DNA from: a virus
DNA: 64,000 bases
Reading direction: 5' to 3' (one strand)
Virus record (IMG/VR): IMGVR_UViG_3300027733_000030
Span: 132,541 to 196,540 of that record
Shown here: positions 1 through 64,000 of the stretch, piece by piece
How the letters are laid out: each line of letters begins with the position of its first letter
How positions within the stretch are numbered: the first letter of the stretch is position 1
The notes under the pieces: model-generated
Databases searched by the model: none
What the model saw: only the letters and a program-made list of their open reading frames with translations
Told to the model about the DNA's origin: nothing
Made by a program: the position numbers and the translations under genes

Positions 1-887
1 TTTCCGGTTAAACCTAACATTGATCTATCTGCATATGATCCACCCATTAAACTATATCTACCCGCGGCATTCCCGATGCTCATGCCAGTGTCTTTGAGTG
101 CTCCACTCTGCATAATTCTTTCTGCTGTATCTTTTTTCAAAAACCTTCCCATTTTTAATTCTTCAACAATGCCCGGATTATTCATTTTAGCTAAACTTCC
201 AATATTTCTATCTACCGTTGCTAATTTTTTAGCGGCTCTTCTAGAACCACTTCTTTCTAGTAGGTCTGTTTTTCTACCAGCTGTGATGAAAGAAAGTAGG
301 CCTGGACCAAATGCAGATCCTCCGGCAGCAGGGTCGACTCCTGCATTTGCTGCAATTTTTCTACCAAATTTACTATTACCCATTATATGGGCTGCACCGA
401 ATGGGGTATATGTACCACTTTCTTTGAAGACGCTTAATGAGTGGAATCTACCTAAGGCTCTAGGTCTCATTGTGATGTTATTAACTCTAGCACCACGTAG
501 CCATCCAGCTTTTTCTACAGATTCTGCTCCAACAAGTTTACTAATTCTACCAACTTTAGTGCTTTCGGTACTTAATCTAGCAGCTCTCCTACCTAGTATG
601 CCTCTTCCACCAGCTATTCTTCCTCCACCTATGAAGTTAGCTGCACTTCTTTCGGAAAGTACACCAGCTTCATCCATAAGCCTAAATTTACTAGCCATGC
701 GTGAGCCTTTTGCATATTTATAGTCCATGAATCCGCCACGCATTAAGGTATTAGTTCCTCTTGCAGTGCTGAATCCTACTGAAGTAGCAATACCTGGAAT
801 ATTTTCCATCATTCGCATAGCTAATGGTGCTTGAACGCCAGACATGTCCATAGCTTCTTGCATTACTTGCTCTCTCATGACTGCCAT
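1..887 (-). CDS. Gly/Ala/Arg-rich protein, probably virion-associated; truncated at window start (not in ORF track)
   Basis: ATG at 885-887 directly after the stop of the 890-1513 gene; frame open to position 1 (MAVMREQVMQEAMDMSGVQAPLAMRMMENIPGIATSVGF...). Confidence 0.8.
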   Translation of the reverse strand, partial: MAVMREQVMQEAMDMSGVQAPLAMRMMENIPGIATSVGFSTARGTNTLMRGGFMDYKYAKGSRMASKFRLMDEAGVLSERSAANFIGGGRIAGGRGILGRRAARLSTESTKVGRISKLVGAESVEKAGWLRGARVNNITMRPRALGRFHSLSVFKESGTYTPFGAAHIMGNSKFGRKIAANAGVDPAAGGSAFGPGLLSFITAGRKTDLLERSGSRRAAKKLATVDRNIGSLAKMNNPGIVEELKMGRFLKKDTAERIMQSGALKDTGMSIGNAAGRYSLMGGSYADRSMLGLTG

Positions 888-889
888 TG

Positions 890-1513
890 TTAATAGCCTC
901 TTCTGGAGTTATGCATTCCGAGAACTACATCTCCAGATGCGCCTAAGTCATTCATCATCTGTCTAGTTCCCTTTTGTGAATATGGAGAGTTTGAAAAAAA
1001 GTCTGGATTATCTGATTTCATATAATGCATTGCTGCAGCTGCGGGAACTGCCATTCCGGCTATTGTTCCCACCCCTGCACCTAAGGCTGCTCCAGCAAAT
1101 GCGCCCGCAAACATTCCTCCAACTCCTTTTTTAGCTCCCATAATACCCCCAGCCATTGTACCTAAAACCCCTCCAGCAAATCCGCCAGCTAATCCCGTAG
1201 GTACGGGCCCTGGAATCATTGGATGTGTTCTCATGAAATCTCCAGGATTAGTCATTTGGACAGCAGTACCCAAATTGCCACCAATACCAGCGCCCAATAG
1301 TGATCTTCCAGAAAACTTAGATCCAGTAAAATATCGATCTGCATTAGGATCGCCTAAGCCAACATCTAACACTGCATCACGTGCAGCTGGTCCAGCTTTC
1401 TTTGCAAAACCAGCTAATCCGGCGACTGCGCCAATTGCTAATAAAGATCCTTTACGTGAACCAAGATGAGAAACTCCTCTACCTAATGATTCTAATATTC
1501 CCATGCCTGGCAT
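890..1513 (-). CDS. Gly/Ala-rich protein with hydrophobic glycine-zipper segments (putative virion/membrane protein)
   Basis: 207 aa, GxxxG-rich segments; tightly packed in the minus-strand operon. Confidence 0.7.
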   Translation of the reverse strand: MPGMGILESLGRGVSHLGSRKGSLLAIGAVAGLAGFAKKAGPAARDAVLDVGLGDPNADRYFTGSKFSGRSLLGAGIGGNLGTAVQMTNPGDFMRTHPMIPGPVPTGLAGGFAGGVLGTMAGGIMGAKKGVGGMFAGAFAGAALGAGVGTIAGMAVPAAAAMHYMKSDNPDFFSNSPYSQKGTRQMMNDLGASGDVVLGMHNSRRGY

Positions 1514-1517
1514 TTAA

Positions 1518-4500
1518 TTATCCTCCAAAAAGATGATTATATTTATTTGGGCCCATTTGAGTATGGCCAATTTTTGCTCGATCTAGATTTCCTACAACTC
1601 CAGCGGTAGCTAATGGATCTTTTCTAAAAGAAGAAACTTGGCTGAATGCCCTACTTGAATCTTCCATTTGATCTGTAGTAATTGCCCTTTCAGTAGGCTG
1701 CCTATCTAGCGTTTCGTTGTACAGTTGTCTTTCTCTATGTTTCTTATACATATAGTAACCAGCTGCAGCTACACCCACTCCTAAAGCGCCATATCCCAAT
1801 TTTGCTTTATGGGATGCGTAGAACTCTGCCATTTTATTGATTTCAAGACCAGATTTACCTCGACGAATATTTTTTGTTATTGCTAAATTAGTAGATTTAT
1901 CAGAACCCATTATTTCAGCTATTTCATTTGCATTTTTAACTGATCGAGATAATTTAGCTCCGCTTTTATCTACTATAACTTCTTCTGCTTTCTCTAAATC
2001 TTTTGTTTTACCAGCAATGTCTACTGCTTTTCTATCCATATAATTATTGATAACTACAACATCAGAGGTATGCCCAGTTGTTGCTATTGATCCAGTTCTG
2101 ATATTAAGAAGAACGTCGTTAGATATTGGAGTTCCAGATTGTTCAAGGCTTGATATTATTTCAGCTGAAGCATCGCCTGCGTGACCAAAAATAATTCCTT
2201 TATCCATTATCCCTTCAGTCATGGACTCAATATGAGGCGTTAGTCCTTGGCTAGTATTTTTTGCTGCGTTTACATTATTAATCGCTTCAGTAATAGACGC
2301 ATTAAAATCTGCTTCTTTTACCCCTGTTATTCTTGAAACTTCATTTTTATCCCCCATAATGTCAAGAAGATGTCCACTAAAAATTTTAGTTTCATCATGA
2401 ACCATTTGTCTATCTGCTAACCATACCGCATTTACAGTATCACCCTCTTGCCTTCTGGCTATTGAAAGACCAGTATGCGCAATTGTTGTTTCGGTTTTCC
2501 CTAAAGAAGCTTGCGTTCTACTGAATGCTTCTTGTAAGATTTCTGGAGGCAACATCATTTTTGGAATTTCAGTAGTTGAGTCTAGAGCATTTAAAAGTTT
2601 TACTTCTTTTTGAGAATGAAAAAATGTCATTCCTAATTCTGCTGTTAAATTAGATTTAGCAGAGTGGGCAATGTGTTCTGCAGTATATCCAGCTGCTGCG
2701 CCTGCACGATTTGCCTCATGTCCAATTTTAGCAGTTGCATTTGCCATAATTGTAGAATATGCTCTGTCATCCATAGATAAAATATGTGCGTATGGGTCAC
2801 CAACTTTAGCAAATGCGTTTGCTACATCGGATGCCTGCTTTAAACTGTAATCATTTAACCCCGATTGAAATACTGACTGTATTGGGGCCTTACCTCGCGC
2901 GAGTCTCATTTGGTCTCCATAGGATAGCCCCGTACCAAATTCTCGATAAGTAGTACCGAATGTTTCAGTTAGATCTTTAGCTGTCATGCTATTTGCATTT
3001 ACGGCTTGCATTGACCTTGAGATATGAATTAATTCATCAGCTTTTGAAGCTCTTTGAATGCTAATGCTTGTGTCAACAATTGCCTCTGCTGCTAAATTTC
3101 TTACGCCAGTATGTTTTACCCCTCCAACAACAAGATCACCTAAATTTGTTCTTGATCTTGCAGATTTAAGTATTTGATCAATAACATTTCCAGCGTGAGT
3201 TTCATCCACCAGTTGCTTTCCTTCACCAGTGATAAAATGATATCCCATTCCGTTATCGCCTTTAGTATATTCCAGAATACCTTTCTTGGTCATATCAGTT
3301 GCGCTAATTACATTGGCGCCCACTCTCTGATTAATATCTTCCGCAGATAATGAAAGTGATATTCCCTTTTTACCTTCTGCTGTAGTTAAATAATTAAAAA
3401 CATTCTGAGACATGTGTTCAACGCTGGCTATATTGGTTGTTGGAGTTATAGCGGAAGACTGTAGAATTTTTGATCTGGCAAATGTACCAAATTCACTTTT
3501 CTTCAATCCTTTTGCCATTGCTTGTTGTGTAGTCAAACTGCTAGCTTCATGCTCAGCCATTGCTTGTATTTTTAATTCTCCATTTTGAACATATCTAGCT
3601 ATATGGGACTGTAAATGAACGTCTGTTTCAGCAATGTGAGAACCCTTAGTTATCAAATCAAATAAATTGTTTGCCTGTCCATCTTTTTCTATTAGTTCGA
3701 ATAAATTAGTATTCAATGCGATGTTTTCAACGCTACCGTATGATGCAGATCCTCCAATATGGGTTCTTGCTAAAATCTCATGAGAAAATAAATTATTAAC
3801 AAATGCCTTAGATCTTTCGCTTATGTCGGCATACTTTCCGGCATCAACGAGTTCTTGAACCTGACCCTGAAGATGTGATCGAGTAGCCTCCAAGGTATCT
3901 ATCACATAATTTCCTTGGGCTCTTCTCTTTGCAAATTCGGTAAAAGCTTTATTTATTCCCGTGTGTTGCGCAAAACCTTCTTGTTTTATTGCGGTATCAA
4001 TCATTTTGTCAATGTCAAAATTTATATTATGTCCAGCAACTCTGTCTGCTTCTAATAATTTGTTGAAAAATCTTTCAGTTGCATCTAGATAATTTTTTCC
4101 ACCTTCACCCATTTCAGACAAGGGAATACCTTCTGCTTTTGCTAGGAATTCACTCAATGGACGAACTCCATCATTCATTGTAGTTACCCTCAGCCCTGCC
4201 GTTTGAGGTGATTTAAACGCATACTGAAAATCCTTTAATTTAGTTATTGGATCCCTTAATGTTTCTGGCATGCTTATTTTTCCAGTATGATCCATGGTCA
4301 TTTCAGCCATGGACATAGATCTAACATTTGAGAATTCAGTAACTCCTGTAGTTTCAACGTCAAATGTAAGTATCTTTAATTTTTTGCCTTGTGTTGGAGC
4401 CGATCCGAAAATTTTAGATGGTCCATTAACATTAGCATTTTCAAACAGATCTTTTACTGTGCCATGAGATAAAATACTTTGTCTTCCAACATTTAACGCA

Positions 4501-5039
4501 TCCAATCCTTTTGCATCAGGATTAAAGTTAAGCATCATTCTATTTAAAAGGATTTGCATGGGATGAAGTTCACCTGTTTTTGTACTTCTTAGTTGGTTAA
4601 CTTCAAATTTATAAGCTTTACGATATAAGTTTGAACTTGGCATTTCTGCGGATGGTAGACCTTCTTTTTGAATAAGATGACCCATTCTCAGAACATCATC
4701 TCTGTACTGCTTATATAGTCGATCTGCTACGTCTCTATTTAATACAGTTAAATCTATCTTACCTTGCTTTTCCATTAACTGAGCATTTACTTTTAAACCT
4801 TTTGCGTGGTTAAGTTTATTACTCAAAGCTAAATGATAATCTTTTTCAAACTTTGCATATCTTCCAAGAAAATCTTGTTGTGTTCCAAAAATTTCTTCTA
4901 AAGAGTCAGCTGAAATTGCTCTTTGTTGAAAATATGAATTAGCAGTTATTGTACCTTTTCTATTTTTAACTTGGGCAATTTCGCCCATGCTTTTTACTAA
5001 GCGTTGCCTATTTGAAATCCCTCCTCTTAGAACAGACAT
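1518..5039 (-). CDS. Large protein with DEDDh/DnaQ-like 3'-5' exonuclease domain and C-terminal hydrophobic segment
   Basis: ExoI TFDVETTG (~4344-4367), ExoII GHNINFD (~4014-4034), ExoIII HIAETD (~3620-3640); C-terminal LGYGALGVGVAAAGYYMY. Confidence 0.75.
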   Translation of the reverse strand: MSVLRGGISNRQRLVKSMGEIAQVKNRKGTITANSYFQQRAISADSLEEIFGTQQDFLGRYAKFEKDYHLALSNKLNHAKGLKVNAQLMEKQGKIDLTVLNRDVADRLYKQYRDDVLRMGHLIQKEGLPSAEMPSSNLYRKAYKFEVNQLRSTKTGELHPMQILLNRMMLNFNPDAKGLDALNVGRQSILSHGTVKDLFENANVNGPSKIFGSAPTQGKKLKILTFDVETTGVTEFSNVRSMSMAEMTMDHTGKISMPETLRDPITKLKDFQYAFKSPQTAGLRVTTMNDGVRPLSEFLAKAEGIPLSEMGEGGKNYLDATERFFNKLLEADRVAGHNINFDIDKMIDTAIKQEGFAQHTGINKAFTEFAKRRAQGNYVIDTLEATRSHLQGQVQELVDAGKYADISERSKAFVNNLFSHEILARTHIGGSASYGSVENIALNTNLFELIEKDGQANNLFDLITKGSHIAETDVHLQSHIARYVQNGELKIQAMAEHEASSLTTQQAMAKGLKKSEFGTFARSKILQSSAITPTTNIASVEHMSQNVFNYLTTAEGKKGISLSLSAEDINQRVGANVISATDMTKKGILEYTKGDNGMGYHFITGEGKQLVDETHAGNVIDQILKSARSRTNLGDLVVGGVKHTGVRNLAAEAIVDTSISIQRASKADELIHISRSMQAVNANSMTAKDLTETFGTTYREFGTGLSYGDQMRLARGKAPIQSVFQSGLNDYSLKQASDVANAFAKVGDPYAHILSMDDRAYSTIMANATAKIGHEANRAGAAAGYTAEHIAHSAKSNLTAELGMTFFHSQKEVKLLNALDSTTEIPKMMLPPEILQEAFSRTQASLGKTETTIAHTGLSIARRQEGDTVNAVWLADRQMVHDETKIFSGHLLDIMGDKNEVSRITGVKEADFNASITEAINNVNAAKNTSQGLTPHIESMTEGIMDKGIIFGHAGDASAEIISSLEQSGTPISNDVLLNIRTGSIATTGHTSDVVVINNYMDRKAVDIAGKTKDLEKAEEVIVDKSGAKLSRSVKNANEIAEIMGSDKSTNLAITKNIRRGKSGLEINKMAEFYASHKAKLGYGALGVGVAAAGYYMYKKHRERQLYNETLDRQPTERAITTDQMEDSSRAFSQVSSFRKDPLATAGVVGNLDRAKIGHTQMGPNKYNHLFGG

Positions 5040-5752
5040 CAGCTATCTTTATCTTCTTCTATTGTGATGTAATCATCTTTTTCATAAGTACCAAGCTTCT
5101 TCTTAATAAGCTTTTCTCTTTCGATCTCAATATGCTGAACTTTATGAATAATGTCTGAAATTGCTTGAGCTGTATCAAGTTGAGTCTGCCCAATTTTTGC
5201 CTTAGCTTCTCTAGTTGCCAATAGTTGATTGCGCAAATCTTTTCTACGCTTATGCAAACGATCTTCTAATTCTACGGCTAAGTGAAGTTCTTTTTTGATG
5301 ATTGGTTGGCCCTGATGGTCAATGCCAATAATGTTTTCTTGAATGAAATGTTCTTTTGCAAGTAATTTAGTTTTACGAATGTATTGAACTTCTTGATCCA
5401 CTAGATCTCTAATCATAGATACTTCAACTAAGTTATCAGCTTGTACATCAAGTTGTTCCATGTATTCTGCTGTGAACTGGGCAACTATTGACATTTCGAT
5501 AGGACATGGATTACCCTTAGGTGCAAGATTCTCCTTGAGTAGCGGGCATGTATCTGCGAATGTACACTTAGTTGCTTCGCAGTTCATGGGGATGGAGGAG
5601 AACATTGAAGTCCTAGTTTTTTGCGGACGAACTAATTCAACTGCCCTATTTTTTTCATCATCAGTCCATGTTTCAGGAAAAAAAAGATCTGGTCGTAAAG
5701 ACTCAAACTGTTTCAGGAAATCACTTTTACTTGCTTTTTCTATATTAGACAT
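5039..5752 (-). CDS. Hypothetical protein with Cys cluster (C-x4-C-x5-C...CP) and coiled coil
   Basis: 237 aa; stop overlaps the start of the downstream gene. Confidence 0.7.
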   Translation of the reverse strand: MSNIEKASKSDFLKQFESLRPDLFFPETWTDDEKNRAVELVRPQKTRTSMFSSIPMNCEATKCTFADTCPLLKENLAPKGNPCPIEMSIVAQFTAEYMEQLDVQADNLVEVSMIRDLVDQEVQYIRKTKLLAKEHFIQENIIGIDHQGQPIIKKELHLAVELEDRLHKRRKDLRNQLLATREAKAKIGQTQLDTAQAISDIIHKVQHIEIEREKLIKKKLGTYEKDDYITIEEDKDS

Positions 5753-5901
5753 TTAAATCAATCCATTCGGTACTATAGGAACTATCTGAATAAAACCTTT
5801 GTATAGTGACACTCTTGCAATGAGAACAATAATCATCGCGAACTAAACAGTCACTTTTGAAATCATAATATTCGCTAACTGTTTCAGTTTTTTTGTCACA
5901 T

Positions 5902-6315
5902 CTAGGACAATTCATCCAAGGCTTTCATTAAACCTTTTTGCAGTTTGCCTGCGAGGTCTGCGTTCTGTGCCGCATTAAAAAAAATTCCAATTTCTCTAAT
6001 TTCATCAGAGTTTAAATACGAAGATAATTTATATCTTGCGCCTTTGCATACTTCACAATAAGTTTCTTGGACTTCATTATAACAGATGCATTTTTCTATA
6101 ATATCAAAAAATTCTAAAGACTGAGCTATTTCAAACCATTTGTTTTTAAATAACTTTTTAGTCTGTTCTTTATAGGCCCTCAATTTATGGGAATCACTTG
6201 ATAATAATGTTCCCATATCTAAGGAATGTTTCATGAGATCATTAATACTTTTATATAAAAAATTAGCTAGCTGAAAATCACCATTAACATCTGTAAATTT
6301 TTTCCAATCATTCAT
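5902..6315 (-). CDS. Hypothetical protein with Zn-ribbon-like CxC...CxxC
   Basis: 137 aa, KCIC...CEVCKG. Confidence 0.65.
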   Translation of the reverse strand: MNDWKKFTDVNGDFQLANFLYKSINDLMKHSLDMGTLLSSDSHKLRAYKEQTKKLFKNKWFEIAQSLEFFDIIEKCICYNEVQETYCEVCKGARYKLSSYLNSDEIREIGIFFNAAQNADLAGKLQKGLMKALDELS

Positions 6316-6339
6316 AACATACTACATCTTTCTTTTTAA

Positions 6340-6618
6340 TTAAACGTATCTTCCAGACCCCTTAGGAGTAGACACTGGATTTATCGCACCGGCTCTTCTT
6401 TTATTAGCCATCATCATTCCTCCGACAGCTCCACCACCCATAGCGTACCTAGCACCCACTTGCATTTGTCTAGCTCTAATCATTTCATTATGACCTTTGC
6501 CAGCTAGTGCTGCTGCATTTTTTATTTTTTCTGCGCCTTTTGCTCCTGATCCCAGGTACTTTACAGCTCTTTCCGAATCCATCATTAAGGCTTTTCCTAT
6601 AGTATTTTTCCAACCCAT
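6340..6618 (-). CDS. Small basic Gly/Ala/Met-rich protein
   Basis: 92 aa; shares a QVGxRYAxGG segment and a GxGR(Y/F) C-terminus with the adjacent gene. Confidence 0.65.
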   Translation of the reverse strand: MGWKNTIGKALMMDSERAVKYLGSGAKGAEKIKNAAALAGKGHNEMIRARQMQVGARYAMGGGAVGGMMMANKRRAGAINPVSTPKGSGRYV

Positions 6619-6968
6619 TATGCGAACCTGCCTACGCCTCTACCGGTTTGCATCGGTCCACGATATGATGTACGAGATTGATTAGAATTAGGTCTCATGG
6701 CCATTGCTCCGGCAATTCCAACTGCACCACCTGCGTATCTCATTCCAACTTGTGCTTGTCTTAGAGAAATAGTTGCTGCTTTATGTTTTGCAGCAAACTC
6801 AGCACTGTATCTAGCTGTACTAGCAGTTGTTGCCATCCTTTTTTCGGCCATTCTACCTAATTTTCCAGCACCTCTTGATCCTCTTTCGATAAAAGCAGTA
6901 GCTCTTCCTACCCCCATACCTGGGACTCTTTCAGCTAGTCTACTAAATATTTCGCCATAAGCTGCCAT
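6618..6968 (-). CDS. Small basic Gly/Ala/Arg-rich protein
   Basis: 116 aa; stop/start overlap with the downstream gene. Confidence 0.65.
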   Translation of the reverse strand: MAAYGEIFSRLAERVPGMGVGRATAFIERGSRGAGKLGRMAEKRMATTASTARYSAEFAAKHKAATISLRQAQVGMRYAGGAVGIAGAMAMRPNSNQSRTSYRGPMQTGRGVGRFA

Positions 6969-6970
6969 AA

Positions 6971-7258
6971 TTATCTCCCGTACATTCCGGTAGGTCTACC
7001 ACCTGCAAATTTATCTGTACCACGACCCCTACGGCCCTTCATCGCATATCCTCCAAGAGAAGCAGCGCCTAAGCCCATAGCTCCAGCTCTTCCGGGATGC
7101 TTCATAGCGTACTGCGCCATTCTGCTATTTTTAGCAAAGGATCTAACTCCTGATGAGGCGCCTGAGGCTGCGTCAGTCATTCCCTTAGACGTCATTTTTG
7201 AAGCCTTTGCGTGATAAGTTTGCTTTAGCCAACCTGTTGGACTTTTTTTAAGTGGCAT
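6971..7258 (-). CDS. Small basic Gly/Ala/Lys-rich protein
   Basis: 95 aa; AGGAG RBS upstream on the minus strand (ctcct at 7266-7270). Confidence 0.65.
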   Translation of the reverse strand: MPLKKSPTGWLKQTYHAKASKMTSKGMTDAASGASSGVRSFAKNSRMAQYAMKHPGRAGAMGLGAASLGGYAMKGRRGRGTDKFAGGRPTGMYGR

Positions 7259-7271
7259 AGTAATTCTCCTA

Positions 7272-8717
7272 TTAAGATGTTTGAGATCGTATTCTTTTTA
7301 TTGGTTTTTGCATGTCAAAAGTAAAGCTTTTATTAACATAGTCGATATGGAATATAGTACCTTTAGGTACGTTGCTATGCACAATTGTTTTCGCTAAAGG
7401 TGTTTCTATAACATCTCTTCTTACTTGAGCTATGCCACGAGCACCTTTGATGGTATCGATTCCACGTTCAATGAGACCATCAATCACGTTATCAGTATAG
7501 GAGACAGAGATTCCCTTTTTGGAGAGCTTATCCGCAATCACAGACATCTCTAATTCAGCTATCTTTTCGCAATCCTGTCGATTCAAGTGATTAAAAACAA
7601 CTATTTTATCTATTCTATTAATAAACTCTGGTCTGAAATATTTATCAATCGCTTGATGGGTATTTCTTTCCACGATAGATCTAACTGGTATCTCTGAAGT
7701 CTGACGCTCAAAGACAATGCTTCTAGCAAATCCTGTTCCAGTAGAAATTAAATTATCAACTGTTTTCTCATTGCCTAAATTGGTTGTCATGATAATGATT
7801 GTATTTCTAAAATCTACTGGTTCACCTTTATTATCTGTAACTATTCCCTCATCAAATATTCTCAAGAATGTATTCCAAATATCTTGATGTGCCTTTTCAA
7901 CTTCATCTATTAAAACAACTGAGTAAGGATTTTTCTTAACTTGATTAGTTAACTGCCCGCCTTCGTCGTGACCGATGTAACCTGGAGGAGAACCTAATAG
8001 CTTTTGGTTCTCATGCTTATGCTGGAACTCTCCACAGTCCATTCTTACTATCTGAGAGTCGCCACCAAACATATAATTATTCAGCATGTTTGCTAAGTGT
8101 GTTTTTCCAACACCGGAAGAACCCGCAAATAAGAATACTCCTAATGGTCTATTGGAATCATGCAAATCAGCCTGTGATCTAAATAAAGCTGAAACTATTT
8201 CTTCTATTGCCTGATCCTGACCTATCACATTTGATTTCAAGAATCCCTCTAATCCTAAAAACTTTTGTTTTGGAATCTTTTTATTCTTTGGAATAACCTC
8301 TTTGACTGTTTTTCTTTTAACATTTCTTTGGGCTTCTTGTAAAAATTTCTTTACTTCATTAAGATCATAATCTTCATCCTCAGGAGAAATCTCTAATGGG
8401 GCAGTCGAATAAGCGATGCTCACCCAGTAATCGATATCTAAACCAGGATTAAGCATAACACATCCTGCGTAGATTGCTTCGAGAGCTCTTTCTGCGGCTG
8501 TACGAGACATTGCGTTTAACGAAGACGCAACATCAGTATTTAAATTAAAAACTACATACTGTAAAACTTGCTTGCGAAGATCTTTGCTTTTTTTATGTTT
8601 AATGACAAATGCTTCTACATCTTCAGTGGGAATGATTTTAAATTTTACGTTAGCGTGCAACTCGGGTACAAAGATTTGGTATATCTGCATTAGCAACTTC
8701 TTTCTTTTATCTTGCAC
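7272..8717 (-). CDS. Clp/Hsp100-family ATPase with a single (D2-type) AAA+ module
   Basis: Walker A GSSGVGKT, Clp signature LLGSPPGYIGHDEGGQLT, Walker B VVLIDEVEKAH, FRPEFINRID, GARG; no D1 module. Confidence 0.85.
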   Translation of the reverse strand: MQDKRKKLLMQIYQIFVPELHANVKFKIIPTEDVEAFVIKHKKSKDLRKQVLQYVVFNLNTDVASSLNAMSRTAAERALEAIYAGCVMLNPGLDIDYWVSIAYSTAPLEISPEDEDYDLNEVKKFLQEAQRNVKRKTVKEVIPKNKKIPKQKFLGLEGFLKSNVIGQDQAIEEIVSALFRSQADLHDSNRPLGVFLFAGSSGVGKTHLANMLNNYMFGGDSQIVRMDCGEFQHKHENQKLLGSPPGYIGHDEGGQLTNQVKKNPYSVVLIDEVEKAHQDIWNTFLRIFDEGIVTDNKGEPVDFRNTIIIMTTNLGNEKTVDNLISTGTGFARSIVFERQTSEIPVRSIVERNTHQAIDKYFRPEFINRIDKIVVFNHLNRQDCEKIAELEMSVIADKLSKKGISVSYTDNVIDGLIERGIDTIKGARGIAQVRRDVIETPLAKTIVHSNVPKGTIFHIDYVNKSFTFDMQKPIKRIRSQTS

Positions 8718-8863
8718 ATATAAGTATATAGGATAATATTATTATATATTAACATATAAGAATATATTATTATATGTTAACATATAAGTATATAGTAAAG
8801 GGGGGAAGGGGGGAAGGGGGGGTTATGGCTAGCTTATCACACGAAATCAAGTCGTGTCTAGCC

Positions 8864-9025
8864 TCAGTCATTTTTCTTGTAATCTTCTATGCTAGGATGA
8901 TCTTCTATGCACGGCCCTGCGAAAGACCAGTACTTAATTAGGTCAATTGGTCTATTAAATCTTTTATTTAATAAGTACAACGCCAACTGAAATTCTTCTT
9001 TTTGTTGTTCTTGCGACTTGCTCAT
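8864..9025 (-). CDS. Small hypothetical protein (53 aa, below ORF-track cutoff)
   Basis: ATG at 9023-9025 with AAGGAG RBS; MSKSQEQQKEEFQLALYLLNKRFNRPIDLIKYWSFAGPC... Confidence 0.5.
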   Translation of the reverse strand: MSKSQEQQKEEFQLALYLLNKRFNRPIDLIKYWSFAGPCIEDHPSIEDYKKND

Positions 9026-9046
9026 TCAATCTCCTTAAGATATAAT
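9018..9046 (+). promoter_or_regulatory. Sigma70/SigA-type promoter upstream of the recA operon
   Basis: TTGCTC-17 nt-TATAAT. Confidence 0.5.
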
Positions 9047-9068
9047 ATATATATCAATTATACCATTA

Positions 9069-9386
9069 TTGAAAGGTTATTACCAGGTGGAATACCCCCA
9101 GCATAACGAAACAAATTCTATTCCTAATAAAACACCAAAACCAGTGGACATCAAAGAAGTGAATCGCGCATTAATAGTCTTACGTGAAAACTCAATCTCA
9201 ATGCTCGACTTAATCGAAAAAGATCTTTATGATTTTTATTCAACGGATGTAGAAGTTATCAAGTTTGTTGATAAAGAACTTATGAAAAAAATTGTTCAAT
9301 TCAAGCAAGATGTCAAGAACATTGTTGTATACTCTAAGAACCTGCAGACGATGCATGAAGAACAAGGAAGATTATTCTATGACTGA
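9069..9386 (+). CDS. Hypothetical protein (start uncertain)
   Basis: 105-aa ORF overlapping the recA start. Confidence 0.55.
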   Translation: MKGYYQVEYPQHNETNSIPNKTPKPVDIKEVNRALIVLRENSISMLDLIEKDLYDFYSTDVEVIKFVDKELMKKIVQFKQDVKNIVVYSKNLQTMHEEQGRLFYD

Positions 9387-10404
9387 TGAATTCGATATGG
9401 AGACTGGCGAGATTCTTATTCCCGCAGCTAAAAAAGTTATTGATAAAGAAGAATCAAAAGTATTAGAACTCGCAATCGCACAACTTCAACGTCAATACGG
9501 AGCTGGATCAGTCGTTAGACTCGGCTCAACTAATATCAAACCATGGGACTCAATCTCCACTGGAGCACTTACTTTGGATAGTGCACTTGGAATTGGTGGT
9601 TTCCCGCGCGGGCGCGTAGTAGAAATCTATGGACCTGAGTCATCAGGTAAGTCTACTCTCGCTCTAGCAACAGTAGCCAAGGCCCAGCAGATGGGCCTCA
9701 CGTGCGCCTACATCGACGCTGAGCATGCTTTAGACCCAGTCTACATGCAAGCCGTAGGAATCGATCTAGACAACCTTCTACTGGCTCAACCTGATTATGG
9801 CGAGCAAGGCTTCGACATTGCTGACAGACTCCTGCGCACAGGGGAAATTGGCGTCATCGTCATTGACTCAGTTGCAGCATTAGTTCCTAAAGCTGAGCTC
9901 GATGGCGAAATGGAACAAGCTCACATGGGCTTGCAGGCCCGTATGATGGCTAAAGCTATGCGTAAGCTTACTGGACTCGCTGCCCAGCACAACACTCTTA
10001 TTATATTCATTAACCAGCTCCGCAACAAAATTGGAATCATGTTTGGTAACCCAGAGACTACTCCTGGTGGAATGTCATTGAAGTTCTATGCTTCAGTCCG
10101 AATTGACGTCCGCAAAAAAGAAGATCTTAAGGACAAGGCCGGAAATCCAGTTGGCGTCAAAGTCAAAGCTAAGGTTATTAAGAATAAGATGGCACCCCCA
10201 ATGAAAATCGTAGAGTTCGACATCATCTATGCTCAGGGTATCGACGAGTACGGATGTATCTTTGACATCGGAATCGACAAGGGTATCTTTACCCAAAAGG
10301 GCGCATGGGTCTACTATAATGGCGAGAACTTTGCCCAAGGTAGAGATAACGCTATTGAGAAGTTAAAGGCTTCTCCTGATATTGTAGGTGTGATCAAAGG
10401 CTAA
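9379..10404 (+). CDS. recA: RecA recombinase
   Basis: GPESSGKST Walker A, YIDAEHALDP, IDSVAAL, QARMM, IFINQLR, GNPETTPGG, LKFYASVR; ATG at 9379 after AGGAAG is preferred over 9292. Confidence 0.97.
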   Translation: MTDEFDMETGEILIPAAKKVIDKEESKVLELAIAQLQRQYGAGSVVRLGSTNIKPWDSISTGALTLDSALGIGGFPRGRVVEIYGPESSGKSTLALATVAKAQQMGLTCAYIDAEHALDPVYMQAVGIDLDNLLLAQPDYGEQGFDIADRLLRTGEIGVIVIDSVAALVPKAELDGEMEQAHMGLQARMMAKAMRKLTGLAAQHNTLIIFINQLRNKIGIMFGNPETTPGGMSLKFYASVRIDVRKKEDLKDKAGNPVGVKVKAKVIKNKMAPPMKIVEFDIIYAQGIDEYGCIFDIGIDKGIFTQKGAWVYYNGENFAQGRDNAIEKLKASPDIVGVIKG

Positions 10405-10610
10405 TGAGTTTTATTCCAATATCTTGCGAGGACTGCAGCTTCCCGCCTAACTTTATTGTTCTTGAATTAAAAGACAAGGTAAATATCCCATACTACTCCA
10501 TCAAGTGCCGTGACTGTGGTGACTGCTGGGACGAACCGAATGAAAATTTTTTTGAAAATACACAGCCTTCTCTTTACGACGGAAATTTTTTTGAGAACGA
10601 TGACAAATAG
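10404..10610 (+). CDS. Small Zn-ribbon protein
   Basis: CEDC...CRDC; start overlaps the recA stop. Confidence 0.65.
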   Translation: MSFIPISCEDCSFPPNFIVLELKDKVNIPYYSIKCRDCGDCWDEPNENFFENTQPSLYDGNFFENDDK

Positions 10611-10703
10611 CTTACGCCTCTATCTCGAGTTCTCGCGTTTGTTTGCCGAACTGAAATAACCAGTACTATTACAGTATCTCATCTTTAAGAAAGAATGCTG
10701 TAG

Positions 10704-10994
10704 ATGGAATTTATACGTAGAATATTAGAGTTCTTTTCAGGTTCGTCCATGAAGCGAAATGGCAACATGATCAACTTTGTCTATGACCTAGAAGATGACA
10801 ACACTCAGCGTGTCGTCACCATCCATGCCGATCCTAATGGGTTCATGATCTTTACCATCTTCTCAGTCGAAGAATGGCAGATGATTGAAAGTATTGGCGA
10901 ACTATCGGAACGTGATGTTGAAGACATCGTACGCGAAATATCAGAAGACGAAAGCCTGACAACAATCACCATCGATCCCACGGAGTTTGAGTAG
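10704..10994 (+). CDS. Acidic hypothetical protein
   Basis: 96-aa ORF with consistent codon usage. Confidence 0.6.
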   Translation: MEFIRRILEFFSGSSMKRNGNMINFVYDLEDDNTQRVVTIHADPNGFMIFTIFSVEEWQMIESIGELSERDVEDIVREISEDESLTTITIDPTEFE

Positions 10995-11023
10995 ATTTCG
11001 CCCGGAATAAATAAGATATATAC

Positions 11024-11062
11024 AAAAGAGGTGCTACCCCCTAAAGGGTAACACCTCTTTTT
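11024..11062. terminator. Bidirectional intrinsic terminator between convergent genes
   Basis: AAAAGAGGTG-ctacc...ggtaa-CACCTCTTTTT. Confidence 0.7.
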
Positions 11063-11082
11063 GTTTTTATCACAGGGTGCTA

Positions 11083-11301
11083 TTAGTAATCATAACCGGA
11101 TTCGTAGCCTAGCTCTTCCCACACTTGGTTTCCATATGAGGAACCATAGTCCTTTACAGTCATTGCAAAGTTTGTATTAGCCATGCCTCCGAAGGGGTTT
11201 ACCCATTGGAAACAGTCAGGGCATCTTGTATTGGCTCCTGAGAGGTCTTCATTGACAATATATTCTGTACCACAGTGTGGGCAGTCCATAAATGATTTCA
11301 T
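11083..11301 (-). CDS. Small Zn-ribbon protein
   Basis: CPHC...CPDC; AAAGGA RBS. Confidence 0.65.
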   Translation of the reverse strand: MKSFMDCPHCGTEYIVNEDLSGANTRCPDCFQWVNPFGGMANTNFAMTVKDYGSSYGNQVWEELGYESGYDY

Positions 11302-11790
11302 GATTGTTCCTTTGTGATTGTAAGCATGGGATGCTGTGTGTGAATCATTCCCTATTGGGAACGTCTTGAACTATATCTACTACACGGCGTCTCTGTCAAC
11401 CTATGTTAGAAAATATTTCAAATTTTTTGGGGCGAATCTCTATATGGGAAAAATTATTAGGGAAAAATTTTTGGACTGAAATGGTTTTCAGGTGTTGCGG
11501 GCTTTTCTAATCTCGAGGGTCATTTGTTTCTAATCTCGAGGATATATAAACATATATAAACTTATTAAGGTAAAAACTAGGGAAAATTTATGGGGTGGTG
11601 ATAGTGAGTATATGTGTGTACCTTAATTTTTTAACGTGCCCACCCCCCCATGGGGTCATATGCTCTAGTAATAAACGACAATAAGCGGTCGTCCATACCC
11701 CTACGTATGGTGCAGGTATCCAGCATAAAAGGACAGCATAGGTGAATACGTTATCGCCGTCAATGAAACGTAGTATCAAAGGAGAATATA

Positions 11791-12090
11791 ATGATTACAT
11801 CAATGTTTGATGTTATAGGAAAGTATGCAGTAGATAGTGAGGGGAACATGTTACCCATGCGTAAGGAGACAGTAGCTATGTACTGCGCACACACGGGTAA
11901 TGAAATCTGGGTTAAGTCAACCCTACCTGGTGCAGACAGTACAGACGTACAACGGTTCGGACATGTGCATACTAACACTGCATGGTTCAACAGCCAGTAC
12001 AATAACCGCATGGTACTCATAGTTAGTGTCATGAAGTATGACTATAACATGGGTATTTGGTACTGGTACAACGAGGTACACAGCGCTTAG
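11791..12090 (+). CDS. Hypothetical protein, first gene of the GC-richer region
   Basis: AAAGGAG RBS, 99 aa. Confidence 0.65.
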   Translation: MITSMFDVIGKYAVDSEGNMLPMRKETVAMYCAHTGNEIWVKSTLPGADSTDVQRFGHVHTNTAWFNSQYNNRMVLIVSVMKYDYNMGIWYWYNEVHSA

Positions 12091-12120
12091 TTATTATACA
12101 TACCTAGTAGGGTAGGTATG

Positions 12121-12177
12121 GAGAAGGTGGTTCCTCAGGATCTTATGATTCTGGGGAACTTCCTTTTTTGAGGATAG
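12121..12177 (+). repeat. Repeat element R1: hairpin + T-tract + GAGGATAG
   Basis: AGAAGG-GTTCCTCAGGA/TTCTGGGGAAC-TTCC-T6-GAGGATAG. Confidence 0.8.
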
Positions 12178-12318
12178 GTCATTGTCCTTTAGTAAGGTTC
12201 GCCATGGGCCAACGGGTTCACCTCCCGCCAAAAGGTAGACATGGAAGATGGTTTTACCATTCGTAATAATCACGTTCAATACGTTAAGTTGAACAAAGGC
12301 ATGTTTCTAGGAGGAATC

Positions 12319-12588
12319 ATGTTGTCATTCATCAGTAAGAAGGTCACATTCATTGTGGCTGCAATTGTTGCAGTGTTGTTGGTATTGGAGCCAACAACCG
12401 ACTTGACAATGGCAGCATTGCGCTTGCCAAGCAAGTTTGTTTGGATGCTCTTGGGCCTCCTCTTCAGTATCGTTAACTGGGGAATGCTGATCCTTATCGC
12501 CATTGGTTTTGGCATTGGATTCATCATTAAGACCCGGACCATTGACTGGTCTGAAGTTAAGGGTTTCTTCAACAAAGAAGAAGCCTAA
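12319..12588 (+). CDS. Small membrane protein
   Basis: ATG at 12319 after GGAGG; two or three hydrophobic segments. Confidence 0.65.
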   Translation: MLSFISKKVTFIVAAIVAVLLVLEPTTDLTMAALRLPSKFVWMLLGLLFSIVNWGMLILIAIGFGIGFIIKTRTIDWSEVKGFFNKEEA

Positions 12589-12624
12589 TTAAAAGGGGGT
12601 GATGGTCCACCTCTTTAATAAAGA

Positions 12625-12682
12625 AGAAGGTTGTTTCCCCTGGGGCATTTGCCTTGGGGGAAACTTCTTTTTTTGAGGATAG
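12625..12682 (+). repeat. Repeat element R2
   Basis: AGAAGG-hairpin-CTTC-T7-GAGGATAG. Confidence 0.8.
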
Positions 12683-12712
12683 ATCAATGGGATCAGTCCA
12701 AGAAAGGAAACC

Positions 12713-12958
12713 ATGGAAAGAGGTACGTACACGTATCGGACACTCAGGGGTAATGACCTGGTGTTCCAGGTTGGAGGAAGCATGACGTATTGTCGTGTTT
12801 TCAGCCAACAAGGTGAGCTGGTCCACTACTATGGATCAGTTACACCTCCCAAGGTCAGTGAACAGGATGGTCAAACCATCGTCCTGTTTGAGGACTTTGA
12901 GGATGGATCGCGACGCCTTCATGGTGTTGCAATCCGTCCAGTCATTACCTTAGCGTAG
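12713..12958 (+). CDS. Hypothetical protein
   Basis: AAAGGA RBS; starts 30 nt after R2. Confidence 0.65.
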   Translation: MERGTYTYRTLRGNDLVFQVGGSMTYCRVFSQQGELVHYYGSVTPPKVSEQDGQTIVLFEDFEDGSRRLHGVAIRPVITLA

Positions 12959-13010
12959 TGGCTAGACAAAGGGTAGCGTCTTACCTTGCATACTAGCAAA
13001 GACGCACCAT

Positions 13011-13066
13011 AGAAGAAGTTGTTCCCGGGGATTTCGGTCCTCGGGAACTTCTTTTTTTGAGGATAG
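13011..13066 (+). repeat. Repeat element R3
   Basis: GTTCCCGGGGATTTCGGTCCTCGGGAAC-TTC-T7-GAGGATAG. Confidence 0.85.
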
Positions 13067-13107
13067 GGGAAAGGCCCCTAGCTCATTCTCTTGAAAGGGG
13101 AATTGTT

Positions 13108-13251
13108 ATGAGTCAAACATACGAATGTGCAGAAGGAATGTGTCAGGATGTAGTGTCCTGGTCACTATCCGGGGTGCTTGCAGCAGCGGGCATCGTAATC
13201 ATCACTGTGTTCGTTGTTACGGTGATCATCGGAGAAATCCGACGCAAATAG
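13108..13251 (+). CDS. Small single-pass membrane protein
   Basis: ATG at 13108 after AAAGGGG; hydrophobic core. Confidence 0.55.
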   Translation: MSQTYECAEGMCQDVVSWSLSGVLAAAGIVIITVFVVTVIIGEIRRK

Positions 13252-13265
13252 GAAAGTAAGTTAGT

Positions 13266-13320
13266 AGAAGGTTTGTTCCCGGGGATTTCGGTCCTCGGGA
13301 ACTTCCTTTTTTTGGCATAG
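13266..13320 (+). repeat. Repeat element R4
   Basis: 28-nt hairpin identical to R3, then TTCC-T7-GGCATAG. Confidence 0.85.
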
Positions 13321-13382
13321 GCGCTAGGCCTCTAGCTACAGTCAACTAACACTGTTGTAAAAAGTTAGTAAGAAAGGTAATC

Positions 13383-13586
13383 ATGTCAAAAGGACCATGG
13401 GAGGAAAACTCCATGTGGACTCCGGATCTCCAAGATTCGGAGCTTGCTACGGATGTAGCCCATACATGTTTGAGGTGTCAAGAACTGGAAGCTGAATTAG
13501 AAAAGTGGAAGGACACGGCGCGTACATGGATGTGGACAGCTGCAGACGCATCAGGTGTGGACATATCGGATGCGTTAGACAATTGA
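13383..13586 (+). CDS. Hypothetical protein
   Basis: AAAGGT RBS, 67 aa. Confidence 0.6.
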   Translation: MSKGPWEENSMWTPDLQDSELATDVAHTCLRCQELEAELEKWKDTARTWMWTAADASGVDISDALDN

Positions 13587-13640
13587 GCAATGCTCACACC
13601 AAGGAGTAGTGATCCTATACATACTTATATAATTCACTAA

Positions 13641-13693
13641 AGAAGGAGGTTCTCGGGAGATATTTCCCGGGAACTTCCTTTTTTTGAGGATAG
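13641..13693 (+). repeat. Repeat element R5
   Basis: AGAAGG-GTTCTCGGGAGA/TTCCCGGGAAC-TTCC-T7-GAGGATAG. Confidence 0.85.
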
Positions 13694-13735
13694 ACCGCCG
13701 GTCAATCTCACCAGCTGATGGAGGTCAGCAAACTA

Positions 13736-13911
13736 TGAAACATAAACCAACTCTAGGATATTTTAATATCCTCGATTGGGAGATGGATAAGATTGCATGC
13801 AAGTCATGCAGTGCTGTCTTGGTCTCTCAAGGAAGTCAAATATGTGACTCATTTATAGGAAAGGATCTTATCTGTCCTATTTGCGAGTTGGACATTGACG
13901 ACGCACAATAG
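13736..13911 (+). CDS. Small Zn-ribbon protein
   Basis: ATG at 13736 after GGAGG; CKSC...CPIC. Confidence 0.6.
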
Positions 13912-13937
13912 TAATAGTCAATGAATAAGTAAGTAAA

Positions 13938-13990
13938 AGAAGGTCGTCCCTGGGGAGAAATCCCTGGGGACTTCCTTTTTTTGCCGATAG
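13938..13990 (+). repeat. Repeat element R6
   Basis: AGAAGG-GTCCCTGGGGA-GAAA-TCCCTGGGGAC-TTCC-T7-GCCGATAG. Confidence 0.8.
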
Positions 13991-14142
13991 ATCGTTGGCC
14001 CTTAAACAGGAGGTAGAAATGTAATGAATATCACCGTTGTTGAAACGGTGGGATATTCCATTGTTTATGGAGAATCCTACCATTTAGTAATAATAGACCC
14101 TTCTCTACCCCCCGCCTAGGAGTATTGCTTACTGACCTTAGA

Positions 14143-14161
14143 TTCCTTTTTTTGACGATAG
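14143..14161 (+). repeat. Partial repeat element R7 (no hairpin) upstream of the RNAP-like gene
   Basis: TTCC-T7-GACGATAG followed by GCCATTGGCCTTTAG, resembling the R1 downstream flank GTCATTGTCCTTTAG. Confidence 0.65.
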
Positions 14162-14248
14162 GCCATTGGCCTTTAGTCACACGTAAGGTTCCACGCCAGG
14201 GCCAACAGTATGTGCTCTGTAGAAAAGCACACAGAAAGGGAGGGAGAG

Positions 14249-16648
14249 ATGTCATATTTCCATGGCATTGTGGTCCTCGCTGGAAGGTGGCTTCGGCTGC
14301 TGACTGGTGCAGACCATGTCCCGGGTACCACCGTCAAAGAAGAGTTTCAGGGAGGACAATATGTCCCCGCGTTCCTGGAGCACTTCTGGGCAGGTCGGTA
14401 CCGCGTCGAGGTGCGTAAGCTGTTCAGCCGTAAGGTTGGATCGTTGGAAAGCGCACCTGCCGTCACCAATAAGGAGCTGTTCTCTAGCGAAGTAATTCGT
14501 TGGAGCAACTCCTCGGACCAGTACATGTTGCGCATTAAGGGCAACAATGGCTGGCTTGCTAGCTTCAAGGAAATCGGTCTTCTGATCGCTAACTCCAAGA
14601 AGATGAGCAAGAGGTTAGTAGAACTCGTGCGCATGTCGTGCATGTGGCTCTACATACCCGAGGACAAAGCCCTTGAGGTTGACGTCATCGATCACAAAGC
14701 GTTGGGCATGCCTGACGAATATGTGGACGGTGCGACGTTCATCACCCGTGGGCTCGCAATCAAGTGCGTGAAGTCGAATACTTCGGCAACACGTGCTTGG
14801 CGGGCTCGGATGATCTGGAACATTCGCAATGGCAGTCTTGTCGTTGTGCAGTTCCGGATGCTCTGCGCGCTTGGAGAGATCAAAGGCAATGCCGTGATCA
14901 CTCCTCGTAAGCAGATGCAAGGCTACGAAGTTCGGACGTTTGCGCCGAATATCAAGGCTGAGATCCGAACCACTGGGTGGCAATGGGTCACATTGGAGCC
15001 GTCTTACGGGACGATTCCAGTGAAGTCTGACGATCTGACACATTCCATTTACTGGGATGTTAAGGGTCTGTATGACCACGACTCACTCCTGGCATGCCTG
15101 GAATCCTCTTTGAAGCAATTCAAGGAGGACTTGGTGGCTGGCAAACGCTCTGAATGGATGGAGAAACTCGCTGAAAGCAGTGGGTCTATCCTACATGAAG
15201 AGTCGGAGGTAAAGTATGCAAAGGATCGTGGCCTAGTTGGCAGGATTCAGCATGCGGTTGCTCAACTTAGTAAGTTGGGTGTACCTCTACACGCCAGTCA
15301 AACCCTGATGTTCCTCTCGGTCAATGGTTTGCGAAAGCAGCTGTTGGGCGACAATCGTCAGGGTGAGGTGTGGATGGACAAGTCTCGTCACTGGTTTCCA
15401 GTGTCGTGGGCTTATGCCGCTCACATCTATACCAAGGAAGTCCTCGAAATCGGTGGGTTTAAGATGCCCACTGGTAACGAAGGCTTCTTCCATGAGGCTA
15501 CCCACAGCTTCGTGGTACCTGGCCAGTTCTTGAAGGATAACTTTGAGAACTGGGGAGGTCCTGACTTGGATGATACTGTAAAGGTGCATGTGCGCCGAGT
15601 ATCAGACAAACAGGGCAAGGTCAAGTTGATGGGAATTGTCATGCGCAATCCGAATGATTTCGGTGAGTATGCGATGATTCCACTCAACGAAACCGGACCA
15701 ATATTCCACGACTATGGTGCTGAGCCCCCGCTGGTGGATCTGCAGGAACTATCTAGTAAGGTTCCGCAGTTCACAAAGCTGAAGAAGCATCTGAACATCG
15801 GATCTCTTCCGGCGATCACTAATCCACGTAAGCGTGGTGACGTGTTCTCGCTGGAGGATGAGTCGGCTGTTCGGCTTGCATCACAGGCTTTTCCACCAGG
15901 AATGGGCGGAACGGTCATCCCAAAGATGATCTGGTACGCTCAGTTCGGGAAGCCCATTGAGGAGTTGGTTGCAACTAACGAAGACATCGTTGATGTTCTT
16001 CAGCAGGGGCAAGCTTCTCTGGAGGATGTGCAGTTGATCAAGCAATGGATCGACAACACATTCACCACAATGGGCGAAAAGCTCAACTGGGAAATGGACC
16101 GCTTCTGGTTCATGACCCGGATGCCAGCACCGTTGGCAGAGTTATGGGAAACCTCATCCGAGGAAGTATCGCCTTGGGTCACACTCCATAAGGAGCGTGA
16201 GAACCTTGTGCGTCAGTACATTAAGGAAATGACGGATTGGCTGAATAGTCAAGTCGTTATGCCCGAAGTGCTGGCAAACATCAACTGGACTCCAGAAGAG
16301 CGCGCAAACGCTTGGAGGGAACTCCAGAAGATCAAAGAGGTTCATCAAGCAGCTCGAAACAGTAGTCTCACCTGGTGTGATTACTTCGTAGAGCTGATGA
16401 CCAAGAGCGATGAAGAGCATGGTAAAGAACGTACTGATCGTAAGATCTTGCGTTTGGCACACCAAGCCATCCTCGCGAAGGCTCAAACGCCAGGAGCAAA
16501 CCATGATCAGTGGCTGTTCTCGTTCAACGCTAAGAGCGAAATGCAACCGTACATGTTCTATGTGCGTGCTCTCAAGCGTGTTCAAGACGGAACCTATTCA
16601 TGGTTGCCCGCATCAGCAAGTCCGATTATTGAGGACATAGGGAGCTGA
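14249..16648 (+). CDS. Putative single-subunit two-barrel (QDE-1/YonO-like) RNA polymerase, paralog 1
   Basis: YVDGATFIT, QFR...GEIKGNA, NIKAEIR, GGPDLDD (15554-15574), VMRNP; colinear with 28644-31193; ATG at 14249 after AGGGAG. Confidence 0.65.
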   Translation: MSYFHGIVVLAGRWLRLLTGADHVPGTTVKEEFQGGQYVPAFLEHFWAGRYRVEVRKLFSRKVGSLESAPAVTNKELFSSEVIRWSNSSDQYMLRIKGNNGWLASFKEIGLLIANSKKMSKRLVELVRMSCMWLYIPEDKALEVDVIDHKALGMPDEYVDGATFITRGLAIKCVKSNTSATRAWRARMIWNIRNGSLVVVQFRMLCALGEIKGNAVITPRKQMQGYEVRTFAPNIKAEIRTTGWQWVTLEPSYGTIPVKSDDLTHSIYWDVKGLYDHDSLLACLESSLKQFKEDLVAGKRSEWMEKLAESSGSILHEESEVKYAKDRGLVGRIQHAVAQLSKLGVPLHASQTLMFLSVNGLRKQLLGDNRQGEVWMDKSRHWFPVSWAYAAHIYTKEVLEIGGFKMPTGNEGFFHEATHSFVVPGQFLKDNFENWGGPDLDDTVKVHVRRVSDKQGKVKLMGIVMRNPNDFGEYAMIPLNETGPIFHDYGAEPPLVDLQELSSKVPQFTKLKKHLNIGSLPAITNPRKRGDVFSLEDESAVRLASQAFPPGMGGTVIPKMIWYAQFGKPIEELVATNEDIVDVLQQGQASLEDVQLIKQWIDNTFTTMGEKLNWEMDRFWFMTRMPAPLAELWETSSEEVSPWVTLHKERENLVRQYIKEMTDWLNSQVVMPEVLANINWTPEERANAWRELQKIKEVHQAARNSSLTWCDYFVELMTKSDEEHGKERTDRKILRLAHQAILAKAQTPGANHDQWLFSFNAKSEMQPYMFYVRALKRVQDGTYSWLPASASPIIEDIGS

Positions 16649-16840
16649 CGCAGTACTCCTTGAGATAGGAGAACATCCTAGTTAGGTTTACATAACTAAC
16701 TGGAAGAAGGATGCCCCTGGGATTCAGTAGAAATACTGTTTCCTGGGGGCTACCCTTATAAAATTAATTTGCTATGAACGAGGTAGCTCTCGTCTGCGAC
16801 ATTGAAAGCAGTACCTGTGGGATTAAAAAGACCGCTAAAT

Positions 16841-16891
16841 GAGGAGGTTGTTGGGAAGAAATTCCTGGCAACCTCCTTTTTTTGAGGATAG
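16841..16891 (+). repeat. Repeat element R9 (a hairpin-only variant, R8, lies at 16705-16757)
   Basis: GAGGAG-GTTGTTGGGA/TTCCTGGCAAC-CTCC-T7-GAGGATAG. Confidence 0.8.
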
Positions 16892-17009
16892 TTCACTAGC
16901 CTCAAGCGCAGAACCTGAGCGCTCTATAAAGTATGGGTGACGCTGCAGGAGCTAAATCCTGACAGGAATTCCAACCTTGACAAATGGAATCAGCCAAGGA
17001 GGCACAAAA

Positions 17010-17378
17010 ATGGAAGCAATCAAGACAGCAAAGGATGGCCGTCAGTACACGGTCATCAATGGCAAAGCAGTCTTCATCAAGGGTTCAAAGCCCGTGGTGA
17101 AAGCTGCTGTCGAGATGGCACCGGCACCAACGCCAGCACAGACCAAGGGCATTGCCTGCGGTAATTGCAGTGGCAAGCACAGCACTGTTCAAGAAGTGCG
17201 CGCATGCTTTGGCGTGACCGTCGTCAACACCAAGTGGACAGCTCGTCCTACTGCAGTTATTACTGACCTTGACAAGAAAGTCATGGTTACCTGTGGTTGG
17301 GGCAAGGCAAGCCACAAGGTCGAGATGACCAAGGCCGATGCCATTGCATTCCGCAACACCTGCGAGCAGCATCGCTGA
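17010..17378 (+). CDS. Protein with C-x2-C-x3-H-x8-C zinc finger
   Basis: ATG at 17010 after AGGAGG; CGNCSGKHSTVQEVRACF. Confidence 0.7.
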   Translation: MEAIKTAKDGRQYTVINGKAVFIKGSKPVVKAAVEMAPAPTPAQTKGIACGNCSGKHSTVQEVRACFGVTVVNTKWTARPTAVITDLDKKVMVTCGWGKASHKVEMTKADAIAFRNTCEQHR

Positions 17379-17380
17379 TC

Positions 17381-17611
17381 ATGGCTTACAACCATCACAA
17401 TCAGCACTGCGGTCTCAGGGCAGATGGTTGCGAAGGTTTCATCTTCAAGGGCAATGGGCGATTCGTCGCTTACCCCTACAAGATGCTCCTTTGCGCCAGC
17501 TGTTACGAGACATGGTTGCAGCGGAATTCCGAAGGTAAGAAGAAGGCGTCTGACAAGCGCAATCTCAAGAACCTTCGAGACAGCCAGCCCACACTCTTCG
17601 ACCAGGAGTGA
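17381..17611 (+). CDS. Small Cys/His protein
   Basis: ATG at 17381 directly after the previous stop; HC...C...CASC. Confidence 0.6.
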   Translation: MAYNHHNQHCGLRADGCEGFIFKGNGRFVAYPYKMLLCASCYETWLQRNSEGKKKASDKRNLKNLRDSQPTLFDQE

Positions 17612-17625
17612 GCTGAAGAAGACTG

Positions 17626-17675
17626 AAGTCCCACTACACATCAAGTGTAGGAGGGACTTCTTTCTTTGAGGATAG
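17626..17675 (+). repeat. Repeat element R10
   Basis: GAAGTCCC...GGGACTTC-TTTCTTT-GAGGATAG. Confidence 0.75.
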
Positions 17676-17906
17676 ACTATTCGGGTCAGTCCACAAACGA
17701 AAGGAATGATCATGTACAAACCATTCAAAGAAGGGTGTGATCACGAAATGACAGAACCATCTGCTATTGGAGGCAAAAACATAGGCCTTGAATGGGAGAT
17801 AGTTAATCATTGGAGCCACTGCACAAAATGCTGGGGCACCAAAGTGACGCAAGAAATGCTGTGGATCGGAGAGGGTCCAGATCCCCGAAATGAGGAGGAA
17901 AGTGCT

Positions 17907-18470
17907 ATGGACAAACCATTGTATAAGGTAGCCTTTACAGGTCATCGCCCCAACAAAATTGGGGGATACAATGCAAAGACACCAATGCGTGTTGCTGTTA
18001 CTGAAGCCATTAACAACGCTCTTGCACGAGCAGTGGCCAAGTATGGTGAGACACATGAAGTGGTTGTCATCAGTGGAGGCGCTCTTGGCGTTGATACCGA
18101 TGCAGCACGGGAGGCTCATAAGATGGGTCTTCGGTTCATGATTGCAGCACCTTGCCGAAATCAGGACATTAAATGGCCTGCTGAAAGCAAGTTGACCTAC
18201 AAGAAGATGTGCGGATTTGCAGATGCAGATCTAGCTCGTACTCTTGCTAGCGACGGTGAAACTATTGAAGACGGTGTTATATACGTCTACAATGGTGAAT
18301 ACACCACGGCAAAGGTCATGCAGGACAGGAACATCTGGATGGTAGATCACGCTGACAGTGTGGTTGCTATTTGGGATGGCACGTCTGGTGGCACGGGAAA
18401 CTGTGTGGGTTATGCTCGCAACAAGCAAAAGCCCATGGTTGTAATCAACCCCACTAAGCTGCTTAGTTAA
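17907..18470 (+). CDS. SLOG superfamily YspA/DUF1273-like protein
   Basis: AFTGHRP, VISGGALGVD, RNIWMVDHAD, WDGTSGGTGNCVGYA; ATG at 17907 after GAGGAGG (the ORF extends in frame to 17706). Confidence 0.85.
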   Translation: MDKPLYKVAFTGHRPNKIGGYNAKTPMRVAVTEAINNALARAVAKYGETHEVVVISGGALGVDTDAAREAHKMGLRFMIAAPCRNQDIKWPAESKLTYKKMCGFADADLARTLASDGETIEDGVIYVYNGEYTTAKVMQDRNIWMVDHADSVVAIWDGTSGGTGNCVGYARNKQKPMVVINPTKLLS

Positions 18471-18487
18471 TAGTTTAGTAAGTTATC

Positions 18488-18570
18488 GAAAGGTTGTTCC
18501 CGGGGAGAAATCCTCGGGGACTTCCTTTTTTATCATAGACCATTACACTTAAATTCTTTTTTTATGATAG
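18488..18570 (+). repeat. Repeat element R11 plus a second T7-ATGATAG
   Basis: GAAAGG-GTTCCCGGGGA-GAAA-TCCTCGGGGAC-TTCC-T6-ATCATAG; TTC-T7-ATGATAG at 18554-18570. Confidence 0.75.
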
Positions 18571-18786
18571 GCACTTATTCTAAATCCCTCCGTGGATTGG
18601 GATAGGTTCCTAGTCCAGTTCTCTTTGCCTGTATTCTAAATCCCTCTGGGAGCATGCTGGCAAAAAGAAGGGGTTGTTTCCTTCCATAAAAAGAAGGGAG
18701 CAGTCCCCCCAGAGCATCTTCTGGGTAATAAAAAAGAAGGGTGACAATCCCGTCATCCGTCCAACGCATCAAAAGGAGAATATACC

Positions 18787-19185
18787 ATGCGTTTCATAGT
18801 TGCTAAACTCGGCATTGTTTCCGAGAAAACTGGAAAGACTCAAGTTGTCTTTCTGCCCGAAAACCAAGATGCCCCTGTTTGGGTGTCTGCTTGGTTGGCT
18901 ACCTCGTTCGTTGAAGAGCAGGTTGTGCCCGGCGTCGAAATCCTCGCGGAATCGGCGTCGCTAACCAAGTTGGAAACGTCGTACGAAAAGGACGGCGTTG
19001 TTGTGGGGTTGAAGTCCCCTCGTCGTTCGGTCATCTTCGGTGGTACAGTTTCGGCTGTTGCCCCAGAAGGTAACCCGTTGCCCGAAGTCGTCTATGCTAA
19101 GTCTGAATCTACTTCGGCTTACGTTCAGGCGTTTCGTGCTAAGCAGGCAATGAAGTCTGCAGATTTGGGTACTGACTCGTTCTGA
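18787..19185 (+). CDS. Hypothetical protein (possible OB-fold-like beta protein)
   Basis: AAAGGAG RBS, 132 aa, beta-rich pattern. Confidence 0.65.
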   Translation: MRFIVAKLGIVSEKTGKTQVVFLPENQDAPVWVSAWLATSFVEEQVVPGVEILAESASLTKLETSYEKDGVVVGLKSPRRSVIFGGTVSAVAPEGNPLPEVVYAKSESTSAYVQAFRAKQAMKSADLGTDSF

Positions 19186-19470
19186 GTCTTGTGCCGTACT
19201 TTGTCCGTTTCGCGGGCTCACCTCAGAGTAATATCTGGGGTGGGCTCGCCTTATTTTTTAACGCCCTGTCTCAGGACCCCTCGCTTCGCTCGGGATCGCT
19301 GAGCCAGTGCGGGCTTCGCCAATATGGTGAAGTCATATCTTTTTTTAAAATAGAACCTAGATCCTAGGTATCTATTCTAAATTTTTAAAATAGAATAGTA
19401 GATTAATCTATTGTTCAAACAAAAAAGAAGGGGAGTAATCCCACCAACAAAAGCCCTAAGGAGGCACACA

Positions 19471-19797
19471 ATGCACACATTAGGAATCATCCTAATCGGA
19501 ATGGCCTTAGGTATAGCTATGCTGTATCTAACTAATTTCATTGTCAGTAAAGCAAATGCTCGTCTTAACTATGGACAGAAGGTCCGTTTTGAAAGCGAAG
19601 TCATTGGACATATTTCAGTTTGTCGTTATCACGGCGTCAAGAAGTATTTCTTCACAACAAAGAACTTTGGGCCATTAAACCCTACTTCTTTCTATGAACG
19701 TGAAGATGCAATCTCAGCATGTCGCAAAGCTCATCTTGATGAAATGCTCAAAGAACAAGCTGAACGTCCTAAGCAAACATCGTTTCCAAGAGCGTAA
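19471..19797 (+). CDS. Protein with N-terminal membrane anchor
   Basis: ATG at 19471 after AGGAGG. Confidence 0.65.
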   Translation: MHTLGIILIGMALGIAMLYLTNFIVSKANARLNYGQKVRFESEVIGHISVCRYHGVKKYFFTTKNFGPLNPTSFYEREDAISACRKAHLDEMLKEQAERPKQTSFPRA

Positions 19798-20027
19798 ATT
19801 CTTGGTTAGCCTTCTTGCGGGCTATTCCTCTCAGAAGGAATCAAGGGATTGGATCATATGATCCTCTCCCAGCAACCAATCTTCCCTCCCAGGTTGAGCG
19901 TCCTTGCCATATACCCCCCTTTCGTATGGTAAGGATGCTCCCTGAGGGAGTTTATAGATCTTTGGTAATAACTTTTTTTTAAAAAAATAGATCTCTTCTA
20001 AAAAGAAGGGTTAGTAAAAGGAGAAAA

Positions 20028-20210
20028 ATGAATAAAATTACACTAAAAGTAATGATGGCAGTATATGCCGGATCATTCCTTGCTGGATTCATCTACGCAT
20101 TCGGCACAGAAATGCAAAAACAAAAGATGGAAATCAAACATACTCCATCAATTGAATTCCAAAATCTAGTCAACCACTACAACAACAAACAGAAAGAGAA
20201 AGTGTCATGA
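20028..20210 (+). CDS. Small membrane protein
   Basis: AAAGGAG RBS; hydrophobic N-terminal half. Confidence 0.6.
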   Translation: MNKITLKVMMAVYAGSFLAGFIYAFGTEMQKQKMEIKHTPSIEFQNLVNHYNNKQKEKVS

Positions 20211-20410
20211 AAATCGTACAAACAGCCGGAAAACTCTTCGGCAAAACCGTAGCCGTCAGTAAGAATGCGCCTTCAAAGACTGTCAAAGTCAGCAAAGCTG
20301 CATCCTCAAAGACCAAGAAGGCTCTTGTAAATGCAAAAGATGACTTGGTCGCCGGCTTCAATCAAGGTGCACAACGGACTTCAGATTCTGACGTCATTGA
20401 CATCAAGTAA
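20207..20410 (+). CDS. Small basic protein
   Basis: ATGA overlap; Lys/Ser/Ala-rich. Confidence 0.6.
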   Translation: MKIVQTAGKLFGKTVAVSKNAPSKTVKVSKAASSKTKKALVNAKDDLVAGFNQGAQRTSDSDVIDIK

Positions 20411-20582
20411 TAAAACCTTTGTTGGGAGTATAGCAACATCGCTATGCTCTCAACAAAAAAATTTACAATAGTATTCTAAAACTATTGTGAACATAGAAAA
20501 AGAAGGGACTTGACAAATGTCATATCCCAAATAATCAAAAGTAATTACATCCCCATTAAACACCTAACAGAAAGATATACTT

Positions 20583-21614
20583 ATGAGTATCCTTAGTCAA
20601 TTCGGACTTAGTTCCGACGATTTCAGCATTGTTGCTGATAGTCCAGAGTTATTTGAGTCCAACGGCAAAACTACCAAGCTCATTGCGGGCAAAGAAGTTA
20701 GCTACAATGTCACTATTGCTGGAAAGAAAATTCCTGCATATGTCACACTTGAAAGCGCAAAGTTGACTCGTCTCTCGCTCCTTGAGCAACAGACTCGCAA
20801 CGGTCGTGCCTATTGGCTCGCTACTGGCATGTTCAAGCCTGTCAAACTCAACATCGATCTTTTGATTGATGGTTCGCGCATGAACATCGTTGATCTTCTT
20901 CACACCATTGTGAAAGAAGCATCTGGTAAGCAAGATCATTCTCGTGAGCAGTTTGTTCGTGACCTTCGTAACATGGGCATGAACTTCGCTGACGGAATGC
21001 CTTTGTTCTTCCAACAATTCGGTGCAAGCTTCGAAGCATTTGAATCTGCTGTTACAGCATTCAAGCAAGCAGGAGCAACTGATGACCTAGCACGTATGGT
21101 CGGCAAGGGTATCAACCCAGGTCGTATTCGTGCTGCTTACGCTCATGAACAAGGTGTTGAAGTCACCTCGTTCGAACTCGGTACAGTTGATCGTACCAAG
21201 TCTGTGCGTAATCAGGGCTTTATCGATCTCGGAGATGCTGTCTTTGAACAGTTCCTTCGCGTCGTCAAGTTCACCAAAGAAGCAAATGTTCTCAAGAATG
21301 AAATCGAAAAGAACATTTCTACTTGGTCACAGGCACAAATCAAGTCTGCTCAAGAGCAAATCAAGAAGTTTGAGGATATGGCTAAACAATATACCTCGAA
21401 CTGGGCAGGTGCGCAACAGCGTATCGTCCAACTGCCTAATGGCAAACTTGAGAACAAAGATCAGTTTGATCCAGTAAACGCCCCTTGTGGTCGTTTCACT
21501 ATGCTCGTCGACAACAATCCTGTTGAAGTCGATCTGTGGACTAACTCAGCTACTGCAAATACATCAACAGTTGGAACTGAAGTTTCAATTCTTGATGGCA
21601 AAACTGGGTTCTAA
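20583..21614 (+). CDS. Hypothetical protein with highly-expressed-type codon bias
   Basis: 343 aa; TTC/AAC/ATC preference. Confidence 0.8.
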   Translation: MSILSQFGLSSDDFSIVADSPELFESNGKTTKLIAGKEVSYNVTIAGKKIPAYVTLESAKLTRLSLLEQQTRNGRAYWLATGMFKPVKLNIDLLIDGSRMNIVDLLHTIVKEASGKQDHSREQFVRDLRNMGMNFADGMPLFFQQFGASFEAFESAVTAFKQAGATDDLARMVGKGINPGRIRAAYAHEQGVEVTSFELGTVDRTKSVRNQGFIDLGDAVFEQFLRVVKFTKEANVLKNEIEKNISTWSQAQIKSAQEQIKKFEDMAKQYTSNWAGAQQRIVQLPNGKLENKDQFDPVNAPCGRFTMLVDNNPVEVDLWTNSATANTSTVGTEVSILDGKTGF

Positions 21615-22320
21615 TAACTTAATGGTTTGTCCGTTCCATTCAAAAACGGACACCCCTAATTGTATAACGGATTTGCCCGAACATACAATATGGTTACAGG
21701 GATGACTGTAAGCCCTGGTAAAATGAACAGTTGGAGTTTGTCTATACTCTACAAAAAAGTAGACGTTTACCCTATCTAACTTGGAGAGAAGGTATCCCGA
21801 AAGGAGCAAGTTACGATACTCTAGTAAAGTCTGATTGAAAAAGTATCCGAGAAATGCTAGATCAGATAGGCTGCGCTTGTCTTTAGTGAAGCGTCAGGAT
21901 TGGTAGCGACCTGCTTACTATGTCTCGTCTGGTATATGCGAGCCACATGGCTACCAATATACCACCCCCTTGGGGCTAATGGTTACAAGTATCTGGTTTA
22001 AAGCATAATGCAATAACCTGTAATCTTTACAGGCTACATTGTATATTATGGACATCTTGTCTTCGTGCAAAGCCATTTCAGTGAGGTTCGATTCCTCAAA
22101 GCTCCACCGAGTACTGCAGGTAACACATAACTAGGGACACTAAAGTGGAACCGTGGATTGATGTTACACACTGTCATGTGTAATGTCTACTGTGACAGCA
22201 GTAGCCTGCGGGAAAGTCTTGTTTGCGGAAGCTGATCGGCAAATTTGTCAGCTGTATTCAACAATTTCGAGTTGAATGCGCATATCCACGTAAGACTCGT
22301 GGCGCAAACACCTTTCTAAT
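21615..22320 (+). ncRNA. Large structured non-coding region (candidate long ncRNA or ncRNA cluster)
   Basis: More than 12 nested helices, e.g. GTCCGTT/AACGGAC, ATTGGTAGC/GCTACCAAT, TGTTTGCG/CGCAAACA enclosing three hairpins; no credible ORF. Confidence 0.6.
21972..22108 (+). ncRNA. tRNA-like / tmRNA-TLD-like RNA with alanine acceptor stem
   Basis: GGGGCT.../AGCTCC-A-CC (G3.U70, A73); T-arm TGAGG-TTCGATT-CCTCA; no D-arm; long rod in place of the anticodon arm. Confidence 0.6.
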
Positions 22321-22360
22321 AAAAAAAATTTTAGTACAAACAAAACAGAAAAGGAGCAAT

Positions 22361-22522
22361 ATGTCAGATCAAGAAAGATATCCTTGCAGCCTATGCTGGC
22401 AAGAATCAGGTGGCAAACTAATTGTCCCAAACGTTCAAGGTTTTAACCTTGGTAGTGGTGGACATTGGTATGCCTGCGAAAAACACTTAAACAATCCAAT
22501 GTTTCAAAAAGAGGAGAAATAA
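22361..22522 (+). CDS. Small Cys protein
   Basis: ATG at 22361 after AAGGAG; CSLC...CEKH. Confidence 0.55.
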   Translation: MSDQERYPCSLCWQESGGKLIVPNVQGFNLGSGGHWYACEKHLNNPMFQKEEK

Positions 22523-22524
22523 AC

Positions 22525-22710
22525 ATGTCATTAGAAAATGATCCCGCCAACGGAATCTTCCGTCACAAATGTGTCGTAGATAGTTGTGACAATCACATCA
22601 TCTATGACGATGAACCCAGGTGCTACTCATGTAGCCCAGATGAAGGTTCGTCAGTACGTGGATACTCTGCTTATGCAGAATACTTGGCTTCATCACCATT
22701 ACATCGCTAA
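22525..22710 (+). CDS. Small Cys protein
   Basis: ATG at 22525 after GAGGAG; C-x4-C...CYSC. Confidence 0.55.
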   Translation: MSLENDPANGIFRHKCVVDSCDNHIIYDDEPRCYSCSPDEGSSVRGYSAYAEYLASSPLHR

Positions 22711-22719
22711 TAAAGATCG

Positions 22720-22773
22720 GTAACTCAGTAGGTATGACTCAACTCCATATCTACTGAGTTACTTTCTTTTTTT
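22720..22773 (+). terminator. Intrinsic terminator
   Basis: GTAACTCAGTAG/CTACTGAGTTAC followed by a T-tract. Confidence 0.75.
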
Positions 22774-23019
22774 ACAAATAGACCTCTATAAGGGGGGGGC
22801 CCGCGAAGCGGGGGGGTACCCTACAGGATATTATCAGAACATCATAACGTCAGTTATACTATTCTCTATATATAGGGAATAATATAACATAAAAAAAATT
22901 TAGTATAGATTTTTAGTCTTGATGTTTCGCCGGCCTGTCCACAGGCCAAATATCCTAGTCCAACTAGAAACTATTTTCCCCAAAAATATTTCCAAATCCC
23001 AGCATAACACAACTGCTTA

Positions 23020-23028
23020 TGCTATAAT
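23020..23028 (+). promoter_or_regulatory. Extended -10 promoter (TGnTATAAT)
   Basis: TGCTATAAT about 50 nt upstream of 23077. Confidence 0.55.
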
Positions 23029-23076
23029 ATACCTACGAAAGTAAGTACCCCTACATAAACAAGGAGTATAGACGAG

Positions 23077-23292
23077 ATGCCCAAACAGCATCAATCAAAA
23101 GCAATGAAGCAAGTCTTAAGAGAGATCGAAAGACTTGGATTCACTGTCAACCATAAGAAGTCCGGTTCGTATACCATCATCCCTCCCTCCGATGTAGACG
23201 GACCCATATACAATACTCATGGGACGGAATCCGCACTCCATCCAATGAGAAGAGACTTTAAACGTCTGTATGATATACAACTCCCTATATAG
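23077..23292 (+). CDS. Small protein resembling the HicA/dsRBD-like fold
   Basis: LREIERLGFTVNHKKSGSY pattern; AAGGAG RBS. Confidence 0.45.
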   Translation: MPKQHQSKAMKQVLREIERLGFTVNHKKSGSYTIIPPSDVDGPIYNTHGTESALHPMRRDFKRLYDIQLPI

Positions 23293-23674
23293 GGAATAAT
23301 ACTTTCAGCAGGGATAAGTGGTAGAACTAGGTGGTGGTTCTACCACTATCCTTGTACATATCCATCCTATCACAGGTTATAATAGTAGGATTTTTGTTGG
23401 ACAAACAGTGTTCAACGACCCCTTTCACGTGGGTACCCATACATTACATGACTATTAAGCATGTAAAACTATGTGGTATCCACTTTTTTTATACCTATAG
23501 TCCTCTATGGGTACATATAAAAGAAGGGTAACTACACTATCAAGGGGGGGCCCCACGCAGTGGGGGGTACTCCCTCTATATCTATCTCTATATTAATAAC
23601 TATATATCTATCAACAGAAAAATGTTTTGCGGGCGAATCCCACAAAACTCTAAACCAAAATAAAAGGAGAAACA

Positions 23675-24106
23675 ATGTTATCATTTATGATTATGTTAGC
23701 TATAGCTTCAACTGTAGTAGAACTATCTTTTGCTGCGAGGATTCCAGCATGGAGACGTATGGCTAAGAAGAATAAGGCTTTCAATATGACCATCTCTATT
23801 GGTGTGTCATTCTTGATCGGCATTATGTTTGGTGCGGGCGGGCTTATTGCCATGTCCGCAGCCATTATTTCTACCGTATTCTCCATTCCAGGCTATGCCT
23901 TTCTAGAATGGGCATACGATTCTCCTATGGCTACAGCCAAAGGAACAAATCTGATTAACTATTACATCCAGAGATGGAAGCAAGTTCTCGCTGACTTGAT
24001 GCAATTATTGTATAAAGTTCTGCGAGTTATCACATTCCCCATTTGGGGAACTCGTAATGCAATCATCAAATTTAATGCAATCAAATCCAAATACACAAAA
24101 GCCTAA
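23675..24106 (+). CDS. Multi-pass membrane protein
   Basis: AAAGGAG RBS; three hydrophobic segments. Confidence 0.7.
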   Translation: MLSFMIMLAIASTVVELSFAARIPAWRRMAKKNKAFNMTISIGVSFLIGIMFGAGGLIAMSAAIISTVFSIPGYAFLEWAYDSPMATAKGTNLINYYIQRWKQVLADLMQLLYKVLRVITFPIWGTRNAIIKFNAIKSKYTKA

Positions 24107-24121
24107 AGGAGGCCTAGTATC

Positions 24122-24445
24122 ATGAGTCAAAACAATATGGTTAACTTCATTACTCTGACCGACCCCGATGGGGACAAGGTCGAACTCAATCCTGCCTTCA
24201 TCACTATGATGAGAAGGGATACCTACGAACCTGAAGAAGGCGTTGAAATCCCCATGACAGCTATTTATACTTCTTGGGGCTACAAGATGTTTTCTATGGA
24301 AACTCCAGAAGAAGTTGTCAAACTTCAAATGGACGGTATCCAGAATATGATGAAGTCCGTTATGAATACAACTTACAACATGTTCGAAAGCATGGATTCA
24401 GGCTTAGACATCGCAAGTTTACTTGAAGGAGACGAAGACGAATGA
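24122..24445 (+). CDS. Hypothetical protein
   Basis: AAGGAGG RBS, 107 aa. Confidence 0.65.
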   Translation: MSQNNMVNFITLTDPDGDKVELNPAFITMMRRDTYEPEEGVEIPMTAIYTSWGYKMFSMETPEEVVKLQMDGIQNMMKSVMNTTYNMFESMDSGLDIASLLEGDEDE

Positions 24446-24663
24446 CTAAAACCAAACAACTATCACTTCATCAGAAAGCTTACTGGGAAGAAACCAAGAA
24501 TCGTGTCGATACTTGGGCTCGAACCAATGAGCCTGATGCATACAACTACAACTCCCGTGCTACCTACTGGGGCCTAGCCCTACATGCAGGAATCATTACC
24601 AAGGTAATGTATGACTTTGCTGGCGAGCAGTATGGCTCCCTATGGTGGTACGTAGGAGACTGA
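24442..24663 (+). CDS. Hypothetical protein
   Basis: ATGA overlap, 73 aa. Confidence 0.6.
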   Translation: MTKTKQLSLHQKAYWEETKNRVDTWARTNEPDAYNYNSRATYWGLALHAGIITKVMYDFAGEQYGSLWWYVGD

Positions 24664-24665
24664 TC

Positions 24666-25001
24666 ATGCCTAAATACGCTATGACACTTAATGAAAAAGT
24701 TCATCGTAATTATGCTATGTTTAACGACTATATTTCTGGGAGATCTATTATTAAGATTTCCCGGGAATATGGTCTAACATATGATCGTACTCGTACCATA
24801 CTTAAGGAGCACAATATGAGACAATACTTTGTCGTAGACTACGAAGATGACTTCGTCTTGTACGAAGGAACTCTAGAAAACTGCGAAGAAATTCTCCAGC
24901 AGAATTATGCTGGACTTATGCTTGTCGGATATCGAGATCTTACCTCAGGTATGATCGGATCCCTCAAGCAGCTGAGAAGTAAAAACAAAGAACAGATATG
25001 A
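24666..25001 (+). CDS. HTH-containing protein
   Basis: ATG at 24666; YISGRSIIKISREYGLTYDRTRTIL helix-turn-helix. Confidence 0.6.
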   Translation: MPKYAMTLNEKVHRNYAMFNDYISGRSIIKISREYGLTYDRTRTILKEHNMRQYFVVDYEDDFVLYEGTLENCEEILQQNYAGLMLVGYRDLTSGMIGSLKQLRSKNKEQI

Positions 25002-25148
25002 CACAAAATAACAATCATGTATGGGTCATTCTTAACGAGGATGATTATCGCTGTGTTAACTGCGATATCAGATACTCTCCCACCAGGGATAATCAAGAAT
25101 GCTCATACCAAAAAACTAGTCAACACTCTAACAATAAGGAGGCATACT

Positions 25149-25394
25149 ATGCCTAGTATCAATACAAGTTATCACTTGGATTCTCAAGAAATCCCACAAG
25201 TAAATGTCACTACACACTATGTTCTAGACAAAGATGGTATTGAGACTGAAAAGTTAAATTTTCATGTCTTTAGAATTCAGACAAATCAAGGTGAATCTAA
25301 CTACTTCATTCATACAGATGAGCAGCTTGGAGAATTCATTGCAAACTTGAAAAGTCTAACCAATCAATTCGACAGAATCTCGATGTATAACTAA
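25149..25394 (+). CDS. Hypothetical protein
   Basis: ATG at 25149 after AAGGAGG. Confidence 0.6.
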   Translation: MPSINTSYHLDSQEIPQVNVTTHYVLDKDGIETEKLNFHVFRIQTNQGESNYFIHTDEQLGEFIANLKSLTNQFDRISMYN

Positions 25395-25630
25395 TGAAGA
25401 AATATAACTTCTCATCTACTGATTCCATCGTTAAGCAGGTTATTCATAATAATATCTGCATACACTGTGGGGAAGACAATCAAATAATTTTAGATGCAGT
25501 CGCATTAGCCAATTGGCGTAACCGCGAACTCATTCAAAATGTATTCCCTAACTTAAATTATCAACAAAGAGAAATTATTCAAACTGGCATTCATCCTGAA
25601 TGCTGGGAGGAAATGTTTCCACTAAAATAA
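25394..25630 (+). CDS. Small Cys protein
   Basis: CIHC...HPECW; stop/start overlap. Confidence 0.6.
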   Translation: MKKYNFSSTDSIVKQVIHNNICIHCGEDNQIILDAVALANWRNRELIQNVFPNLNYQQREIIQTGIHPECWEEMFPLK

Positions 25631-25641
25631 GGAGGATAACA

Positions 25642-25929
25642 ATGAAACAAGCTCACTGCTTCATCTGCAGTAATCACCTCAGCCAGCAATGGCCTGAGGG
25701 TTTAAATACTGAGCCTTCATACGAACCCTGGGAAGATGTCAAAAACGGCATTAGCCTTAGGCTAAACGCTGGTTATGGCTCCGACCATGATGGCGACTAT
25801 GGTCGTATTCTTATTTGCGACACCTGTTATGGTGCCCGCAAAGAAAACGTAATAGACCTGAAAAACTGGATTGAAGATAGTATTAGAGATATGCATCCTG
25901 ATGACCTTGAGGTCATCGATCCTATCTGA
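25642..25929 (+). CDS. Small Cys protein
   Basis: ATG at 25642 after AAGGAGG; CFIC...CDTC. Confidence 0.6.
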
Positions 25930-25945
25930 TATACTCTAGTCCAAT

Positions 25946-26022
25946 GCTTCCGTAGCTCAGCAGGATAGAGCATCGGACTTCTAATCCGCAGGTCGTACGT
26001 TCGAATCGTACCGGGAGCGCCA
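25946..26022 (+). tRNA. tRNA-Arg(TCT)
   Basis: Full cloverleaf; loop CT-TCT-AA; GTTCGAAT T-loop; encoded CCA. Confidence 0.95.
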
Positions 26023-26306
26023 TGACACTTATACACTTAGACATAGCTATTGAAAATAGCACTGAAGTAAGACTAGGAGACATTCGTCAATGGATCAAAG
26101 AAGTGGACAAGTTTAACTTGCCCAATGACTATCCAGTATACGAATGTGCTTTAGCCCTAGTCATCGAAATACCAGAACATAACATCACTCCTATCGAGTG
26201 CATGGAATGTCCTCCACAACAACCTAATCATGATGTACTTATCGTAACTCATGACTGCATTAACCCGCCAAACAAGTTAGCCGAAGCTTACGATCAAGCT
26301 ATGTAA
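26022..26306 (+). CDS. Hypothetical protein; ATG shares its A with the tRNA CCA
   Basis: 94-aa ORF. Confidence 0.55.
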
Positions 26307-26313
26307 GGATCTA

Positions 26314-26386
26314 TCCGAGATAGCTCAGTAGGCAGAGCAGCTGACTGTTAATCAGCGGGTCGCAGGTTCGAGCCCTGCTCTCGGAG
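26314..26386 (+). tRNA. tRNA-Asn(GTT)
   Basis: TCCGAGA/TCTCGGA acceptor; loop CT-GTT-AA; no encoded CCA. Confidence 0.95.
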
Positions 26387-26442
26387 CAAAGGTACATATA
26401 AAAAATTGAAGAGAAGAATCTATAAAGGATTCTTCTAACTTC

Positions 26443-26561
26443 GTTGGTTAACCTCTGTGAGCTGTAGCATACTGCCCCCCAGAAGCTCGCCGTGCTTCTA
26501 GTTTTAGCCTCCTTTTAACTAGCAACATTCAATATCTGCCATTGAGCAGAGGTTGATCAAC
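26443..26561 (+). ncRNA. Candidate small structured RNA
   Basis: 15-bp closing helix GTTGGTTAACCTCTG/CAGAGGTTGATCAAC; inner hairpins, one with CCTCCTT in its loop. Confidence 0.45.
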
Positions 26562-26730
26562 TACTCTAAAAATGTTATACCCCTGAATTTATATAACTTC
26601 AGGGTCAACTATACATAATATATATAATGTTTGTAATCATATAAACATATAAACTCATTAAATACCCTATAAATATTTTATTTTTACCATCGTTTTATAC
26701 ACCTTTATATACAAACGTGAGGATAAAATA

Positions 26731-26946
26731 ATGTCAAAACACACTAATATTTTAACATACATCAACACAATAGTAGGAGCTACAGTAACTACCAAAGCAC
26801 TCTGTGCTTCTTGTAATTGTACGCTACCTACTATCCTATCATACATAAAAAATAACGCCAACCGTTTTGAAAAAGTTGGTCGTGGCAAATACACTATCAA
26901 AGCAGAAACAAATAATCTTGGTACAATTACTCACCCACAAGGGTGA
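26731..26946 (+). CDS. Small putative winged-helix DNA-binding protein
   Basis: GAGG RBS; helix-turn-helix plus wing pattern (RFEKVGRGKYTI). Confidence 0.5.
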   Translation: MSKHTNILTYINTIVGATVTTKALCASCNCTLPTILSYIKNNANRFEKVGRGKYTIKAETNNLGTITHPQG

Positions 26947-27073
26947 TAATAAAGATTTTTTGGTACTATTATGCTACCTTAGTAATAAGGTTGCAGGAGT
27001 GGCTATGCGATAATATAAGCGTGCGGACGCCTTAGCAACACTCTGTTGTAATCGTCCCAGTAAAGGAGACTAT

Positions 27074-27259
27074 ATGAGCTATTTTGAATCTAACGGATTC
27101 CAAAAAGATTTTAACAATCTGTTAAAGTCAATCCTATTAGTTTCCAAGAAGATCGAAGAACTTACTATTGAAGTTCGTTCAATTCGAGAATCTATTACTG
27201 TGGACCCTAACAAGGAGAAGTCCACTGAATTTGTTACACTACCAAAAACTATGCTATAA
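27074..27259 (+). CDS. Small coiled-coil protein
   Basis: AAAGGAG RBS. Confidence 0.55.
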   Translation: MSYFESNGFQKDFNNLLKSILLVSKKIEELTIEVRSIRESITVDPNKEKSTEFVTLPKTML

Positions 27260-27432
27260 TAAGTACATGCCCCTAATGGGCACGGGATACTAATTCCCAC
27301 ATGTAACAAGGCAACTTGTGAAATGAGGAAAAACTTACCGCTGCCATCACTAGGCATGTAGTCCTTGTTTCGCAACCTGCGATATACACTACTTGGAAAT
27401 TCCAAGGAGTGCTTACCGAAAGGAGCGAACCA
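27252..27432 (+). promoter_or_regulatory. Extended -10 promoter followed by a structured ~170-nt leader of the transglycosylase genes
   Basis: TGCTATAAT at 27252-27260; TACATGCC/GGCATGTA closing helix with three inner hairpins. Confidence 0.45.
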
Positions 27433-28002
27433 ATGCAATTTAGGTTCAAAAATATAGTCAAGCAATTAAGAGATGATAAGACTACTCTTATCGTTTCTTT
27501 ATGCGTTTTAGGTTTAGTATTAATTACTCTGTTGACATCTTGTGGCAACAAAGTACATAATGCTCAACCACCGTTAACAGTAACTATCACTACAACTCTT
27601 CCAGTTGTTACAACCGTTCCTGTTCCCCAGACTACTTCAGCACCAACTACAACGATGCCTGATTTATCTGGCGTTGACTGGGTTGCTCTCGCAAGAGAAC
27701 AATATGGCAAGTGTGGCGAATGGCACAATCTTGCTATCTCAGTAGGTTGGCCTGAAGAAGAATGGAAACATCTTCAGCAAGTCATCTATCGCGAGAGCAG
27801 ATGTCAAGCTGAAGCTTGGAATGGTTCAGATGGTGGCTTAACCCAAATCAACAGAGTCCACACTCAGTGGCTTTCTGATATGGGTTACAAGTTTCCGGAC
27901 GACATGTTTGACGCAGAGAAGAATCTCACATTCGCATTTCGTTTATGGGAGACTTCTGGATGGAGACCCTGGAAATCTTCAGGATCAACATTTGGTGTTT
28001 GA
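27433..28002 (+). CDS. Lytic transglycosylase (SLT/lysozyme-like) with N-terminal membrane/lipoprotein anchor and Thr/Pro linker
   Basis: ATG at 27433 after AAGGAG; IYRESRC catalytic Glu motif, GLTQIN, GWRPW. Confidence 0.8.
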   Translation: MQFRFKNIVKQLRDDKTTLIVSLCVLGLVLITLLTSCGNKVHNAQPPLTVTITTTLPVVTTVPVPQTTSAPTTTMPDLSGVDWVALAREQYGKCGEWHNLAISVGWPEEEWKHLQQVIYRESRCQAEAWNGSDGGLTQINRVHTQWLSDMGYKFPDDMFDAEKNLTFAFRLWETSGWRPWKSSGSTFGV

Positions 28003-28004
28003 TC

Positions 28005-28511
28005 ATGACTATCAACAAGATAGTTTCAATCATAACAGCAACATTATTGTCTGCTGTTATTCTAATCACCAATACCAATACATCTAATGCCCAAGCCGTA
28101 CAGACTACTAATCCTCCAGTTGACTTGTCTCAAGTTAATTGGACAGAATTAGGTAGACTTATTTATGGTAAATGTGGCGAGTATCACGACCTTGCTATCC
28201 AAGCAGGATGGCCAGAATCTCAGTGGCCTACACTGAGTTATGTCATGCATCGTGAATCTCGCTGTAATACATTATCCTTTAATAAGACAGATCCTAATGG
28301 AGGTAGTCGTGGTCTTATCCAAATCAATGGATTTTGGTGTAAGAAAAGCCGTTGGTCTTCCAAAGGCTGGCTACAAGACAAATCCATTCTCAACACATGT
28401 GACGATCTATTTGATCCACTAACCAACCTGCGTGCAGGATGGGCTATGTGGCAATATAGTCAGGAACATAATCGTTGCGGATGGAGACCATGGGCAACTA
28501 GGTGTAAGTAA
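28005..28511 (+). CDS. Second lytic transglycosylase paralog with signal peptide
   Basis: ATG at 28005; MHRESRC, GLIQIN, GWRPW. Confidence 0.8.
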   Translation: MTINKIVSIITATLLSAVILITNTNTSNAQAVQTTNPPVDLSQVNWTELGRLIYGKCGEYHDLAIQAGWPESQWPTLSYVMHRESRCNTLSFNKTDPNGGSRGLIQINGFWCKKSRWSSKGWLQDKSILNTCDDLFDPLTNLRAGWAMWQYSQEHNRCGWRPWATRCK

Positions 28512-28535
28512 ACCTAAACATAACTCAGTTCATTC

Positions 28536-28580
28536 AAAAAAAGGGGACTGCTCGAGGAAACTCGGGCAGTCCTTTTTTTT
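28536..28580 (+). terminator. Intrinsic terminator (potentially bidirectional)
   Basis: A7-GGACTGCTCGAG-GAAA-CTCGGGCAGTCC-T8. Confidence 0.8.
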
Positions 28581-28643
28581 ATTGTACATACAAAAAAACA
28601 ACTTATTAGTACAAACAAAATATAAATATATTAGGAGGCAATA

Positions 28644-31193
28644 ATGGCAAGTCGAATATATGAGCACAACCTGCGGTTACAAGCTTTGCTTGGTGGACCG
28701 CTTCGTGGTGGTGAATCCTATCAGTTTGGATTCTATGATGCAGGTGTCCTGCGTCAAGCTCTAGATACCGTAGGTTCTGGAGGTTATAAAGTTTGGACTC
28801 TTCCGATTCCTCAGAATCAACAAGAGTTCAACCGTGCGAAAGAACTTGTGAATGATCCTAAAGTGCAGTATGCTCTTGTGGATAAGAACAAGATTGTTTT
28901 CGTAGTTATCGAAGACAGCCCTGGCTGGATGAGTGTTATTGATAAGCTTGGCTATGAAGTTATGTCTGGTCCCAAGACCAATAAAAGACTTAAGTCGCTT
29001 CATCGTCCAACCCTCCTCAATGCTCACTTTACTCATCTCAATATTAAATTCGTGGAACCTACTGAGTTCTCACGTTATAATTTTGTAGATGAAAATGATG
29101 ATTGGGGCGTATCATCAGAATTCCGCAATCCTGAAGTAATCGAAAGATTACTTGATGGCGGTTTCGTTATTAGTCGTAGAATTGTTCAGGAATCTGTAAA
29201 GAATCTACCTACATATAATCCTGATAACTCTACTGATAATCAAGATTATTACTATGATCCTCACATTCGCAAGAATCTTGTGAAAGATCTACTGGATTCA
29301 TCTGTGTTTAATGCTCGCATTATCTTCGCAGATGGATTCATTAAGGGCAATGCATTCGTTGCAGATCTCCCTGACGGTATTGATGTTATTACTTCACGTA
29401 CTAATATCAAGAAGGAAATCCGATATACTGAAGGATTTCGTTTCCTAGCAGAACCTCAAGGACCAAAGTCTCGTGTCATCACCGATGATCAGACTGTTCT
29501 CAACTTTCCTAAACTATTCCGCAAAAGCGACATGACTATGTGGCTCACGGAAGAGTATAAGAAAATGTATGCAGATGCTACTAGTGGTAACTTGTTAACT
29601 AACTGGAAGTATATCTATCAGCGCACTTGGCGTGATAAAGATGATCTCAATGATAACGAAGCACGTGCTCGCATGGCTTATGTTGGTTATCGTTGGACTG
29701 CTGCAGGATTTAAAATTACGGAATCTCCGTGGCTTTTCGAGACTGTAGCTATCTCTCACGCTAAACCACTGCTCGAACGTATTCCAATTCCTTGTTCAGT
29801 CTATGAACAGATTGTTCCGGAATCGCTCGTGCGCATGGCTGGTTATGATGTAGAGGTTGAAGAAGGTACGATTATTCGTATCAATGAACTTGGAGTTCAT
29901 GTCGTCAATGATGTTGACTGGCTTGAGATGTATGAATCTCATGGCGGTCACGATCAAGATGACTTCTTTAAGCTCTTCTATCGTGACATGGAAGGCGGAG
30001 ATAATGATGGCGAGAAAATGGTTATCGCAATCAGATCTCCAAATGGCTATGGCGAGTATACCATGTTCCGTCATGTTGAAGGATCATGGTCTCCGAGCTG
30101 GTATAAAGCTGATGGAACTCAAGTTAAGTTCCCTAAAGTTAATGGTCGCAACTGGCCCAAGCGTCTAAGCGAAGCCATCGCTGCTAAGCAGGTTGTTTAC
30201 TCAGGTTTGCCTTCGGCATCTAAACCAAAAGTAAATCGTTCTGGTCCATATACTCAAGATGATGTTCTTCGTGATATCACTATTGCTATGGCTGGTGGCA
30301 ATGTAGGCGGTTTCGTAAACGCATGCATGGCTCACTCCATGGTGATCGGTAAGCATCGCCCAGTACAACTCTGTTCACTGGAAGATGCTATCGATAAATG
30401 TATTAATCCTGACGATGCTCAGGATGTTATTGCTATCGATAGCGAAGCTAATCTTATGATGCGCGAAGTTATTGAATCAGGTAAACCTATCGATGAATAC
30501 ATCTGGTATGATCGTGGGTTTGCTCGCTTTCTTAAGCGAGATGAAACTGTTGAACTTTATGAAGGTAAAATCTCGCAAGTTATTAACTTGTGTAGTACAT
30601 TTTACAATGAATATGTTCAACAGATTCGTGCTTGGTCTCAAGAAAACGCACGTCCAGTTGACATCATTCACACTTTAGGTAGTCGTATGTATTGCTTTGC
30701 AATTCCAGTACTACGTGATTTCAGAATGAAACTGTTTAACAACAACACCACTGAACAAACTATTAGTAATGGAGTTATCCAGCGCAATAGTTGGGAAAAT
30801 CTCTACCAAAATATTGTAGATATTATCAATTCATATGAACGAATTCAAGATAGATTTGATTTCGTTCTTGCATTGTATTCTGCTACTATCCAAATTCCAA
30901 CTTCGTATGGTAAGGTTACCGATCAAATCGTTATGAATCGATTTGTCTATCCTTATTTGGAAGCAGCTCTACAGTATTATGGTGTAGCTAATATTCCTGT
31001 CTACAACAATACTAGTGGTCAAGTCAAGATTCAGATTATGAAGAATGACGAATGGTATTGGCCGGATAACAATGGTGTTAACCAGCGTTACACTAAGGCT
31101 ATTGACTTTCAGAATGCTCATTCTGAGAATTCTCCAGTAATATTCACTATGCCTCCGGCACGTCCTATGACGTTAACAAAGTCAATTATTTAG
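28644..31193 (+). CDS. Putative single-subunit two-barrel (QDE-1/YonO-like) RNA polymerase, paralog 2
   Basis: LLDGGFVIS, NAR...GFIKGNA, NIKKEIR, GGHDQDD (29943-29963), AIRSP, VGGFVN; AGGAGG RBS. Confidence 0.7.
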   Translation: MASRIYEHNLRLQALLGGPLRGGESYQFGFYDAGVLRQALDTVGSGGYKVWTLPIPQNQQEFNRAKELVNDPKVQYALVDKNKIVFVVIEDSPGWMSVIDKLGYEVMSGPKTNKRLKSLHRPTLLNAHFTHLNIKFVEPTEFSRYNFVDENDDWGVSSEFRNPEVIERLLDGGFVISRRIVQESVKNLPTYNPDNSTDNQDYYYDPHIRKNLVKDLLDSSVFNARIIFADGFIKGNAFVADLPDGIDVITSRTNIKKEIRYTEGFRFLAEPQGPKSRVITDDQTVLNFPKLFRKSDMTMWLTEEYKKMYADATSGNLLTNWKYIYQRTWRDKDDLNDNEARARMAYVGYRWTAAGFKITESPWLFETVAISHAKPLLERIPIPCSVYEQIVPESLVRMAGYDVEVEEGTIIRINELGVHVVNDVDWLEMYESHGGHDQDDFFKLFYRDMEGGDNDGEKMVIAIRSPNGYGEYTMFRHVEGSWSPSWYKADGTQVKFPKVNGRNWPKRLSEAIAAKQVVYSGLPSASKPKVNRSGPYTQDDVLRDITIAMAGGNVGGFVNACMAHSMVIGKHRPVQLCSLEDAIDKCINPDDAQDVIAIDSEANLMMREVIESGKPIDEYIWYDRGFARFLKRDETVELYEGKISQVINLCSTFYNEYVQQIRAWSQENARPVDIIHTLGSRMYCFAIPVLRDFRMKLFNNNTTEQTISNGVIQRNSWENLYQNIVDIINSYERIQDRFDFVLALYSATIQIPTSYGKVTDQIVMNRFVYPYLEAALQYYGVANIPVYNNTSGQVKIQIMKNDEWYWPDNNGVNQRYTKAIDFQNAHSENSPVIFTMPPARPMTLTKSII

Positions 31194-31205
31194 GTTATTC
31201 ACACA

Positions 31206-31256
31206 GATGGGAGTGGCGTCAGCAATGGCGTCACTCCCATCTTTATTTAAGGATAG
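31206..31256 (+). terminator. Terminator hairpin followed by AAGGATAG (R-element-like)
   Basis: GATGGGAGTG.../CACTCCCATC-TTTATTT-AAGGATAG. Confidence 0.7.
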
Positions 31257-31262
31257 ACTCTT

Positions 31263-31739
31263 ATGAACTACAGTCCCCAAGACTTTGAACAAAAAAAACT
31301 CCATGCTTTTAAATATTTATATATTTTTCGCAGAAAACATGAGATTATTGGTGATTTATTATCCCAATGTGACCTAACTAATCCAGAAGATTTTAAAAAT
31401 AAAAAGCCTTTTATTCGCGCACTTGAAAAACTTCAACAGGAAACAGGAATGACTGATGAAGATCTTTCAGAAGCAATTATGATTGGTATGTGGATTGACG
31501 AATATGATCGTATGATCAATATGGATAAAGATGGATTAAAACAGTTCATCGAAGAATATGAATTTGATTTTGATTTACAAATTCCTGATGATCTTCAGAT
31601 AGATCTACAAGAACTATGGACTGACATTTCAAATATGCTAGACGATAAAAAAGAACAACGTAATAAATTCAAGGAAATTATAAATGATAATTTTAACAAT
31701 CAACAAGAATGGCCAGACGGCTTCCCTCCGTACTCGTAA
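31263..31739 (+). CDS. Acidic hypothetical protein
   Basis: 158-aa ORF. Confidence 0.65.
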   Translation: MNYSPQDFEQKKLHAFKYLYIFRRKHEIIGDLLSQCDLTNPEDFKNKKPFIRALEKLQQETGMTDEDLSEAIMIGMWIDEYDRMINMDKDGLKQFIEEYEFDFDLQIPDDLQIDLQELWTDISNMLDDKKEQRNKFKEIINDNFNNQQEWPDGFPPYS

Positions 31740-31948
31740 TAGAGTTAATGATAATGGTCCTGAATTTCAATTCATTGAAAATCTAAATAGACCAGGATCA
31801 ATCTTACTTAAAAGTACAAAAACTAATTGGCTTGGATGGCTTCCAGAAAATGAAATAGTTATCAAATCTCGTAGAGTATCTGAATAACTATTTCAATACA
31901 TGTACACACAAAAATAAAATGTTTTACCTTTATTAAGGAGATAATATA

Positions 31949-32275
31949 ATGTCAGCTCCACTTATGATTAATCATATGGATTTCATGGAAATTTTAAAAA
32001 ACTATGATAGCACTCTTGTTCGCACTTATAGTCAGCCAACCAATAATGGCATTTTTGTCAAGATTGGTAGAACTGCTGGAAAAGCTACCAACTTTTTTAA
32101 GAAGTCTGAAACAAAAGCCTCAGCTTTAATAGCCCACTGGTCTGTAGAGACTCTCATTTTTATTTCAGTATCACTTAGTATATCAGCCGTACCGATGCTC
32201 ATGCTTCTTACCGGATGGTATCTATTTGAAACATACGCTATCTTCTCAGCCATCATAGCATTATCAAAGTACTGA
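31949..32275 (+). CDS. Membrane protein
   Basis: AAGGAG RBS; hydrophobic C-terminal half. Confidence 0.65.
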   Translation: MSAPLMINHMDFMEILKNYDSTLVRTYSQPTNNGIFVKIGRTAGKATNFFKKSETKASALIAHWSVETLIFISVSLSISAVPMLMLLTGWYLFETYAIFSAIIALSKY

Positions 32276-32276
32276 T

Positions 32277-32867
32277 ATGATAGACTACACAGAAATCACT
32301 AAATACTTTAAACCAATTACTACTGAAACCTCTATACTTAAAAGTGTAGTAGAATCTTCAGTAACAAATAATAATACTGTTGATCCACTTGTCGTCTTCT
32401 TTCAAGATGATGACAATAAATCTGCAATTGTTGGATTTTTAAAACCTGATTCTTTAGAAGATACTATTGTTAGATTTTCAGAAGTCATGCATCTATATGG
32501 CGCTATTAATTCTAGTGCCGCTATTGTTGTTATGACAGCAAAAATGGATCATGACAATACTATTTATGAAACATTAAATCTGTTTGCACTCACAGATTCC
32601 AAAGGCTGGGTAATCACCCTGCCTTATCTACTACAAAACAACTTAGTTGTATGGTATGATAATCTATCAGAGATCCTAGATATTGATGACGCTCAATATG
32701 ATGGACCAATGAAAGAAATGATATCCATGTTGTATTTCTTAACGCACTTAGACAATCAAGCCTATACTGCACCAGAAATACTTTCATACTTAAGTACTAC
32801 CGGAGCAACAGTTCATCTTTGCCAAGGTCATGAAATTGGATATTATGATATGTCCAATCAAAGTTAG
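32277..32867 (+). CDS. Hypothetical protein
   Basis: 196-aa ORF, operon-packed. Confidence 0.65.
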   Translation: MIDYTEITKYFKPITTETSILKSVVESSVTNNNTVDPLVVFFQDDDNKSAIVGFLKPDSLEDTIVRFSEVMHLYGAINSSAAIVVMTAKMDHDNTIYETLNLFALTDSKGWVITLPYLLQNNLVVWYDNLSEILDIDDAQYDGPMKEMISMLYFLTHLDNQAYTAPEILSYLSTTGATVHLCQGHEIGYYDMSNQS

Positions 32868-33053
32868 GTAATCTATAATGAATAAAAATAAAAACGACAA
32901 TGATAAAATTGTTCATTCTTATTCAGACGATAAAAATAAATATTATATTAAAGCCTCCGTTCTTAACGAAGATGAATTCGAAGACATGATTAATAAAATG
33001 ATGTCTTCTGAATCATTGTACGGAGAACTTAACTATTTTTAATTAAGGGATTT

Positions 33054-34730
33054 ATGACTATTCAATTAAGACCATATCAACAAGAAGCACTTGATGCAAT
33101 CAATACTTTCTCTGATAAAGGGATTAATCGTCAACTAGTTGTACTCCCTACCGGCGCAGGTAAGACTGTTATCTTTTCACATCTTCCCCAGACAAAAAAT
33201 GACAGTCTACCTATGCTAGTTCTAGCACATCGTGCTGAACTCTTATATCAAGCTAAGGAAAAAATTGGTTGGTCCAATCCTGAGCTTGATATTCAAATCG
33301 AGCAAGCAGACAATGTTGCAGGTCACTGCGATGTTGTCGTTGCTTCAGTCCCAACTTTGGGACGAGCAGAATCAGAACGTATCTTAAAATATCCAAAAGA
33401 TTATTTTAAAAGTATAGTAATTGATGAAGCTCACCATGCTGCTGCTCCAACATATAGGCGTATTCTGGATTACTTTAATCCATCGCTCTTGCTTGGAGTC
33501 ACAGCTACTCCTCAAAGATCTGACAACACTCGCTTGACAGACGTCTTTGATGAGATAGTATACTATAAGACAATACAAGATCTTATCGAGGATGGTTACT
33601 TATGTTCTTTAGTTGGTTATCGAATCAAGACAGAAACAGATATATCTGGAGTTGCAACTAATGAAGGCGATTACGTTGCGTCTCAGTTGGAAGATGCTAT
33701 TGATACCCCTGAGCGTAATGCTCACATTGTTGCTGCTTATCATAGTCTGGTTCCAGAATCCAAAGCAATTGTATTCTGCGCGGGTGTCAAACACGCGAAC
33801 AACTTGGCCTCATCCTTTAGCGCAACGCAAGTATCGACTGAAGTAATTTTAGGCGATACTTCAGCTCAAGATCGCGAGCATATTCTTGCTCGCTTTAAAT
33901 CTGGTGAAACCAGAGTTCTAGTTAATGTTGGTGTTCTCACCGAAGGCTTTGATGAACCCAGCATTCAATCTATTATTCTAGCTAGACCAACTAGATCTAC
34001 TCTATTGTATACTCAAATTGTTGGTCGAGGTACTAGACTTTACGAAGGAAAGCCGCATTGTACTATTCTAGACTTTGTAGATACCACAAAAGGAAAGAAG
34101 CCTATTGGCCTTCCTTCTCTTTTAGGTCTGCCTCCCGAATTCGATTTACAGGGACAAGACCTTATTGAGGTAGCTAAAAAATATAAGGAGCTCGAGGACT
34201 ATTGTCCAGGCGAAGCCGTTCGTGTATTAGACCCTAATGATATAGAGTTAGCTTACAAGAGAATTAATCTCTTCATGCCACCCCCTCCAAATGAATTTGT
34301 TCAACAATATTCTAGGTATGTATGGGCAGAAGTCGCTGAAAACGACTTCCATCTTGGCATCGATAATAATAATTCTTTAAGAATTTATGTTGATGCTCTT
34401 GGTAGATGGCTAGTTGAGTTTCGTTATCGTTCACAAACTAAAAATGAAACACACATTCTAGGTTATCCTGAAGATATGCGTGAATCTTTTGTTCGCGCAG
34501 ATCGTTGGATAACAAATAACTTTGATAGTAAGTTAATAGAATCAGACGCCGCATGGCGATCTGATGGACCATCTGATGCTCAAAGAAAACTATTAAAGCG
34601 TATCGGTGTACCTGTTACTTCTGATATGACCAAAGGAACTGCTAGTCAAATCATTAGCAAATACTACGAAGCTAATCCTAGACCAGCGTGGTTAGATAAC
34701 AAGGTCAAACGATCACGTAATAAATGGTAA
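33054..34730 (+). CDS. SF2 DExH-box helicase (Irc3/RadD/Res-like)
   Basis: LPTGAGKT, AHR, DEAHH, GVTATP, LTEGFD, QIVGRGTR. Confidence 0.92.
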   Translation: MTIQLRPYQQEALDAINTFSDKGINRQLVVLPTGAGKTVIFSHLPQTKNDSLPMLVLAHRAELLYQAKEKIGWSNPELDIQIEQADNVAGHCDVVVASVPTLGRAESERILKYPKDYFKSIVIDEAHHAAAPTYRRILDYFNPSLLLGVTATPQRSDNTRLTDVFDEIVYYKTIQDLIEDGYLCSLVGYRIKTETDISGVATNEGDYVASQLEDAIDTPERNAHIVAAYHSLVPESKAIVFCAGVKHANNLASSFSATQVSTEVILGDTSAQDREHILARFKSGETRVLVNVGVLTEGFDEPSIQSIILARPTRSTLLYTQIVGRGTRLYEGKPHCTILDFVDTTKGKKPIGLPSLLGLPPEFDLQGQDLIEVAKKYKELEDYCPGEAVRVLDPNDIELAYKRINLFMPPPPNEFVQQYSRYVWAEVAENDFHLGIDNNNSLRIYVDALGRWLVEFRYRSQTKNETHILGYPEDMRESFVRADRWITNNFDSKLIESDAAWRSDGPSDAQRKLLKRIGVPVTSDMTKGTASQIISKYYEANPRPAWLDNKVKRSRNKW

Positions 34731-34744
34731 TCTGATATAATAGA

Positions 34745-35188
34745 GTGTACATGATTCATCCTGTTATTACTCCAGAATATTATAAAAAATATCCATTGCA
34801 ACCTAATGAGGTTGTTAAAGCTTTATACCTACCTTGTGATAAAAATGGTTCTCCCCAAATTGTCACTGACACACCTGCTAATGCTATTGCATTATTTTTT
34901 CCGGATCTTAAACCTAAATGTTTATTTTTTAAAAATATGTTTCATATCTATGTTGATCCTTATATGCAGTGGTCTAAGCGACATGTTAATTATCATATAA
35001 CTTTTTATTTAAGAAACTGTTATAGAAATAATTATGGAAAAGAATCTTTTGATTCTATTACCGGAGACGTCCTTGTTTTCGGTACACTTAATTTAGTCAC
35101 CAATAAAATAGATGCCAAAGACCATTCTGTCCCATACCATATTGTAGAAGAAATACTAAAAGTTCATGACATTAAATCAAATTCCTAA
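34745..35188 (+). CDS. Hypothetical protein
   Basis: 147-aa ORF (ATG alternative at 34751). Confidence 0.55.
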   Translation: MYMIHPVITPEYYKKYPLQPNEVVKALYLPCDKNGSPQIVTDTPANAIALFFPDLKPKCLFFKNMFHIYVDPYMQWSKRHVNYHITFYLRNCYRNNYGKESFDSITGDVLVFGTLNLVTNKIDAKDHSVPYHIVEEILKVHDIKSNS

Positions 35189-35386
35189 GAGATATATACC
35201 TCGTAAGAAGAACTGTTCTGATTGTGATTTAGTGTCTAAAGAAATATATTTTTCAAATAGATTTCAAGTTAATTTATGTTTACAATGTTTAAAGATTAGA
35301 TTATTAAATCAATTAAAAAATAATAGTTAAAACAAAAACATGGCAAAGGGGGTAAATCAACTAACAACAAATTAAAGGATAAAAAT

Positions 35387-35638
35387 ATGTCAGTAGCTAT
35401 CGCTATCGGAAACGATGTTCAGGATATTAACAACATTCAGAACACCATATCTATACTTAAGTTTGTTCAGTCTATTGGATCTGAACAAACTATTTCCACT
35501 ACAGAAAGTTCTTCTTCGTTTGAGACTTTGGAGTCACAAGATATCGACAATCTCATTGACTGGTACACAGGCATTGTCAATATACTTGTAGATCCTAGTC
35601 TCTTTTCATATGAGGAATCTAATTCCAATATGATCTAA
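35387..35638 (+). CDS. Hypothetical protein
   Basis: AAAGGA RBS. Confidence 0.6.
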   Translation: MSVAIAIGNDVQDINNIQNTISILKFVQSIGSEQTISTTESSSSFETLESQDIDNLIDWYTGIVNILVDPSLFSYEESNSNMI

Positions 35639-35652
35639 TATCTATCCATCAA

Positions 35653-35738
35653 GCCCAGGTGGCGGAATAGGCAGACGCGGGGGGCTTAAACCCCCCTTCC
35701 TTACCAAAGGAGTATGGGTTCAAGTCCCATCTTGGGCA
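35653..35738 (+). tRNA. tRNA-Leu(TAA)
   Basis: Class II with long variable arm; loop CT-TAA-AC. Confidence 0.9.
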
Positions 35739-35741
35739 CTA

Positions 35742-35784
35742 GGATGACCCAGAGTGTTTACCCCTTTCTGACTCTGGGTCATCC
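35742..35784. repeat. Perfect 14-bp inverted repeat between two tRNAs
   Basis: GGATGACCCAGAGT / ACTCTGGGTCATCC. Confidence 0.8.
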
Positions 35785-35788
35785 GTCC

Positions 35789-35865
35789 GCCTCTTTAGCT
35801 CAGCTGGTTAGAGCAGCGGACTTTTAATCCGTTGGTCCAGGGTTCGAATCCCTGAGGAGGCACCA
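35789..35865 (+). tRNA. tRNA-Lys(TTT)
   Basis: Cloverleaf; loop CT-TTT-AA; encoded CCA. Confidence 0.95.
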
Positions 35866-36026
35866 TGAACAAAGTAACTATTAAACTTGTTACCGATTTA
35901 GTTGATAAAGCTCTTAATGAAATTTCAGGTAGAGAGATTGTCTCTACCGCAGAAATGACAGATTTACTACTAGATATTAGATTACATATTATGATGGATG
36001 AAGAAATGACTTCGCCTTCATATTAG
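35865..36026 (+). CDS. Small hypothetical protein (53 aa); ATG shares its A with the tRNA CCA
   Basis: MNKVTIKLVTDLVDKALNEISGREIVSTAEMTDLLLDIRL... Confidence 0.5.
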   Translation: MNKVTIKLVTDLVDKALNEISGREIVSTAEMTDLLLDIRLHIMMDEEMTSPSY

Positions 36027-36186
36027 GTCTCATATGTTTCTCTCGGATTAGTATGACTATGACAGGATATAACTTGTTATGTCAACGATCTGGAATAGGC
36101 ATTAGGGTAATGCTTTAATATCACCCGTTATTTTTGCCCACAAAGAACTCGCATAGCGATCCGAGTCGCACTATATTGGAGTAAAT

Positions 36187-36510
36187 ATGATTTATATTAT
36201 TGTATTGTTACTTTCAGTTGTATGCTTTCAAACATACAAAATAAAAAAAATAAACATAGAACCTCAAATTGAGCAGCCTGATTATCAGATGATCATTGTA
36301 CACACGCGCGCAACAGATCGTGTATTTTTCGGTCCATTTAAAAACATGACAGAAATAAAACATTGGTACAGTACCAACCCAGAAGCAGACAAAGTCTATC
36401 CTTCAACTCAAGTTCTTGTTTCGCCTCACGCTAATCCAGATGAGTGGTGGTATATTCCATTAGAGCATCCTGAATCTTTGACTGAATCTCAGTTAGCTAT
36501 TTTCCAATAG
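36187..36510 (+). CDS. Protein with N-terminal membrane anchor
   Basis: GGAG RBS. Confidence 0.6.
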   Translation: MIYIIVLLLSVVCFQTYKIKKINIEPQIEQPDYQMIIVHTRATDRVFFGPFKNMTEIKHWYSTNPEADKVYPSTQVLVSPHANPDEWWYIPLEHPESLTESQLAIFQ

Positions 36511-36570
36511 TTCTTTAGGATTAATTACATACAGAGATATGAAATCCAAACCATTTTCATAAGGAGCATT

Positions 36571-36753
36571 ATGTCATCTGATTCTAATTTCACCAAAGAG
36601 GAAGCTATCATTATTGCTGAAGTTCAAGAAATACTGCAGAACATTAGCAACGCTTTAAATAGATTTCCTCCCCATGTAAGACAACATCTTTTATCTAATA
36701 TTAAAACATTTGATCAAGAATCACAATCTTTAAATGATCTTTTAGATTCATAG
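36571..36753 (+). CDS. Small hypothetical protein
   Basis: AAGGAG RBS. Confidence 0.55.
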   Translation: MSSDSNFTKEEAIIIAEVQEILQNISNALNRFPPHVRQHLLSNIKTFDQESQSLNDLLDS

Positions 36754-36887
36754 AACTAGGGCAGAGGTAGGTTTGGAAGAGACCTCCATGCAGTAGCTAA
36801 CGTCAAGTGAAGTGGCCCTACTAAGACGTGACAGTCGGAGAGACGACATCGGGGCGTTAGCTCAGTTGGTTAGAGCAAGGCACTCAT

Positions 36888-37602
36888 CGATAATTTTCAT
36901 GTGTTATACTATAAGCATGAAAAGTATAGTCAGATATGTAAACGATTATAGAGTCATATATTTACCTGACCATCTTAATGCTATTACTCATGGCAATTGG
37001 ATGGGCTGGATATATGAGCATATTGTTGTCGCTGAAAAAATGATTGGTAGACAACTTCGACATAATGAAGTTGTTCATCACTTAGATTTTAATAGATCTA
37101 ATAATAGAACTACTAATCTTATTGTTTTAGAAAGATCACAACATGCCCGTTTGCATGCATGGCTAGACGCAGGTGCCCCTGGTTGGCAACAGCCAGGTGA
37201 GAATCGGGTGAATTCAGGGAAATCTAAGTTAACTAAATCTATACTTTGCAAAGTGTGTTCTATCCAATTGCAAGGTTATCAAGATAAATACTGCTCTCAT
37301 AGTTGTGCTCAACAAGCATCTCGTAAAGTTCCTCGACCTTCTGTCGAGGAACTTGAACAAGATATATGTAGCATGACTTGGGAATCCATTGCTAGAAAAT
37401 ATGGAGTCACTTCAGGCTCTATTCGAAAATGGGCTCGCAAGTATCAGTTAATATGACAATCCTGAGCCAAGCCAAAGGTACACCTTTGGAAGGTGCAGAG
37501 ACTACTGGAGAAGTATAGTCTTCTTAATAACCAGTTACAGCTCCCGACATCCCTCTGGGATGATGATATAGTCCGCGGAGTTATGAAAATAACACAAACG
37601 TG
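36888..37602 (+). mobile_element. Group I self-splicing intron (715 nt) inserted 3' of the CAT anticodon
   Basis: 5' exon ends in U and intron ends in G; core motifs P GAATTCAGGGAAA, Q AATCCTGAGCC, R GGTGCAGAGACT, S GATATAGTCC; P3 TCGGGTG/CTCCCGA. Confidence 0.9.
36917..37456 (+). CDS. Intron-encoded HNH homing endonuclease with C-terminal Zn finger and HTH
   Basis: YEH...VHHLDFNRSNN...NL...H; CKVC...CSHSC; ATG at 36917 lies 7 nt after TGTTATACT (leaderless-type promoter). Confidence 0.88.
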   Translation: MKSIVRYVNDYRVIYLPDHLNAITHGNWMGWIYEHIVVAEKMIGRQLRHNEVVHHLDFNRSNNRTTNLIVLERSQHARLHAWLDAGAPGWQQPGENRVNSGKSKLTKSILCKVCSIQLQGYQDKYCSHSCAQQASRKVPRPSVEELEQDICSMTWESIARKYGVTSGSIRKWARKYQLI

Positions 37603-37873
37603 AATGCCTGGGTCGGGGGTTCAAGTCCCTCACGCCCCACTAGGTATTAATATGAAACCCTAAAAATAAGAATGGTTAAACCAATTACGACACAACATAT
37701 CATTCGTATCATATTAATACCTTTTTTTTTATTAAGGAGATAAAATGTCTTTAGCTAAGTTTCGTAAAATCTTCAAGGGTAACGACGAAGTTGATTATCC
37801 TGTTAAACCTAAAAAGCCAGAACAAAAACCTGAAGATACTGAACAACCAAAAGATGAAGACAAATAACTCCTA

Positions 37874-37945
37874 GCCGGATTAGCTCAGTGGTAGAGCAAC
37901 GCACTTGTAATGCGTAGGTCCTCAGTTCAATCCTGAGATCCGGCT
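37874..37945 (+). tRNA. tRNA-Thr(TGT)
   Basis: GCCGGAT/ATCCGGC; loop CT-TGT-AA. Confidence 0.93.
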
Positions 37946-38066
37946 CTAGTAGTAGCTAACATCCAGTACTCTACCATAGATGCCGGGGCAACGTAAATCG
38001 TGTATAATGTTAGTGGACCCATATCTCCCGCACGACTACTACTTTATTCTGAAAGGATAAAACAAA

Positions 38067-38480
38067 ATGAAAAAAATTATTATTGCCACAATTACTGCTC
38101 TTGCACTCACTGCTTGTGGAAGCAAGACAATCTACGTTACAAACACAGAAGCACCTGACACAACTGTCAAGGTCGTCAAGACAACTGACGCACCCATTGC
38201 AACAGCAGCACCAGCACCCGTCTACACCGATGAAGATGAGTTTATCTTTGATGTCGAAACAGGTTATGGTCGCACAATATATTTACAAGACCAAGACATG
38301 ATTGACACAGGCAACGCAACTTGCGATGCTCTTCGCAGCGGCAGTACGGCAGACGAAGTGTTCACTGCAATTATCTCATCCGCTGACGGAGACTCTAATA
38401 TTGAAGACCTTCTTGTTAATGTGGTGGCTGCTGCTGTTGTGAACTTCTGCCCTGAACAACAGTACAAGTTTGATAATTAA
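38067..38480 (+). CDS. Lipoprotein with DUF732-like domain
   Basis: Lipobox LTAC; G..TCD.L..G...AAV.NFCP. Confidence 0.7.
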   Translation: MKKIIIATITALALTACGSKTIYVTNTEAPDTTVKVVKTTDAPIATAAPAPVYTDEDEFIFDVETGYGRTIYLQDQDMIDTGNATCDALRSGSTADEVFTAIISSADGDSNIEDLLVNVVAAAVVNFCPEQQYKFDN

Positions 38481-38684
38481 ATTAGAATGAATAGGATATA
38501 CTCATGCCATACGGTTATATGAACCAACTACCACCTGGACGTCCTCGTAAACAACGTTTTTCAAATAATCGATATGTTAAATTTCTTCATAAATTTGACG
38601 CACTGTTTGTTTGGTCTCTAATGATCATTGGATCTTGGGCTTTATTCGTCGTTATTTTTTGTTTAATATTTTAGGAGTAATTAT

Positions 38685-39137
38685 ATGAATTCTTTATTGG
38701 ATATCTTTCATGCATTCTCTGATTGCTATACTAAAACAAATGGATGGGATAGTCCCGCTTCCGTTTGGTTTTGGGATAACAACCAATCTGAATGGCAGTG
38801 CGTTGAAGAGTCCTATGAAGATCCATATAACTTACTTCCAACGCTTGTCGTTCATGGCTATCATGGCATTTCTATGCTGGTAGTCCATGGATGGGCAGCG
38901 CCTTACAATGAAGGTGAAGAATATACTCGTCCCTCTCAGCACCCTGAGAAGATGAGAGTTCGCGCTTTTACCTATGTTAATAATAAAAATATCTTAACAT
39001 CCCATCAAGTAATGGGTCAACCTATTACAGAAATTGATGAAGATCCCCAAGGTGCTATCCTTGATAATATTCTTTATGGAATAGGTGAGATGGAAAGATA
39101 TTTAAACAACAAGGAAGTCCATTATGAACAAAATTGA
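38685..39137 (+). CDS. Hypothetical protein
   Basis: AGGAG RBS, 150 aa. Confidence 0.65.
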   Translation: MNSLLDIFHAFSDCYTKTNGWDSPASVWFWDNNQSEWQCVEESYEDPYNLLPTLVVHGYHGISMLVVHGWAAPYNEGEEYTRPSQHPEKMRVRAFTYVNNKNILTSHQVMGQPITEIDEDPQGAILDNILYGIGEMERYLNNKEVHYEQN

Positions 39138-39600
39138 TTCTACATTAAATAAAGCTTTTTATGTTGTTATTTTAATTTTATTAGTTCTTGGAACTATTTT
39201 AGTTTTAACTGGTTGTACTGTCACCCAAAACGATGCAACTACTACACTACAACCTATGCGCCCCACTAATGTTACTGTAGTTATTACTGATCCACAAATT
39301 ATTCCATCATTTTCTGGAACAGTCAATAATACTTATATTAAAACTGTTGAGTTCTTTTATGGAGGAACTCCACCAGTTTCAGATCAAGCCATTATGGAAT
39401 TTGGTGAGCAGTGGTGTGATTTATTAATTGGCGGCATGCAACCTGACGATGTTATCAACAGAATCTACGAAGGTGCTATTGATAATGATGACGCTCGCAT
39501 GCACTTTTCTATCGTTAACTCTGCTATAATAGAGCTTTGTCCCAGTCAAAAAAATAAGTCTGAAGAGATCGCAATTAGATCTTTTCTTCCCGAGGAATAA
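39124..39600 (+). CDS. Second lipoprotein with DUF732-like domain
   Basis: LTGC; G..WCD.L..G...SAI.ELCP. Confidence 0.65.
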   Translation: MNKIDSTLNKAFYVVILILLVLGTILVLTGCTVTQNDATTTLQPMRPTNVTVVITDPQIIPSFSGTVNNTYIKTVEFFYGGTPPVSDQAIMEFGEQWCDLLIGGMQPDDVINRIYEGAIDNDDARMHFSIVNSAIIELCPSQKNKSEEIAIRSFLPEE

Positions 39601-39602
39601 CA

Positions 39603-39863
39603 ATGATTATTGATTTACCTAATGATGATCCTATCATCTTGAATAAAAATCGATCTGGATTTTTATTTGATCAAAAAGGATTAGCTCATTTTTTTGATAA
39701 TCTTGACTACGCAGAAGATAACGCAGAGTGGCCTGAACATGTTGGACCCTTTTATCTTTTATATTCTCACACATCGAATTCAGTTCCTACTATGATAGGA
39801 ATTGAAGTCTCTGATGTTCAATCTATTACATTCAATCGAATACGTGGGCTAGAAGAAATCTAA
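39603..39863 (+). CDS. Hypothetical protein
   Basis: 86-aa ORF. Confidence 0.55.
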   Translation: MIIDLPNDDPIILNKNRSGFLFDQKGLAHFFDNLDYAEDNAEWPEHVGPFYLLYSHTSNSVPTMIGIEVSDVQSITFNRIRGLEEI

Positions 39864-39872
39864 ACTCTTCTA

Positions 39873-39947
39873 GCCCTCGTCGTCTACTGGTTAAGACAAC
39901 ACTCTTATAAAGTGTTTAACGGAGTTCAATTCTCCGCGGGGGTACCA
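39873..39947 (+). tRNA. tRNA-Ile(TAT)
   Basis: GCCCTCG/CGGGGGT; ACACT-CTTATAA-AGTGT; encoded CCA. Confidence 0.85.
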
Positions 39948-39952
39948 CACAT

Positions 39953-40246
39953 ATGTCTTATTCATCTACTGATTATGACGACAAGATTGATGACTCTGAT
40001 ATCTTTCTTATTCCAACTTATCTTTACAAGTTATATGATCAAAATAATAAATTACTTTATATCGGTATAACTACTGACTATAAAGTTAGATTTAAGAATC
40101 ATGCAAATAATCAGTCATGGTGGAATAAAGTATCTAGACATTGGATTAAAAAATATCCCTCTAGAACATCAGCTCTTCGAGCAGAGAAAAGAATAATTGC
40201 TCGTCAAAAACCTAAGTACAATATTACTTACAATAGTCAAGTTTAA
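39953..40246 (+). CDS. GIY-YIG nuclease-domain protein
   Basis: LYKLY...LLYIGIT...RFKNH...ALRAE...PKYN. Confidence 0.85.
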   Translation: MSYSSTDYDDKIDDSDIFLIPTYLYKLYDQNNKLLYIGITTDYKVRFKNHANNQSWWNKVSRHWIKKYPSRTSALRAEKRIIARQKPKYNITYNSQV

Positions 40247-40258
40247 GGAGAAATAATC

Positions 40259-40531
40259 ATGGATCCACTTGAATACTTTGATGAAGAATATCAGAATTTA
40301 AATAATTCTATTAGTGAAATAAATTCTTTATTTTTACAATCAAAAGATAGTTATGTTAAGTTTGCTAACTTACAACAAGATGTTTTCTCTTTGTTGGATA
40401 ATAAAGAATTATCCATAGAAAATATTAACAAAGCTCTCAGATTACTTGAAGAGTTCATGCACAACTGCGGAGAATTATTAACGACAGTTGAATCTTCTTA
40501 CAATATTATTCATAACATTAAAAACAAGTAA
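40259..40531 (+). CDS. Coiled-coil hypothetical protein
   Basis: AAGGAG RBS. Confidence 0.6.
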   Translation: MDPLEYFDEEYQNLNNSISEINSLFLQSKDSYVKFANLQQDVFSLLDNKELSIENINKALRLLEEFMHNCGELLTTVESSYNIIHNIKNK

Positions 40532-40539
40532 GGTTAGCA

Positions 40540-41016
40540 ATGACTACTACAAGATATCCTAAACCTAAAGGATCCCTTCGAATGACTGAAGAAAATGATA
40601 TTCCTATTAATATTCAATGGCGAGAAAAAGCAGCCTGCAAAGGTGAATCAATAGATTCATTTTTCCCAGTCGCTATCACTAAAGCGAACATAGAAGAAAC
40701 AACAAGAATTTATTCTCTGTGTGAACGATGCCCTGTTATCGTAGACTGCATGCATGAAGCTTTGCTCCGGGAATACGATGGCATCTGGGCTCGTAGTACA
40801 GCTAAACAGCGTCAAAGTTATGTGAGACATGTACTTCATAATAATGTTGAATCTTTAACTCGAGAACAAACTAAAATCTTTGTTGATGATTTATGTCGTA
40901 GAGCTATTACTCCCACTAAAATTTATGTCAAAAGAAATAACTCTAAAATTATCTATGAACCTACAGAAGAACCATCAAAGACACAGTCAGATTCTTCTAA
41001 CGATAAGGATATATAA
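40540..41016 (+). CDS. whiB: WhiB-family Fe-S transcription factor
   Basis: WREKAAC...FFP...LCERCPV..DC...GIWAR.T..QR. Confidence 0.85.
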   Translation: MTTTRYPKPKGSLRMTEENDIPINIQWREKAACKGESIDSFFPVAITKANIEETTRIYSLCERCPVIVDCMHEALLREYDGIWARSTAKQRQSYVRHVLHNNVESLTREQTKIFVDDLCRRAITPTKIYVKRNNSKIIYEPTEEPSKTQSDSSNDKDI

Positions 41017-41018
41017 TT

Positions 41019-41777
41019 ATGTCTAGTCATATTTCTGATAATGATAATGATCTATTTGATTATGATCCAGATCAAGAAACTAAAACTTCTTATACCTCAA
41101 ATGACTCTGAGGATATTTTAAATGTAAATGATTATTCTACTCGTGAATATCGTTTACTTAAAGACATTCAATCCCACTTTAAAAATTCTACAGCTGGCTC
41201 TCTTGATGGCGGTAAAGTCAAATTAGCTATGGGCTTCCATGAAGCTACTAATAATTTCTTGCAGGATGTAATTCCCCAAGCAGCTATGAAGTCCATGATA
41301 GTAGCATTAGACTCTGTTACTGAAGGAAACTATTCTTTATTAAATCTTTTTTATAAGACAGAGATGCGCATTTCTAGAAGAATGACTTTTCTTTCTTTGT
41401 TCAATGATATATTTGCTGAAGGTGAAATATCAGATACATTCAGTAAAGCATTAATTGATATCCTTAATTTAGACTTTAATGATCTTTATGTCCGCGCTTG
41501 TTTCACATCATCTATGTCTATTTGTAATCACGCTCTTATTTTAGATCGTGCAACTTATAGAATACTTGCTGAAAAATTAGATCTTCCTATTAAAGAATTT
41601 TTATTTGTTAATCCATCCGATATGCAAGATGAAGATGAACATGATATTTACTATTCAGATTTCATGAAAGATGTTACTTCTAACATTAACAATATGTTAG
41701 CAAATCTTGGTTTAACAGATCTACTTGCCAAAGAGTTTTCTACTCCTGTTGTATATAAAAAAACAGATGAAAAATAA
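41019..41777 (+). CDS. Acidic hypothetical protein
   Basis: 252-aa ORF. Confidence 0.7.
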   Translation: MSSHISDNDNDLFDYDPDQETKTSYTSNDSEDILNVNDYSTREYRLLKDIQSHFKNSTAGSLDGGKVKLAMGFHEATNNFLQDVIPQAAMKSMIVALDSVTEGNYSLLNLFYKTEMRISRRMTFLSLFNDIFAEGEISDTFSKALIDILNLDFNDLYVRACFTSSMSICNHALILDRATYRILAEKLDLPIKEFLFVNPSDMQDEDEHDIYYSDFMKDVTSNINNMLANLGLTDLLAKEFSTPVVYKKTDEK

Positions 41778-42219
41778 ATTCTTTAAAAAGATTCCACAAT
41801 CATTTTATACAGTATTTAGTCTAGCTGCTGTTGCTGCAGTTAACTATTCTATTATACATAGTTCTATAGTATTTATATTTTTAATGGTTCTTTTAGCTCA
41901 CGAATTAGGTCATTATTTTGTAGCTAAAAAACACAACGCTAAACCTAAGCTTCCTATATTTATACCTTTACCATTTTTTGTTATAGGTTTAACTAGGATA
42001 TCTAAGCTAGCACCACGTGCCCAAAAGAATGTTGCCTTCTACGGTCCATTCGTTGGGTTCCTTACTACATTATTTTTAATCTTACTTAATGGTATCTTTA
42101 ACTTTATGCCCTACGCACCGTTATTGTTTTTGTTATTTACAGAAACAGTTCTAAATTATTTTGGATCTGATGGTGCCAAATACCGAAAAGCTAAGAGGAG
42201 TACTTACTCATGTATCTAA
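41767..42219 (+). CDS. M50 (site-2 protease-like) membrane metallopeptidase domain
   Basis: LLAHELGH in a hydrophobic segment; VAFYGP; ATG at 41767. Confidence 0.7.
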   Translation: MKNKFFKKIPQSFYTVFSLAAVAAVNYSIIHSSIVFIFLMVLLAHELGHYFVAKKHNAKPKLPIFIPLPFFVIGLTRISKLAPRAQKNVAFYGPFVGFLTTLFLILLNGIFNFMPYAPLLFLLFTETVLNYFGSDGAKYRKAKRSTYSCI

Positions 42220-42440
42220 TTATGTTTCCATTTATCATTGCCGGACTTACTGCTAAAATTAAAAACAATAAGTTCCGAAAGAATCCAAATACTGTTGTTG
42301 AACATTCAAATCAAGAAACTGAAATTGAATATATTTTGAAAACATTTGAAGACCAATTAAACTCAACCGAAATATGGGGATCTTTAACAGATGAAAAAGG
42401 ATTATTCAAACCGGAAACAAGAACTACAGTTAAAAATTAA
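42210..42440 (+). CDS. Small membrane-anchored protein
   Basis: 76-aa ORF. Confidence 0.5.
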   Translation: MYLIMFPFIIAGLTAKIKNNKFRKNPNTVVEHSNQETEIEYILKTFEDQLNSTEIWGSLTDEKGLFKPETRTTVKN

Positions 42441-42614
42441 TAATTTTCTTGAAGATAACTATTTAGACATACAAGGTCTTTCACCTGGTATGGGTTCTCT
42501 AGATGAAGCTTATCTTGCTAGAGTCCTTACAAAATTAGCAGTAGGATCAGCAACTGTTTGGTGGTCTTTACTTGAAGTAAAAGAATTCATAACTCTACAC
42601 AGAAAGAATAAGTT

Positions 42615-43004
42615 ATGACTAATCATGAAAATTCATCTTCAAAAATGAATAATTTTAATTTCTCATTTGCTCTTGCAAATAAAGCTAAGGTTGATATTCA
42701 ATCTGAATATTCTACTCTTGAAGAAAGAATCTCTAATATTACTGATTCTGAAAAATTTTATGTTAATGGTTTTCCAGTCTTAAAAAATATACTCATGCTT
42801 CAACCTAAAAAATCTGATCTCAAGAAACTAGCTAAAGCTATGGATCGATTGGCAGATCTTATTGAAATATATGAAGAAGCTCAATCTAAACTTTCTGTTA
42901 TCGAAGCTGTTCAAAAAGATCCGAACTGGTTTGCTTGGACTTTTGGAGATTTCACACAAGAAATCGACCAAGACATTGAACAACTTTTTAATACTAAAGA
43001 TTAA
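42615..43004 (+). CDS. Hypothetical protein
   Basis: 129-aa ORF. Confidence 0.6.
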   Translation: MTNHENSSSKMNNFNFSFALANKAKVDIQSEYSTLEERISNITDSEKFYVNGFPVLKNILMLQPKKSDLKKLAKAMDRLADLIEIYEEAQSKLSVIEAVQKDPNWFAWTFGDFTQEIDQDIEQLFNTKD

Positions 43005-43025
43005 CTATAATAAGGGATTATACAT

Positions 43026-45005
43026 ATGAGTAATGTTAACTATTCTTTTACAGATCAAGATAGCAATGGAAATATAGTATTTAGATCAACTGTTAATTCA
43101 TTTGGCCTGGATCATGTTACTGATAAAGATCTTACTTCTTTTTATACGAAGTTTTCATCCAATGCTTATCTTGATACTGGCCTACTACCAGTAGATGGTT
43201 CTGGTCTTTTGGCCATTAGATCAGCTGGTAATCATACCCAAATTGCCTATCAGCATAAGCCTGGCATGTACTACATTAACTGGGGTAGATATGAAAGAGA
43301 TGCTGAAGCAAAAAAGTACTATGTTGCTCAGCCTTATAGAATAGTTATTGCTGATCTTCTCAATGATAACATTCTAGGAGCTAGAACATTCTATTCTCCT
43401 ATTCCCATTACCTATCCTCAAACTCCTTTATATCATATCAATGTTCCCAACATTAACTGCAAAGGTTATCGGGGAAATGCTGTAGGTTGGATTTGTTTAT
43501 ATCATACAGAAGACATTTCTCAGTATCCATTCAATGAGAAGCTCGCTAAAATTCTTGATCGTTGTTCAGGAACTGAAGCTTATAATGACAATAATATGAG
43601 TGAGACCGATGGTCCTCGTTTTTATCGTGATAATAATAAGCCGGAGCATCTTACTAATCCACAGGCTTGGGAAGATTATTCAGATAAAAATGGATACGAA
43701 TGGACTCTTGATCCTGAAGTATGGATTCCTATCTTAGTCCAAGACATTGATCATCAGGATCAGCATTACGCTGGTGGCCAACCACTTACTTTCGTTGACG
43801 CCTTGTTTGGCAATTACCAAGCATACTATACAGATTCACTTATTCCAAAGCCTATTAATGCTATCTCCAGAGATGATCTTACTTTAGATCCCACTTCTGT
43901 ATTTAGATGGTTTAAGCAGTCATATAATGCGTCATCTGAAACTAATGCAACTATTGATACTTTCAATTCTAGTACAACTGTTCGTGAAGCTTTGTCTCAA
44001 GCTGCTCCCGCATTTGTTGCTAATCAAGACGAAGACGAAGAAGAGGATGAAGACGATGATGAAGAAACTCATATGTGTCAACAATGTGAATCTTGGTATC
44101 CTCCAGATGACGTTGTTGAAGTTTATAATCATGAATTAATTTGCAATTCATGTATCTCAAATTCATATACATTTGTCAATCATATTGACAATTATGTAGA
44201 CGATGATCATGAAGAGTTATACTACGATGAAACTCTTGCTCGTCATTATTATCTGCCCGACTGGCCTTACCATATCAGTTGCCCTACCTGTGATCATCTA
44301 CATATCTACGATCCAGGTATGGCATTTAATAAAGAAAATCTAAACATCTGGCATTCTAATAGTTCTTTTGCTCCAGATCGTTGCACTGAATGTATTGATA
44401 AATACATTTATGTATCTGAAGGTATAGCTTATAATTCATGCAAGTGCTCAAACTGTGATACAAATGTTCCCAATTTGGCTACTTCAATTTTTTCTGTTTA
44501 TTATCGCACCGACGAAGAAGGATTGCAACGCCCTCTTTGCACTACATGCGCTTTAAGAATGAAGCTTATAAATAAACCTCTCAATATTGATTTAACTAAT
44601 AAAATTGAGTGGAACCATTCTGAACAGACTGTTGAAGAATCTATTCATCTATGTATTTGTGGTGTTGAAAATGACACATTTCTTAATTTAGATTCTCTCA
44701 AAATTTCTCATCCTTCATTTTTATTCACTGCAAAAAGTACAACTGCAGACATCATTAATGCTCATCCAACATTAGTTACAAATCCAACTGGAATTGATTG
44801 GGATGACAATAATGAAGTTTTTATCTATGACGTATCTGTTGATAAGTTATGCTCAACTTGTTGGTCACAATATTCTCAGGATGCTGGGTATTATTATAAC
44901 CAAATTAAACCTAATGTTGTAGATCTTTTTCAAAAACTACATGATAACAATCAAAGCTTCGAAACCATTTCTGGATTGCACATTCAGAAAGCTGAAATAT
45001 TTTAG
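43026..45005 (+). CDS. Prokaryotic E2-like (family D/PRTRC-B-like) domain fused to an acidic linker and a Cys-rich multi-Zn-finger region
   Basis: PYRIVI...LYHINVPNINC...GWICL (Cys 43494); DEDEEEDEDDDEE; multiple CxxC. Confidence 0.7.
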   Translation: MSNVNYSFTDQDSNGNIVFRSTVNSFGLDHVTDKDLTSFYTKFSSNAYLDTGLLPVDGSGLLAIRSAGNHTQIAYQHKPGMYYINWGRYERDAEAKKYYVAQPYRIVIADLLNDNILGARTFYSPIPITYPQTPLYHINVPNINCKGYRGNAVGWICLYHTEDISQYPFNEKLAKILDRCSGTEAYNDNNMSETDGPRFYRDNNKPEHLTNPQAWEDYSDKNGYEWTLDPEVWIPILVQDIDHQDQHYAGGQPLTFVDALFGNYQAYYTDSLIPKPINAISRDDLTLDPTSVFRWFKQSYNASSETNATIDTFNSSTTVREALSQAAPAFVANQDEDEEEDEDDDEETHMCQQCESWYPPDDVVEVYNHELICNSCISNSYTFVNHIDNYVDDDHEELYYDETLARHYYLPDWPYHISCPTCDHLHIYDPGMAFNKENLNIWHSNSSFAPDRCTECIDKYIYVSEGIAYNSCKCSNCDTNVPNLATSIFSVYYRTDEEGLQRPLCTTCALRMKLINKPLNIDLTNKIEWNHSEQTVEESIHLCICGVENDTFLNLDSLKISHPSFLFTAKSTTADIINAHPTLVTNPTGIDWDDNNEVFIYDVSVDKLCSTCWSQYSQDAGYYYNQIKPNVVDLFQKLHDNNQSFETISGLHIQKAEIF

Positions 45006-45013
45006 GAGAATAT

Positions 45014-46663
45014 ATGTCTGAAGAAATTGAACAAGAACTCACTCTTGACGATTTAGATTACTACTGGATGTCTAATGGTCTTCCAGTATTCATGGCTAAT
45101 CGTGAAGATATCTGTGAAGTTGTAGAATATTTTGGTTTTAATATTTATTATCTTCTTGGTAATATTGAAAAAACAACAACAACTACTCCCCCATCAAATA
45201 CAACTTACAAAGCTGCTAATACTCCTGCTCCCGCTGCAGTTAAAGTAACAACATCAAACATGCAATTGTTTAAGGTTGTCAATAACTTTGTTGGTCGTAC
45301 TGTTACTCCTTCTGCTGAATCATTTGATCCTCAGTTTATTGCGGTGCAAGAAGAAGCTACTTATAATATGCCACCCATTCCTCACGTTCTTGTTGATAAA
45401 CTCGATCAGTTCTTTAGACTTGTCGATGCACAACATGGATCTGAATCTATTGTCATGCTTACCTATGATCTTGAAAAAGAAGGATCTGAAGGTTGGGGCA
45501 TTCTTGTTCCAGATCAAACTAATACTTCAGTCCATTGCAACTATGATCCCAATAGTATTGCTGAAGTTAAGCCTGATAATGTTATGATTGTTGGCTCTGT
45601 TCACAGCCATCCTGGAATGAGCGCCTATGCTTCTGGAACAGACCATAAAGATCAAGCTGATTTCGATGGTATTCACATTACATTTGGCTGGCAGAAGTCT
45701 GTTCAAAATGGAGCGACTCAATACTATGCTGAAATGCAGATGTCAGGACAAGCATATAAACTTGATATCGAGGATGTCTTTGAAGATTATGTTGTCGAAA
45801 AAGCACCAGATCCAGAAGTTGTAGCTTGGACCGGTAAAGTAAAAAAAGCACTCCCCCCCAGTACGGTGGGGGGATCACTCACTCCAGTAAATGGAACCCA
45901 TCAGGCGGGTACGCAGGCTGGTACAGCTGATCACAGAAAGAAGCAAGCATTATCTTTTAGATGTATTCCAGAATTCAATCTTGAAGACAATGCCATTATT
46001 GTAGCAGAATTAGATGATGAACAAAACAAACTCTTTACATGCCCATCTTGCCAAACATCTCTTGACGAGTATGATATTTTTGACGGTAGCTGCTGTGTTT
46101 GTGACGTACCCATTGCTGAAAAGAACACAAACGTAGCAACTCTTATCGACAATCTTGCATACTATTGCACTAGAAATGGTATTGATAAGAAGGCTCCCGC
46201 TTACTTATGGTGTAGAGATGCTAATAATTTAGATTTCATTATTCGATTAACTCCCACAACACTGCTCAATTCTATCTTTACAGATCCTCATCTAGATGAT
46301 TCTTATATGATTTTAGAAAATACTTTAGAATCCGTAGTTGATGATGACATCTTCACCGTATGCTGCGGAAGAACAATGCAAGACGCTGAACAACTTTGCT
46401 ATTGCAAAGTGCAGATTCTTACATCTGATTTTGTAGATTTCGAAGAAGAAACAAAAACAATTCAAGTCTATGATCTGTCTACCGGATGTGCTAATTGTGA
46501 ATTCTTTTATGATACACACTGTCCGGAATATATAAAACTTATAGAAAAATTTGTAAGTAATAGGTCTACAGATATTTATTCATTTGAAGAAGCAATTTCT
46601 ATTCAAGAATGTAATAGCTATCTGCCCTATAGTGCAAATATATATAACCCCTTGGAGGCGTAA
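45014..46663 (+). CDS. JAB/MPN+ metallo-isopeptidase with C-terminal Cys-rich region
   Basis: E...GSVHSHPGMSAYASGTD (HSH at 45602-45610), GIHITFG. Confidence 0.88.
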   Translation: MSEEIEQELTLDDLDYYWMSNGLPVFMANREDICEVVEYFGFNIYYLLGNIEKTTTTTPPSNTTYKAANTPAPAAVKVTTSNMQLFKVVNNFVGRTVTPSAESFDPQFIAVQEEATYNMPPIPHVLVDKLDQFFRLVDAQHGSESIVMLTYDLEKEGSEGWGILVPDQTNTSVHCNYDPNSIAEVKPDNVMIVGSVHSHPGMSAYASGTDHKDQADFDGIHITFGWQKSVQNGATQYYAEMQMSGQAYKLDIEDVFEDYVVEKAPDPEVVAWTGKVKKALPPSTVGGSLTPVNGTHQAGTQAGTADHRKKQALSFRCIPEFNLEDNAIIVAELDDEQNKLFTCPSCQTSLDEYDIFDGSCCVCDVPIAEKNTNVATLIDNLAYYCTRNGIDKKAPAYLWCRDANNLDFIIRLTPTTLLNSIFTDPHLDDSYMILENTLESVVDDDIFTVCCGRTMQDAEQLCYCKVQILTSDFVDFEEETKTIQVYDLSTGCANCEFFYDTHCPEYIKLIEKFVSNRSTDIYSFEEAISIQECNSYLPYSANIYNPLEA

Positions 46664-47421
46664 TGAGCACTGAAAGACGTTTTATTTTAGTTGGAGCAGG
46701 GGGCATTGGCACTTGGCTTGCAGCAGGGCTTGTCAGACTTCTTGAATGGAAATTCCCAGGATCCGCTCTCATCATTGTTGATGGTGATACCTTTGAGGAA
46801 AAGAATAAAGAACGTCAAGACTTCATTAAGCTTGGAAATAAAGCTGTAGTTAAAGCTGCGGAACTTGTTCCTCAGTTCCCTAACACTACAATTATTCCAT
46901 TAGCTAAATGGGTTGTCGATGATAACTTTGCTGGCGTTACTGATGACGACAGTCCTAAGATAACTGCTTCGCAACTCATTCGTGAAAACGATGTTGTCTT
47001 TGCTGTTGTTGATAACTTTGCTGCTAGAAAAATTATCTTCGATGCCGCTTCTAAATTAAATAATGTTGATGTTTTTACTGGAGGTAATGATGATGACCTT
47101 TTTGGTTCTATTTATCATTATCAAAAACGAGATGGCGTAGAAATTACTGCTCATCCCGCTGAATATCATCCAGAATACAACAATCCGCCAGATAAGAATC
47201 CTGGTGAATTGTCTTGTCAAGATCGCGCCCAGATTGAAGGAGGCACTCAACTACTCGCCACTAATATGGCAGTAGCGTCCTTTATTCTTGGTCGTGTCCA
47301 AAAAACAATAGTGTCCAATCAAAGCCCTGAAGAAACAGAAATTTTCTTTGATCTTGGACTCGGTAAATCTGAACCATACAACAGAATGCATTCTTCTGTA
47401 GAAGAACCAATTACAGTATAA
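46663..47421 (+). CDS. ThiF/E1-like ubiquitin-activating enzyme
   Basis: VGAGGIG, IVDGD.FEEKN..RQ, KA, VDNFAAR, catalytic-type SC (47215), Q...TN. Confidence 0.92.
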   Translation: MSTERRFILVGAGGIGTWLAAGLVRLLEWKFPGSALIIVDGDTFEEKNKERQDFIKLGNKAVVKAAELVPQFPNTTIIPLAKWVVDDNFAGVTDDDSPKITASQLIRENDVVFAVVDNFAARKIIFDAASKLNNVDVFTGGNDDDLFGSIYHYQKRDGVEITAHPAEYHPEYNNPPDKNPGELSCQDRAQIEGGTQLLATNMAVASFILGRVQKTIVSNQSPEETEIFFDLGLGKSEPYNRMHSSVEEPITV

Positions 47422-47435
47422 TAGGAGAAATTAAA

Positions 47436-47690
47436 ATGGAAAATACAAGTTCATCGGCAGCTCAGCCGAATCGCGCTAATGGAATGGCTAATCTCCGCTA
47501 TGGAGTTTACAATCAGCCGAGCAACATTGCTGGCAAGTCCATCAATGAAGTTCGTCAACAGTTCGCTAAGATCTGGGGCATTCCCAATGATGCTATTGCC
47601 TACTGTGGCAAGGACAAACTTGATGAGAACGCTGTTATTCAGCCCGGCCAGAACATTGAGTTCCACCGCCGTGCAGGCGAAAAGGGCTGA
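47436..47690 (+). CDS. Ubiquitin-like (beta-grasp) protein, PRTRC protein C-like, ending in Gly
   Basis: 84 aa; ...IQPGQNIEFHRRAGEKG*; AGGAG RBS. Confidence 0.8.
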   Translation: MENTSSSAAQPNRANGMANLRYGVYNQPSNIAGKSINEVRQQFAKIWGIPNDAIAYCGKDKLDENAVIQPGQNIEFHRRAGEKG

Positions 47691-47703
47691 TTAGCACACC
47701 TAC

Positions 47704-47763
47704 GGGGGAGGATCTGAATACATTTTTCATTAGATAAATGTATCGATCCTCCCCCTATTTTTT
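47704..47763 (+). terminator. Intrinsic terminator after the Ubl gene
   Basis: GGGGGAGGATC/GATCCTCCCCC-TATTTTTT. Confidence 0.75.
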
Positions 47764-47797
47764 GAAAAGGCAACACCTAGTACGTTTGGTGATATAT

Positions 47798-49411
47798 ATG
47801 TTATTTGATTCTATTAAACTCAACTATCCAAATATTTGGATTAAAGATTCTGACTCTTCCAGAATTGTAGATGTTATTACTTCTACAATTGATAGAGATT
47901 ATTATATTATTGATTTTCTATCTGGATTTTCTAAGTACTGCGAAGGCCAATGGAAGAGCGTATTAGTTCCTAATCCTTTGGCTGAAATGACTGGTGGACC
48001 TGAACTAGTGGTCACCTATGATCCATCGATTGCCATGTCCTATCTTTTAGAAAATGCTATCACATTTACTAAGCCAGCTACTTACTTCATTAATGTTATT
48101 GGTGATCTTAATGCGGCAATCATGCCCATGTCTCCATACATTGCCCACTTTAAATCATCATATCGTAAAGCTTTCTGGAATGATGATCTTTCATTAATGC
48201 CTCTTCAATTAATTTTCTTGAGTTCACAAAATGTTTCTGAAGAATATGCTCAGTACTTTACTGTTATAGAAGATCTTATTCCTGGTCCTTCTGAACTTCA
48301 CTCTATTGCTACGCATATCAATGCTTCTGCACATGACCGTCTCATTGAACAAGATAACATTAAAGAACTTGTTAATGCTGGAATCGGTCTTACTGAATCT
48401 CAATTCATTGACCTTTGTTTAACATCTGTTGTTAATACTGGACAACTTAATCCTAAGTTTGTTTATGATCAAAAGATGTCAACTATCAAAAAGAATGGCA
48501 TTCTTGAAATCATTAAGCCTACAATGAGCTTTGCAGATATTGGTGGTCTTGATAATATCAAAGACATTATTCGTAGAACAGCAGTTCTATGGAATGATCC
48601 CCAGCGCGCAAAGTCTTTTGGTATTACCCCTATTCGCAGAATGCTTATGGTTGGAATTCCCGGCACTGGTAAGTCAGCAATCTGTCAAGCCACTGCTAAT
48701 GAACTTGGACTAGACTTGGCTCGCACTGGTATTAGCCAAGTTATGAATTCTTTTATTGGTCAATCAGAAGCTAACATGCGTGCTGTCTTTAAGCAAATCA
48801 AACTCATGTCCCCACTATGTGTGTGGATTGACGAGTTTGGTCGCGATCTTTCTGGTGGATCAAGTTCTTCCCATGTAGACGGTGGAACCACTGATCGTGT
48901 TCATGGTGAATTCCTTACTGGTCTTCAAGAGCTTCCTGAAGAAACATTCCTGCTATGTGCTGCTAATCAACTTGAAGCTTTGCGCCCTGAGATGTTGCGC
49001 GCAGATCGTTTCGATAAGATTATGTTTGTTGGTCTTCCTTCTTTTGAAGAACGCAAACATATCTTTAATATTCATTTGAGTAAGATTGATACTGACCACG
49101 ATTATAATTATGATGCGCTAGCCGACGCTTCTGTATATATGACTGGTGCAGAAATTGTTTCTTTGATCCGTGAAACAAAATTTTATGTAACTTCTGAATC
49201 TTTCAGACCAATTGAAACTAAAGATGTTTTACATTTTATTCCTCGTACTAAGAATACTATTTGGCTCAAGCACAATGACATGGTTATGTCCATGTATCAG
49301 TATGCCTTTGAGCAGTGGGATTGGGCCTCGACATCTCAGATGGAAGATGCTAGAATGATACTAGGTAAAAAGACTCCTGTAAAGTCAGAATCCAAACTTA
49401 TTTGGAACTAA
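47798..49411 (+). CDS. AAA+ ATPase (Ycf46/Cdc48-like: degenerate N-module plus active C-module)
   Basis: IGGLDNIK, GIPGTGKS, CVWIDE, SRH AANQ...PEMLRADRFD; ATG at 47798 because 47738 lies inside the terminator. Confidence 0.85.
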   Translation: MLFDSIKLNYPNIWIKDSDSSRIVDVITSTIDRDYYIIDFLSGFSKYCEGQWKSVLVPNPLAEMTGGPELVVTYDPSIAMSYLLENAITFTKPATYFINVIGDLNAAIMPMSPYIAHFKSSYRKAFWNDDLSLMPLQLIFLSSQNVSEEYAQYFTVIEDLIPGPSELHSIATHINASAHDRLIEQDNIKELVNAGIGLTESQFIDLCLTSVVNTGQLNPKFVYDQKMSTIKKNGILEIIKPTMSFADIGGLDNIKDIIRRTAVLWNDPQRAKSFGITPIRRMLMVGIPGTGKSAICQATANELGLDLARTGISQVMNSFIGQSEANMRAVFKQIKLMSPLCVWIDEFGRDLSGGSSSSHVDGGTTDRVHGEFLTGLQELPEETFLLCAANQLEALRPEMLRADRFDKIMFVGLPSFEERKHIFNIHLSKIDTDHDYNYDALADASVYMTGAEIVSLIRETKFYVTSESFRPIETKDVLHFIPRTKNTIWLKHNDMVMSMYQYAFEQWDWASTSQMEDARMILGKKTPVKSESKLIWN

Positions 49412-49425
49412 TAGATAGGAATATT

Positions 49426-50052
49426 ATGAGCGATACATTCGATAATGCTGAAGAATTTCTTTCTTCTTTGGAAGGAATAAAGGATCCAGTTAAAACTGAT
49501 ACTAAAGACTACCAGCAAGATCTTTATAAAAAGTGGTTTAGATCAAAGACACAGAGTGGCTTCTTAGCTATTCGTCCTTGGAATGAAGCACTTAAAATGA
49601 AGATCGATATTGGTAAGACTTCTTCTGAAGGAAAACTTCAAAGCAGTACTGCAGTCTTTGTTGACACTATCGACTTTGCTGCGTACCTTCGTTCAATTGC
49701 AAATCAAACAGCTGTTATAAACTATCCTGCCAATGAAAGAATGGGCGTTCCCACTAATGAAGGTTTTGTTTCATATGGTGGAACGACCATTGATGGCAAG
49801 CCTATTTCTCGAATCTTTAAGGCTCATTACTGGCAAACATCGGATGCAGTGGATGCTACTTCATTTGTTTGGAAGTGTGGACACTTTGCTGCGCGTAAGT
49901 CTGACAGTGGTGCATTTATTCCTGATATGAAGACTCCTCTGTCTGTTGATCAGATTAAAGTTAGTCGTCAAGATATTTGCTCTATCTCATACTTAATGGA
50001 TCTTTCTATGGTATCATATGTTACCAACAATCAAGACTGGTATGAACAATGA
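49426..50052 (+). CDS. Hypothetical protein
   Basis: ATG at 49426 after AGGA. Confidence 0.7.
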   Translation: MSDTFDNAEEFLSSLEGIKDPVKTDTKDYQQDLYKKWFRSKTQSGFLAIRPWNEALKMKIDIGKTSSEGKLQSSTAVFVDTIDFAAYLRSIANQTAVINYPANERMGVPTNEGFVSYGGTTIDGKPISRIFKAHYWQTSDAVDATSFVWKCGHFAARKSDSGAFIPDMKTPLSVDQIKVSRQDICSISYLMDLSMVSYVTNNQDWYEQ

Positions 50053-50438
50053 CAGAAGAAAATATTCCATCACTTGACTCAGTTACTGCAGAGTTTATTA
50101 CTAATCTTTTTCAAGAAGTAATGACAGGAATTCATGCTCAAGTTGAGCAAAGACTTCAGGTAGTAGAAAAATCTATTGAATCTATTGAAAAACAAATAGC
50201 TTCTCTTATTCTCGGTTACGGAGAGCAGGCTGTATTTATGGAAGCCTTAGTTGCTCAAATAGCATATTCCACAGATGAAGCTCGTGCTGCTTTCCATAAC
50301 GATGTTTCCAAGTCTCGCAGAGAAATGCTTGAGGTTATGCAACATGCATCAAAAGGAATCCTGGCTGACCAAGATCAAAATCTTGCCACAGCCGTTGCAG
50401 ATATGGTTGACTCAGAGCTGTCTAATACAGACTCCTGA
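50049..50438 (+). CDS. Coiled-coil hypothetical protein
   Basis: ATGA overlap. Confidence 0.65.
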   Translation: MTEENIPSLDSVTAEFITNLFQEVMTGIHAQVEQRLQVVEKSIESIEKQIASLILGYGEQAVFMEALVAQIAYSTDEARAAFHNDVSKSRREMLEVMQHASKGILADQDQNLATAVADMVDSELSNTDS

Positions 50439-50629
50439 TTTATCTTGTTTATTACTAGTTGATAATTCTACTTTAGAATTACTTCATAATTTATCTTATC
50501 TATCTAGCATATATCCTATTGTTCAATCTATATATCCTGATGTTACATCTTTATTTATTTCTAGTACGTCTTTTCAAGAATTTATAAAGACAGGAAAAAT
50601 AGAAGTCTATTCAGTTGAGGTAAATAATA

Positions 50630-51193
50630 ATGATCATAAACAAGTTCCAATCTTTGGAACATCTGAATGAAGTTTTTAATAAACTTTTTGATTCCGCATA
50701 TATTGCAAAGATTACTACCGATACAGTTGATGTTGTTGCAGCGAGTTTAGATGAATCTCGCAAACAATCCGTAGTATCTCTTTTAAACTTAAATATTAGT
50801 CCAGATATATATCAAGAAATATATATTTATTTAGGTTCTAAAACAGATTTTAAAAAAGAATATTATTCTAATATTCCAACTTCACTTTATGACAAGTATT
50901 ATAATGCTCTTCGTGATAATGGAGCTATACTTGCTGCAACGGGCGCTTATGTTCTTGTCAAAAAAATAAATCTTTCACAGTCTATTTTAGATCTTATCAA
51001 TGTCACGATAGATACTAATCAGGCATCTAAAATTATTTCTTCCCTTATTACTCAAGTTAATGACTTGCAAAAAGATGTCAAATATTATGCGGAATATGTT
51101 GAGTCATTAGAAAAGCAGGCTCAAGAACTTCTTGATCAAACTTCTAAAGCTAGAGAAGATTTGTACAATAAAACGATAACTACTTGGTATTAA
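50630..51193 (+). CDS. Hypothetical protein with C-terminal coiled coil
   Basis: GAGG RBS. Confidence 0.65.
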   Translation: MIINKFQSLEHLNEVFNKLFDSAYIAKITTDTVDVVAASLDESRKQSVVSLLNLNISPDIYQEIYIYLGSKTDFKKEYYSNIPTSLYDKYYNALRDNGAILAATGAYVLVKKINLSQSILDLINVTIDTNQASKIISSLITQVNDLQKDVKYYAEYVESLEKQAQELLDQTSKAREDLYNKTITTWY

Positions 51194-51194
51194 T

Positions 51195-52379
51195 ATGTCT
51201 GATCTAAATAAACCCATTAGTCTTGAAGACCTTCTCAAGCAGCTTGTTGCTCCAGGTGAATTTTCTAATACACTAGCAAAAACCTATAAAAAATTAAAAA
51301 TTAAAACCCCATTAGATTTATTTGAATCTAATACTGTACTTAACTTAGCTAATACATCGGAGTCAGTGGTGCACGATCTTAATATTATACCTAATAATAA
51401 TCATTCTTCAGAGAGTGAATCTAATAATGTTCCTGTTCTTTTTGATTTAGATACTTCTCAATACTATTTCGATTTACCAAATCCAGGTACAGATTATACT
51501 ACTCGTTTTTGGCTTAATCCAATTCATGCAGCAAAGTATCCTGGACCAACTGGTTGCGAAGAAGGGGAATTTGTTTATGACTATTTTGCTTCTGGCGAAG
51601 TATACTTAAATATTCCTGAAAATATTTATATTACTTCAGTTGCTAAAACATTTTTTACTGTTTACAAGAATCATATAGTTTCTCCTACGGGACAACTTAA
51701 GCAACATCCTGATTGTGCCGGATTTGCTCCCAGTAACCATGTAGTTTCCTGCCTTTCCCCTTCAGTAGATCCATACAACTCTACTCCAGTCTATGCTTGG
51801 AAATTCAGCATTGATACCTTTTTCAATACTGTATCATCTTCTGAAGTTAAAGATAAGAAGAAAGTTATTTCGCCTGCTCCTTGTCAGTATTTGACATATC
51901 ATGCCAATGATACTAAAATTACTTCTACGGATTACGCATTTGCTAATGTTCCTCCAAACATTGCTTTATGTTCTTCTCCTGTTCTTTCTTCTAAGTCATC
52001 AATGACTTTATGTTCATCTTTTCATTTAGGCAGAATTGATAAGCACTGCCCTCAGTATGTTGCTCTTTCTACTATTATTAAGACAACTACAGTTACTCCT
52101 TTGAATAGTGAAAACATCATAAATATTCAAATGCGCTATAGTACAACTTTAAGTGGAGATCATTCTTTTGTCATACAGAACATGACAGATAATGCTACGT
52201 TAACTACTTTAAACTATGATAAAGACTCTAACTACGATGAAGTTCTTGTAGAAGCTAACAATATCTTTGAAGAGTTTATATCGTGCTACGATGCGCATAC
52301 GCTTGAAGATAAAAACATAGAACAGGAAAAAATTTCTGTTAACAAAGTTAGCTATATACAAACTCTTATTGGAGCTTAA
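51195..52379 (+). CDS. Cys/His-containing hypothetical protein
   Basis: 394 aa; scattered conserved-looking Cys. Confidence 0.65.
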   Translation: MSDLNKPISLEDLLKQLVAPGEFSNTLAKTYKKLKIKTPLDLFESNTVLNLANTSESVVHDLNIIPNNNHSSESESNNVPVLFDLDTSQYYFDLPNPGTDYTTRFWLNPIHAAKYPGPTGCEEGEFVYDYFASGEVYLNIPENIYITSVAKTFFTVYKNHIVSPTGQLKQHPDCAGFAPSNHVVSCLSPSVDPYNSTPVYAWKFSIDTFFNTVSSSEVKDKKKVISPAPCQYLTYHANDTKITSTDYAFANVPPNIALCSSPVLSSKSSMTLCSSFHLGRIDKHCPQYVALSTIIKTTTVTPLNSENIINIQMRYSTTLSGDHSFVIQNMTDNATLTTLNYDKDSNYDEVLVEANNIFEEFISCYDAHTLEDKNIEQEKISVNKVSYIQTLIGA

Positions 52380-52382
52380 ATA

Positions 52383-53864
52383 ATGTCTTTATCTGGAAAA
52401 TTTACTAACATTGATGCTAGGGAAGCAACTAGTTCTTATCTTATTAATGTTAATTTAGATTCTGCTTCAACCGTAGTTCATTCTGCATTAACAACTTCTT
52501 ATTACAACTATCCTAACTATCCTCTTTCTTTAGCTCAATCTTCTACTGATGATCAAGTTGTTAATGATTTTCTTGGTGGATATTGGTATGATACTAAACA
52601 AGTCCCTACATTATTGACAGTAGATGTTTCTTCTATCTTTTCTGGAAAAACTGAAGATGTTGTTTATGCCCATAAGGAAATGATTTATCCAAAAATAGAT
52701 CCATCTTTACTTCCAATAGCTACTCGTTACATTACTCCTGAAGGCTATTATTTTATAGAGCGTCCTCCTTTTCAAGTTGAAGTAGACTTATATATCACTA
52801 AGAATAGGTATTCTGATAATCGCAAAAAAATGAATCCATATAAAGTTTGGATTCCTTGGACTCTTACAATCTTGAATCCTCATGATTTGAGTGATGTAAA
52901 AATTATGTTTTCTCATAAATCTCTTTCTTCCATGGAAGATGTTTATTCTCCTTCATTTCTTCCTAACTCTTACATGGATGGTAGAATTTGTTTTGCCGGT
53001 AGTCTCAGTCAACTTTCTGTTGAAAACATAGATAAAAAAGATATTCGTTATATCTATTCTATGGTTTTTAATGAATTCATGAATGGTGGATGGAATTTAG
53101 ATTTGACTCCAAATCTTTATAGATTCTTTCAACAGTATCAACCTTCAGAAGATTATCCTATTTTATCTAAGTTTCTCAATCCTGATAAAGTTCTTTTGAA
53201 GAAAAAATATCCAAAGATGACTACTCGGCAGTTAGAGAATTTTAATTACGACGCATCTACTCGTTCATATGGTTCTGTATTTAATTATTTCTTTACTCAA
53301 TTATCTACATTTAGTCTTGATGAAACTTTGGAATTTTATAAAGAAATTTCAGAATTTCCCACCAATGTTCGTTATCATAAATGTACTTATACTTTTGAAG
53401 AACTTGTTAATATAATAAAAAAAAATCTTAAGATAACTGCTGTCTCTTCTTACGAAAACTTTTCTTCAACTGTTCAAGATATTCTTACAAAAAATTCTAA
53501 ATTAGATCAATCTTTCTTTTTATATGAATCTTTTCCTGTCATTGTTTATAATATTGATTCTACAAATTTAAGTAGTTCTTTTAGGTTAAGACATTATTTT
53601 GATCTTTCATCTCTTCATGAAGTATTAGAACACTATATAAATAATCCATCAAAGGATAAAATTTATGTACTCGATTATGCTACCAGTAAATTTTCAGTTG
53701 TAGATATTCAAAAAAATGTTACCACTAATTATTATGATTTTATTAAAAGTAAAATTGGTGCTCCTTATGAATCTTTTGAATCTTACATTAGTTTCAAGAA
53801 TTATCTTTTCGCAAAGACCGCCTATACTTCTTCTAACTCTACTGTTCAGGAGTCCCTTGTCTAA
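52383..53864 (+). CDS. Second prokaryotic E2-like protein
   Basis: FIERPP, WIPWTL, FLPNSYMDGRICF (Cys 52989). Confidence 0.7.
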   Translation: MSLSGKFTNIDAREATSSYLINVNLDSASTVVHSALTTSYYNYPNYPLSLAQSSTDDQVVNDFLGGYWYDTKQVPTLLTVDVSSIFSGKTEDVVYAHKEMIYPKIDPSLLPIATRYITPEGYYFIERPPFQVEVDLYITKNRYSDNRKKMNPYKVWIPWTLTILNPHDLSDVKIMFSHKSLSSMEDVYSPSFLPNSYMDGRICFAGSLSQLSVENIDKKDIRYIYSMVFNEFMNGGWNLDLTPNLYRFFQQYQPSEDYPILSKFLNPDKVLLKKKYPKMTTRQLENFNYDASTRSYGSVFNYFFTQLSTFSLDETLEFYKEISEFPTNVRYHKCTYTFEELVNIIKKNLKITAVSSYENFSSTVQDILTKNSKLDQSFFLYESFPVIVYNIDSTNLSSSFRLRHYFDLSSLHEVLEHYINNPSKDKIYVLDYATSKFSVVDIQKNVTTNYYDFIKSKIGAPYESFESYISFKNYLFAKTAYTSSNSTVQESLV

Positions 53865-55057
53865 TGTCTATTTCTATACTAACTTCAAATACTAATAATA
53901 TTTCTGTTAAAGTTAATTATAATGAAGATTCTTCTTATATAAGTTCTTTTGTTTACAATAATTATTCCAATGATTTACAACAAATTACCGGAGAACTTGA
54001 TCGAGTTGTTCCAGTAACCGATTTTGTTTCTTCATTTACAAAGAATAATTATATAGTAAAAGATACTGGCATTATGCCCCCAGGACTCCTATATGCTACT
54101 AAAAAATATTTAGTCTTTGAAAAACCGCCTTGCTATGAAAATGTTTCTATTATTTACAAGCAGGTTGATGGCATAGACTATGATTCTGATGAAGAAAATA
54201 TTTATCGCATTCCAGTTCCTTGGCAGTTATACATTGTTAAATATCATGAAGTAAGGAATGAAAATCAGATTGAGTATTATACTACTGATGTTCGCATGTA
54301 CTTTATGAAGACTTCTTTAATGCACCCTGATCAAGAAATGTTCATGGTTCCAATTCCCAATTTCTATTCTAACGGCGATTTGTGTCGTCCATTCTTTTCA
54401 GATATGGATGATATAGAAAAGTATTCTAAAGATTTTGCTGGAGTTATTGAGTCCGCTTATGATTGGGTATGGAACTCTGGAACTAATTTAGATTTAACTG
54501 AAACTGTTGCGAAGTACTATTCTTTTTATCAAGATAAACCAGAGAATACTATTTTACAAAAATTTACCGTACCTTTTACTCGTGAAATAAATAAAGAAAA
54601 TTATTACATAGGTGATAATTATGTTGCAGCTTTATTTAAAGCTTGGGAATCAATTGATCTTCATGAAATTAGTAATATAAACTGGGTAAAAAATTCTCAA
54701 AATCCTCGTTTTCATTCAGACTTCAGTAATGCTCGAACTAACTTGATTGGTGAATATTTACAAACCATAGATCAAAGCAGTCAAATGCACAGAAATTTAG
54801 ATTGCTGCGATTCATGCAGCGAGTATGATGATGAGCAAGATGAATATACGAATAGTGAAGATTGTGAGTGTGAATGTCACATTCCCGAAACTTCCATAGA
54901 TTATGATGATTTCTATGCTTTTGCTGGAGTTTGGCCACCTAAGGGTTTTACTTACCTGGAAGCCTTAGCATCTTTTATGGAAGAAGATTCTCGAATTAGT
55001 CATTATTCATTGCTTCGCCATATCCGAAATATTGAAGATCAAGTGCTAATGTCTTGA
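53864..55057 (+). CDS. Third prokaryotic E2-like protein with C-terminal Cys cluster
   Basis: VFEKPP, IPVPWQL, PIPNFYSNGDLCR (Cys 54383); CCDSC...CECECH. Confidence 0.7.
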   Translation: MSISILTSNTNNISVKVNYNEDSSYISSFVYNNYSNDLQQITGELDRVVPVTDFVSSFTKNNYIVKDTGIMPPGLLYATKKYLVFEKPPCYENVSIIYKQVDGIDYDSDEENIYRIPVPWQLYIVKYHEVRNENQIEYYTTDVRMYFMKTSLMHPDQEMFMVPIPNFYSNGDLCRPFFSDMDDIEKYSKDFAGVIESAYDWVWNSGTNLDLTETVAKYYSFYQDKPENTILQKFTVPFTREINKENYYIGDNYVAALFKAWESIDLHEISNINWVKNSQNPRFHSDFSNARTNLIGEYLQTIDQSSQMHRNLDCCDSCSEYDDEQDEYTNSEDCECECHIPETSIDYDDFYAFAGVWPPKGFTYLEALASFMEEDSRISHYSLLRHIRNIEDQVLMS

Positions 55058-55082
55058 CTCAAAGATATTTTTATGCTACCAT
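55054..55082 (+). promoter_or_regulatory. Sigma70/SigA-type promoter
   Basis: TTGACT-17 nt-TACCAT with TG extension. Confidence 0.6.
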
Positions 55083-55116
55083 ATATTCATATAAACGTAA
55101 ATAAAGGTAGAAAAAT

Positions 55117-55413
55117 TTGACTAGAATAACTCATCAAGAACCTATTTTTACAAGATCTGAAGTAGCTCAAATTCTTAATGTCACTACATTAACAGTTTCG
55201 AACAGAGAGAAGAATAACAAGTATCCTTCTCCTAAAAGAGATCTAAATAATTATAGAATTTATTCACTGAACGATGTATTTAATCTACAATTAATTACAT
55301 ACAATGCTATCGATCCAAAGCCTATTATATCCATATTGTATGACAAAGGATATGAAGACATTAAGGCTCTTGGACAAATGATTGATTCCGCACTTTCAAA
55401 AAGAATGAGTTGA
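55117..55413 (+). CDS. MerR-type HTH protein
   Basis: FTRSEVAQILNVTTLTVSNRE...PKRDLNNYRIYS..DV. Confidence 0.8.
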   Translation: MTRITHQEPIFTRSEVAQILNVTTLTVSNREKNNKYPSPKRDLNNYRIYSLNDVFNLQLITYNAIDPKPIISILYDKGYEDIKALGQMIDSALSKRMS

Positions 55414-55414
55414 C

Positions 55415-55639
55415 ATGAACGATAAAGATCCCTCTTTTGTAGATGAAGTAACAGAGAATGTATCAACTGATACTGTTTCAGATTTAAAAACTGGAATTTA
55501 TAATCTTTTTGTTAATTTGATAAATAATCAAATAGTTTATCATGGACCAGAAATGGCAGTTAAGTTATCAATTGATTTTCTTCAAGAAATAATATATAAT
55601 TTTAATAAAGCAATACAACCTGAACAGGAGCAAGAATAA
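55415..55639 (+). CDS. Small hypothetical protein
   Basis: 74-aa ORF. Confidence 0.5.
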   Translation: MNDKDPSFVDEVTENVSTDTVSDLKTGIYNLFVNLINNQIVYHGPEMAVKLSIDFLQEIIYNFNKAIQPEQEQE

Positions 55640-56079
55640 TGTTAGATCCACAAAATTTAGTTACAATCTCTGGTGGTCTTGTATCAGATCCAGAAATAAT
55701 CAATGGAAAGATTTTCAAAACATCTCTCGCAGTTGACTATGCTGGTTCCGATAAAAATACAGAGAATACATCTGGATATTTTGATGTAGTCTTTTATTTG
55801 AAGGACGCCTCCGGCACATTTGCTGGCAAAAATGCTTCCTTCGTTGCTACTCAAGTTGAGGCAGGCAAGATGAAAAAGGGTACTTCAGTTTCTATCGTTG
55901 GACGCCTTGTTCAAGAACGATGGAAGCAAGATGACAAGAACCGCTCACGAGTTGTCATTGTTGCCGAACACCTTACCTATGGCCAGCGCGCTGCTGGATC
56001 CAAGCCTGCTACAACAACAGATTCAACAGGGACTGCTCCAGCTGCTGCTGCACAGTCGTCAATTCCATCTAGCTTTTGA
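55639..56079 (+). CDS. ssb: Single-stranded DNA-binding protein
   Basis: N.VTISG.L..DPE, KGTSVSIVGRL...W, RSRVVIVAE; C-terminal P..F tail. Confidence 0.85.
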   Translation: MLDPQNLVTISGGLVSDPEIINGKIFKTSLAVDYAGSDKNTENTSGYFDVVFYLKDASGTFAGKNASFVATQVEAGKMKKGTSVSIVGRLVQERWKQDDKNRSRVVIVAEHLTYGQRAAGSKPATTTDSTGTAPAAAAQSSIPSSF

Positions 56080-56843
56080 TGGAACAGTTTGATGAGAGAG
56101 AGCTTCAGAAGTTAATTGATGAAGCTCTCTCTCAAAATACTGACAAGCAACATCCATTTGGTGGATCAGGGTCTTATTTAGGTTTAGCTGAAACAGATCT
56201 TTTATCTTCGCTTCATGAAAGATTTTCTAAAAGACTTATTGAATCTGAAGTAAATGATATATTTCGCGATTCTCGAACTGATATATTATCAAGAAAAATA
56301 TCAACTAACTTAAAAGATCTTCATACAGTAACAAAAAACTGTCGTAAATGTACAGTTGATTCTAACTCTGAACTTCCAAAGTGGAACGTTGAAAACCCAG
56401 ACATAGTCATTGTTATAGAATCTCCATCTATACCTCCTGAAGCAATTACCTTGATGGTAAATGCTTTTAAAAAAGCTGGATTGAATTCCCAACAACTGTG
56501 TTTAACATATGTTAATAGATGTCCAGTACGTAGAAAATATGAAAACGAAGAGATCATAAATTGTTCTCCTTATTTACATCTTGAACTACAACTATTAAAT
56601 CCTAAACTTATTCTTTGTTTAGGAGGACTTCCAGCTTCAGTTATATTTGGCACTAACATTAAAATGAAAGATGTTCGTGGCTCTGTGACATGGCTGGGAT
56701 ACTGGCCAATTCTAACGACATATTCTCCAATGTACGTATTGAAGTCATCTTCATTTGATCAGAATTCTATAGCTGAACATTTTGAAAATGATATACTAAA
56801 CGCTTATAATTTCTTACACAATAAGAAAAGAACTGAAGAGTAA
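56076..56843 (+). CDS. Uracil-DNA glycosylase family 4-like protein (Fe-S cysteines), divergent catalytic motifs
   Basis: CRKC, IVIESP, YVNRCP, CSPYL..EL.LLNPKLILCLG. Confidence 0.75.
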   Translation: MMEQFDERELQKLIDEALSQNTDKQHPFGGSGSYLGLAETDLLSSLHERFSKRLIESEVNDIFRDSRTDILSRKISTNLKDLHTVTKNCRKCTVDSNSELPKWNVENPDIVIVIESPSIPPEAITLMVNAFKKAGLNSQQLCLTYVNRCPVRRKYENEEIINCSPYLHLELQLLNPKLILCLGGLPASVIFGTNIKMKDVRGSVTWLGYWPILTTYSPMYVLKSSSFDQNSIAEHFENDILNAYNFLHNKKRTEE

Positions 56844-56848
56844 ATAAA

Positions 56849-57232
56849 ATGACACCAGATGTTTGGACATCGTCACTTATTAAAGAGTTATCTGATGATG
56901 ATATTAAAAATTTTCAAGATATGGTTCTTAGAGATGTTAAGAATAAATTTTCCTCTGATGAGGAAAGAACAATTATTAACAATAACTTGGATTTGTGGTT
57001 ATATTCTCTAAGAGTTATTCGTAAAGATATTGAGCTTCAATTATCTAATCATAAAAGTAATCTTAAAGTAAATCTTAAAGATTTAAAAGATAACGGTGCT
57101 TCTAAAGAAGAGATGGACAATCTTAATTTTGATGAACAGCGTTGGCGCAGCAGTGCTATGAAATTCTTAACAGCTGTTGAACGCAAAACTCTTTATGTTA
57201 AACTTCTCATCGAAGAACAAGACTGCGACTAA
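56849..57232 (+). CDS. Coiled-coil hypothetical protein
   Basis: 127-aa ORF. Confidence 0.65.
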   Translation: MTPDVWTSSLIKELSDDDIKNFQDMVLRDVKNKFSSDEERTIINNNLDLWLYSLRVIRKDIELQLSNHKSNLKVNLKDLKDNGASKEEMDNLNFDEQRWRSSAMKFLTAVERKTLYVKLLIEEQDCD

Positions 57233-57234
57233 AC

Positions 57235-57681
57235 ATGGAATCTTCTCTTATTCATTCATTGCATAATCTCCATAGTTTAGATTCTACTTTAGATGAAGAA
57301 GATTCTTTTGTATTTCTTAAAGAATATAATATTCAAAAATCTCTTTATTATAGATATGAATATCCTAATCTCGACAGAGAATTAATGGATACTTATGTTT
57401 CTAATTTTTGTTTCTTTTACGCTAAAATAAAAGATTTAAAAACTGATAAATTATATTCTTCAACTATACCTTTAAACATATTCAGATTTGTTTTATTAGC
57501 TGATGGAAATTTTTCTCCATACTATACTGTGCGAAGAAAACCAGGATATATTGTAGAAGGTTTTCAATGGTCTAATGGACTTGTTTATCAAGTTCGAGAA
57601 GATAAAAAAGAAGAATTTGAAATATATCAAATTGTTCTTATTGTTGATTCTTTAACCAAAACAATGTATAACTACCCATAA
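57235..57681 (+). CDS. Hypothetical protein
   Basis: 148-aa ORF. Confidence 0.55.
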   Translation: MESSLIHSLHNLHSLDSTLDEEDSFVFLKEYNIQKSLYYRYEYPNLDRELMDTYVSNFCFFYAKIKDLKTDKLYSSTIPLNIFRFVLLADGNFSPYYTVRRKPGYIVEGFQWSNGLVYQVREDKKEEFEIYQIVLIVDSLTKTMYNYP

Positions 57682-57690
57682 GGAAATTCT

Positions 57691-57966
57691 ATGACCGTCT
57701 TAACACATAAGCCACTCGATAGTTCAGTCATTAAAATGGTTGGTTGGGATTCAGAAGATAATACTTTAATTGTTCAATTTAAATCTTTAACTGTCTGGGC
57801 ATATTATAACATTTCTAAAGAACTCTATAATTCTTTTATTACTTCAGATTCTATGGGATACTTCTTTAATAAAAATATTCGTAACACTTTTGATTCCCAT
57901 AAAATAATTAGTCCTCAAGAATTTTCGACTATTAAGGAAATATCTTTTGGCGAAGAAAAAGAATAA
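57691..57966 (+). CDS. KTSC-domain protein
   Basis: SSVIKMVGWD...L.VQF...Y.Y..I....Y..F..S.S.G.FFNKNIR. Confidence 0.85.
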   Translation: MTVLTHKPLDSSVIKMVGWDSEDNTLIVQFKSLTVWAYYNISKELYNSFITSDSMGYFFNKNIRNTFDSHKIISPQEFSTIKEISFGEEKE

Positions 57967-58142
57967 AAAAACTAAATCTTACAATTATAATCCCTATTCT
58001 TATGTATCAGTATTCGATATAGACGATGCTTCTTCCCATCAAATACACACTATAGCTGAAGATATTTTTGGAAAATCTTACTATATTAGTTATGAAGATC
58101 TTATATCTATGATATAATATATATCTAACTTTACTTAGGAGT

Positions 58143-58466
58143 GTGTTGATTGTGGAACAAAACGTTAATACTAATGTACCAAAAGTACCAGTAAAAAAAG
58201 ACAAAAAAAATGCACCCTTTTCTAAGAAAAAGATTTATAAAATTATCTGGAGAGACGCTTATTCTGAAGTAGATGAATGGCATGATGCTCAATCTATGGA
58301 TACCGAAGATTATATCTGTGAAACTATTGGTTACTTAATTGAACCAAATCCTAAGAAAAACTACTACACTATTGCCTCGACCTTAACTTGTGATGATTAT
58401 TATTGTTGTTTAATAAACATTCCAAAAGCCATGGTTATATCAAAACAACGAATTATTATTCAATAA
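58143..58466 (+). CDS. Hypothetical phage protein
   Basis: IIWRDA...ETIGYL pattern. Confidence 0.6.
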   Translation: MLIVEQNVNTNVPKVPVKKDKKNAPFSKKKIYKIIWRDAYSEVDEWHDAQSMDTEDYICETIGYLIEPNPKKNYYTIASTLTCDDYYCCLINIPKAMVISKQRIIIQ

Positions 58467-58506
58467 CTACTATATAAATATTCTTAGTCAATCTTAGGGG
58501 AATATA

Positions 58507-58935
58507 ATGAAAGAATCGCTTAATTGCACAGGATGTGGTGCAACATGGAAACGCGATAAAAGTCGAGGTAGAAAGCCTCACTTTTGTCCCAAGTGTGTTA
58601 AATTGCAATTACAAGAAACTGCTGTCAAAGAAGTCAAGCCTCGTAAGATTAAGGTTAAACCAGTAGTTCTCCAAAAGTCTCCCCAAATTAAAGAACCCCA
58701 GATACCTGTACAATCAAATATCAAATCAGACCTTACATTATCTCGTGTTATTAGTTCTTTAAATCCCAAAAGACATGACTCCGCTCAGTTAGCTGAATCC
58801 ACTAGGAATGGTTCTGTATGGCAGTGTCCATCCTGCAAAAGTATTACTGAAGTCTTTGTAGCCATTAACGACATACCTACCCATAGATGTACTCCTAATA
58901 CTGTTACTGCAAAACTTATGGAAAGAATAAAATAA
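58507..58935 (+). CDS. Protein with two Zn-ribbon motifs
   Basis: CTGC...CPKC; CPSC...HRC. Confidence 0.65.
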   Translation: MKESLNCTGCGATWKRDKSRGRKPHFCPKCVKLQLQETAVKEVKPRKIKVKPVVLQKSPQIKEPQIPVQSNIKSDLTLSRVISSLNPKRHDSAQLAESTRNGSVWQCPSCKSITEVFVAINDIPTHRCTPNTVTAKLMERIK

Positions 58936-58936
58936 T

Positions 58937-59230
58937 ATGCAGGGAGCAATTTCTCATTTTCCAGATGTTCATATGATTAAAGATTCTTTAACACATGATC
59001 TATTATTAATTACAAAGTTCTATAGTAAAACTATTGGCTTTGATGATTTAAAGGCTATTAATCCCAAAAAATTTAATCGTTCTTCTCATGTTAAAAGATC
59101 TTTACTCAAACTTCATTTAGATAATCTTATTGATTTAAATGTGGATAATACTTGGAAAATAACATCTAAAGGTATTGCTTTTATTTATGATTTTGTCGCA
59201 GTTAATCCATCCACTAAAAAAGATGAATGA
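58937..59230 (+). CDS. Putative winged-helix protein
   Basis: RSLLKL...LI.......WKITSKG pattern. Confidence 0.5.
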   Translation: MQGAISHFPDVHMIKDSLTHDLLLITKFYSKTIGFDDLKAINPKKFNRSSHVKRSLLKLHLDNLIDLNVDNTWKITSKGIAFIYDFVAVNPSTKKDE

Positions 59231-59394
59231 GGATTCATGCAAGATAAACACACTAAGAAAATTACTTTATTTTTAAAGCGTGTTATAAAATCTATTAAAA
59301 ACTTTCAAGATCTTTTTAAACTTTTAGAAGCTTTAGTCTCTTTAATATTTTTCTATTTTACTAAGAAAAAATTACCTTTAATATAGGAGTTATC

Positions 59395-59892
59395 ATGGGA
59401 ATGGATGTTTATGGTGTCAAGCCTAAAACTTCTAAAGGAGAATACTTTAGAAACAATGTTTGGTGGTGGCATCCTTTATGGACTTATTGTTGTTTCACTT
59501 GTCCAGAGTTAGCTAATAAAGTTGAAAGTGGTCATGATAATTCTGGAGATGGATTAGATGCAGTCGATTCTCGCAGGCTAGGTTTTCTTATTCAAGAATC
59601 AATTTCTAATGGCGCAGCCCAGGAATATGTTGATGAATACAATAAGGATACAGCTACTCTTCCTGACGAACCATGTTTTTGCGTCAAAGAATCTTTAATG
59701 GATGCATTTACTACGTCAGAAAATATTGCATTTCCAAAATCATCAGGTAATAAAAAACCTAATCCTGAATGCCACACCTGCAACGGCTCGGGAATGCAGC
59801 GTAACTGGAATGCTAATTATCATATAGATGTAGAGAACATCCAAAACTTTGCAGAATTTTTGATTGACTGTGGAGGTTTTCAGATATGTTAA
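59395..59892 (+). CDS. Hypothetical phage protein
   Basis: AGGAG RBS; MGMDVYG...YFRNNVWWW; C..C.GSG. Confidence 0.7.
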   Translation: MGMDVYGVKPKTSKGEYFRNNVWWWHPLWTYCCFTCPELANKVESGHDNSGDGLDAVDSRRLGFLIQESISNGAAQEYVDEYNKDTATLPDEPCFCVKESLMDAFTTSENIAFPKSSGNKKPNPECHTCNGSGMQRNWNANYHIDVENIQNFAEFLIDCGGFQIC

Positions 59893-60146
59893 ATAGTCCC
59901 GTATGCCCAAGATGCTTAGGGTATATTCCTAATAATATTACTCCTGGACAATATATAGGTGCTCTTTCTCGTATAGTTGACGAAGAGATTTGTTCAGATT
60001 GCGGAACAGAAGAAGCCGTAGTGGCTCTTATTGCTAGAGACCAATGGCCGATTAGTCGTTATGACCATAAGTACACAGCAGATGCCCGCTTTCGCTGGCT
60101 TGAAAGAATCCATTTGGAGGAAGAAAATGAAAAGAAAGTCTCTTAA
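59886..60146 (+). CDS. Small Zn-finger protein
   Basis: CPRC...ALSR...ICSDC...EA. Confidence 0.6.
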   Translation: MLNSPVCPRCLGYIPNNITPGQYIGALSRIVDEEICSDCGTEEAVVALIARDQWPISRYDHKYTADARFRWLERIHLEEENEKKVS

Positions 60147-60236
60147 AGATATGCCATTAATAGTCTATATATCATTTATTTTTTTGGCTATAGCTACTGT
60201 TAGCAGAAGCATCTATCGTAAAGTTAAAGATTACTG

Positions 60237-60482
60237 ATGGATCACCTTGCTATGAAGCAGGCTATGATTAACGCCCTTCAACAGCAAGTTATAGAACTTG
60301 AAAATAATATTAAGTATTTATCTAATATTAATGATGATACTGTCTTAGTAGGAAATTGTTTAGCAGAATGTTTAAAAATCTTTATTTCTGGAGAACATAC
60401 CACTGATGATTTAGAATATGCTCGCGATGTTTTACAGATTTGGAATGATCATAATGCAGACTGCTGCGAAGATTGCAAATAA
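60237..60482 (+). CDS. Hypothetical protein
   Basis: 81-aa ORF. Confidence 0.55.
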   Translation: MDHLAMKQAMINALQQQVIELENNIKYLSNINDDTVLVGNCLAECLKIFISGEHTTDDLEYARDVLQIWNDHNADCCEDCK

Positions 60483-60729
60483 AGATACGATTAAAGATAT
60501 TGTACACTCTAATCTTTTGCTAGGATTAGATGGCGCGCTTGAAAGAATTACTACTCAAATATGCCAACTCTATAATGTTCCTTCACATATGCTAACTAAT
60601 ATTGAATGTTCAGAAATAGTTAAAGCTTTAGATAATCATCGTCTTTTCTTATTAAGAGATTCTGTAAATACAGTAGCTAGGATACTTCCTATAACTAGAG
60701 TATCCATTTATAAATATATGAGGATTTAA
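60418..60729 (+). CDS. HTH_22 (YheO/DauR C-terminal-type) helix-turn-helix protein
   Basis: EIVKALD...FLLRDSVNTVARIL.ITRVSIYKYM. Confidence 0.65.
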   Translation: MLAMFYRFGMIIMQTAAKIANKDTIKDIVHSNLLLGLDGALERITTQICQLYNVPSHMLTNIECSEIVKALDNHRLFLLRDSVNTVARILPITRVSIYKYMRI

Positions 60730-60730
60730 T

Positions 60731-61009
60731 ATGAGTAATCGTACTAACACCGGTTCCTTTTGGACCCGCACCTTAAATGAAGCTAGAGGCGCTGACGGCT
60801 GGATGACAATACCTAGACGGTATAGCATGCGTACTGCTCGTCAGTTAGCCTCAGATATCCGCTGTGCCCATAAAAGACCAGAATCAGTAGATCTTGCTGG
60901 CGTTCGTCCAGGAGAGATTTGGGAGGCCAAGTGGAGAGCTCCTTATGATCAATCTAAAAGATATGATTGCACAGTCTCCATACGTCTGGTAGAATCTTCT
61001 CCAGTATAA
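60731..61009 (+). CDS. Hypothetical protein
   Basis: GAGG RBS. Confidence 0.6.
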   Translation: MSNRTNTGSFWTRTLNEARGADGWMTIPRRYSMRTARQLASDIRCAHKRPESVDLAGVRPGEIWEAKWRAPYDQSKRYDCTVSIRLVESSPV

Positions 61010-61018
61010 TACCTAGGA

Positions 61019-61261
61019 GTGATTATGTTTCGTGAGCCATTTGAAGAACCTGACCAAGAAGATTCAATTTCTTCCGCAGAAGATGTTGTCTACACTCTTC
61101 TTGATGAACGTGATGCGTTAATTAAAGAACGTGATCTATTTAAAAGAATAGCTCATGATCTTTATATGGCTATGGCTAGAATAGACATGCCCCGACAGTA
61201 TCGCGAAACATGTATTCCTGCTATGAATGCATATCTGGAGGCTTTTAATAAAACACGATGA
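61019..61261 (+). CDS. Hypothetical protein
   Basis: 80-aa ORF. Confidence 0.55.
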   Translation: MIMFREPFEEPDQEDSISSAEDVVYTLLDERDALIKERDLFKRIAHDLYMAMARIDMPRQYRETCIPAMNAYLEAFNKTR

Positions 61262-61527
61262 TTTTATAGAACTTGAATGTAGACATTTTAATAAATGTAA
61301 AACTATTATTCAAATATCTTCCGTTGAATACGACAGACGTAAAGAAAAATTCGGTCAAGATTATAAACCATGGTGCAGTCCTTGCACTCATGAAGAAGAT
61401 AAAAAATATCGCACATATCATTCAGACTAGGAGTTGCTATGAATTTCTTTACAGGATTCTTTTTTGCTACAACTTTAATTTTATCTAATGTTCTTGTTAT
61501 TAAACATTTTTTAGGCAAGGATAAGTA

Positions 61528-61746
61528 ATGGATGAGTCTTATTCTATTATTCAAGATTTGCAAGTTTCAGTTTCCCGCGCTCAAGAAGATATAAAATATT
61601 GGGAAAGAGAAGCTCATCGTTGGAGAATAGTAGCTGAAGAATATTTTAGAATGTGGTATAACGACATTAGCGGCACTATGGTTGCCGATGAACAAGTCGA
61701 TCATGAAATGTCTATGTTCTACAAAGAAACTTTTGAGAATAACTAA
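61528..61746 (+). CDS. Hypothetical coiled-coil protein
   Basis: AAGGA RBS. Confidence 0.55.
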   Translation: MDESYSIIQDLQVSVSRAQEDIKYWEREAHRWRIVAEEYFRMWYNDISGTMVADEQVDHEMSMFYKETFENN

Positions 61747-61947
61747 ATGGCTTACGGCAAATATCCTACCAAATATGAAAAACCAAAATCTGTTACTGCC
61801 GAATATTTAATTTTAAAATGGCAGACTATTGGTGTACTTGGATCCCGTTTAGCTATGGCCATTGAATGTAATGCCCCACAAGAAGAAATTAACAAACTAG
61901 CTAAGCAATACAATCAACTGTATGCTGAAGCTATAAATAAAACTTAG
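61747..61947 (+). CDS. Hypothetical protein
   Basis: Abuts the previous gene. Confidence 0.55.
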   Translation: MAYGKYPTKYEKPKSVTAEYLILKWQTIGVLGSRLAMAIECNAPQEEINKLAKQYNQLYAEAINKT

Positions 61948-62193
61948 GAGTGTACCATGAAAACATGGAGAGACATTGGTGCCGAAAACGCCAAGATTTC
62001 AAATGAAGAATTACGCCTTCAAGGCGAAGCTATAAAACTATCTTCTCAAACTGCTAGTCTTGCTAAGATATGTGCAGATGTTTCAGATATTAAAGTTCTT
62101 TTACGAGAATTAATTGCCCATCTTAAAAAAATATAATTATTTTAATGTACAAGCAAATATAAAGAAAAATCCATCTACATAGGAGATATTACC

Positions 62194-62535
62194 ATGACCA
62201 TTCAACTCAGTGTTGAAAGCTTGATTCATTCAAATCCAAGGAAGTATGCTCTTGCAGAGCCAACAAAGCTTCTTACTAAGATTAAGGGTGAACCCCCCAT
62301 GAATAGTGGCAAGGGTCGCCGTCGCAATCCTGTCATTACCGCTATTTACAATGAGCTTATTACCAATCGTAATGAGTGGTTTCACGTCAATATTCCCATA
62401 ACATCTAAGCAACAGCTCGCTTCACTTCGCGCCTCTTTAAGCAGTCGTGCACTAAAAGATAATTTGACTCTTTCAACAACTTCTCTTTTTAATGAGCCAA
62501 CAAAGATGTTTGACCTTTGGGTCATTCTTAACTGA
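62194..62535 (+). CDS. Basic hypothetical protein (possible DNA-binding)
   Basis: AGGAG RBS; GKGRRRNP; high-expression codon bias. Confidence 0.65.
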   Translation: MTIQLSVESLIHSNPRKYALAEPTKLLTKIKGEPPMNSGKGRRRNPVITAIYNELITNRNEWFHVNIPITSKQQLASLRASLSSRALKDNLTLSTTSLFNEPTKMFDLWVILN

Positions 62536-62980
62536 TTAATGTTAAGGGGATATATAATATTTTAAAATAATATTGTATATCCCCTTACTTTATCTTATTT
62601 ATGTGTTATAATATATTCTATGCATTCAGAATTTTTTAGAGGACTATTTACAGGAATGGAAATAATGGTGGCCAGCTGGGTCGTCATTAAAGTCATATCT
62701 AAATTTTTCCCTAATGACCCGGAGGATAAATTATGACTGATGTTCTTTTTGGCTTATTTCTGGCAGGGATGATAATCTTTATTCCTTGGATCTTTTTTGG
62801 TAAAGATTGAACTATTATGACTAGTCTATTTTTTATCATTCCATTATCTACTGTTTTTTTTATTTTAACTATTGGAACTCCAGCTTTAATTATCTGGTAT
62901 TTTTTTGGTAAAGATTAATTTTTTTTATTGTACATACAAAAAGGCTTTTTTTTAATATAGGGCCTTAGATTGGGGCCCTA

Positions 62981-63334
62981 ATGGGAATGTTTGATTCAGT
63001 ATATGTTGAATATGATCTTCCAGAGATTTTATTGGAAGACCAGGAAGTCTTGTTTTTCCCGGGACATGAGTTCCAGACCAAAGACATGCACTGCATGCTG
63101 GACAGCTATTTGATATCTAGCGTAGGTAAGCTATTGTATCGAGAGGGCACCTGGTCTGGCAAGCGTGACCTTGAATTGTCCGCATATAAGGATACTGAAT
63201 TTCATGGAATCTTACACTTCTATTCTTCAGCTGTCTTAGCTAGTGGAAATAGATACTTTATTAATTATCTTGCGAAGTTCACAGATGGTATAATAGTGAA
63301 TATCAAATATGAAGTAGAGGATTTAAACAAATGA
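62981..63334 (+). CDS. Hypothetical phage protein
   Basis: MGMFDSV...FQTKD..C.L..Y pattern. Confidence 0.65.
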   Translation: MGMFDSVYVEYDLPEILLEDQEVLFFPGHEFQTKDMHCMLDSYLISSVGKLLYREGTWSGKRDLELSAYKDTEFHGILHFYSSAVLASGNRYFINYLAKFTDGIIVNIKYEVEDLNK

Positions 63335-63558
63335 CATTTAATGAATGGCTCCAGATAGGCATTAATAATAGATGGTGCAGTCCGGCAATTTGCGACACCC
63401 ATGATGGAATGCCGCTTACGGAAGATGAGTCGGAGATGATATGGAGTGGAGAAGACCCCTGTATCCACATTATACGCCTCTATGAGAGTCTCGAACACGC
63501 TGAAGCTATAGAAGAGTCACATTCGCCATCTAACTGGAGAAAACCCTATATAGGGTGA
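63331..63558 (+). CDS. Hypothetical protein
   Basis: ATGA overlap; C...CDTHDG. Confidence 0.6.
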   Translation: MTFNEWLQIGINNRWCSPAICDTHDGMPLTEDESEMIWSGEDPCIHIIRLYESLEHAEAIEESHSPSNWRKPYIG

Positions 63559-63617
63559 ATTTGAAAAAAAATTTTGAGGGCCAAATTGATTTTGGCAAAA
63601 AGTTACAAATCTGGAAA

Positions 63618-63905
63618 CTAAATAAAATGTTTAGCTATTGCTGTGACAGCTAACATGATCCAGGCAACGTTGAAAAGTATAATGGTAGGAAGAGTTTTCT
63701 TAGTAGAAGTCCAAATAAGACTACCACTTGAAATGATGGCAAATATATACAGCCACCACCACTGCTTATCAAAAAGTAAACCAGGAAAAATGATTGCAAT
63801 TTTTGTTGCGAAGCCCCATGCTTCTACGGCATTGACTTTACTCCAATAGCCCTTAGAGCTCATCGTTTTAAGAGCATCTATAATTTTTTTAATAAATAAT
63901 TTCAT
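63618..63905 (-). CDS. Small membrane protein
   Basis: 95 aa, three hydrophobic segments. Confidence 0.65.
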   Translation of the reverse strand: MKLFIKKIIDALKTMSSKGYWSKVNAVEAWGFATKIAIIFPGLLFDKQWWWLYIFAIISSGSLIWTSTKKTLPTIILFNVAWIMLAVTAIAKHFI

Positions 63906-64000
63906 ATTATAATTCCATTCTTTCTTCTATATTCATCTTTTAGCCTAATTATTTCTTGCTTGTGTTGCATTCCCACCGTAAAGAACCAGTGTTCTTGTTT

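What the first reader, a model, noticed from the sequence alone, without database searches (positions are those of the whole stretch)
12121..18570. Early-region gene cassettes separated by a repeated hairpin-T7-GAGGATAG element (terminator fused to a candidate phage promoter)
Seen: about ten copies (12121, 12625, 13011, 13266, 13641, 13938, 14143, 16841, 17626, 18488; hairpin-only copy at 16705) of AGAAGG-[variable GC hairpin]-CTTCC-T6-7-(GAGG)ATAG. Many are followed by a looser NNCANTGGCCYYTAG (e.g. GTCATTGTCCTTTAG, GCCATTGGCCTTTAG, GCGCTAGGCCTCTAG), then an RBS and one or two short ORFs. Hairpin stems covary (R3 and R4 are identical; the others differ but still pair), while the sequence 3' of the T-tract is conserved although a terminator does not need it. 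One copy lies upstream of RNAP paralog 1 and a variant (AAGGATAG) follows the paralog 2 terminator at 31249. Inference: each unit terminates one transcript and starts the next, so ATAG-box promoters may be read by one of the phage polymerases. Such repeats could also shuffle gene cassettes by recombination, as described for PeSL elements of T4-type phages.
Basis: partly seen in the sequence, partly recalled or inferred. Interest (0 to 1): 0.8.

Follow-up and report, generated by a model that had tools for sequence, protein, structure and literature searches.

The report
Terminator-promoter units bounding shuffled phage cassettes
A roughly 196-kb uncultured freshwater phage separates its first-expressed genes with a repeated unit that joins a strong terminator hairpin to a conserved, non-bacterial-type promoter box, and related phages gain, lose and reorder small genes exactly at these units.

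Summary
Window 12121-18570 holds 11 same-strand units. Nine have a 12-15 bp GC hairpin (-23 to -31 kcal/mol), then CTTCC, T6-7 and (GAGG)ATAG. Two have no hairpin, and one terminator has no box.

The pattern TTTTTTNNNNATAG gives 13 hits against 0.69 expected. In a 134-kb relative and in two complete 202 and 210 kb relatives, the box occurs only in one block just upstream of the same polymerase gene. It is always on the coding strand.

Distant relatives have unrelated hairpins but a 20-nt box, GTTTTYYYTTTATGGGTAG. Conservation stops at TAG. In three relatives the array opens with a hairpin-less box in a divergent intergenic region, with nothing upstream to terminate. No sigma-70-type -10 or -35 fits.

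Between close relatives, cassettes are inserted, deleted and transposed, and the junctions lie within about 15 nt of the box.

The two "RNAP paralogs" are supported: the model of paralog 2 matches QDE-1, RDR2 and Thermus phage gp64. A third, tail-module paralog is probable.

My best reading is a PeSL-like terminator/promoter cassette system whose promoter is read by a phage two-barrel RNA polymerase. That polymerase is probably virion-delivered, as in Thermus phage P23-45. No transcript data could be obtained, so promoter function is inferred.

The parts
12121..12177 (+). Unit 1: A-tract + 14-bp hairpin + CTTCC-T6-GAGGATAG, followed by a long conserved leader
   Evidence: -28.9 kcal/mol; 96% identical in L001 4162-4383
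12625..12682 (+). Unit 2: hairpin + T7 + GAGGATAG; small 5' stem GATC-N5-GATC; ATG 30 nt after TAG
   Evidence: (-28.6)
12713..12958 (+). Cassette ORF, 81 aa. It is shared with L001 but sits at a different position in that array.
13011..13066 (+). Unit 3: hairpin + T7 + GAGGATAG; 5' stem GGGG-N5-CCCC
   Evidence: (-25.1)
13266..13320 (+). Unit 4: stem identical to unit 3; box T7-GGCATAG
   Evidence: (-25.7)
13641..13693 (+). Unit 5: hairpin + T7 + GAGGATAG
   Evidence: -29.1
13938..13990 (+). Unit 6: hairpin + T7 + GCCGATAG
   Evidence: -27.3
14142..14161 (+). Unit 7: hairpin-less box ATTCC-T7-GACGATAG + GGCC-ATT-GGCC stem, directly upstream of polymerase paralog 1
   Evidence: -5.0, no hairpin; conserved in L001 at 9938-9952
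14249..16648 (+). Two-barrel (QDE-1/YonO-type) RNA polymerase paralog 1 (P0001)
   Evidence: Paralogy to P0002; Atlas neighbours carry PF05183 RdRP; 132 family representatives
16703..16757 (+). Box-less, T-tract-less hairpin after paralog 1
   Evidence: -30.8 kcal/mol, z = -4.5
16841..16891 (+). Unit 8: 17-bp hairpin + T7 + GAGGATAG, followed by two ORFs (17011-17378 and 17382-17611)
   Evidence: (-26.7)
17626..17675 (+). Unit 9: hairpin + TTTCTTT + GAGGATAG, followed by the YpsA/SLOG-domain gene (17706-18470)
   Evidence: (-23.1)
18487..18538 (+). Unit 10: hairpin + T6 + ATCATAG
   Evidence: -27.8
18554..18570 (+). Unit 11: hairpin-less T7 + ATGATAG; last box of the block
28644..31193 (+). 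Two-barrel RNA polymerase paralog 2 (P0002). It lies outside the block and sits behind a different terminator/promoter-like motif.
   Evidence: AF2 pLDDT 86; Foldseek QDE-1 E = 5e-9, RDR2, phage gp62/gp64; upstream motif

Best explanation
Each unit is a two-part transcription punctuation mark.

Its 5' half is a strong intrinsic terminator: an A-tract, a GC hairpin and a U-tract. The T-tract of that terminator overlaps the 5' part of a promoter of about 20 bp (CTTCC-T7-GAGGATAG here; GTTTTYYYTTTATGGGTAG in most relatives). I predict that transcription starts at or just after the final G. The RNA then begins with a short stem-loop, a Shine-Dalgarno site and one or two small ORFs.

The units delimit one block of first-expressed ('pre-early') genes. 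The block has its own codon usage and includes the gene for polymerase paralog 1.

The promoter does not look like a bacterial sigma-70/sigmaA promoter. It is most likely read by a phage two-barrel RNA polymerase that is already present at infection. The best candidate is the tail-module paralog, by analogy with the tape-measure-fused virion polymerase of Thermus phage P23-45.

Because the units are near-identical 60-nt patches, they also act as homology sites at which cassettes are inserted, deleted and reordered, as PeSLs do in T4-like phages.

Shown: the repeat, the hairpins, box conservation and confinement, the breakpoints, and the polymerase fold of paralog 2.
Inferred: promoter activity, the start site, the identity of the polymerase, and the recombination mechanism.
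For: 1. Enrichment and strand bias. TTTTTTNNNNATAG gives 13 hits against 0.69 expected, all on the + strand.
2. Confinement. The 134-kb relative G001 has 15 hits, 14 of them in the 5.7 kb upstream of the paralog-1 gene. In the complete genomes G004 (202 kb) and G005 (210 kb), YTTTRTGGNTAG occurs 10 and 17 times. All copies lie in one block next to the paralog-1 gene, all on the coding strand; the controls give 0-1.
3. Conservation. In 80 distinct units from five distant relatives (polymerase 44-48% identical), positions -19 to -1 are near-invariant. Information content drops from about 1.8 to 0.2 bits at +1. The hairpins upstream are unrelated in sequence.
4. Hairpin-less copies keep the T-tract and the box. 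In G004, G006 and G003 the first box of the array has no hairpin. It lies in a divergent intergenic region after a minus-strand gene and before the first + strand ORF.
5. A start site far downstream is excluded. The shortest real distance from TAG to a start codon is 27-30 nt and includes the SD.
6. No sigma-70 fit. If TTGAGG were the -35, the start site would fall inside the SD. If TAGnnn were the -10, it would lack T at position 6 in 24 of 25 copies in the window clade, and T there is only 49% in the main clade. The consensus scan finds no promoter in the spacers.
7. Polymerases. The P0002 model matches QDE-1, RDR2 and Thermus phage gp62/gp64. P0254, in the tail module of the close relative, shares GGFDLDD...RQPSGPEE. 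It aligns about 250 residues to the QDE-1/RDR2 catalytic region at Z = 7.0.
8. Precedent. In P23-45 a virion polymerase reads a strongly conserved promoter in a pre-early block that contains the non-virion polymerase gene (PMC10770324).
9. Shuffling. Window and L001 flanks are 92% identical, but the window has 6 cassettes where L001 has 13, and shared cassettes stand in a different order. Between G003 and G005, cassettes are inserted and transposed with HSP ends 0-15 nt from a box. Overall, 24% of 92 homology endpoints fall within -20 to +15 nt of a TAG, against 5.7% for random positions.
10. A distinct expression class. GC3 is 0.55 in the block against 0.25 in later genes. The six phage tRNAs mostly read A-ending codons that the block uses less.
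Against: - No transcript ends, and no RNA data of any kind, could be obtained.
- The hairpin plus U-tract is the classic terminator of bacterial RNA polymerase. That would fit host transcription of the block.
- Evidence that the tail-module protein is a polymerase is only moderate: hhalign to the paralog-2 profile is not significant and the best Foldseek E-value is 0.02. I read that protein in the 92%-identical relative, not in the window's own genome.
- Some homology endpoints near units may reflect unit-to-unit similarity rather than true junctions.
- AT-rich -10-like sequences lie upstream of the first box in G004. A host promoter there, with the boxes acting as RNA-level signals, is not excluded.
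Confidence: 0.55

Rival explanations
1. The box is an early promoter for the host RNA polymerase. The sigma would be the host's sigmaA, an alternative sigma, or a sigma modified by an injected phage factor. On this reading the element is a true PeSL equivalent for an actinobacterial host.
For: - PeSLs of T4-like phages are exactly such composites (PMC2839356).
- The terminators are canonical for bacterial polymerase.
- Actinobacterial promoters often lack a recognisable -35.
- TAGnnT would resemble the TANNNT -10, and 49% of main-clade copies have T at that position.
- WhiB and DUF732 genes point to an actinobacterial host.
Against: - 24 of 25 window-clade copies lack the T at position 6.
- Conservation covers about 20 contiguous positions and stops at TAG, rather than forming two hexamers.
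- TTGAGG as the -35 would put the start site inside the SD.
- The consensus scan finds nothing in the spacers.
- The phage carries TATAAT-type sequences elsewhere, for example at 9040-9060. The box is therefore a separate class.
Confidence: 0.2
2. The box is not a promoter. It would be a downstream part of the termination signal, a pause or antitermination site, or an RNA processing and stability signal. The block would then be transcribed from one upstream promoter by read-through.
For: - In P23-45, seven pre-early termination sites carry a conserved 26-nt motif (PMC10770324).
- The box always follows a T-tract.
- AT-rich promoter-like sequence lies upstream of the first box in G004.
- The small stem right after TAG would suit a processed, protected 5' end.
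Against: - Nine hairpins of -23 to -29 kcal/mol, each with T6-7, in series would leave little read-through.
- Hairpin-less boxes stand where nothing upstream needs terminating.
- A box without a hairpin directly precedes the polymerase gene in the window and in L001.
Confidence: 0.15
3. The units are selfish miniature mobile repeats, or sites for a dedicated recombinase, with no role in transcription beyond the hairpin.
For: Breakpoints coincide with units. Copy number differs between close relatives. Metagenome assemblies break at the array.
Against: - Orientation is strictly that of the genes, always intergenic, at a fixed distance to the SD and ATG.
- The box is conserved across clades while the rest of the unit changes.
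- I saw no integrase or transposase in the block; the small cassette ORFs themselves were not searched (one search failed).
- Ordinary homologous recombination (the phage encodes a RecA at 9292-10404) would be enough.
Confidence: 0.05

Closest known systems
PeSL (promoter-early stem-loop) cassettes of T4-like phages (Arbiol et al. 2010, PMC2839356; Comeau et al. 2014, PMC4122927)
   Same: Both are composite terminator/promoter motifs with G-run/C-run stems, repeated many times in a hyperplastic region. They flank small ORFan genes. Indels, replacements and reordering between close relatives have junctions in the motif.
   Different: The PeSL promoter matches the E. coli sigma-70 consensus and is read by host polymerase; here no -10 or -35 fits. 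The lineage is unrelated: an uncultured jumbo phage of about 200 kb, probably of freshwater Actinobacteria. All copies sit in one block that contains a phage polymerase gene. Mini-circles were not tested.
Pre-early promoters and terminators of Thermus phage P23-45, read by the tape-measure-fused virion RNA polymerase gp96 (Chaban et al. 2024, PMC10770324)
   Same: Both phages have two-barrel phage polymerases. Both have a strongly conserved A/T-rich promoter motif confined to a block of first-expressed genes that includes the non-virion polymerase gene, and conserved sequence at termination sites in that block. A second promoter class follows. The model of paralog 2 matches gp62/gp64 structures.
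   Different: I could not compare the motif sequences, because the P23-45 motifs are given only in figures. Here the promoter is fused to a canonical hairpin terminator, there are three paralogs, and the virion candidate is a separate 1622-aa tail-module protein rather than a tape-measure fusion. All function here is inferred.
Phage-specific promoters of single-subunit polymerases (T7/T3/SP6 class; N4 virion polymerase hairpin promoters)
   Same: The motif is a contiguous block of about 17-23 bp, near-identical between copies, that ends at the start site, is strand-specific and defines a temporal class. Specificity differs between related phages (GAGGATAG versus ATGGGTAG).
   Different: The polymerases belong to an unrelated fold family. 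The hairpin here lies upstream of the T-tract and is dispensable, since hairpin-less copies exist, so it is not an N4-type promoter hairpin.

Membership tests
PeSL | Stable stem-loop able to terminate upstream transcription | tested here: met
   Nine hairpins at -23 to -29 kcal/mol followed by T6-7. Termination itself was not assayed.
PeSL | Sigma-70-consensus early promoter inside the motif | tested here: not met
   No -10 or -35 with correct spacing; position 6 of TAGnnn is not T in 24 of 25 copies.
PeSL | Many near-identical copies flanking small ORFans in a hyperplastic region | tested here: met
   11 units in the window, 14 in L001, 8-22 in each of five other relatives.
PeSL | Indel and replacement junctions between close relatives lie in the motif | tested here: met
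   (24% of endpoints at the box against 5.7% for random positions).
PeSL | Excised mini-circles carrying one cassette plus a chimeric motif | not testable with these tools
   Needs inverse PCR or long reads.
Intrinsic (rho-independent) terminator | GC-rich stem-loop followed directly by a U-tract | tested here: met
   Units 7 and 11 lack the stem; the hairpin at 16703 lacks the U-tract.
Phage-polymerase-specific promoter | Contiguous conserved block ending at the start site, strand-specific, restricted to one gene block, conserved in relatives | tested here: met
Phage-polymerase-specific promoter | Primary transcript 5' ends at the motif; initiation by the purified polymerase | not testable with these tools
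Bacterial sigma-70/sigmaA promoter | -10 TAnnnT (A at -11, T at -7), with or without -35 TTGACA at 16-18 bp | tested here: not met
Two-barrel (QDE-1/YonO/gp64-type) RNA polymerase, for P0002 and P0001 | Double-psi beta-barrel catalytic core fold | tested here: met
   P0002 model pLDDT 86; QDE-1 E = 5e-9, prob 1.0; RDR2; phage gp62/gp64. P0001 is linked by paralogy and by Atlas RdRP neighbours.
Two-barrel (QDE-1/YonO/gp64-type) RNA polymerase, for P0002 and P0001 | Metal-binding DxDxD/DxDGD aspartate triad | tested here: inconclusive
   Both carry D-x-D-D (DLDD, DQDD); the equivalent columns D437/D439/D440 are invariant in 24 homologues of P0002. This is a variant, and its activity is untested.
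Two-barrel RNA polymerase, for tail-module P0254 | Catalytic core fold and motif | tested here: inconclusive
   GGFDLDD is invariant in 28 homologues. QDE-1/RDR2 at Z = 7.0 over about 250 residues, but Foldseek E = 0.02 and hhalign is not significant.

The most novel reading that the evidence does not exclude
The block is a self-shuffling array of pre-early gene cassettes. It works like an integron without an integrase. One 60-nt unit is at once the terminator, the promoter for a virion-delivered two-barrel RNA polymerase, and the recombination site. Any ORF dropped between two units is therefore automatically expressed in the first minutes of infection. Promoter specificity has shifted between clades (GAGGATAG versus ATGGGTAG) together with the fast-evolving virion polymerase.
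Probability: 0.3. Interest if true: 0.8.

Novelty: new variant of a known kind. Interest (0 to 1): 0.66.

Why it matters
Promoters of two-barrel single-subunit phage polymerases are almost unknown. The YonO promoter sequence is undefined (PMC5467207), and P23-45 is the main worked case I found. Here about 130 natural copies from eight phage contigs (108 tabulated) give a sharp candidate consensus, two specificity variants and hairpin-less controls. These can go straight into in-vitro transcription with three candidate enzymes.

The finding also extends the PeSL idea, in which regulatory punctuation doubles as a recombination site, from T4-like coliphages to an unrelated and abundant freshwater phage lineage, and from host-type to phage-type promoters.

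The cassettes are the first genes expressed. They are therefore a likely reservoir of host-takeover and anti-defence genes that turns over quickly.

The arrays also break metagenome assemblies, which matters for recovering genomes of this group.

Tried and rejected
- DNA and protein searches of the INPHARED phage collection found no match.
- No whole genome is held for the window.
- Rfam gave only one sub-threshold miRNA chance hit in 11500-21000.
- Pfam and PHROGs gave nothing for P0001 or P0002. A profile search of PDB sequences gave nothing.
- hhalign of P0254 against the paralog-2 profile was not significant.
- The wide VIA search with the P0254 model returned only helical-hairpin matches at Z of 8 or below.
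- PHROGs gave nothing for P0254 or for the 2212-aa neighbouring protein.
- A Pfam scan of the small cassette ORFs failed on a coordinate error and I did not repeat it. The cassette proteins therefore remain unannotated.
- My first regex scans for relatives' boxes were too strict or too loose, and I replaced them.
- N4-type hairpin promoter: rejected, because hairpin-less copies exist and the stems are 12-15 bp.
- ECF-type GGAAC -35 in the descending stem arm: rejected, because it is absent from hairpin-less copies.
- A mini-ORF starting at the ATG of ATGGGTAG: rejected, because the window clade has no ATG there.
- Integron attC sites and mycobacteriophage stoperators were considered from memory only: I saw no integrase, and the orientation and spacing fit transcription signals better.
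- The 31249 'variant': rejected as a terminator followed by an SD.


Full report
**What is there.** Window 12121-18570 contains 11 units on the + strand. Nine have the full form. It starts with an A-rich run (AGAAGG) that pairs with CCTTCT. Then comes a 12-15 bp GC-rich stem with a 4-nt loop, CTTC(C), T6-7, and an 8-mer ending in ATAG (GAGGATAG in six copies). The hairpins fold at -23.1 to -29.1 kcal/mol. Two copies (14142-14161 and 18554-18570) keep the T-tract and box but have no hairpin. One hairpin (16703-16757, -30.8 kcal/mol, z = -4.5) has neither T-tract nor box. TTTTTTNNNNATAG matches 13 times, all on the + strand, against 0.69 expected. The consensus scan finds 34 terminator-like sites in 8-24 kb against 12.6 in shuffles, and no excess of sigma-70-like sites (27 against 29.7).

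**Context.** The window is part of an uncultured phage of about 196.5 kb from freshwater lake metagenomes. It has no relative in the INPHARED collection. WhiB and DUF732 genes downstream point to an actinobacterial host. The array lies about 3 kb after a strand-switch region (8717-9292) and a phage recA (9292-10404). Its GC content is 45-51%, against 30-40% elsewhere. GC3 is 0.55 in the block and 0.25 in later genes. The six phage tRNAs (Arg-TCT, Asn-GTT, Leu-TAA, Lys-TTT, Thr-TGT, Ile-TAT) mostly read A-ending codons; AGA, TTA and AAA are used about half as often in the block, while ACA and ATA are not. The same GC rise marks the homologous block in relatives. The block therefore looks like a separate expression class, plausibly translated before phage tRNAs accumulate.

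**The polymerases.** The 812-aa (P0001, inside the block) and 849-aa (P0002, 28644-31193) proteins have no Pfam or PHROG hit. They are distant paralogs that share G-G-x-D-x-D-D ... R-x-P-N-x-x-G-E-Y. An AlphaFold model of P0002, built from 24 homologues, has pLDDT 86. It matches QDE-1 (E = 5e-9), plant RDR2, and the Thermus phage polymerases P74-26 gp62 and gp64. The language-model neighbours of P0001 are phage clusters carrying PF05183 RdRP. 'RNAP paralogs' is therefore supported, with a D-x-D-D variant of the metal motif. Other first-stage notes pointed to a third paralog in the tail module. I checked this in the 92%-identical relative. There, a 1622-aa protein (P0254) lies between a 2212-aa protein and a 1464+-aa protein with an endolysin-like domain. 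P0254 carries GGFDLDD...RQPSGPEE, and these residues are invariant in 28 homologues. Its modelled core (pLDDT 75) aligns about 250 residues to the catalytic region of QDE-1 and RDR2 at Z = 7.0, while unrelated hits cover only about 55 residues. However, the best Foldseek E-value is only 0.02 and hhalign is not significant. I rate it a probable polymerase, not a proven one.

**Comparative evidence for the box.** A relative with a 94% identical paralog 1 (L001, IMG/VR contig of 134 kb) has 14 units in the 5.7 kb upstream of that gene. It has only one other pattern match in the whole contig. More distant relatives have paralog 1 at 44-48% identity: the two complete genomes G004 (202 kb) and G005 (210 kb), plus G003, G006 and L014. 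Each has 8-22 units directly upstream of the paralog-1 gene. Their hairpins are unrelated in sequence to those of the window. The downstream part, however, is a near-invariant GTTTTYYYTTTATGGGTAG. In 80 distinct copies, positions -19 to -1 carry 1.0-2.0 bits each. Information content falls to about 0.2 bits at +1, with only a weak A-G-R-Y-Y at +6 to +10. In the two complete genomes the box occurs 10 and 17 times. Every copy lies in that one block on the coding strand, and the controls give 0-1. L013 (paralog 1 at 51% identity) has T8-ATGACTAG behind a hairpin almost identical to the window's. The common core is thus a T-rich tract followed by R-W-G-R-N-T-A-G. Termination does not require this core, yet it is the best-conserved part of the unit.

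**Promoter or something else.** Five observations favour a promoter with a start at or next to the TAG.
- Conservation is contiguous over about 20 nt and stops abruptly at TAG. Phage-polymerase promoters behave this way (my knowledge of the T7 class).
- Hairpin-less copies keep the T-tract, so the T-tract belongs to the downstream signal as well as to the terminator.
- In G004, G006 and G003 the first box of the array has no hairpin. It stands in a divergent intergenic region, after a minus-strand gene of about 185 aa and before the first + strand ORF, where there is nothing to terminate.
- A hairpin-less box directly precedes the polymerase gene in both the window and L001.
- The shortest real distance from TAG to a start codon is 27-30 nt and already contains the SD. 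A start site more than about 15 nt downstream is therefore impossible.

Right after TAG the window clade has a small inverted repeat. Its stem shows compensatory changes: 14 double changes against 5.3 expected, with the best score at zero slide. Across 108 units, the first 35 nt fold better than shuffled sequence (mean z = -1.0). This would suit a protective 5' stem-loop.

**Which polymerase.** A sigma-70/sigmaA reading fails on the tests I could run. TTGAGG as the -35 would put the start inside the SD. TAGnnn as the -10 lacks the T at position 6 in 24 of 25 window-clade copies, and T there reaches only 49% in the main clade. TATAAT-like sequences exist elsewhere in the phage, so the box is a class of its own. 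That leaves the host enzyme or a virion-delivered one. The closest worked precedent is Thermus phage P23-45. Its tape-measure-fused virion polymerase transcribes a pre-early block, including the non-virion polymerase gene, from a strongly conserved AT-rich motif. Conserved sequence also marks the termination sites of that block, and the non-virion enzyme uses another motif (PMC10770324). Here a second motif class (TTCTAAA ... AAAAAGAAGGG) starts immediately after the last box. It occurs on the + strand only, between 18.6 and 23.5 kb, and also follows paralog 1 in L013 and L014. A third motif (T8-ATTGTACATACAAAAA) precedes paralog 2 and recurs at 62919. A three-step cascade is thus a reasonable working model: virion enzyme, then paralog 1, then paralog 2 and/or the host. 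It rests on analogy, not on data from this phage.

**Cassette turnover.** Window and L001 are 92% identical on both flanks (L001 1-3587 matches W 8165-11746; L001 9724-12390 matches W 13909-16596). Between the flanks, the window has 6 cassettes in 2 kb and L001 has 13 in 5.7 kb. The three shared cassettes stand in a different order. In G003 against G005, the flanks are collinear at 84-90%. Inside the array one cassette pair is swapped and others are present or absent. The alignment ends lie 0-15 nt from the box TAG (G003 12758, 15054 and 15710; G005 36253, 36597, 37255 and 39549). Over eight pairwise comparisons, 24% of 92 homology endpoints lie within -20 to +15 nt of a TAG, against 5.7% for random positions. 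For the whole unit the figures are 42% against 20%. One caveat is that some short alignments may be unit-to-unit matches. Two independent metagenome assemblies also end at the array, as expected for a repeated and population-variable region. This is the behaviour described for PeSLs (PMC2839356, PMC4122927). The difference is that PeSL promoters are sigma-70 consensus sequences. The phage's own RecA and ordinary homologous recombination over 50-60 nt patches would be enough; I see no evidence for a dedicated recombinase.

**Verdict.** The repeat is real and highly non-random. It is a composite of a strong intrinsic terminator and a conserved box that is very probably a promoter of a non-bacterial type. 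It bounds mobile cassettes in the first-expressed block of a new jumbo-phage lineage that encodes two, and probably three, two-barrel RNA polymerases. It works like a PeSL but fails the PeSL criterion of a sigma-70 promoter, so I file it as a new variant of that kind. What is missing is any RNA evidence. The start site, the polymerase and the efficiency of the terminators remain predictions.

Noticed in passing
window 18576-23528 (+); also L013 2812-3145 and L014 12386-13598: A second repeated motif class begins right after the last ATAG box: TATTCTAAA(T) followed at variable distance by AAAAAGAAGGG. The exact AAAAGAAGGG occurs 7 times, on the + strand only. It also follows the paralog-1 gene in distant relatives. 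It is a candidate promoter or leader class for the next temporal step, perhaps read by paralog 1.
   Followed up: partly
window 28544-28620 and 62919-62957: A terminator hairpin, T8 and ATTGTACATACAAAAA lie directly upstream of polymerase paralog 2. The same 24-mer recurs at 62919. This may be a third terminator/promoter composite class.
   Followed up: no
window 12000-20000 versus the rest; tRNAs at 25946, 26314, 35653, 35789, 37874, 39873: The block has GC3 of 0.55 against 0.25 in later genes. The six phage tRNAs mostly decode A-ending codons (AGA, TTA, AAA, ACA, ATA); AGA, TTA and AAA are used about half as often in the block. The same GC rise is seen in the homologous block of five relatives. 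This may be host-like codon usage for genes translated before phage tRNAs are made.
   Followed up: partly
P0126, P0128, P0129, P0137, P0141 (homologues of window 14249-16648); window 17706-18470: Some homologues of polymerase paralog 1 carry N-terminal PIF1-type helicase, NADAR or DUF4326 domains. The window's block itself encodes a YpsA/SLOG-domain protein. These are odd partners for a transcriptase. They hint at a link to ADP-ribose or nucleotide-based conflict systems, or to priming.
   Followed up: no
window 8717-8830: The divergent intergenic region has two copies of an AT-rich direct repeat of about 36 nt (…TATTATTATAT.TTAACATATAAG…), followed by a G-rich tract (GGGGGGAAGGGGGGAAGGGGGGG). 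This may be an origin or a bidirectional control region. C-rich tracts also precede hairpless first boxes in G004 and G006 and unit 7 in the window.
   Followed up: no
window ~16690 and ~18688: The IMG/VR contig of the close relative ends just after paralog 1, and JGI contig Ga0114977_10000005 begins just after the last box. Assemblies break at the array.
   Followed up: partly
window 18660-18745: Three tandem AAAAAGAAGGG segments look like internally deleted left arms of the hairpin units, that is, decayed copies. They lie in the leader of the ORF at 18787.
   Followed up: no
window 43412-43422 (- strand): This is the only exact TTTGAGGATAG outside the array. It is antisense inside the ORF 43026-45005 and has no T-tract or hairpin, so it is probably chance.
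   Followed up: yes
window 12178-12322; L001 4239-4383 and 6600-6700: The long leader after unit 1 is conserved up to the start codon (…TTTCTAGGAGGAATCATG), while the ORF behind it differs between relatives. The same SD module recurs at another cassette in L001. Cassette replacement can therefore end exactly at the ATG.
   Followed up: partly

Follow-up and report, generated by a model that had tools for sequence, protein, structure and literature searches.

The window analyzed here is a 64,000-nucleotide stretch of DNA from an uncultured lake phage with a genome of ~190 kb. It contains two plus-strand open reading frames whose products resemble two-barrel RNA polymerases: paralog A (799 aa; 14249..16648), located in a GC-rich early block, and paralog B (849 aa; 28644..31193), preceded by an AGGAGG ribosome binding site. 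The start of paralog A is assigned to ATG 14249, which has the ribosome binding site GGGAGGGAG; in the longer reading from 14210, alignment with the closest homolog starts only at residue 14. The window further encodes a protein of 1173 aa whose DNA-polymerase-exonuclease match is weak. An initial annotation of this DNA had described the two ORFs as colinear homologs in regions of contrasting GC content, and both descriptions hold. BLASTP between A and B returns two colinear HSPs (E 6e-6 and 9e-6), hhalign comparison of the A-family and B-family profiles spans 541 columns (99.5%, E 2e-23), the six motif pairs listed in the annotation all lie in aligned columns of A and B, and GC content is 0.51 around A versus 0.36–0.41 around B. 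By these alignments, the paralogs are old duplicates, colinear but distant homologs.

A large unannotated phage family

Both paralogs are kept as orthologous pairs in complete relatives of the source phage (202 and 210 kb); in one of these, G002, the paralog A ortholog is 46% identical. For paralog A, 132 representative relatives were collected, and sequence identity among relatives is as low as 17–25%. Neither paralog has a match in Pfam or NCBIfam. PHROGs returned none for A and a single marginal hit for B (phrog_22977, function unknown; E 0.003), PDB searches with phmmer and hmmsearch gave no meaningful match for either, and neither was matched when 50,697 deposited phage genomes were searched by megablast and tblastn. 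The RdRP family PF05183 did not match A or B at E ≤ 1 and was absent from a Pfam scan of 48 diverse relatives; YonO, a true member, itself escapes PF05183 at E ≤ 0.01. Two relatives were found in BFVD, both labeled "uncharacterized protein." A and B belong to a large unannotated phage family. As neither Pfam nor NCBIfam picks this family up and it lacks an informative PHROG, the annotation of many environmental phage genomes probably misses their transcription enzymes.

Conserved residues and predicted fold

In an alignment of 117 sequences (numbered here by paralog B), G172, K234, D437, D439, D440, R464, P466, and D584 are invariant, and conservation is 90% or higher at K111, K114, R115, D171, R225, K256, and E258. 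The corresponding DG, R, KG, K, DxDD, RxP, and D584 positions are likewise invariant or at least 90% conserved among 48 diverse sequences, and GGxDxDD occurs in essentially all full-length relatives. The metal-loop motif is GGPDLDD in A (15554..15574), aligned with GGHDQDD in B (29943–29963). As the initial annotation had noted for both copies, the loop reads DxDD in place of DxDGD; this spelling is invariant throughout the family (D437, D439, D440), the fifth position being variable, so that three carboxylates are retained with one shifted by a single residue relative to DxDxD. The annotation's second deviation, an R-[NS]-P motif encoded after the Asp loop, is equally real and represents the family-wide order: RNP lies 24 residues past the loop in A (15644..15652) and RSP about 25 residues past it in B (30033–30041). 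The proposal that A and B are inactive structural descendants of a polymerase would account for the loss of both canonical DxDxD and canonical RxP position; it is nonetheless extremely improbable, given that DxDD, RxP, both lysines, and DG are invariant across relatives 17–25% identical, a pattern that marks an active site as functional.

The AlphaFold2 model of paralog B (pLDDT 91.8) predicts two double-psi barrels facing one cleft, arranged as in RNAP beta/beta′, QDE-1, and gp64. Its near-full-length structural matches are two-barrel RNA polymerases only, and the closest solved structures are eukaryotic RdRPs. Model and structural matches agree with the earlier assignment of these proteins to the two-barrel QDE-1/RdRP/YonO-like superfamily. 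The predicted first, beta-like barrel of B (29001..29459) carries DG (29154–29159), R225, KG (29343–29348), and K256 (29409–29411). Two basic-barrel lysines are thus present on its strands, K234 being invariant and K256 97% conserved. The counterparts in A are DG at 14726–14731, KG at 14882..14887, and a second Lys at 14954–14956. Archaeal PolD also falls within the two-barrel superfamily (PMC4996933), and a noncanonical metal loop leaves substrate choice open; two-barrel DNA polymerases with PolD-like chemistry, serving replication or repair, are nevertheless a very improbable identity for A and B, as the structural matches of the B model include no PolD chain, every strong match is an RNA polymerase, and the window separately encodes the 1173-aa protein with its weak DNA-polymerase-exonuclease match.

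The second, catalytic barrel of B (29796..30074; domain model pLDDT 95.1) is predicted to run b1, short helix, b2, b3, helix, GGHDQDD, b4, b5 ending in RSP, and b6. This differs from the canonical order, in which the RxP strand precedes the Asp loop and the loop precedes the last strand; in the model the loop falls in the middle of the barrel, and compared with QDE-1 the strand count is two lower ahead of the loop and two higher behind it. When the barrel is folded alone and aligned sequentially to canonical barrels, the matches are weak and partial, most of the top ones being RNAP catalytic barrels, and a Foldseek search with the isolated barrel returned nothing at E ≤ 0.001. Artificially re-ordered barrel profiles, designed to separate circular permutation from hairpin relocation, aligned with the YonO catalytic barrel by hhalign at best at 34% (E 4e-4), with the Asp loops unpaired. 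Strand pairings from mean-field DCA (234 sequences, Meff 128) were dominated by indel columns and were set aside. The two RxP-bearing strands after the loop, together with the weak partial alignment to canonical barrels, make it likely that the catalytic barrel is rewired. The circularly permuted barrel of the initial annotation survives in part: the mid-barrel loop and the RxP strands behind it are borne out in the model, and strict circular permutation would be one possible form of the rewiring, alongside hairpin relocation. Its suggestion of a distinct, possibly undescribed branch agrees with the family-wide DxDD and RxP order, and the literature searched contained no publication describing such a polymerase branch.

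Promoter-like motifs, gene neighborhood, and a third paralog

The early block (12120..18620, plus strand) is built of ~10 modules, each comprising a GC-rich hairpin, a T-run, and GAGGATAG. Copies of TTTTTTGAGGATAG occur at 12164, 12669, 13053, 13680, 13977, 14148, 16878, 17662, and 18557, with a variant at ~13305; the 14148 copy precedes paralog A by 88 nt. The early-block motif has 12 matches versus 1.5 expected, and in an alignment of these class-I modules (A4) the T-run and ATAG are invariant. An equivalent hairpin followed by TTTATGGnTAG is found upstream of paralog A in the relatives G002 and G003, at ~50% protein identity. A second promoter-like class, TGTACATACAAAA followed by AGTACAAACAAAA, is located 25–60 nt upstream of paralog B (28583..28620, plus strand), with further copies at 19412, 22333, 23510, 26391, 31901, and 62929; this class has 11 matches versus 3.35 expected, all on the plus strand. 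In G002, GTACATACAAAA appears downstream of paralog A and GTATATACAAAA just upstream of paralog B, the latter not significant alone. Terminator-like sites are also abundant (50 versus 15.6 expected), whereas sigma-70-like sites are not enriched (47 versus 41.5 expected). A k-mer search of the intergenic regions between 31 and 64 kb for a shared late-gene motif gave nothing convincing, and Pfam scans of the two complete relatives yielded no sigma70_r2 or beta′ match. The region is divided between the two motif classes, which are enriched, strand-specific, and partly conserved in relatives. The use of the two polymerases at successive transcription stages, as first suggested in the initial annotation, is consistent with these two classes, while the stage role itself is something we infer.

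The lineage also has a third, tail-module paralog, which the initial annotation had missed and which is known from relatives. In G003, a 1356-aa ORF directly follows a 2220-aa tape-measure-like ORF, adjacent but not fused. It carries KG, KxE, GGFDLDD, and RQP motifs, and hhalign places it with the family at 92% (E 6e-7). The linkage of this paralog to a tape-measure gene is a P23-45-type feature.

Neighboring genes and fusion partners suggest other possible roles. A YpsA/SLOG-family gene adjoins paralog A (17706..18470, plus strand; PF06908, E 2e-12), and an SF2 DNA helicase gene is found 1.9 kb downstream of paralog B. In A-type relatives the C terminus is fused to a Pif1-like SF1B helicase, frequently together with NADAR, DUF4326, or SLOG domains, and one Pif1-type fusion is encoded at the syntenic position, following genes for a ClpB-like protein and RecA. 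Searches of the two complete relatives, run with positive controls, recognized no DnaG zinc ribbon, Toprim_2, or Prim-Pol domain. These fusions and the lack of a recognizable primase also fit replication or priming, and one paralog, most probably of the A type, could be a replicative primase or a replication-coupled RNA polymerase that makes primers rather than mRNA. We consider this unlikely, as three paralogs (one in the tail module) and two block-specific promoter-like classes suit transcription better; divergent primases may also escape Pfam, and a fused helicase would help a transcribing enzyme just as much. By T7-type precedent one enzyme can both transcribe and prime, which makes the two roles compatible.

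The NADAR and SLOG partners are typical of conflict systems. Together with the eukaryotic RdRPs among the nearest solved structures, they could be taken to mean that A and B are RNA-dependent RNA polymerases or RNA terminal transferases, acting for instance in conflict with host defense. This seems quite improbable: QDE-1 itself uses DNA templates as well (PMC9508822), the characterized phage members of the clade (YonO, gp66, gp64, and gp96) are all DNA-dependent (PMC5467207; PMC10770324), and conserved promoter-like DNA motifs flank the genes.

A proposed transcription relay and its known counterparts

On balance, these data favor a reading that we hold to be reasonably probable, in which A and B would be single-chain, two-barrel, DNA-dependent phage RNA polymerases working in a transcription relay. 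The polymerase assignment draws on the predicted structure and on short motifs. The first barrel would contribute the basic side chains (for paralog B, R225, K234, and K256), and the second would supply three carboxylates through its invariant D-x-D-D loop. Because the invariant R-x-P hairpin follows this loop in the sequence rather than preceding it, the chain would thread the catalytic barrel in a noncanonical order. The third paralog, whose gene neighbors that of the tape measure, probably enters together with the DNA; in the GC-rich early block, where paralog A lies, it would read the hairpin/T-run/GAGGATAG units. Paralog A would then read GTACATACAAAA-type units, including one before paralog B, and the remaining genes would be read by paralog B or the host enzyme. 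The pairing of promoter classes with enzymes is one we infer purely from this arrangement. Against the relay stand the lack of a sequence-profile link to known RNAP families, a metal loop that is not canonical DxDxD, and the absence of a convincing shared motif for the late genes. More tentative is the fuller picture of a widespread ~200-kb freshwater phage lineage with three paralogous single-chain two-barrel RNAPs, in which two strands, including the RxP hairpin, have moved behind the loop and the catalytic triad reads D-x-D-D.

Few structures in biology are as conserved as the catalytic double-psi barrel with its DxDxD loop, which serves to trace polymerases to the last common ancestor. If correct, this fuller picture would represent the first natural change of chain topology in the catalytic barrel that otherwise unites all cellular RNAPs, RdRPs, and PolD, and a large natural family with the two-barrel architecture intact, yet with a respelled metal loop and re-ordered barrel strands, would show how far this active site can be rebuilt. 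Compact new polymerases (~800 aa) with their own short promoter candidates would become available for biochemistry. The family would also join N4 and P23-45 as the third case of phages staging infection with several polymerases of their own; here all of them would derive from one fold.

For Neurospora QDE-1 and plant RDR2 (PDB 2J7N, 7Y7T, 7W82, 7ROZ), which are among the closest solved structures, sequence identity is ~10% and no HMM match exists. These are eukaryotic cellular silencing enzymes with a D-x-D-G-D loop, whereas A and B are bacterial-virus proteins with D-x-D-D. In QDE-1 the Asp loop (1007–1011) precedes the last strand of DPBB2 (916–1018) and RxP lies upstream, while here two RxP-bearing strands follow the loop; the K234/K256 spacing nonetheless resembles that of K743/K767 in QDE-1. 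YonO, from the Bacillus prophage SPbeta, belongs to the RdRP-like clade as a DNA-dependent two-barrel RNAP made of a single chain, similar in size (839 aa) and sharing the DG, R..KG, S..K, and RSP....E motifs with A and B. Its RSP occurs ~45 residues before DNDGD, the opposite of the order seen here, and none of the hhalign comparisons was significant, whether the family profile was set against the YonO sequence by itself, its family, or excised barrel regions. The virion RNAP gp66 of crAss-like phage phi14:2 (PDB 6VR4) is larger (2180 residues), retains Asp at the first, third, and fifth loop positions, and is canonical in barrel order as far as published, from which the modeled order of A and B differs.

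Also among the closest known systems are those of Thermus phage P23-45 (gp96, the tape-measure-fused virion RNAP, and gp64, the nonvirion RNAP) and P74-26 gp62. P23-45 pairs its virion and nonvirion enzymes with two promoter classes (PMC10770324). The P23-45 enzymes keep DxDxD (DFDGD in gp96), in contrast to DxDD in A and B, and gp96 is fused to the tape measure, whereas in G003 the tail-module copy has its own ORF, adjacent to the tape-measure-like gene. Finally, P23-45 has two such enzymes, while the lineage described here, with freshwater genomes of about 190–210 kb unlike that of the Thermus phage, has three paralogs.

The two paralogs and their family

Both ORFs named in the initial annotation exist. 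Paralog A (799 aa, + strand) runs from the ATG at 14249 to 16648, with the ribosome-binding site GGGAGGGAG upstream; an upstream in-frame ATG at 14210 was rejected because, in the longer version of the protein, the alignment with the closest homolog begins at residue 14. Paralog B (849 aa, + strand) occupies 28644-31193 with AGGAGG upstream, and identical copies of it occur on contigs from lake metagenomes that reach 189-197 kb in length. Though the two proteins are ~20% identical, BLASTP recovers two colinear HSPs (E 6e-6 and 9e-6) covering the motif pairs on which the initial proposal of colinear homology was based, and hhalign of the A-family and B-family alignments yields 99.5% probability (E 2e-23, 541 columns); A and B are thus genuine, ancient paralogs. 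The pair is kept, as one ortholog each ~15 kb apart, in two complete relative genomes, G002 and G003 (IMG/VR 3300021091_000001 and 3300013005_000001; 202 and 210 kb, with terminal repeats).

At E <= 0.001, 232 relatives of paralog B were found, the best 120 of which are 54-83% identical; for paralog A, all 1.8 billion cluster representatives were scanned and 132 clusters matched. No relevant Pfam family was matched by A, B, or any of 48 diverse relatives; NCBIfam and PDB sequence searches with the paralogs gave no match, and no relatives were found among the deposited phage genomes searched. The sole PHROGs match is marginal (E 0.003) and links paralog B with a family whose function is not known; the two relatives found in BFVD are both labelled 'uncharacterized protein [uncultured Caudovirales phage]'.

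The window consists mostly of small + strand genes in a long run, with six tRNA genes, RecA, a ClpB-like AAA protein, an SF2 helicase, and other AAA proteins, and looks like a portion of a large phage genome. The tRNA genes (Arg-TCT, Asn-GTT, Leu-TAA, Lys-TTT, Thr-TGT, Ile-TAT) are interspersed with middle-region genes over 25946-39947, and 36812-37456 encodes an HNH endonuclease. Two adjacent small proteins encoded immediately upstream of paralog B, at 27409-28511, carry weak lytic-transglycosylase (SLT / SLT_3) domains. The ORFs of 43026-47690, which include a Prok-JAB domain ORF (45014-46663), a ThiF/E1-like domain (46663-47421), and then an 84-aa ORF, are consistent with a ubiquitin-like conjugation operon. 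On the − strand, a 1173-aa protein without a Pfam match (1518-5039) has only a weak PHROG match (DNA polymerase exonuclease subunit, E 9e-5) and might represent a highly divergent replicative DNA polymerase.

Predicted fold and catalytic barrel

An AlphaFold2 model of paralog B, built from a 117-sequence alignment covering both paralog types, has a mean pLDDT of 91.8 and a pTM of 0.89. At E <= 0.001, Foldseek matches it in the PDB exclusively to two-barrel RNA polymerases, in line with the initial annotation: QDE-1 (best, E 2.6e-9), maize and Arabidopsis RDR2, P74-26 gp62, and crAss phi14:2 gp66; P23-45-like gp64 follows (E 1.6e-3), with P23-45 gp96 weaker still. VIA-align ranks maize RDR2 first (score 12.3, length 575), then QDE-1 (about 10, 575-594), gp64 and gp62 (8.9 and 8.8, 456-465), gp96 (7.2, 322), and gp66 (6.0, 462); below the top 16 rows are unrelated double-psi-barrel proteins (NarG, aspartate decarboxylase, p97-N) that align to residues 105-273, the first barrel only. 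A separate ESM-feature search returned viral clusters labelled PF05183 RdRP, which is a lead only. Comparison of the family with YonO and the YonO family by hhalign was non-significant; YonO itself also misses the Pfam test at E <= 0.01. Membership of the two-barrel RNA polymerase superfamily is thus supported by predicted structure and by no sequence-profile method.

In the model, the first barrel (beta-like, with the lysines) is orthodox: its first strand carries DG and the following hairpin R225 and K234-G235, with K256 another 22 residues on, comparable to Q736/K743 and K767 of QDE-1 (PMC1750930). Invariant columns of the alignment are G172, K234, D437, D439, D440, R464, P466, and D584, and conservation is 90% or more at K111, K114, R115, D171, R225, G231, G235, N254, K256, E258, G434, G470, and E471. 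The proposed conservation of DxDD, KG, and RxP is borne out by these columns, and GGxDxDD occurs in essentially all full-length members. The metal loop retains three carboxylates, at positions 1, 3, and 4 rather than the canonical 1, 3, and 5, with very few exceptions across the family.

The predicted catalytic barrel of paralog B comprises b1 (385-392, then a short helix), b2 (409-413), b3 (418-421, then helix 423-432), the loop GGHDQDD (434-440), b4 (441-450), b5 (458-464, ending in R464-S-P466), and b6 (473-477). The strand-helix-GG-Asp loop-strand unit resembles that of QDE-1 and YonO. However, YonO places its RSP hairpin ~45 residues upstream of DNDGD, whereas RSP in paralog B lies downstream of the Asp loop, the order noted in the initial annotation. 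In QDE-1, DPBB2 spans 916-1018, with aspartates 1007, 1009, and 1011 and the last strand after the loop (PMC1750930); unlike QDE-1, paralog B has just three strands and one short helix before the Asp-loop unit, and two strands after it.

Folded alone, the catalytic domain reaches a pLDDT of 95.1. Foldseek gave no match with the isolated domain (best E 0.6). Its sequential structural alignments are weak and partial, yet most of the top-ranked ones are to RNAP catalytic barrels (ASFV, vaccinia, Pol I/II/III/IV, bacterial beta', PhiKZ, AR9, QDE-1 910-1031, gp62, gp96). Alignments to several canonical DPBBs (UFD1, PEX1-N, a designed symmetric DPBB, PhiKZ, plastid PEP, Pol V) stop at residue 72-83 of the isolated-domain model, which is b4. 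We read the modelled second barrel as of RNAP catalytic type, with b4 as the canonical last strand and two normally pre-loop strands supplied from behind the loop. Such rewiring is likely but unproven; it could be a true circular permutation, or the RxP hairpin may have been relocated.

A full-text literature search turned up no paper that links two-barrel polymerases with permutation, nor any describing a DxDD polymerase loop; the 23 families of the P23-45 survey have the DxDxD region in common (PMC10770324). The initial suspicion of an undescribed branch holds: the family forms a large branch of a known superfamily, new and so far without annotation, and its two structural deviations, in loop spelling and motif order, fall in the superfamily's most conserved element.

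GC-rich block and promoter-like motifs

Paralog A lies, as first described, in a GC-rich block (12120-18620; 45-51% GC vs 30-40% elsewhere). The block holds ~10 modules, each with a terminator-like GC hairpin, a T-run, and the class-I promoter-like motif GAGGATAG, and looks like an early region of one-gene transcription units. Class I has 12 matches against 1.5 expected, each 45-90 nt upstream of a ribosome-binding site; one lies 88 nt upstream of paralog A and three lie downstream. Relatives at ~50% protein identity have an equivalent hairpin and TTTATGGnTAG module clustered just upstream of paralog A. Each module precedes a tiny gene, and a second small 4-5 bp hairpin is often present (e.g., AGGCCATTGGCCT at 14161).

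From 19.4 kb onward a class-II motif, TGTACATACAAAA, replaces class I, with 11 matches against 3.35 expected, on the + strand only, including two copies 25-60 nt upstream of paralog B. G002 has this motif after paralog A, and a copy with one mismatch, not significant by itself, shortly before paralog B. Terminator-like hairpins are enriched and sigma-70-like sites are not. Pfam searches of G002 and G003 (complete, 202-210 kb) gave no sigma70_r2 or beta' match; judged by domain content, these phages are without a recognisable sigma factor.

Possible priming and proposed staged transcription

The main rival to a transcription role, with which it is compatible, is that one paralog is a helicase-coupled RNA polymerase serving as primase. 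In A-type relatives 1191-2126 aa long, the N-terminal part holds Pif1-like helicase, NADAR or DUF4326, and SLOG domains; one of these fusions is encoded at the syntenic position, where it follows genes for ClpB-like and RecA proteins. In the window, SLOG is a separate gene of the YpsA/SLOG family (17706-18470, early block; PF06908, E 2e-12) neighbouring paralog A. DnaG zinc ribbon, Toprim_2, and Prim-Pol domains were undetectable by Pfam in the complete G002 and G003 genomes, where control searches were positive; these phages have no recognisable primase. Because of these fusions, the synteny, the SLOG neighbour, and the absence of detected primase domains, priming is a live alternative.

The family profile also finds a weak third match in the tail module of relatives. 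In G003, a 2220-aa tape-measure-like ORF is immediately followed by this third paralog (1356 aa), which has KG, KxE, GGFDLDD, and RQP in the same order as the family (hhalign 92%, E 6e-7, 271 columns). The tape-measure-like protein (L018:3238-9900) has no Pfam match, and its stop lies 7 nt from the start of the 1356-aa ORF.

Staged phage RNA polymerases are the best-supported reading of function, and one we hold to be moderately probable. In P23-45, a virion RNAP fused to the tape measure transcribes from pre-early promoters, among them the one for the non-virion RNAP, which in turn recognises promoters of a second class (PMC10770324). Relatives likewise have a tail-module copy, and the window has two promoter-like motif classes, and because the third paralog and the motif-class pattern parallel P23-45, a polymerase relay is favoured. 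We infer each enzyme-to-promoter assignment: the tail-module copy would act first, paralog A next, and paralog B or the host enzyme last, in a P23-45-like succession.

What the first reader, a model, noticed from the sequence alone, without database searches (positions are those of the whole stretch)
43026..47690. Complete phage-encoded ubiquitin-like conjugation operon (E2 - JAB - E1 - Ubl)
Seen: four contiguous genes encode an E2-like domain with the PN..G.IC catalytic Cys, a JAB protease with an intact E/HSH/S/D zinc motif, a ThiF E1 with GxGxxG and SC, and an 84-aa Ubl ending RAGEKG followed by a terminator. The Ubl gene has visibly more C/G-ending codons than its neighbours, consistent with high expression. 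Established: this composition matches the PRTRC-type and other prokaryotic Ub systems of mobile elements, and bacterial Bil/Bub and CBASS Cap2-Cap3 systems use E1/E2/JAB chemistry in anti-phage defence. Inference: the phage may tag host or viral proteins itself, for example to counter host Ubl defence, mark host proteins for unfolding, or assist virion assembly. The Ubl already ends in Gly, so JAB would act as a deconjugase rather than only a maturase.
Basis: partly seen in the sequence, partly recalled or inferred. Interest (0 to 1): 0.88.

Follow-up and report, generated by a model that had tools for sequence, protein, structure and literature searches.

The report
Jumbo-phage ubiquitin-like protein-tagging gene cassette
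A large uncultured phage, probably of actinobacteria, carries its own conserved gene kit for attaching a small ubiquitin-like tag to proteins, chemistry that in the papers I could search is described only for bacterial and mobile-element operons, some of them anti-phage defences.

Summary
Four tightly packed + strand genes (43026-47690) encode an E2-like protein with a Cys-rich tail, a JAMM/JAB peptidase with an intact E..HxH..S..D motif, a minimal ThiF-type E1 with an invariant loop Cys, and an 84-aa protein. The 84-aa protein models as a beta-grasp and ends in an invariant ...RRAGEKG. A strong hairpin terminator follows.

The E2 call is the weakest link. It rests on remote homology (profile-profile to two downstream paralogs, which in turn match true Prok-E2_D/PRTRC_B) and on a confident model with only low-Z likeness to UBC folds.

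The cassette is larger than reported. A Cdc48/VAT-like AAA ATPase, conserved unknown genes and two further E2 paralogs follow, to 55057. All 30 related viral contigs (20 to 268 kb) that I fetched keep the same gene order; the five records checked are bona fide tailed-phage genomes of 190 to 268 kb.

The Ubl gene has capsid-like codon bias, which suggests high expression.

No thioester, conjugate or target is shown; the function is inferred. I found no paper describing it. This scan has already noted the same cassette on other genomes. A distant, unannotated version sits in cultured Salmonella phage Arash.

Verdict: a new phage-borne variant of prokaryotic Ubl conjugation systems, of high interest.

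The parts
42615..43004 (+). Conserved upstream gene (129 aa, unknown function, coiled-coil-like). It lies 21 nt before E2A and may be the first gene of the operon.
   Evidence: Syntenic in 28 of 30 related loci at 38-57% identity. No Pfam family.
43026..44015 (+). E2A, N-terminal E2-like domain (aa 1-330). The PN motif is at 43446-43451 and the candidate catalytic Cys157 at 43494-43496.
   Evidence: The family has 218 representatives at 50% identity. N142 and C157 are invariant. hhalign to the E2B/E2C core gives prob 86%, E 4.9e-6, and aligns the PN motif and the Cys. AF2 gives pLDDT 92, pTM 0.86. The best solved-structure match is UBE2S at Z 4.5 over 119 aa; about 15 of the top 50 are UBC/UEV folds over model residues 40-235. 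The Atlas shape search gives TM 0.65 to a viral cluster in which 13% of members carry Prok-E2_D.
44016..45005 (+). E2A Cys-rich tail (aa 331-659; 17 Cys, 7 CxxC). A fast-evolving candidate zinc-finger or target-recognition module.
   Evidence: Tail identity averages 21% against 61% for the N-domain. Tail length is 126-345 aa, with 8-21 Cys, across orthologs.
45014..46663 (+). JAB/JAMM metallopeptidase (549 aa). The JAB core is about aa 85-290 (45266-45883). Key codons: E144 at 45443, H197-S-H199 at 45602-45610, S207 and D210 up to 45643. A Cys-rich tail follows from aa 291.
   Evidence: Pfam Prok-JAB E 4.7e-5; TIGR03735 PRTRC_A E 6e-4, the best NCBIfam hit. The motif is invariant, and 12 Cys in the tail are invariant.
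46663..47421 (+). Minimal E1 (ThiF-type adenylating enzyme, 252 aa). GAGGIG lies at 46693-46710 and the candidate thioester Cys185 at 47215-47217. It has no UFD, no rhodanese domain and no CxxC zinc site.
   Evidence: PF00899 44.9 bits, over the cut-off. The best NCBIfam hit is PRTRC_ThiF at 29.8 bits, far below the cut-off. Orthologs are 69-90% identical, with invariant ATP-site residues and S184-C185. hhalign to true PRTRC ThiF gives prob 90% over the Rossmann half only.
47436..47690 (+). Ubl: an 84-aa beta-grasp protein with a disordered N-terminus (aa 1-16) and a flexible tail ...RRAGEKG. Gly84 is at 47685-47687. The RBS is strong (AGGAGA).
   Evidence: 80 homologs, about 80-86 aa when full-length, most 63-94% identical. 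GEKG is invariant and Lys34, Lys59 and Lys83 are conserved. AF2 core pLDDT is about 90 with a bb-a-bbb topology. Foldseek finds Ub/SUMO/NEDD8. No sequence family in Pfam or PDB. GC3 is 0.51.
47704..47763 (+). Intrinsic terminator (stem of 11 perfect pairs, extended by inner pairs, plus U6). A motif conserved in relatives, TTTTTTGAAAAGNC...TAGT, follows and could be a promoter.
   Evidence: z = -5.4, 0 of 200 shuffles fold as well; same position, different stems in relatives.
47798..49411 (+). AAA+ ATPase with one classic Cdc48/VAT-D2-like module after an N-terminal region of about 230 aa. The likely start is 47798; the longest ORF (from 47738) begins inside the terminator hairpin.
   Evidence: PF00004 E 7e-23. 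TIGR01243 CDC48 and PAN are the best NCBIfam hits. The best PDB matches are VAT/Cdc48/p97 at E 1e-55. Ortholog lengths are 528-551 aa. Syntenic in 30 of 30 loci.
49402..52379 (+). Four conserved genes of unknown function (216, 129, 187 and 394 aa). The 216-aa protein is very well conserved (61-79%).
   Evidence: No family found. The Atlas shows only viral clusters without a family.
52383..53864 (+). E2B: an E2-like paralog (493 aa). The core is about aa 98-258, with motifs ERPP, PW, PN-x-Y-x-DG-x-IC (Cys203 at 52989-52991) and N-x-D-L, followed by a variable tail.
   Evidence: BLASTP against E2C gives 8e-11. Invariant residues are listed. The E2B/C core against true Prok-E2_D (PRTRC_B) gives hhalign prob 95.8%, E 7.8e-9. 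Direct PF14460 hits are weak.
53864..55057 (+). E2C: an E2-like paralog (397 aa). The core is about aa 58-228, with Cys174 at 54383-54385, followed by a variable tail.
   Evidence: As for E2B. BLASTP against E2A gives E 0.001 over the beta-meander. A six-frame PF14460 search hits the E2C ortholog of L028 at 3.2e-4.

Best explanation
This is a phage-owned ubiquitin-like protein conjugation system.

Inferred cascade, by analogy with ThiF/MoeB, Uba1 and the bacterial Bil pathway:
1. The minimal E1 binds the abundant 84-aa Ubl and adenylates its C-terminal Gly84 with ATP.
2. The E1 takes the Ubl onto its loop Cys185 as a thioester.
3. The Ubl passes to the invariant Cys of one of three divergent E2-like proteins: E2A Cys157, E2B Cys203 or E2C Cys174.
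4. The E2 transfers it to lysines of target proteins.

No E3 is recognisable. The fast-evolving tails of the E2s (Cys-rich zinc-finger-like in E2A) probably choose the targets.

The JAMM peptidase, which carries its own Cys-rich tail, removes or edits conjugates. The Ubl is made already ending in Gly, so maturation is not needed.

The Cdc48/VAT-like AAA ATPase encoded just after the terminator plausibly unfolds tagged proteins.

Shown here: gene content, motifs, predicted folds, conservation, synteny and codon bias. Inferred: every chemical step, the targets, and whether those targets are host or phage proteins.
For: - E1: a ThiF family match over the cut-off, with invariant ATP-site residues and an invariant S-C in the crossover region.
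- JAB: a complete, invariant JAMM motif.
- Ubl: a beta-grasp model with ubiquitin, SUMO and NEDD8 as best structural matches. It has a flexible tail ending in an invariant Gly and ubiquitin-like sequence conservation, 63-94% where its neighbours show 40-60%.
- E2s: three paralogs share the beta-meander, the PN motif and an invariant Cys. The E2B/C core is homologous to genuine Prok-E2_D/PRTRC_B proteins, which lie next to PRTRC ThiF in Bacteroidota. The E2A model is confident, and its only long structural matches are UBC/UEV folds.
- Operon structure: tight coupling, its own terminator, and identical gene order in all 30 viral contigs fetched.
- Codon bias: the Ubl's GC3 matches that of the major capsid gene, as expected for a stoichiometric reagent.
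- No sulfurtransferase, rhodanese or cofactor-biosynthesis gene appears among the ORFs scanned from 38.7 to 57 kb.
- A distant cassette of the same kind (E2 with the same PN.Y.DG..C and N.DL motifs, Prok-JAB, ThiF) is present in cultured Salmonella phage Arash. Arash gp246 and gp248 were annotated 'structural protein', a label its authors assigned from mass spectrometry of particle preparations.
Against: - No biochemical evidence of any kind.
- E2A has no direct significant match to any curated E2 family. None of 61 members hits Pfam. hhalign against true Prok-E2_D is not significant. Foldseek against PDB finds nothing. The VIA Z of 4.5 lies in the range the tool calls common.
- The His that defines Prok-E2_D, C-terminal to the Cys, is replaced by an invariant N-x-D in the phage E2s.
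- The Ubl ends in Lys-Gly, not Gly-Gly.
- The E1 lacks a ubiquitin-fold domain, so how it recruits an E2 is unknown.
- The AAA gene lies behind a terminator. Its homologs in cultured phages occur without any Ubl cassette, so its link to tagging rests on synteny alone.
Confidence: 0.7

Rival explanations
1. Sulfur-carrier pathway. The E1 adenylates the small beta-grasp protein, which becomes a C-terminal thiocarboxylate (as in ThiS, MoaD, TtuB or Urm1) and donates sulfur. One use would be thiolation of the phage's own tRNAs. JAB and the E2-like proteins would be accessory.
For: The E1's next-best NCBIfam hits are MoeB, ThiF and SAMP-activating E1. The window carries six tRNA genes. Thermus TtuB/TtuC and archaeal SAMPs combine sulfur transfer with conjugation (established knowledge).
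Against: No rhodanese, cysteine desulfurase, PP-loop thiolase, ThiG or MoaE-type gene appears among the ORFs scanned. The E1 has no rhodanese domain. Three E2-like paralogs with an invariant Cys have no role in sulfur transfer. The tail ends in KG, not GG.
Confidence: 0.06
2. The enzymes are active, but the main purpose is counter-defence, not host take-over. The phage would swamp or reverse a host Ubl-based defence of the Bil, CBASS-Cap2 or Bub type. Its JAB would strip host tags from virion proteins, or its own Ubl would occupy the target lysines.
For: Bacterial Bil systems tag the phage central tail fibre, and JAB enzymes reverse such tags (10.1101/2023.09.04.556158; PMC10557695). The tails of E2A and JAB evolve fast, at 21-27% identity against about 61% for the catalytic parts, as expected in an arms race.
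Against: Deconjugation alone would need only a JAB. A full E1, three E2s and a highly expressed Ubl are kept in all 30 contigs fetched. Nothing is known of Ubl defences in the likely actinobacterial host.
Confidence: 0.12
3. The E2-like proteins are non-catalytic (UEV-like or scaffold) and the cassette works as an E2-independent system. As with archaeal SAMP/UbaA, the E1 would conjugate the Ubl directly. Alternatively the Ubl would serve only as an assembly chaperone cleaved by JAB, as proposed for lambda tail assembly proteins I and K.
For: E2A fails every direct family test. E2-free Ubl conjugation exists in archaea (PMC2948915; PMC4895103). A phage Ubl plus JAB pair without E1 or E2 is known from lambdoid tail-assembly clusters (PMC1779556).
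Against: The Cys after the PN motif is invariant in all three paralog families over wide divergence. UEV-type pseudo-E2s typically lack this Cys (established knowledge). The lambda-type Ubl is fused to a C-terminal domain and has no E1.
Confidence: 0.08
4. A PRTRC-like cassette whose still unknown role concerns the maintenance or partition of the element's DNA, not proteome remodelling.
For: The best curated hits of JAB and E1 are PRTRC_A and PRTRC_ThiF. The E2B/C core is homologous to PRTRC_B. The cassette lies in the replication and repair part of the genome, near WhiB, a helicase, SSB, UDG and RecA.
Against: All PRTRC models score far below their cut-offs or not at all. No ParB-like gene appears among the ORFs scanned. 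The architecture differs: three E2s, zinc-finger tails and an AAA ATPase. The function of PRTRC is itself unknown.
Confidence: 0.04

Closest known systems
PRTRC cassette (ParB-Related, ThiF-Related Cassette; TIGR03735 PRTRC_A/JAB, TIGR03737 PRTRC_B = Pfam Prok-E2_D, TIGR03736 PRTRC_ThiF) of bacterial mobile elements
   Same: It has separate small E1, E2 and JAB genes. The phage JAB and E1 have PRTRC_A and PRTRC_ThiF as their best curated hits. The E2B/C core is homologous to PRTRC_B with the same N-x-Y-x-x-G-x-[VLI]-C spacing. The E1 is of similar size (about 250-270 aa) and has no UFD.
   Different: All scores are far below the curated cut-offs. The conserved His after the Cys is replaced by N-x-D. 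The phage has three E2 paralogs of 400-660 aa with long tails, a 549-aa JAB with a zinc-finger tail, a Ubl of a new sequence family, and an AAA ATPase. No ParB gene was found. The cassette sits in a lytic-looking jumbo phage, not a plasmid or ICE.
[quoted passage not shown]
   Same: The same four separate components. The E2 lacks the classical HPN His.
   Different: That type is defined by an absolutely conserved His C-terminal to the Cys, which is not present here. It was described only in bacteria. The phage case in that paper is the E1/E2-less lambda TAPI/TAPK pair.
Bil (BilABCD) anti-phage systems (PMC10557695; 10.1101/2023.09.04.556158)
   Same: It comprises E1, E2, a JAB deubiquitinase and a Ubl with a C-terminal Gly. 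Ubl-to-lysine conjugation has been demonstrated, so this is the best model for how the cascade should work.
   Different: Bil is encoded by the host and aimed at the phage. I found no detectable sequence match with the libraries at hand. Bil has a single E2, no zinc-finger tails and no AAA ATPase.
Ubiquitin/SAMP/Pup tagging coupled to AAA unfoldases (Cdc48/p97, PAN, Mpa/ARC) and proteasomes
   Same: A tag gene lies next to a Cdc48/VAT-like AAA ATPase. In some relatives an HslV/proteasome-beta-like peptidase lies 3.3 kb downstream of E2C.
   Different: No peptidase of that kind occurs in this window or in its two nearest relatives among the five genomes checked. The AAA has a single ATPase module and an unrelated N-terminal region. 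Coupling is inferred from synteny only.
CBASS Cap2/Cap3 (E1-E2 fusion plus JAB)
   Same: E1/E2/JAB chemistry. The only PADLOC hits of the E1 are to Cap2-type E1-E2 models, at E 4e-5.
   Different: Cap2 conjugates the C-terminus of a CD-NTase, not a dedicated Ubl. Its E1 and E2 are fused. No cyclase or effector occurs here.

Membership tests
E1 / ThiF-MoeB superfamily (PF00899) | Family HMM match over the curated cut-off | tested here: met
   44.9 bits against a cut-off of 28.1, E 1e-11.
E1 / ThiF-MoeB superfamily (PF00899) | GxGxxG nucleotide loop, acidic and Arg/Gln/Lys ATP-site residues, and the Mg-binding Asp | tested here: met
   G11-A-G-G-I-G16, D40, D42, R51-Q52, K60, D117 and R122 are invariant in 13 orthologs.
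Canonical (thioester-forming) E1 | Catalytic Cys in the crossover loop that forms a Ubl thioester | not testable with these tools
   A candidate exists: S184-C185 is invariant. Whether it forms a thioester needs biochemistry. Bub E1s work through oxyesters instead (PMC11601596).
JAB/JAMM metallopeptidase (PF14464 Prok-JAB) | E ... HxH-x7-S-x2-D zinc and catalytic motif | tested here: met
   E144, H197, H199, S207 and D210 are invariant.
JAB/JAMM metallopeptidase (PF14464 Prok-JAB) | Family HMM match over the curated cut-off | tested here: inconclusive
   23.7 bits against a cut-off of 25, E 4.7e-5. The distant Arash homolog passes at 31.8 bits.
Ubiquitin-like beta-grasp modifier | Beta-grasp fold | tested here: met
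   AF2 core pLDDT is about 90 with a bb-a-bbb topology. Foldseek best hits are Ub variants, SUMO1, NEDD8 and the parkin Ubl, TM 0.6-0.7, prob 1.00. This is a prediction, not a solved structure.
Ubiquitin-like beta-grasp modifier | Exposed flexible C-terminal tail ending in Gly (classically Gly-Gly) | tested here: met
   G84 is terminal and invariant, and the tail has low pLDDT. The penultimate residue is Lys, so the diglycine form is not met.
E2 / UBC superfamily | UBC fold: N-terminal helix, antiparallel beta-meander, then helices | tested here: inconclusive
   The E2A model (pLDDT 92) has a helix, a beta-meander, a loop and then helices. The best solved match is UBE2S at Z 4.5, rmsd 4.8 over 119 aa, with many UBC/UEV chains at Z 3.4-3.7. 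Foldseek PDB gives no significant hit.
E2 / UBC superfamily | (H)PN motif followed by the catalytic Cys | tested here: met
   E2A has H137-x-N-x-P141-N142 ... G-W-I-C157. E2B/C have P-N-x-Y-x-x-G-x-[LI]-C. The Asn and Cys are invariant and aligned with each other.
Pfam Prok-E2_D (PF14460) / PRTRC_B (TIGR03737) | Family HMM match over the curated cut-off | tested here: not met
   E2A family: 0 of 61 members. E2B/C: 3 of 30 members, best E 0.0067, all below 25 bits. TIGR03737 gives no match. Homology shows only by profile-profile comparison, prob 95.8%.
Pfam Prok-E2_D (PF14460) / PRTRC_B (TIGR03737) | Absolutely conserved His C-terminal to the catalytic Cys (PMC1779556, row 6d) | tested here: not met
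   True members have an invariant F-S-H199. The phage E2B/C have an invariant N-x-D there and no invariant His. E2A has E184, N187, N190 and D195.
PRTRC system | PRTRC_ThiF and PRTRC_A equivalog matches and a linked ParB-related gene | tested here: not met
   29.8 bits against 144.75, and 19.4 bits against 101.8. No ParB family appears among the ORFs scanned from 38.7 to 57 kb.
Bil (BilABCD) system | Sequence membership of BilA-D families; host-encoded defence | tested here: inconclusive
   PADLOC 2.0 gives no Bil-type hit, only weak Cap2 E1-E2 hits for the E1. The library may not hold Bil models. The genomic setting (a phage) differs.

The most novel reading that the evidence does not exclude
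The cassette is the core of a virus-owned 'tag, unfold, degrade' pathway.

Three E2s with rapidly evolving tails would pick host proteins, probably actinobacterial. They would mark these proteins with an abundant phage ubiquitin-like protein. The phage's Cdc48-like AAA ATPase would then unfold them.

In the relatives that encode an HslV/proteasome-beta-like peptidase 3.3 kb downstream, that peptidase would degrade them. In the others, a host protease would.

This would be a bacterial-virus counterpart of the ubiquitin-proteasome system, used for host take-over.
Probability: 0.25. Interest if true: 0.95.

Novelty: new variant of a known kind. Interest (0 to 1): 0.8.

Why it matters
In the papers I could search, prokaryotic E1/E2/JAB/Ubl systems are studied as bacterial or mobile-element operons, and lately as anti-phage defences (Bil, CBASS Cap2/3, Bub).

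This cassette puts the same chemistry on the virus side:
- It is kept in every one of 30 related viral contigs, in a clade of lake-water jumbo phages of about 190-270 kb.
- Its tag is as conserved as ubiquitin.
- It has an expanded E2 set with no recognisable E3.
- It has built-in zinc-finger tails.
- It has a neighbouring Cdc48-like unfoldase.

If active, it would be a new mode of phage take-over or counter-defence. It would also offer a compact E3-free model of target selection, and a data point for how E2 diversification and coupling of Ubl tagging to an unfoldase arise.

A distant, unannotated cassette in cultured Salmonella phage Arash and in Vibrio phages makes the idea testable in the laboratory.

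Tried and rejected
- Complex prediction (E1 + Ubl) was not available; nothing was folded.
- Megablast of the cassette and tblastn of the E2A N-domain and the E2C core against 50,697 phage records gave no match. The E1 gave one 27.6% hit, in an unannotated faecal phage contig.
- A Pfam scan of 61 E2A family members gave nothing. NCBIfam on 30 E2B/C members gave nothing. A six-frame TIGR03737 search on five phage genomes gave nothing.
- A profile of E2A against PDB sequences gave only a chance hit. Foldseek of the E2A model against PDB had no hit at E <= 0.001.
- hhalign of E2A against true Prok-E2_D was not significant (E 0.48), although in the same register.
- A word-index search with the E2B/C core profile for stand-alone bacterial relatives found only fragments of the same phage family.
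- The Ubl against Pfam (24 members) and against PDB sequences gave only chance-level hits.
- A genome-contig scan with the E1 profile found only two short MAG contigs, labelled Cyclobacteriaceae and Ectothiorhodospiraceae. These are most likely binned phage DNA, so the labels say little about the host.
- The gene upstream of PRTRC_B in Bacteroidota is not a JAB, so I made no JAB-to-PRTRC_A profile comparison.
- I looked for a phage protease partner. No ClpP appears in five relatives. The HslV-like gene of some relatives is absent from this window.
- The neighbourhood of the best cultured-phage AAA homolog (Agrobacterium phage JP1) has no Ubl cassette.
- The 60-aa gene before the E2 in phage Arash ends ...GRSFV, so it is not an obvious mature Ubl.

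Full report
**What is there.**

Four + strand ORFs lie between 43026 and 47690. They are separated by 8 nt, a 1-nt overlap and 14 nt, and each has a Shine-Dalgarno-like sequence upstream.

| Name used here | Coordinates | Size |
|---|---|---|
| E2A | 43026-45005 | 659 aa |
| JAB | 45014-46663 | 549 aa |
| E1 | 46663-47421 | 252 aa |
| Ubl | 47436-47690 | 84 aa |

**The E1.** It matches Pfam ThiF above the curated cut-off (44.9 bits). Its best NCBIfam hit is PRTRC_ThiF, far below that model's cut-off, followed by MoeB, ThiF and SAMP-E1 models. Thirteen orthologs are 69-90% identical. The nucleotide loop GAGGxG is invariant, as are D40/D42, R51-Q52, K60, D117, R122 and a Ser184-Cys185 pair in the region where E1 crossover-loop cysteines lie. 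The protein has no ubiquitin-fold domain, no rhodanese domain and no zinc site. A profile search of PDB sequences finds only weak matches, to ThiF-type proteins 9egb and 9egc.

**The JAB protein.** It has a complete JAMM motif: E144, H197-S-H199, S207 and D210. All are invariant in 15 orthologs. It scores just under the Prok-JAB cut-off, at E 4.7e-5. The JAB core is preceded by a conserved N-terminal domain. A 259-aa tail follows, in which 12 cysteines are invariant while the rest of the sequence drifts: 27% identity against 62% for the catalytic part.

**The 84-aa protein.** It has 80 homologs in the metagenomic protein collection. The full-length ones are about 80-86 aa long, most are 63-94% identical to the query, and they end in GEKG. 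One of the 24 I aligned carries two extra residues. This conservation is much higher than that of its neighbours.

AlphaFold2 gives a bb-a-bbb beta-grasp with core pLDDT of about 90. The first 14-16 residues are disordered and the C-terminal tail is flexible. Foldseek against PDB returns ubiquitin variants, SUMO1, NEDD8, the parkin Ubl and a Bacteroides fragilis ubiquitin-like protein, with TM 0.6-0.7 over about 70 residues. At the sequence level it belongs to no known family.

**The terminator.** GGGGGAGGATC (47704-47714) pairs with GATCCTCCCCC (47745-47755) and is followed by U6. The fold has z = -5.4, and none of 200 shuffles folds as well. Relatives have a hairpin with a different stem sequence at the same place, followed by a conserved TTTTTTGAAAAGNC..TAGT stretch. 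The pattern scanner missed it because of the long loop. The longest AAA ORF would start inside this hairpin. Ortholog lengths (528-551 aa) argue for a start at 47798.

**Codon bias.** The Ubl gene has GC3 0.51, against 0.16-0.29 for the thirteen neighbouring genes. In four related genomes the Ubl (0.47-0.62) resembles the major capsid gene (0.43-0.48) and not its neighbours (0.21-0.33). In 25 of 30 loci the Ubl exceeds its neighbours by more than 0.1. This supports high expression, as expected of a reagent consumed stoichiometrically, but it remains an inference.

**Is the first gene an E2?** This is the weakest point, and I spent most effort on it.

- *Conservation of E2A.* Residues 1-330 form a very well conserved domain: 218 representatives at 50% clustering, and 61 aligned sequences down to 33% identity. 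Invariant residues include N142 (of L-P-N), G154-W155, C157, Y159 and a downstream E184/N187/N190-M191/D195-G196 cluster. H137 and C145 are nearly invariant.
- *Direct family tests on E2A.* None of the 61 members hits any Pfam E2 family.
They share invariant ERPP, PW, P-N-x-Y-x-x-G-x-[LI]-C and N-x-D-L motifs.
- *E2B/C to E2A.* The E2B/C core profile matches E2A at hhalign prob 86%, E 4.9e-6. The PN motifs and the cysteines align across an E2A-specific insertion.
- *E2B/C to genuine Prok-E2_D.* I fetched nine true Prok-E2_D proteins from Bacteroidota genomes. They are PRTRC_B proteins lying directly next to PRTRC ThiF. The E2B/C core matches their profile at prob 95.8%, E 7.8e-9 over 124 columns, with the same N-x-Y-x-x-G-x-[VLI]-C spacing.
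- *Direct PF14460 hits on E2B/C.* These exist but are weak.
- *E2A to Prok-E2_D.* On its own this comparison is not significant.
- *Structure.* The AF2 model of E2A 1-330 is confident (pLDDT 92, pTM 0.86). Its order of elements is a helix, a long beta-meander, a loop carrying PN and Cys157, then helices. Foldseek finds nothing significant in PDB. The exhaustive VIA search puts UBE2S first (Z 4.5, 119 residues). About 15 of the top 50 are UBC/UEV chains covering model residues 40-235, and the other rows are 40-55-residue hairpin matches. The tool warns that Z below 8 can be a common arrangement.
- *Predicted-structure libraries.* The ESM Atlas shape search matches viral clusters at TM 0.56-0.69, one of which has Prok-E2_D on 13% of its members (feature search). 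BFVD holds an uncharacterised ortholog from an uncultured Caudovirales phage.

Taken together, the three proteins form a divergent, enlarged branch of the Prok-E2_D-like E2s. They are not members of that Pfam family. The scores are below the cut-off, and the family's hallmark His after the Cys is replaced by an invariant N-x-D.

**Context.** With the E1 as probe, 30 IMG/VR contigs (20 to 268 kb) were recovered. All show the same gene order: 129-aa gene, E2A, JAB, E1, Ubl, AAA, 216-aa gene, 129-aa gene, (187- and 394-aa genes), E2B, E2C.

Five of these records are 92-100% complete by CheckV and one has terminal repeats. All five encode an HK97-type capsid protein, and four give a large-terminase match. 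They are tailed jumbo phages.

Among 185,579 species genomes, only two short MAG contigs carry the E1.

The window also encodes a WhiB-type regulator (PF02467, E 1.6e-11) and a DUF732 protein. Both families are typical of actinobacteria and their phages, so I consider an actinobacterial host likely (the host range of WhiB is established knowledge). The MAG labels (Flavobacterium, Cyclobacteriaceae, Ectothiorhodospiraceae) disagree with each other and are probably binning artefacts.

**The AAA ATPase (47798-49411).** It has one classic-clade module. The best solved relatives are VAT, Cdc48 and p97 D2, at E 1e-55. Its homologs in cultured phages occur without a Ubl cassette. A functional link to tagging therefore rests only on the invariable adjacency in this clade.

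**A peptidase in some relatives.** Three of the five complete relatives encode a 203-aa protein beginning MTTIVAL...DSRIS, with weak but specific similarity to HslV, BPH and proteasome beta subunits. In two of them it lies 3.3 kb downstream of E2C. It is absent from this window and from the two nearest of the five relatives checked.

**Mechanism.** The best-supported reading is a working E1 to E2 to lysine cascade, with JAB as deconjugase, because the Ubl needs no maturation. No E3-like gene is recognisable. The E2A tail (17 Cys, 7 CxxC; 21% identity between orthologs against 61% for the catalytic domain; length 126-345 aa) and the variable tails of E2B and E2C are the obvious candidates for target recognition. 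All chemical steps are inferred.

A sulfur-carrier role is unlikely, for two reasons. No sulfur-transfer partner is present among the ORFs scanned, and three Cys-bearing E2 paralogs are kept. Counter-defence, non-catalytic E2 and PRTRC-like DNA-maintenance readings cannot be excluded.

**What is known.** Bacterial E1/E2/JAB/Ubl operons were predicted in 2006. The only phage case in that paper is the E1/E2-less lambda TAPI/TAPK pair (PMC1779556). Bil, CBASS Cap2/3 and Bub have since been shown to conjugate, all on the host side (PMC10557695; 10.1101/2023.09.04.556158; PMC11601596). PRTRC has no known function. A survey of 224 cultured jumbo phages from the group that described the bacterial systems does not mention a Ubl conjugation system (PMC7824862). 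My other searches found no paper on a phage-borne full cascade.

The same cassette has been noted several times by this scan on other genomes, with similar verdicts. One of those notes said that cultured phages carry related cassettes, and I checked this. The JAB core finds 27%-identical genes in Salmonella phage Arash and in three Vibrio phages. In Arash the neighbours are as follows.

| Arash gene | Size | Match |
|---|---|---|
| gp248 | 251 aa | E2-like, with the same PN.Y.DG..C and N.DL motifs (hhalign prob 84%) |
| gp247 | 412 aa | Prok-JAB, over the cut-off |
| gp246 | 346 aa | ThiF, over the cut-off |

gp246 and gp248 are annotated 'structural protein'. The Arash authors gave that label to hypothetical proteins found by mass spectrometry of particle preparations. 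Those preparations also contained many enzymes (116 proteins in all), so the label suggests that the proteins are made, not that they build the virion. The Arash paper does not mention ubiquitin or ThiF (PMC10585845).

**Verdict.** The cassette is a new, phage-borne and architecturally expanded variant of prokaryotic Ubl conjugation systems. Its E2 family and its Ubl family are undescribed. Function and targets are open.

Noticed in passing
L052:577-1188 (record of L014, 102976-103584); the record of L028, 160334-160945 (-); the record of L015, 251442-252044 and 32096-32701: Some relatives encode a protein of about 203 aa that starts MTTIVAL..DSRIS, with Thr2 placed like an Ntn nucleophile. 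It shows weak similarity to HslV, BPH and proteasome beta. In two genomes it lies 3.3 kb downstream of E2C. It is absent from this window and from the two nearest of the five relatives checked.
   Followed up: partly
L056 (Salmonella phage Arash OQ632216.1, 176281-179301); also Vibrio phages D69, D181 and D148: Cultured large phages carry a distant, unannotated E2-like / Prok-JAB / ThiF gene trio. In Arash the E2-like and E1 genes are labelled 'structural protein', a label assigned from particle mass spectrometry. No obvious Gly-ended Ubl was identified next to them.
   Followed up: partly
window 40540-41016 and 39124-39600: A WhiB-family regulator (PF02467, over the cut-off) and a DUF732 protein. 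Both point to an actinobacterial host, unlike the Bacteroidota and Gammaproteobacteria labels of MAG contigs that carry the cassette.
   Followed up: partly
window 41725-42219: A small membrane protein with an HExxH motif and a weak Peptidase_M50 (site-2 protease) match, 800 nt upstream of the cassette.
   Followed up: no
window 47756-47797: After the Ubl terminator comes a stretch conserved in relatives (TTTTTTGAAAAGNC..TAGT).
   Followed up: partly
window 49402-50052: The 216-aa protein after the AAA ATPase is one of the best conserved proteins of the block (61-79% identity) and has no recognisable family. It is a candidate partner, adaptor or substrate.
   Followed up: partly
window 7272-8717 (-), 9292-10404 (+), 33054-34730 (+), 55639-56843 (+): The window also encodes a ClpB/ClpA-D2-like AAA ATPase, a bacterial-type RecA, a superfamily-2 helicase, an SSB and a uracil-DNA-glycosylase-family protein. 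A GIY-YIG endonuclease lies at 39953-40246.
   Followed up: no
window 25946-39947: Six tRNA genes are scattered among the early genes, including tRNA-Ile with anticodon TAT and tRNA-Arg with TCT.
   Followed up: no
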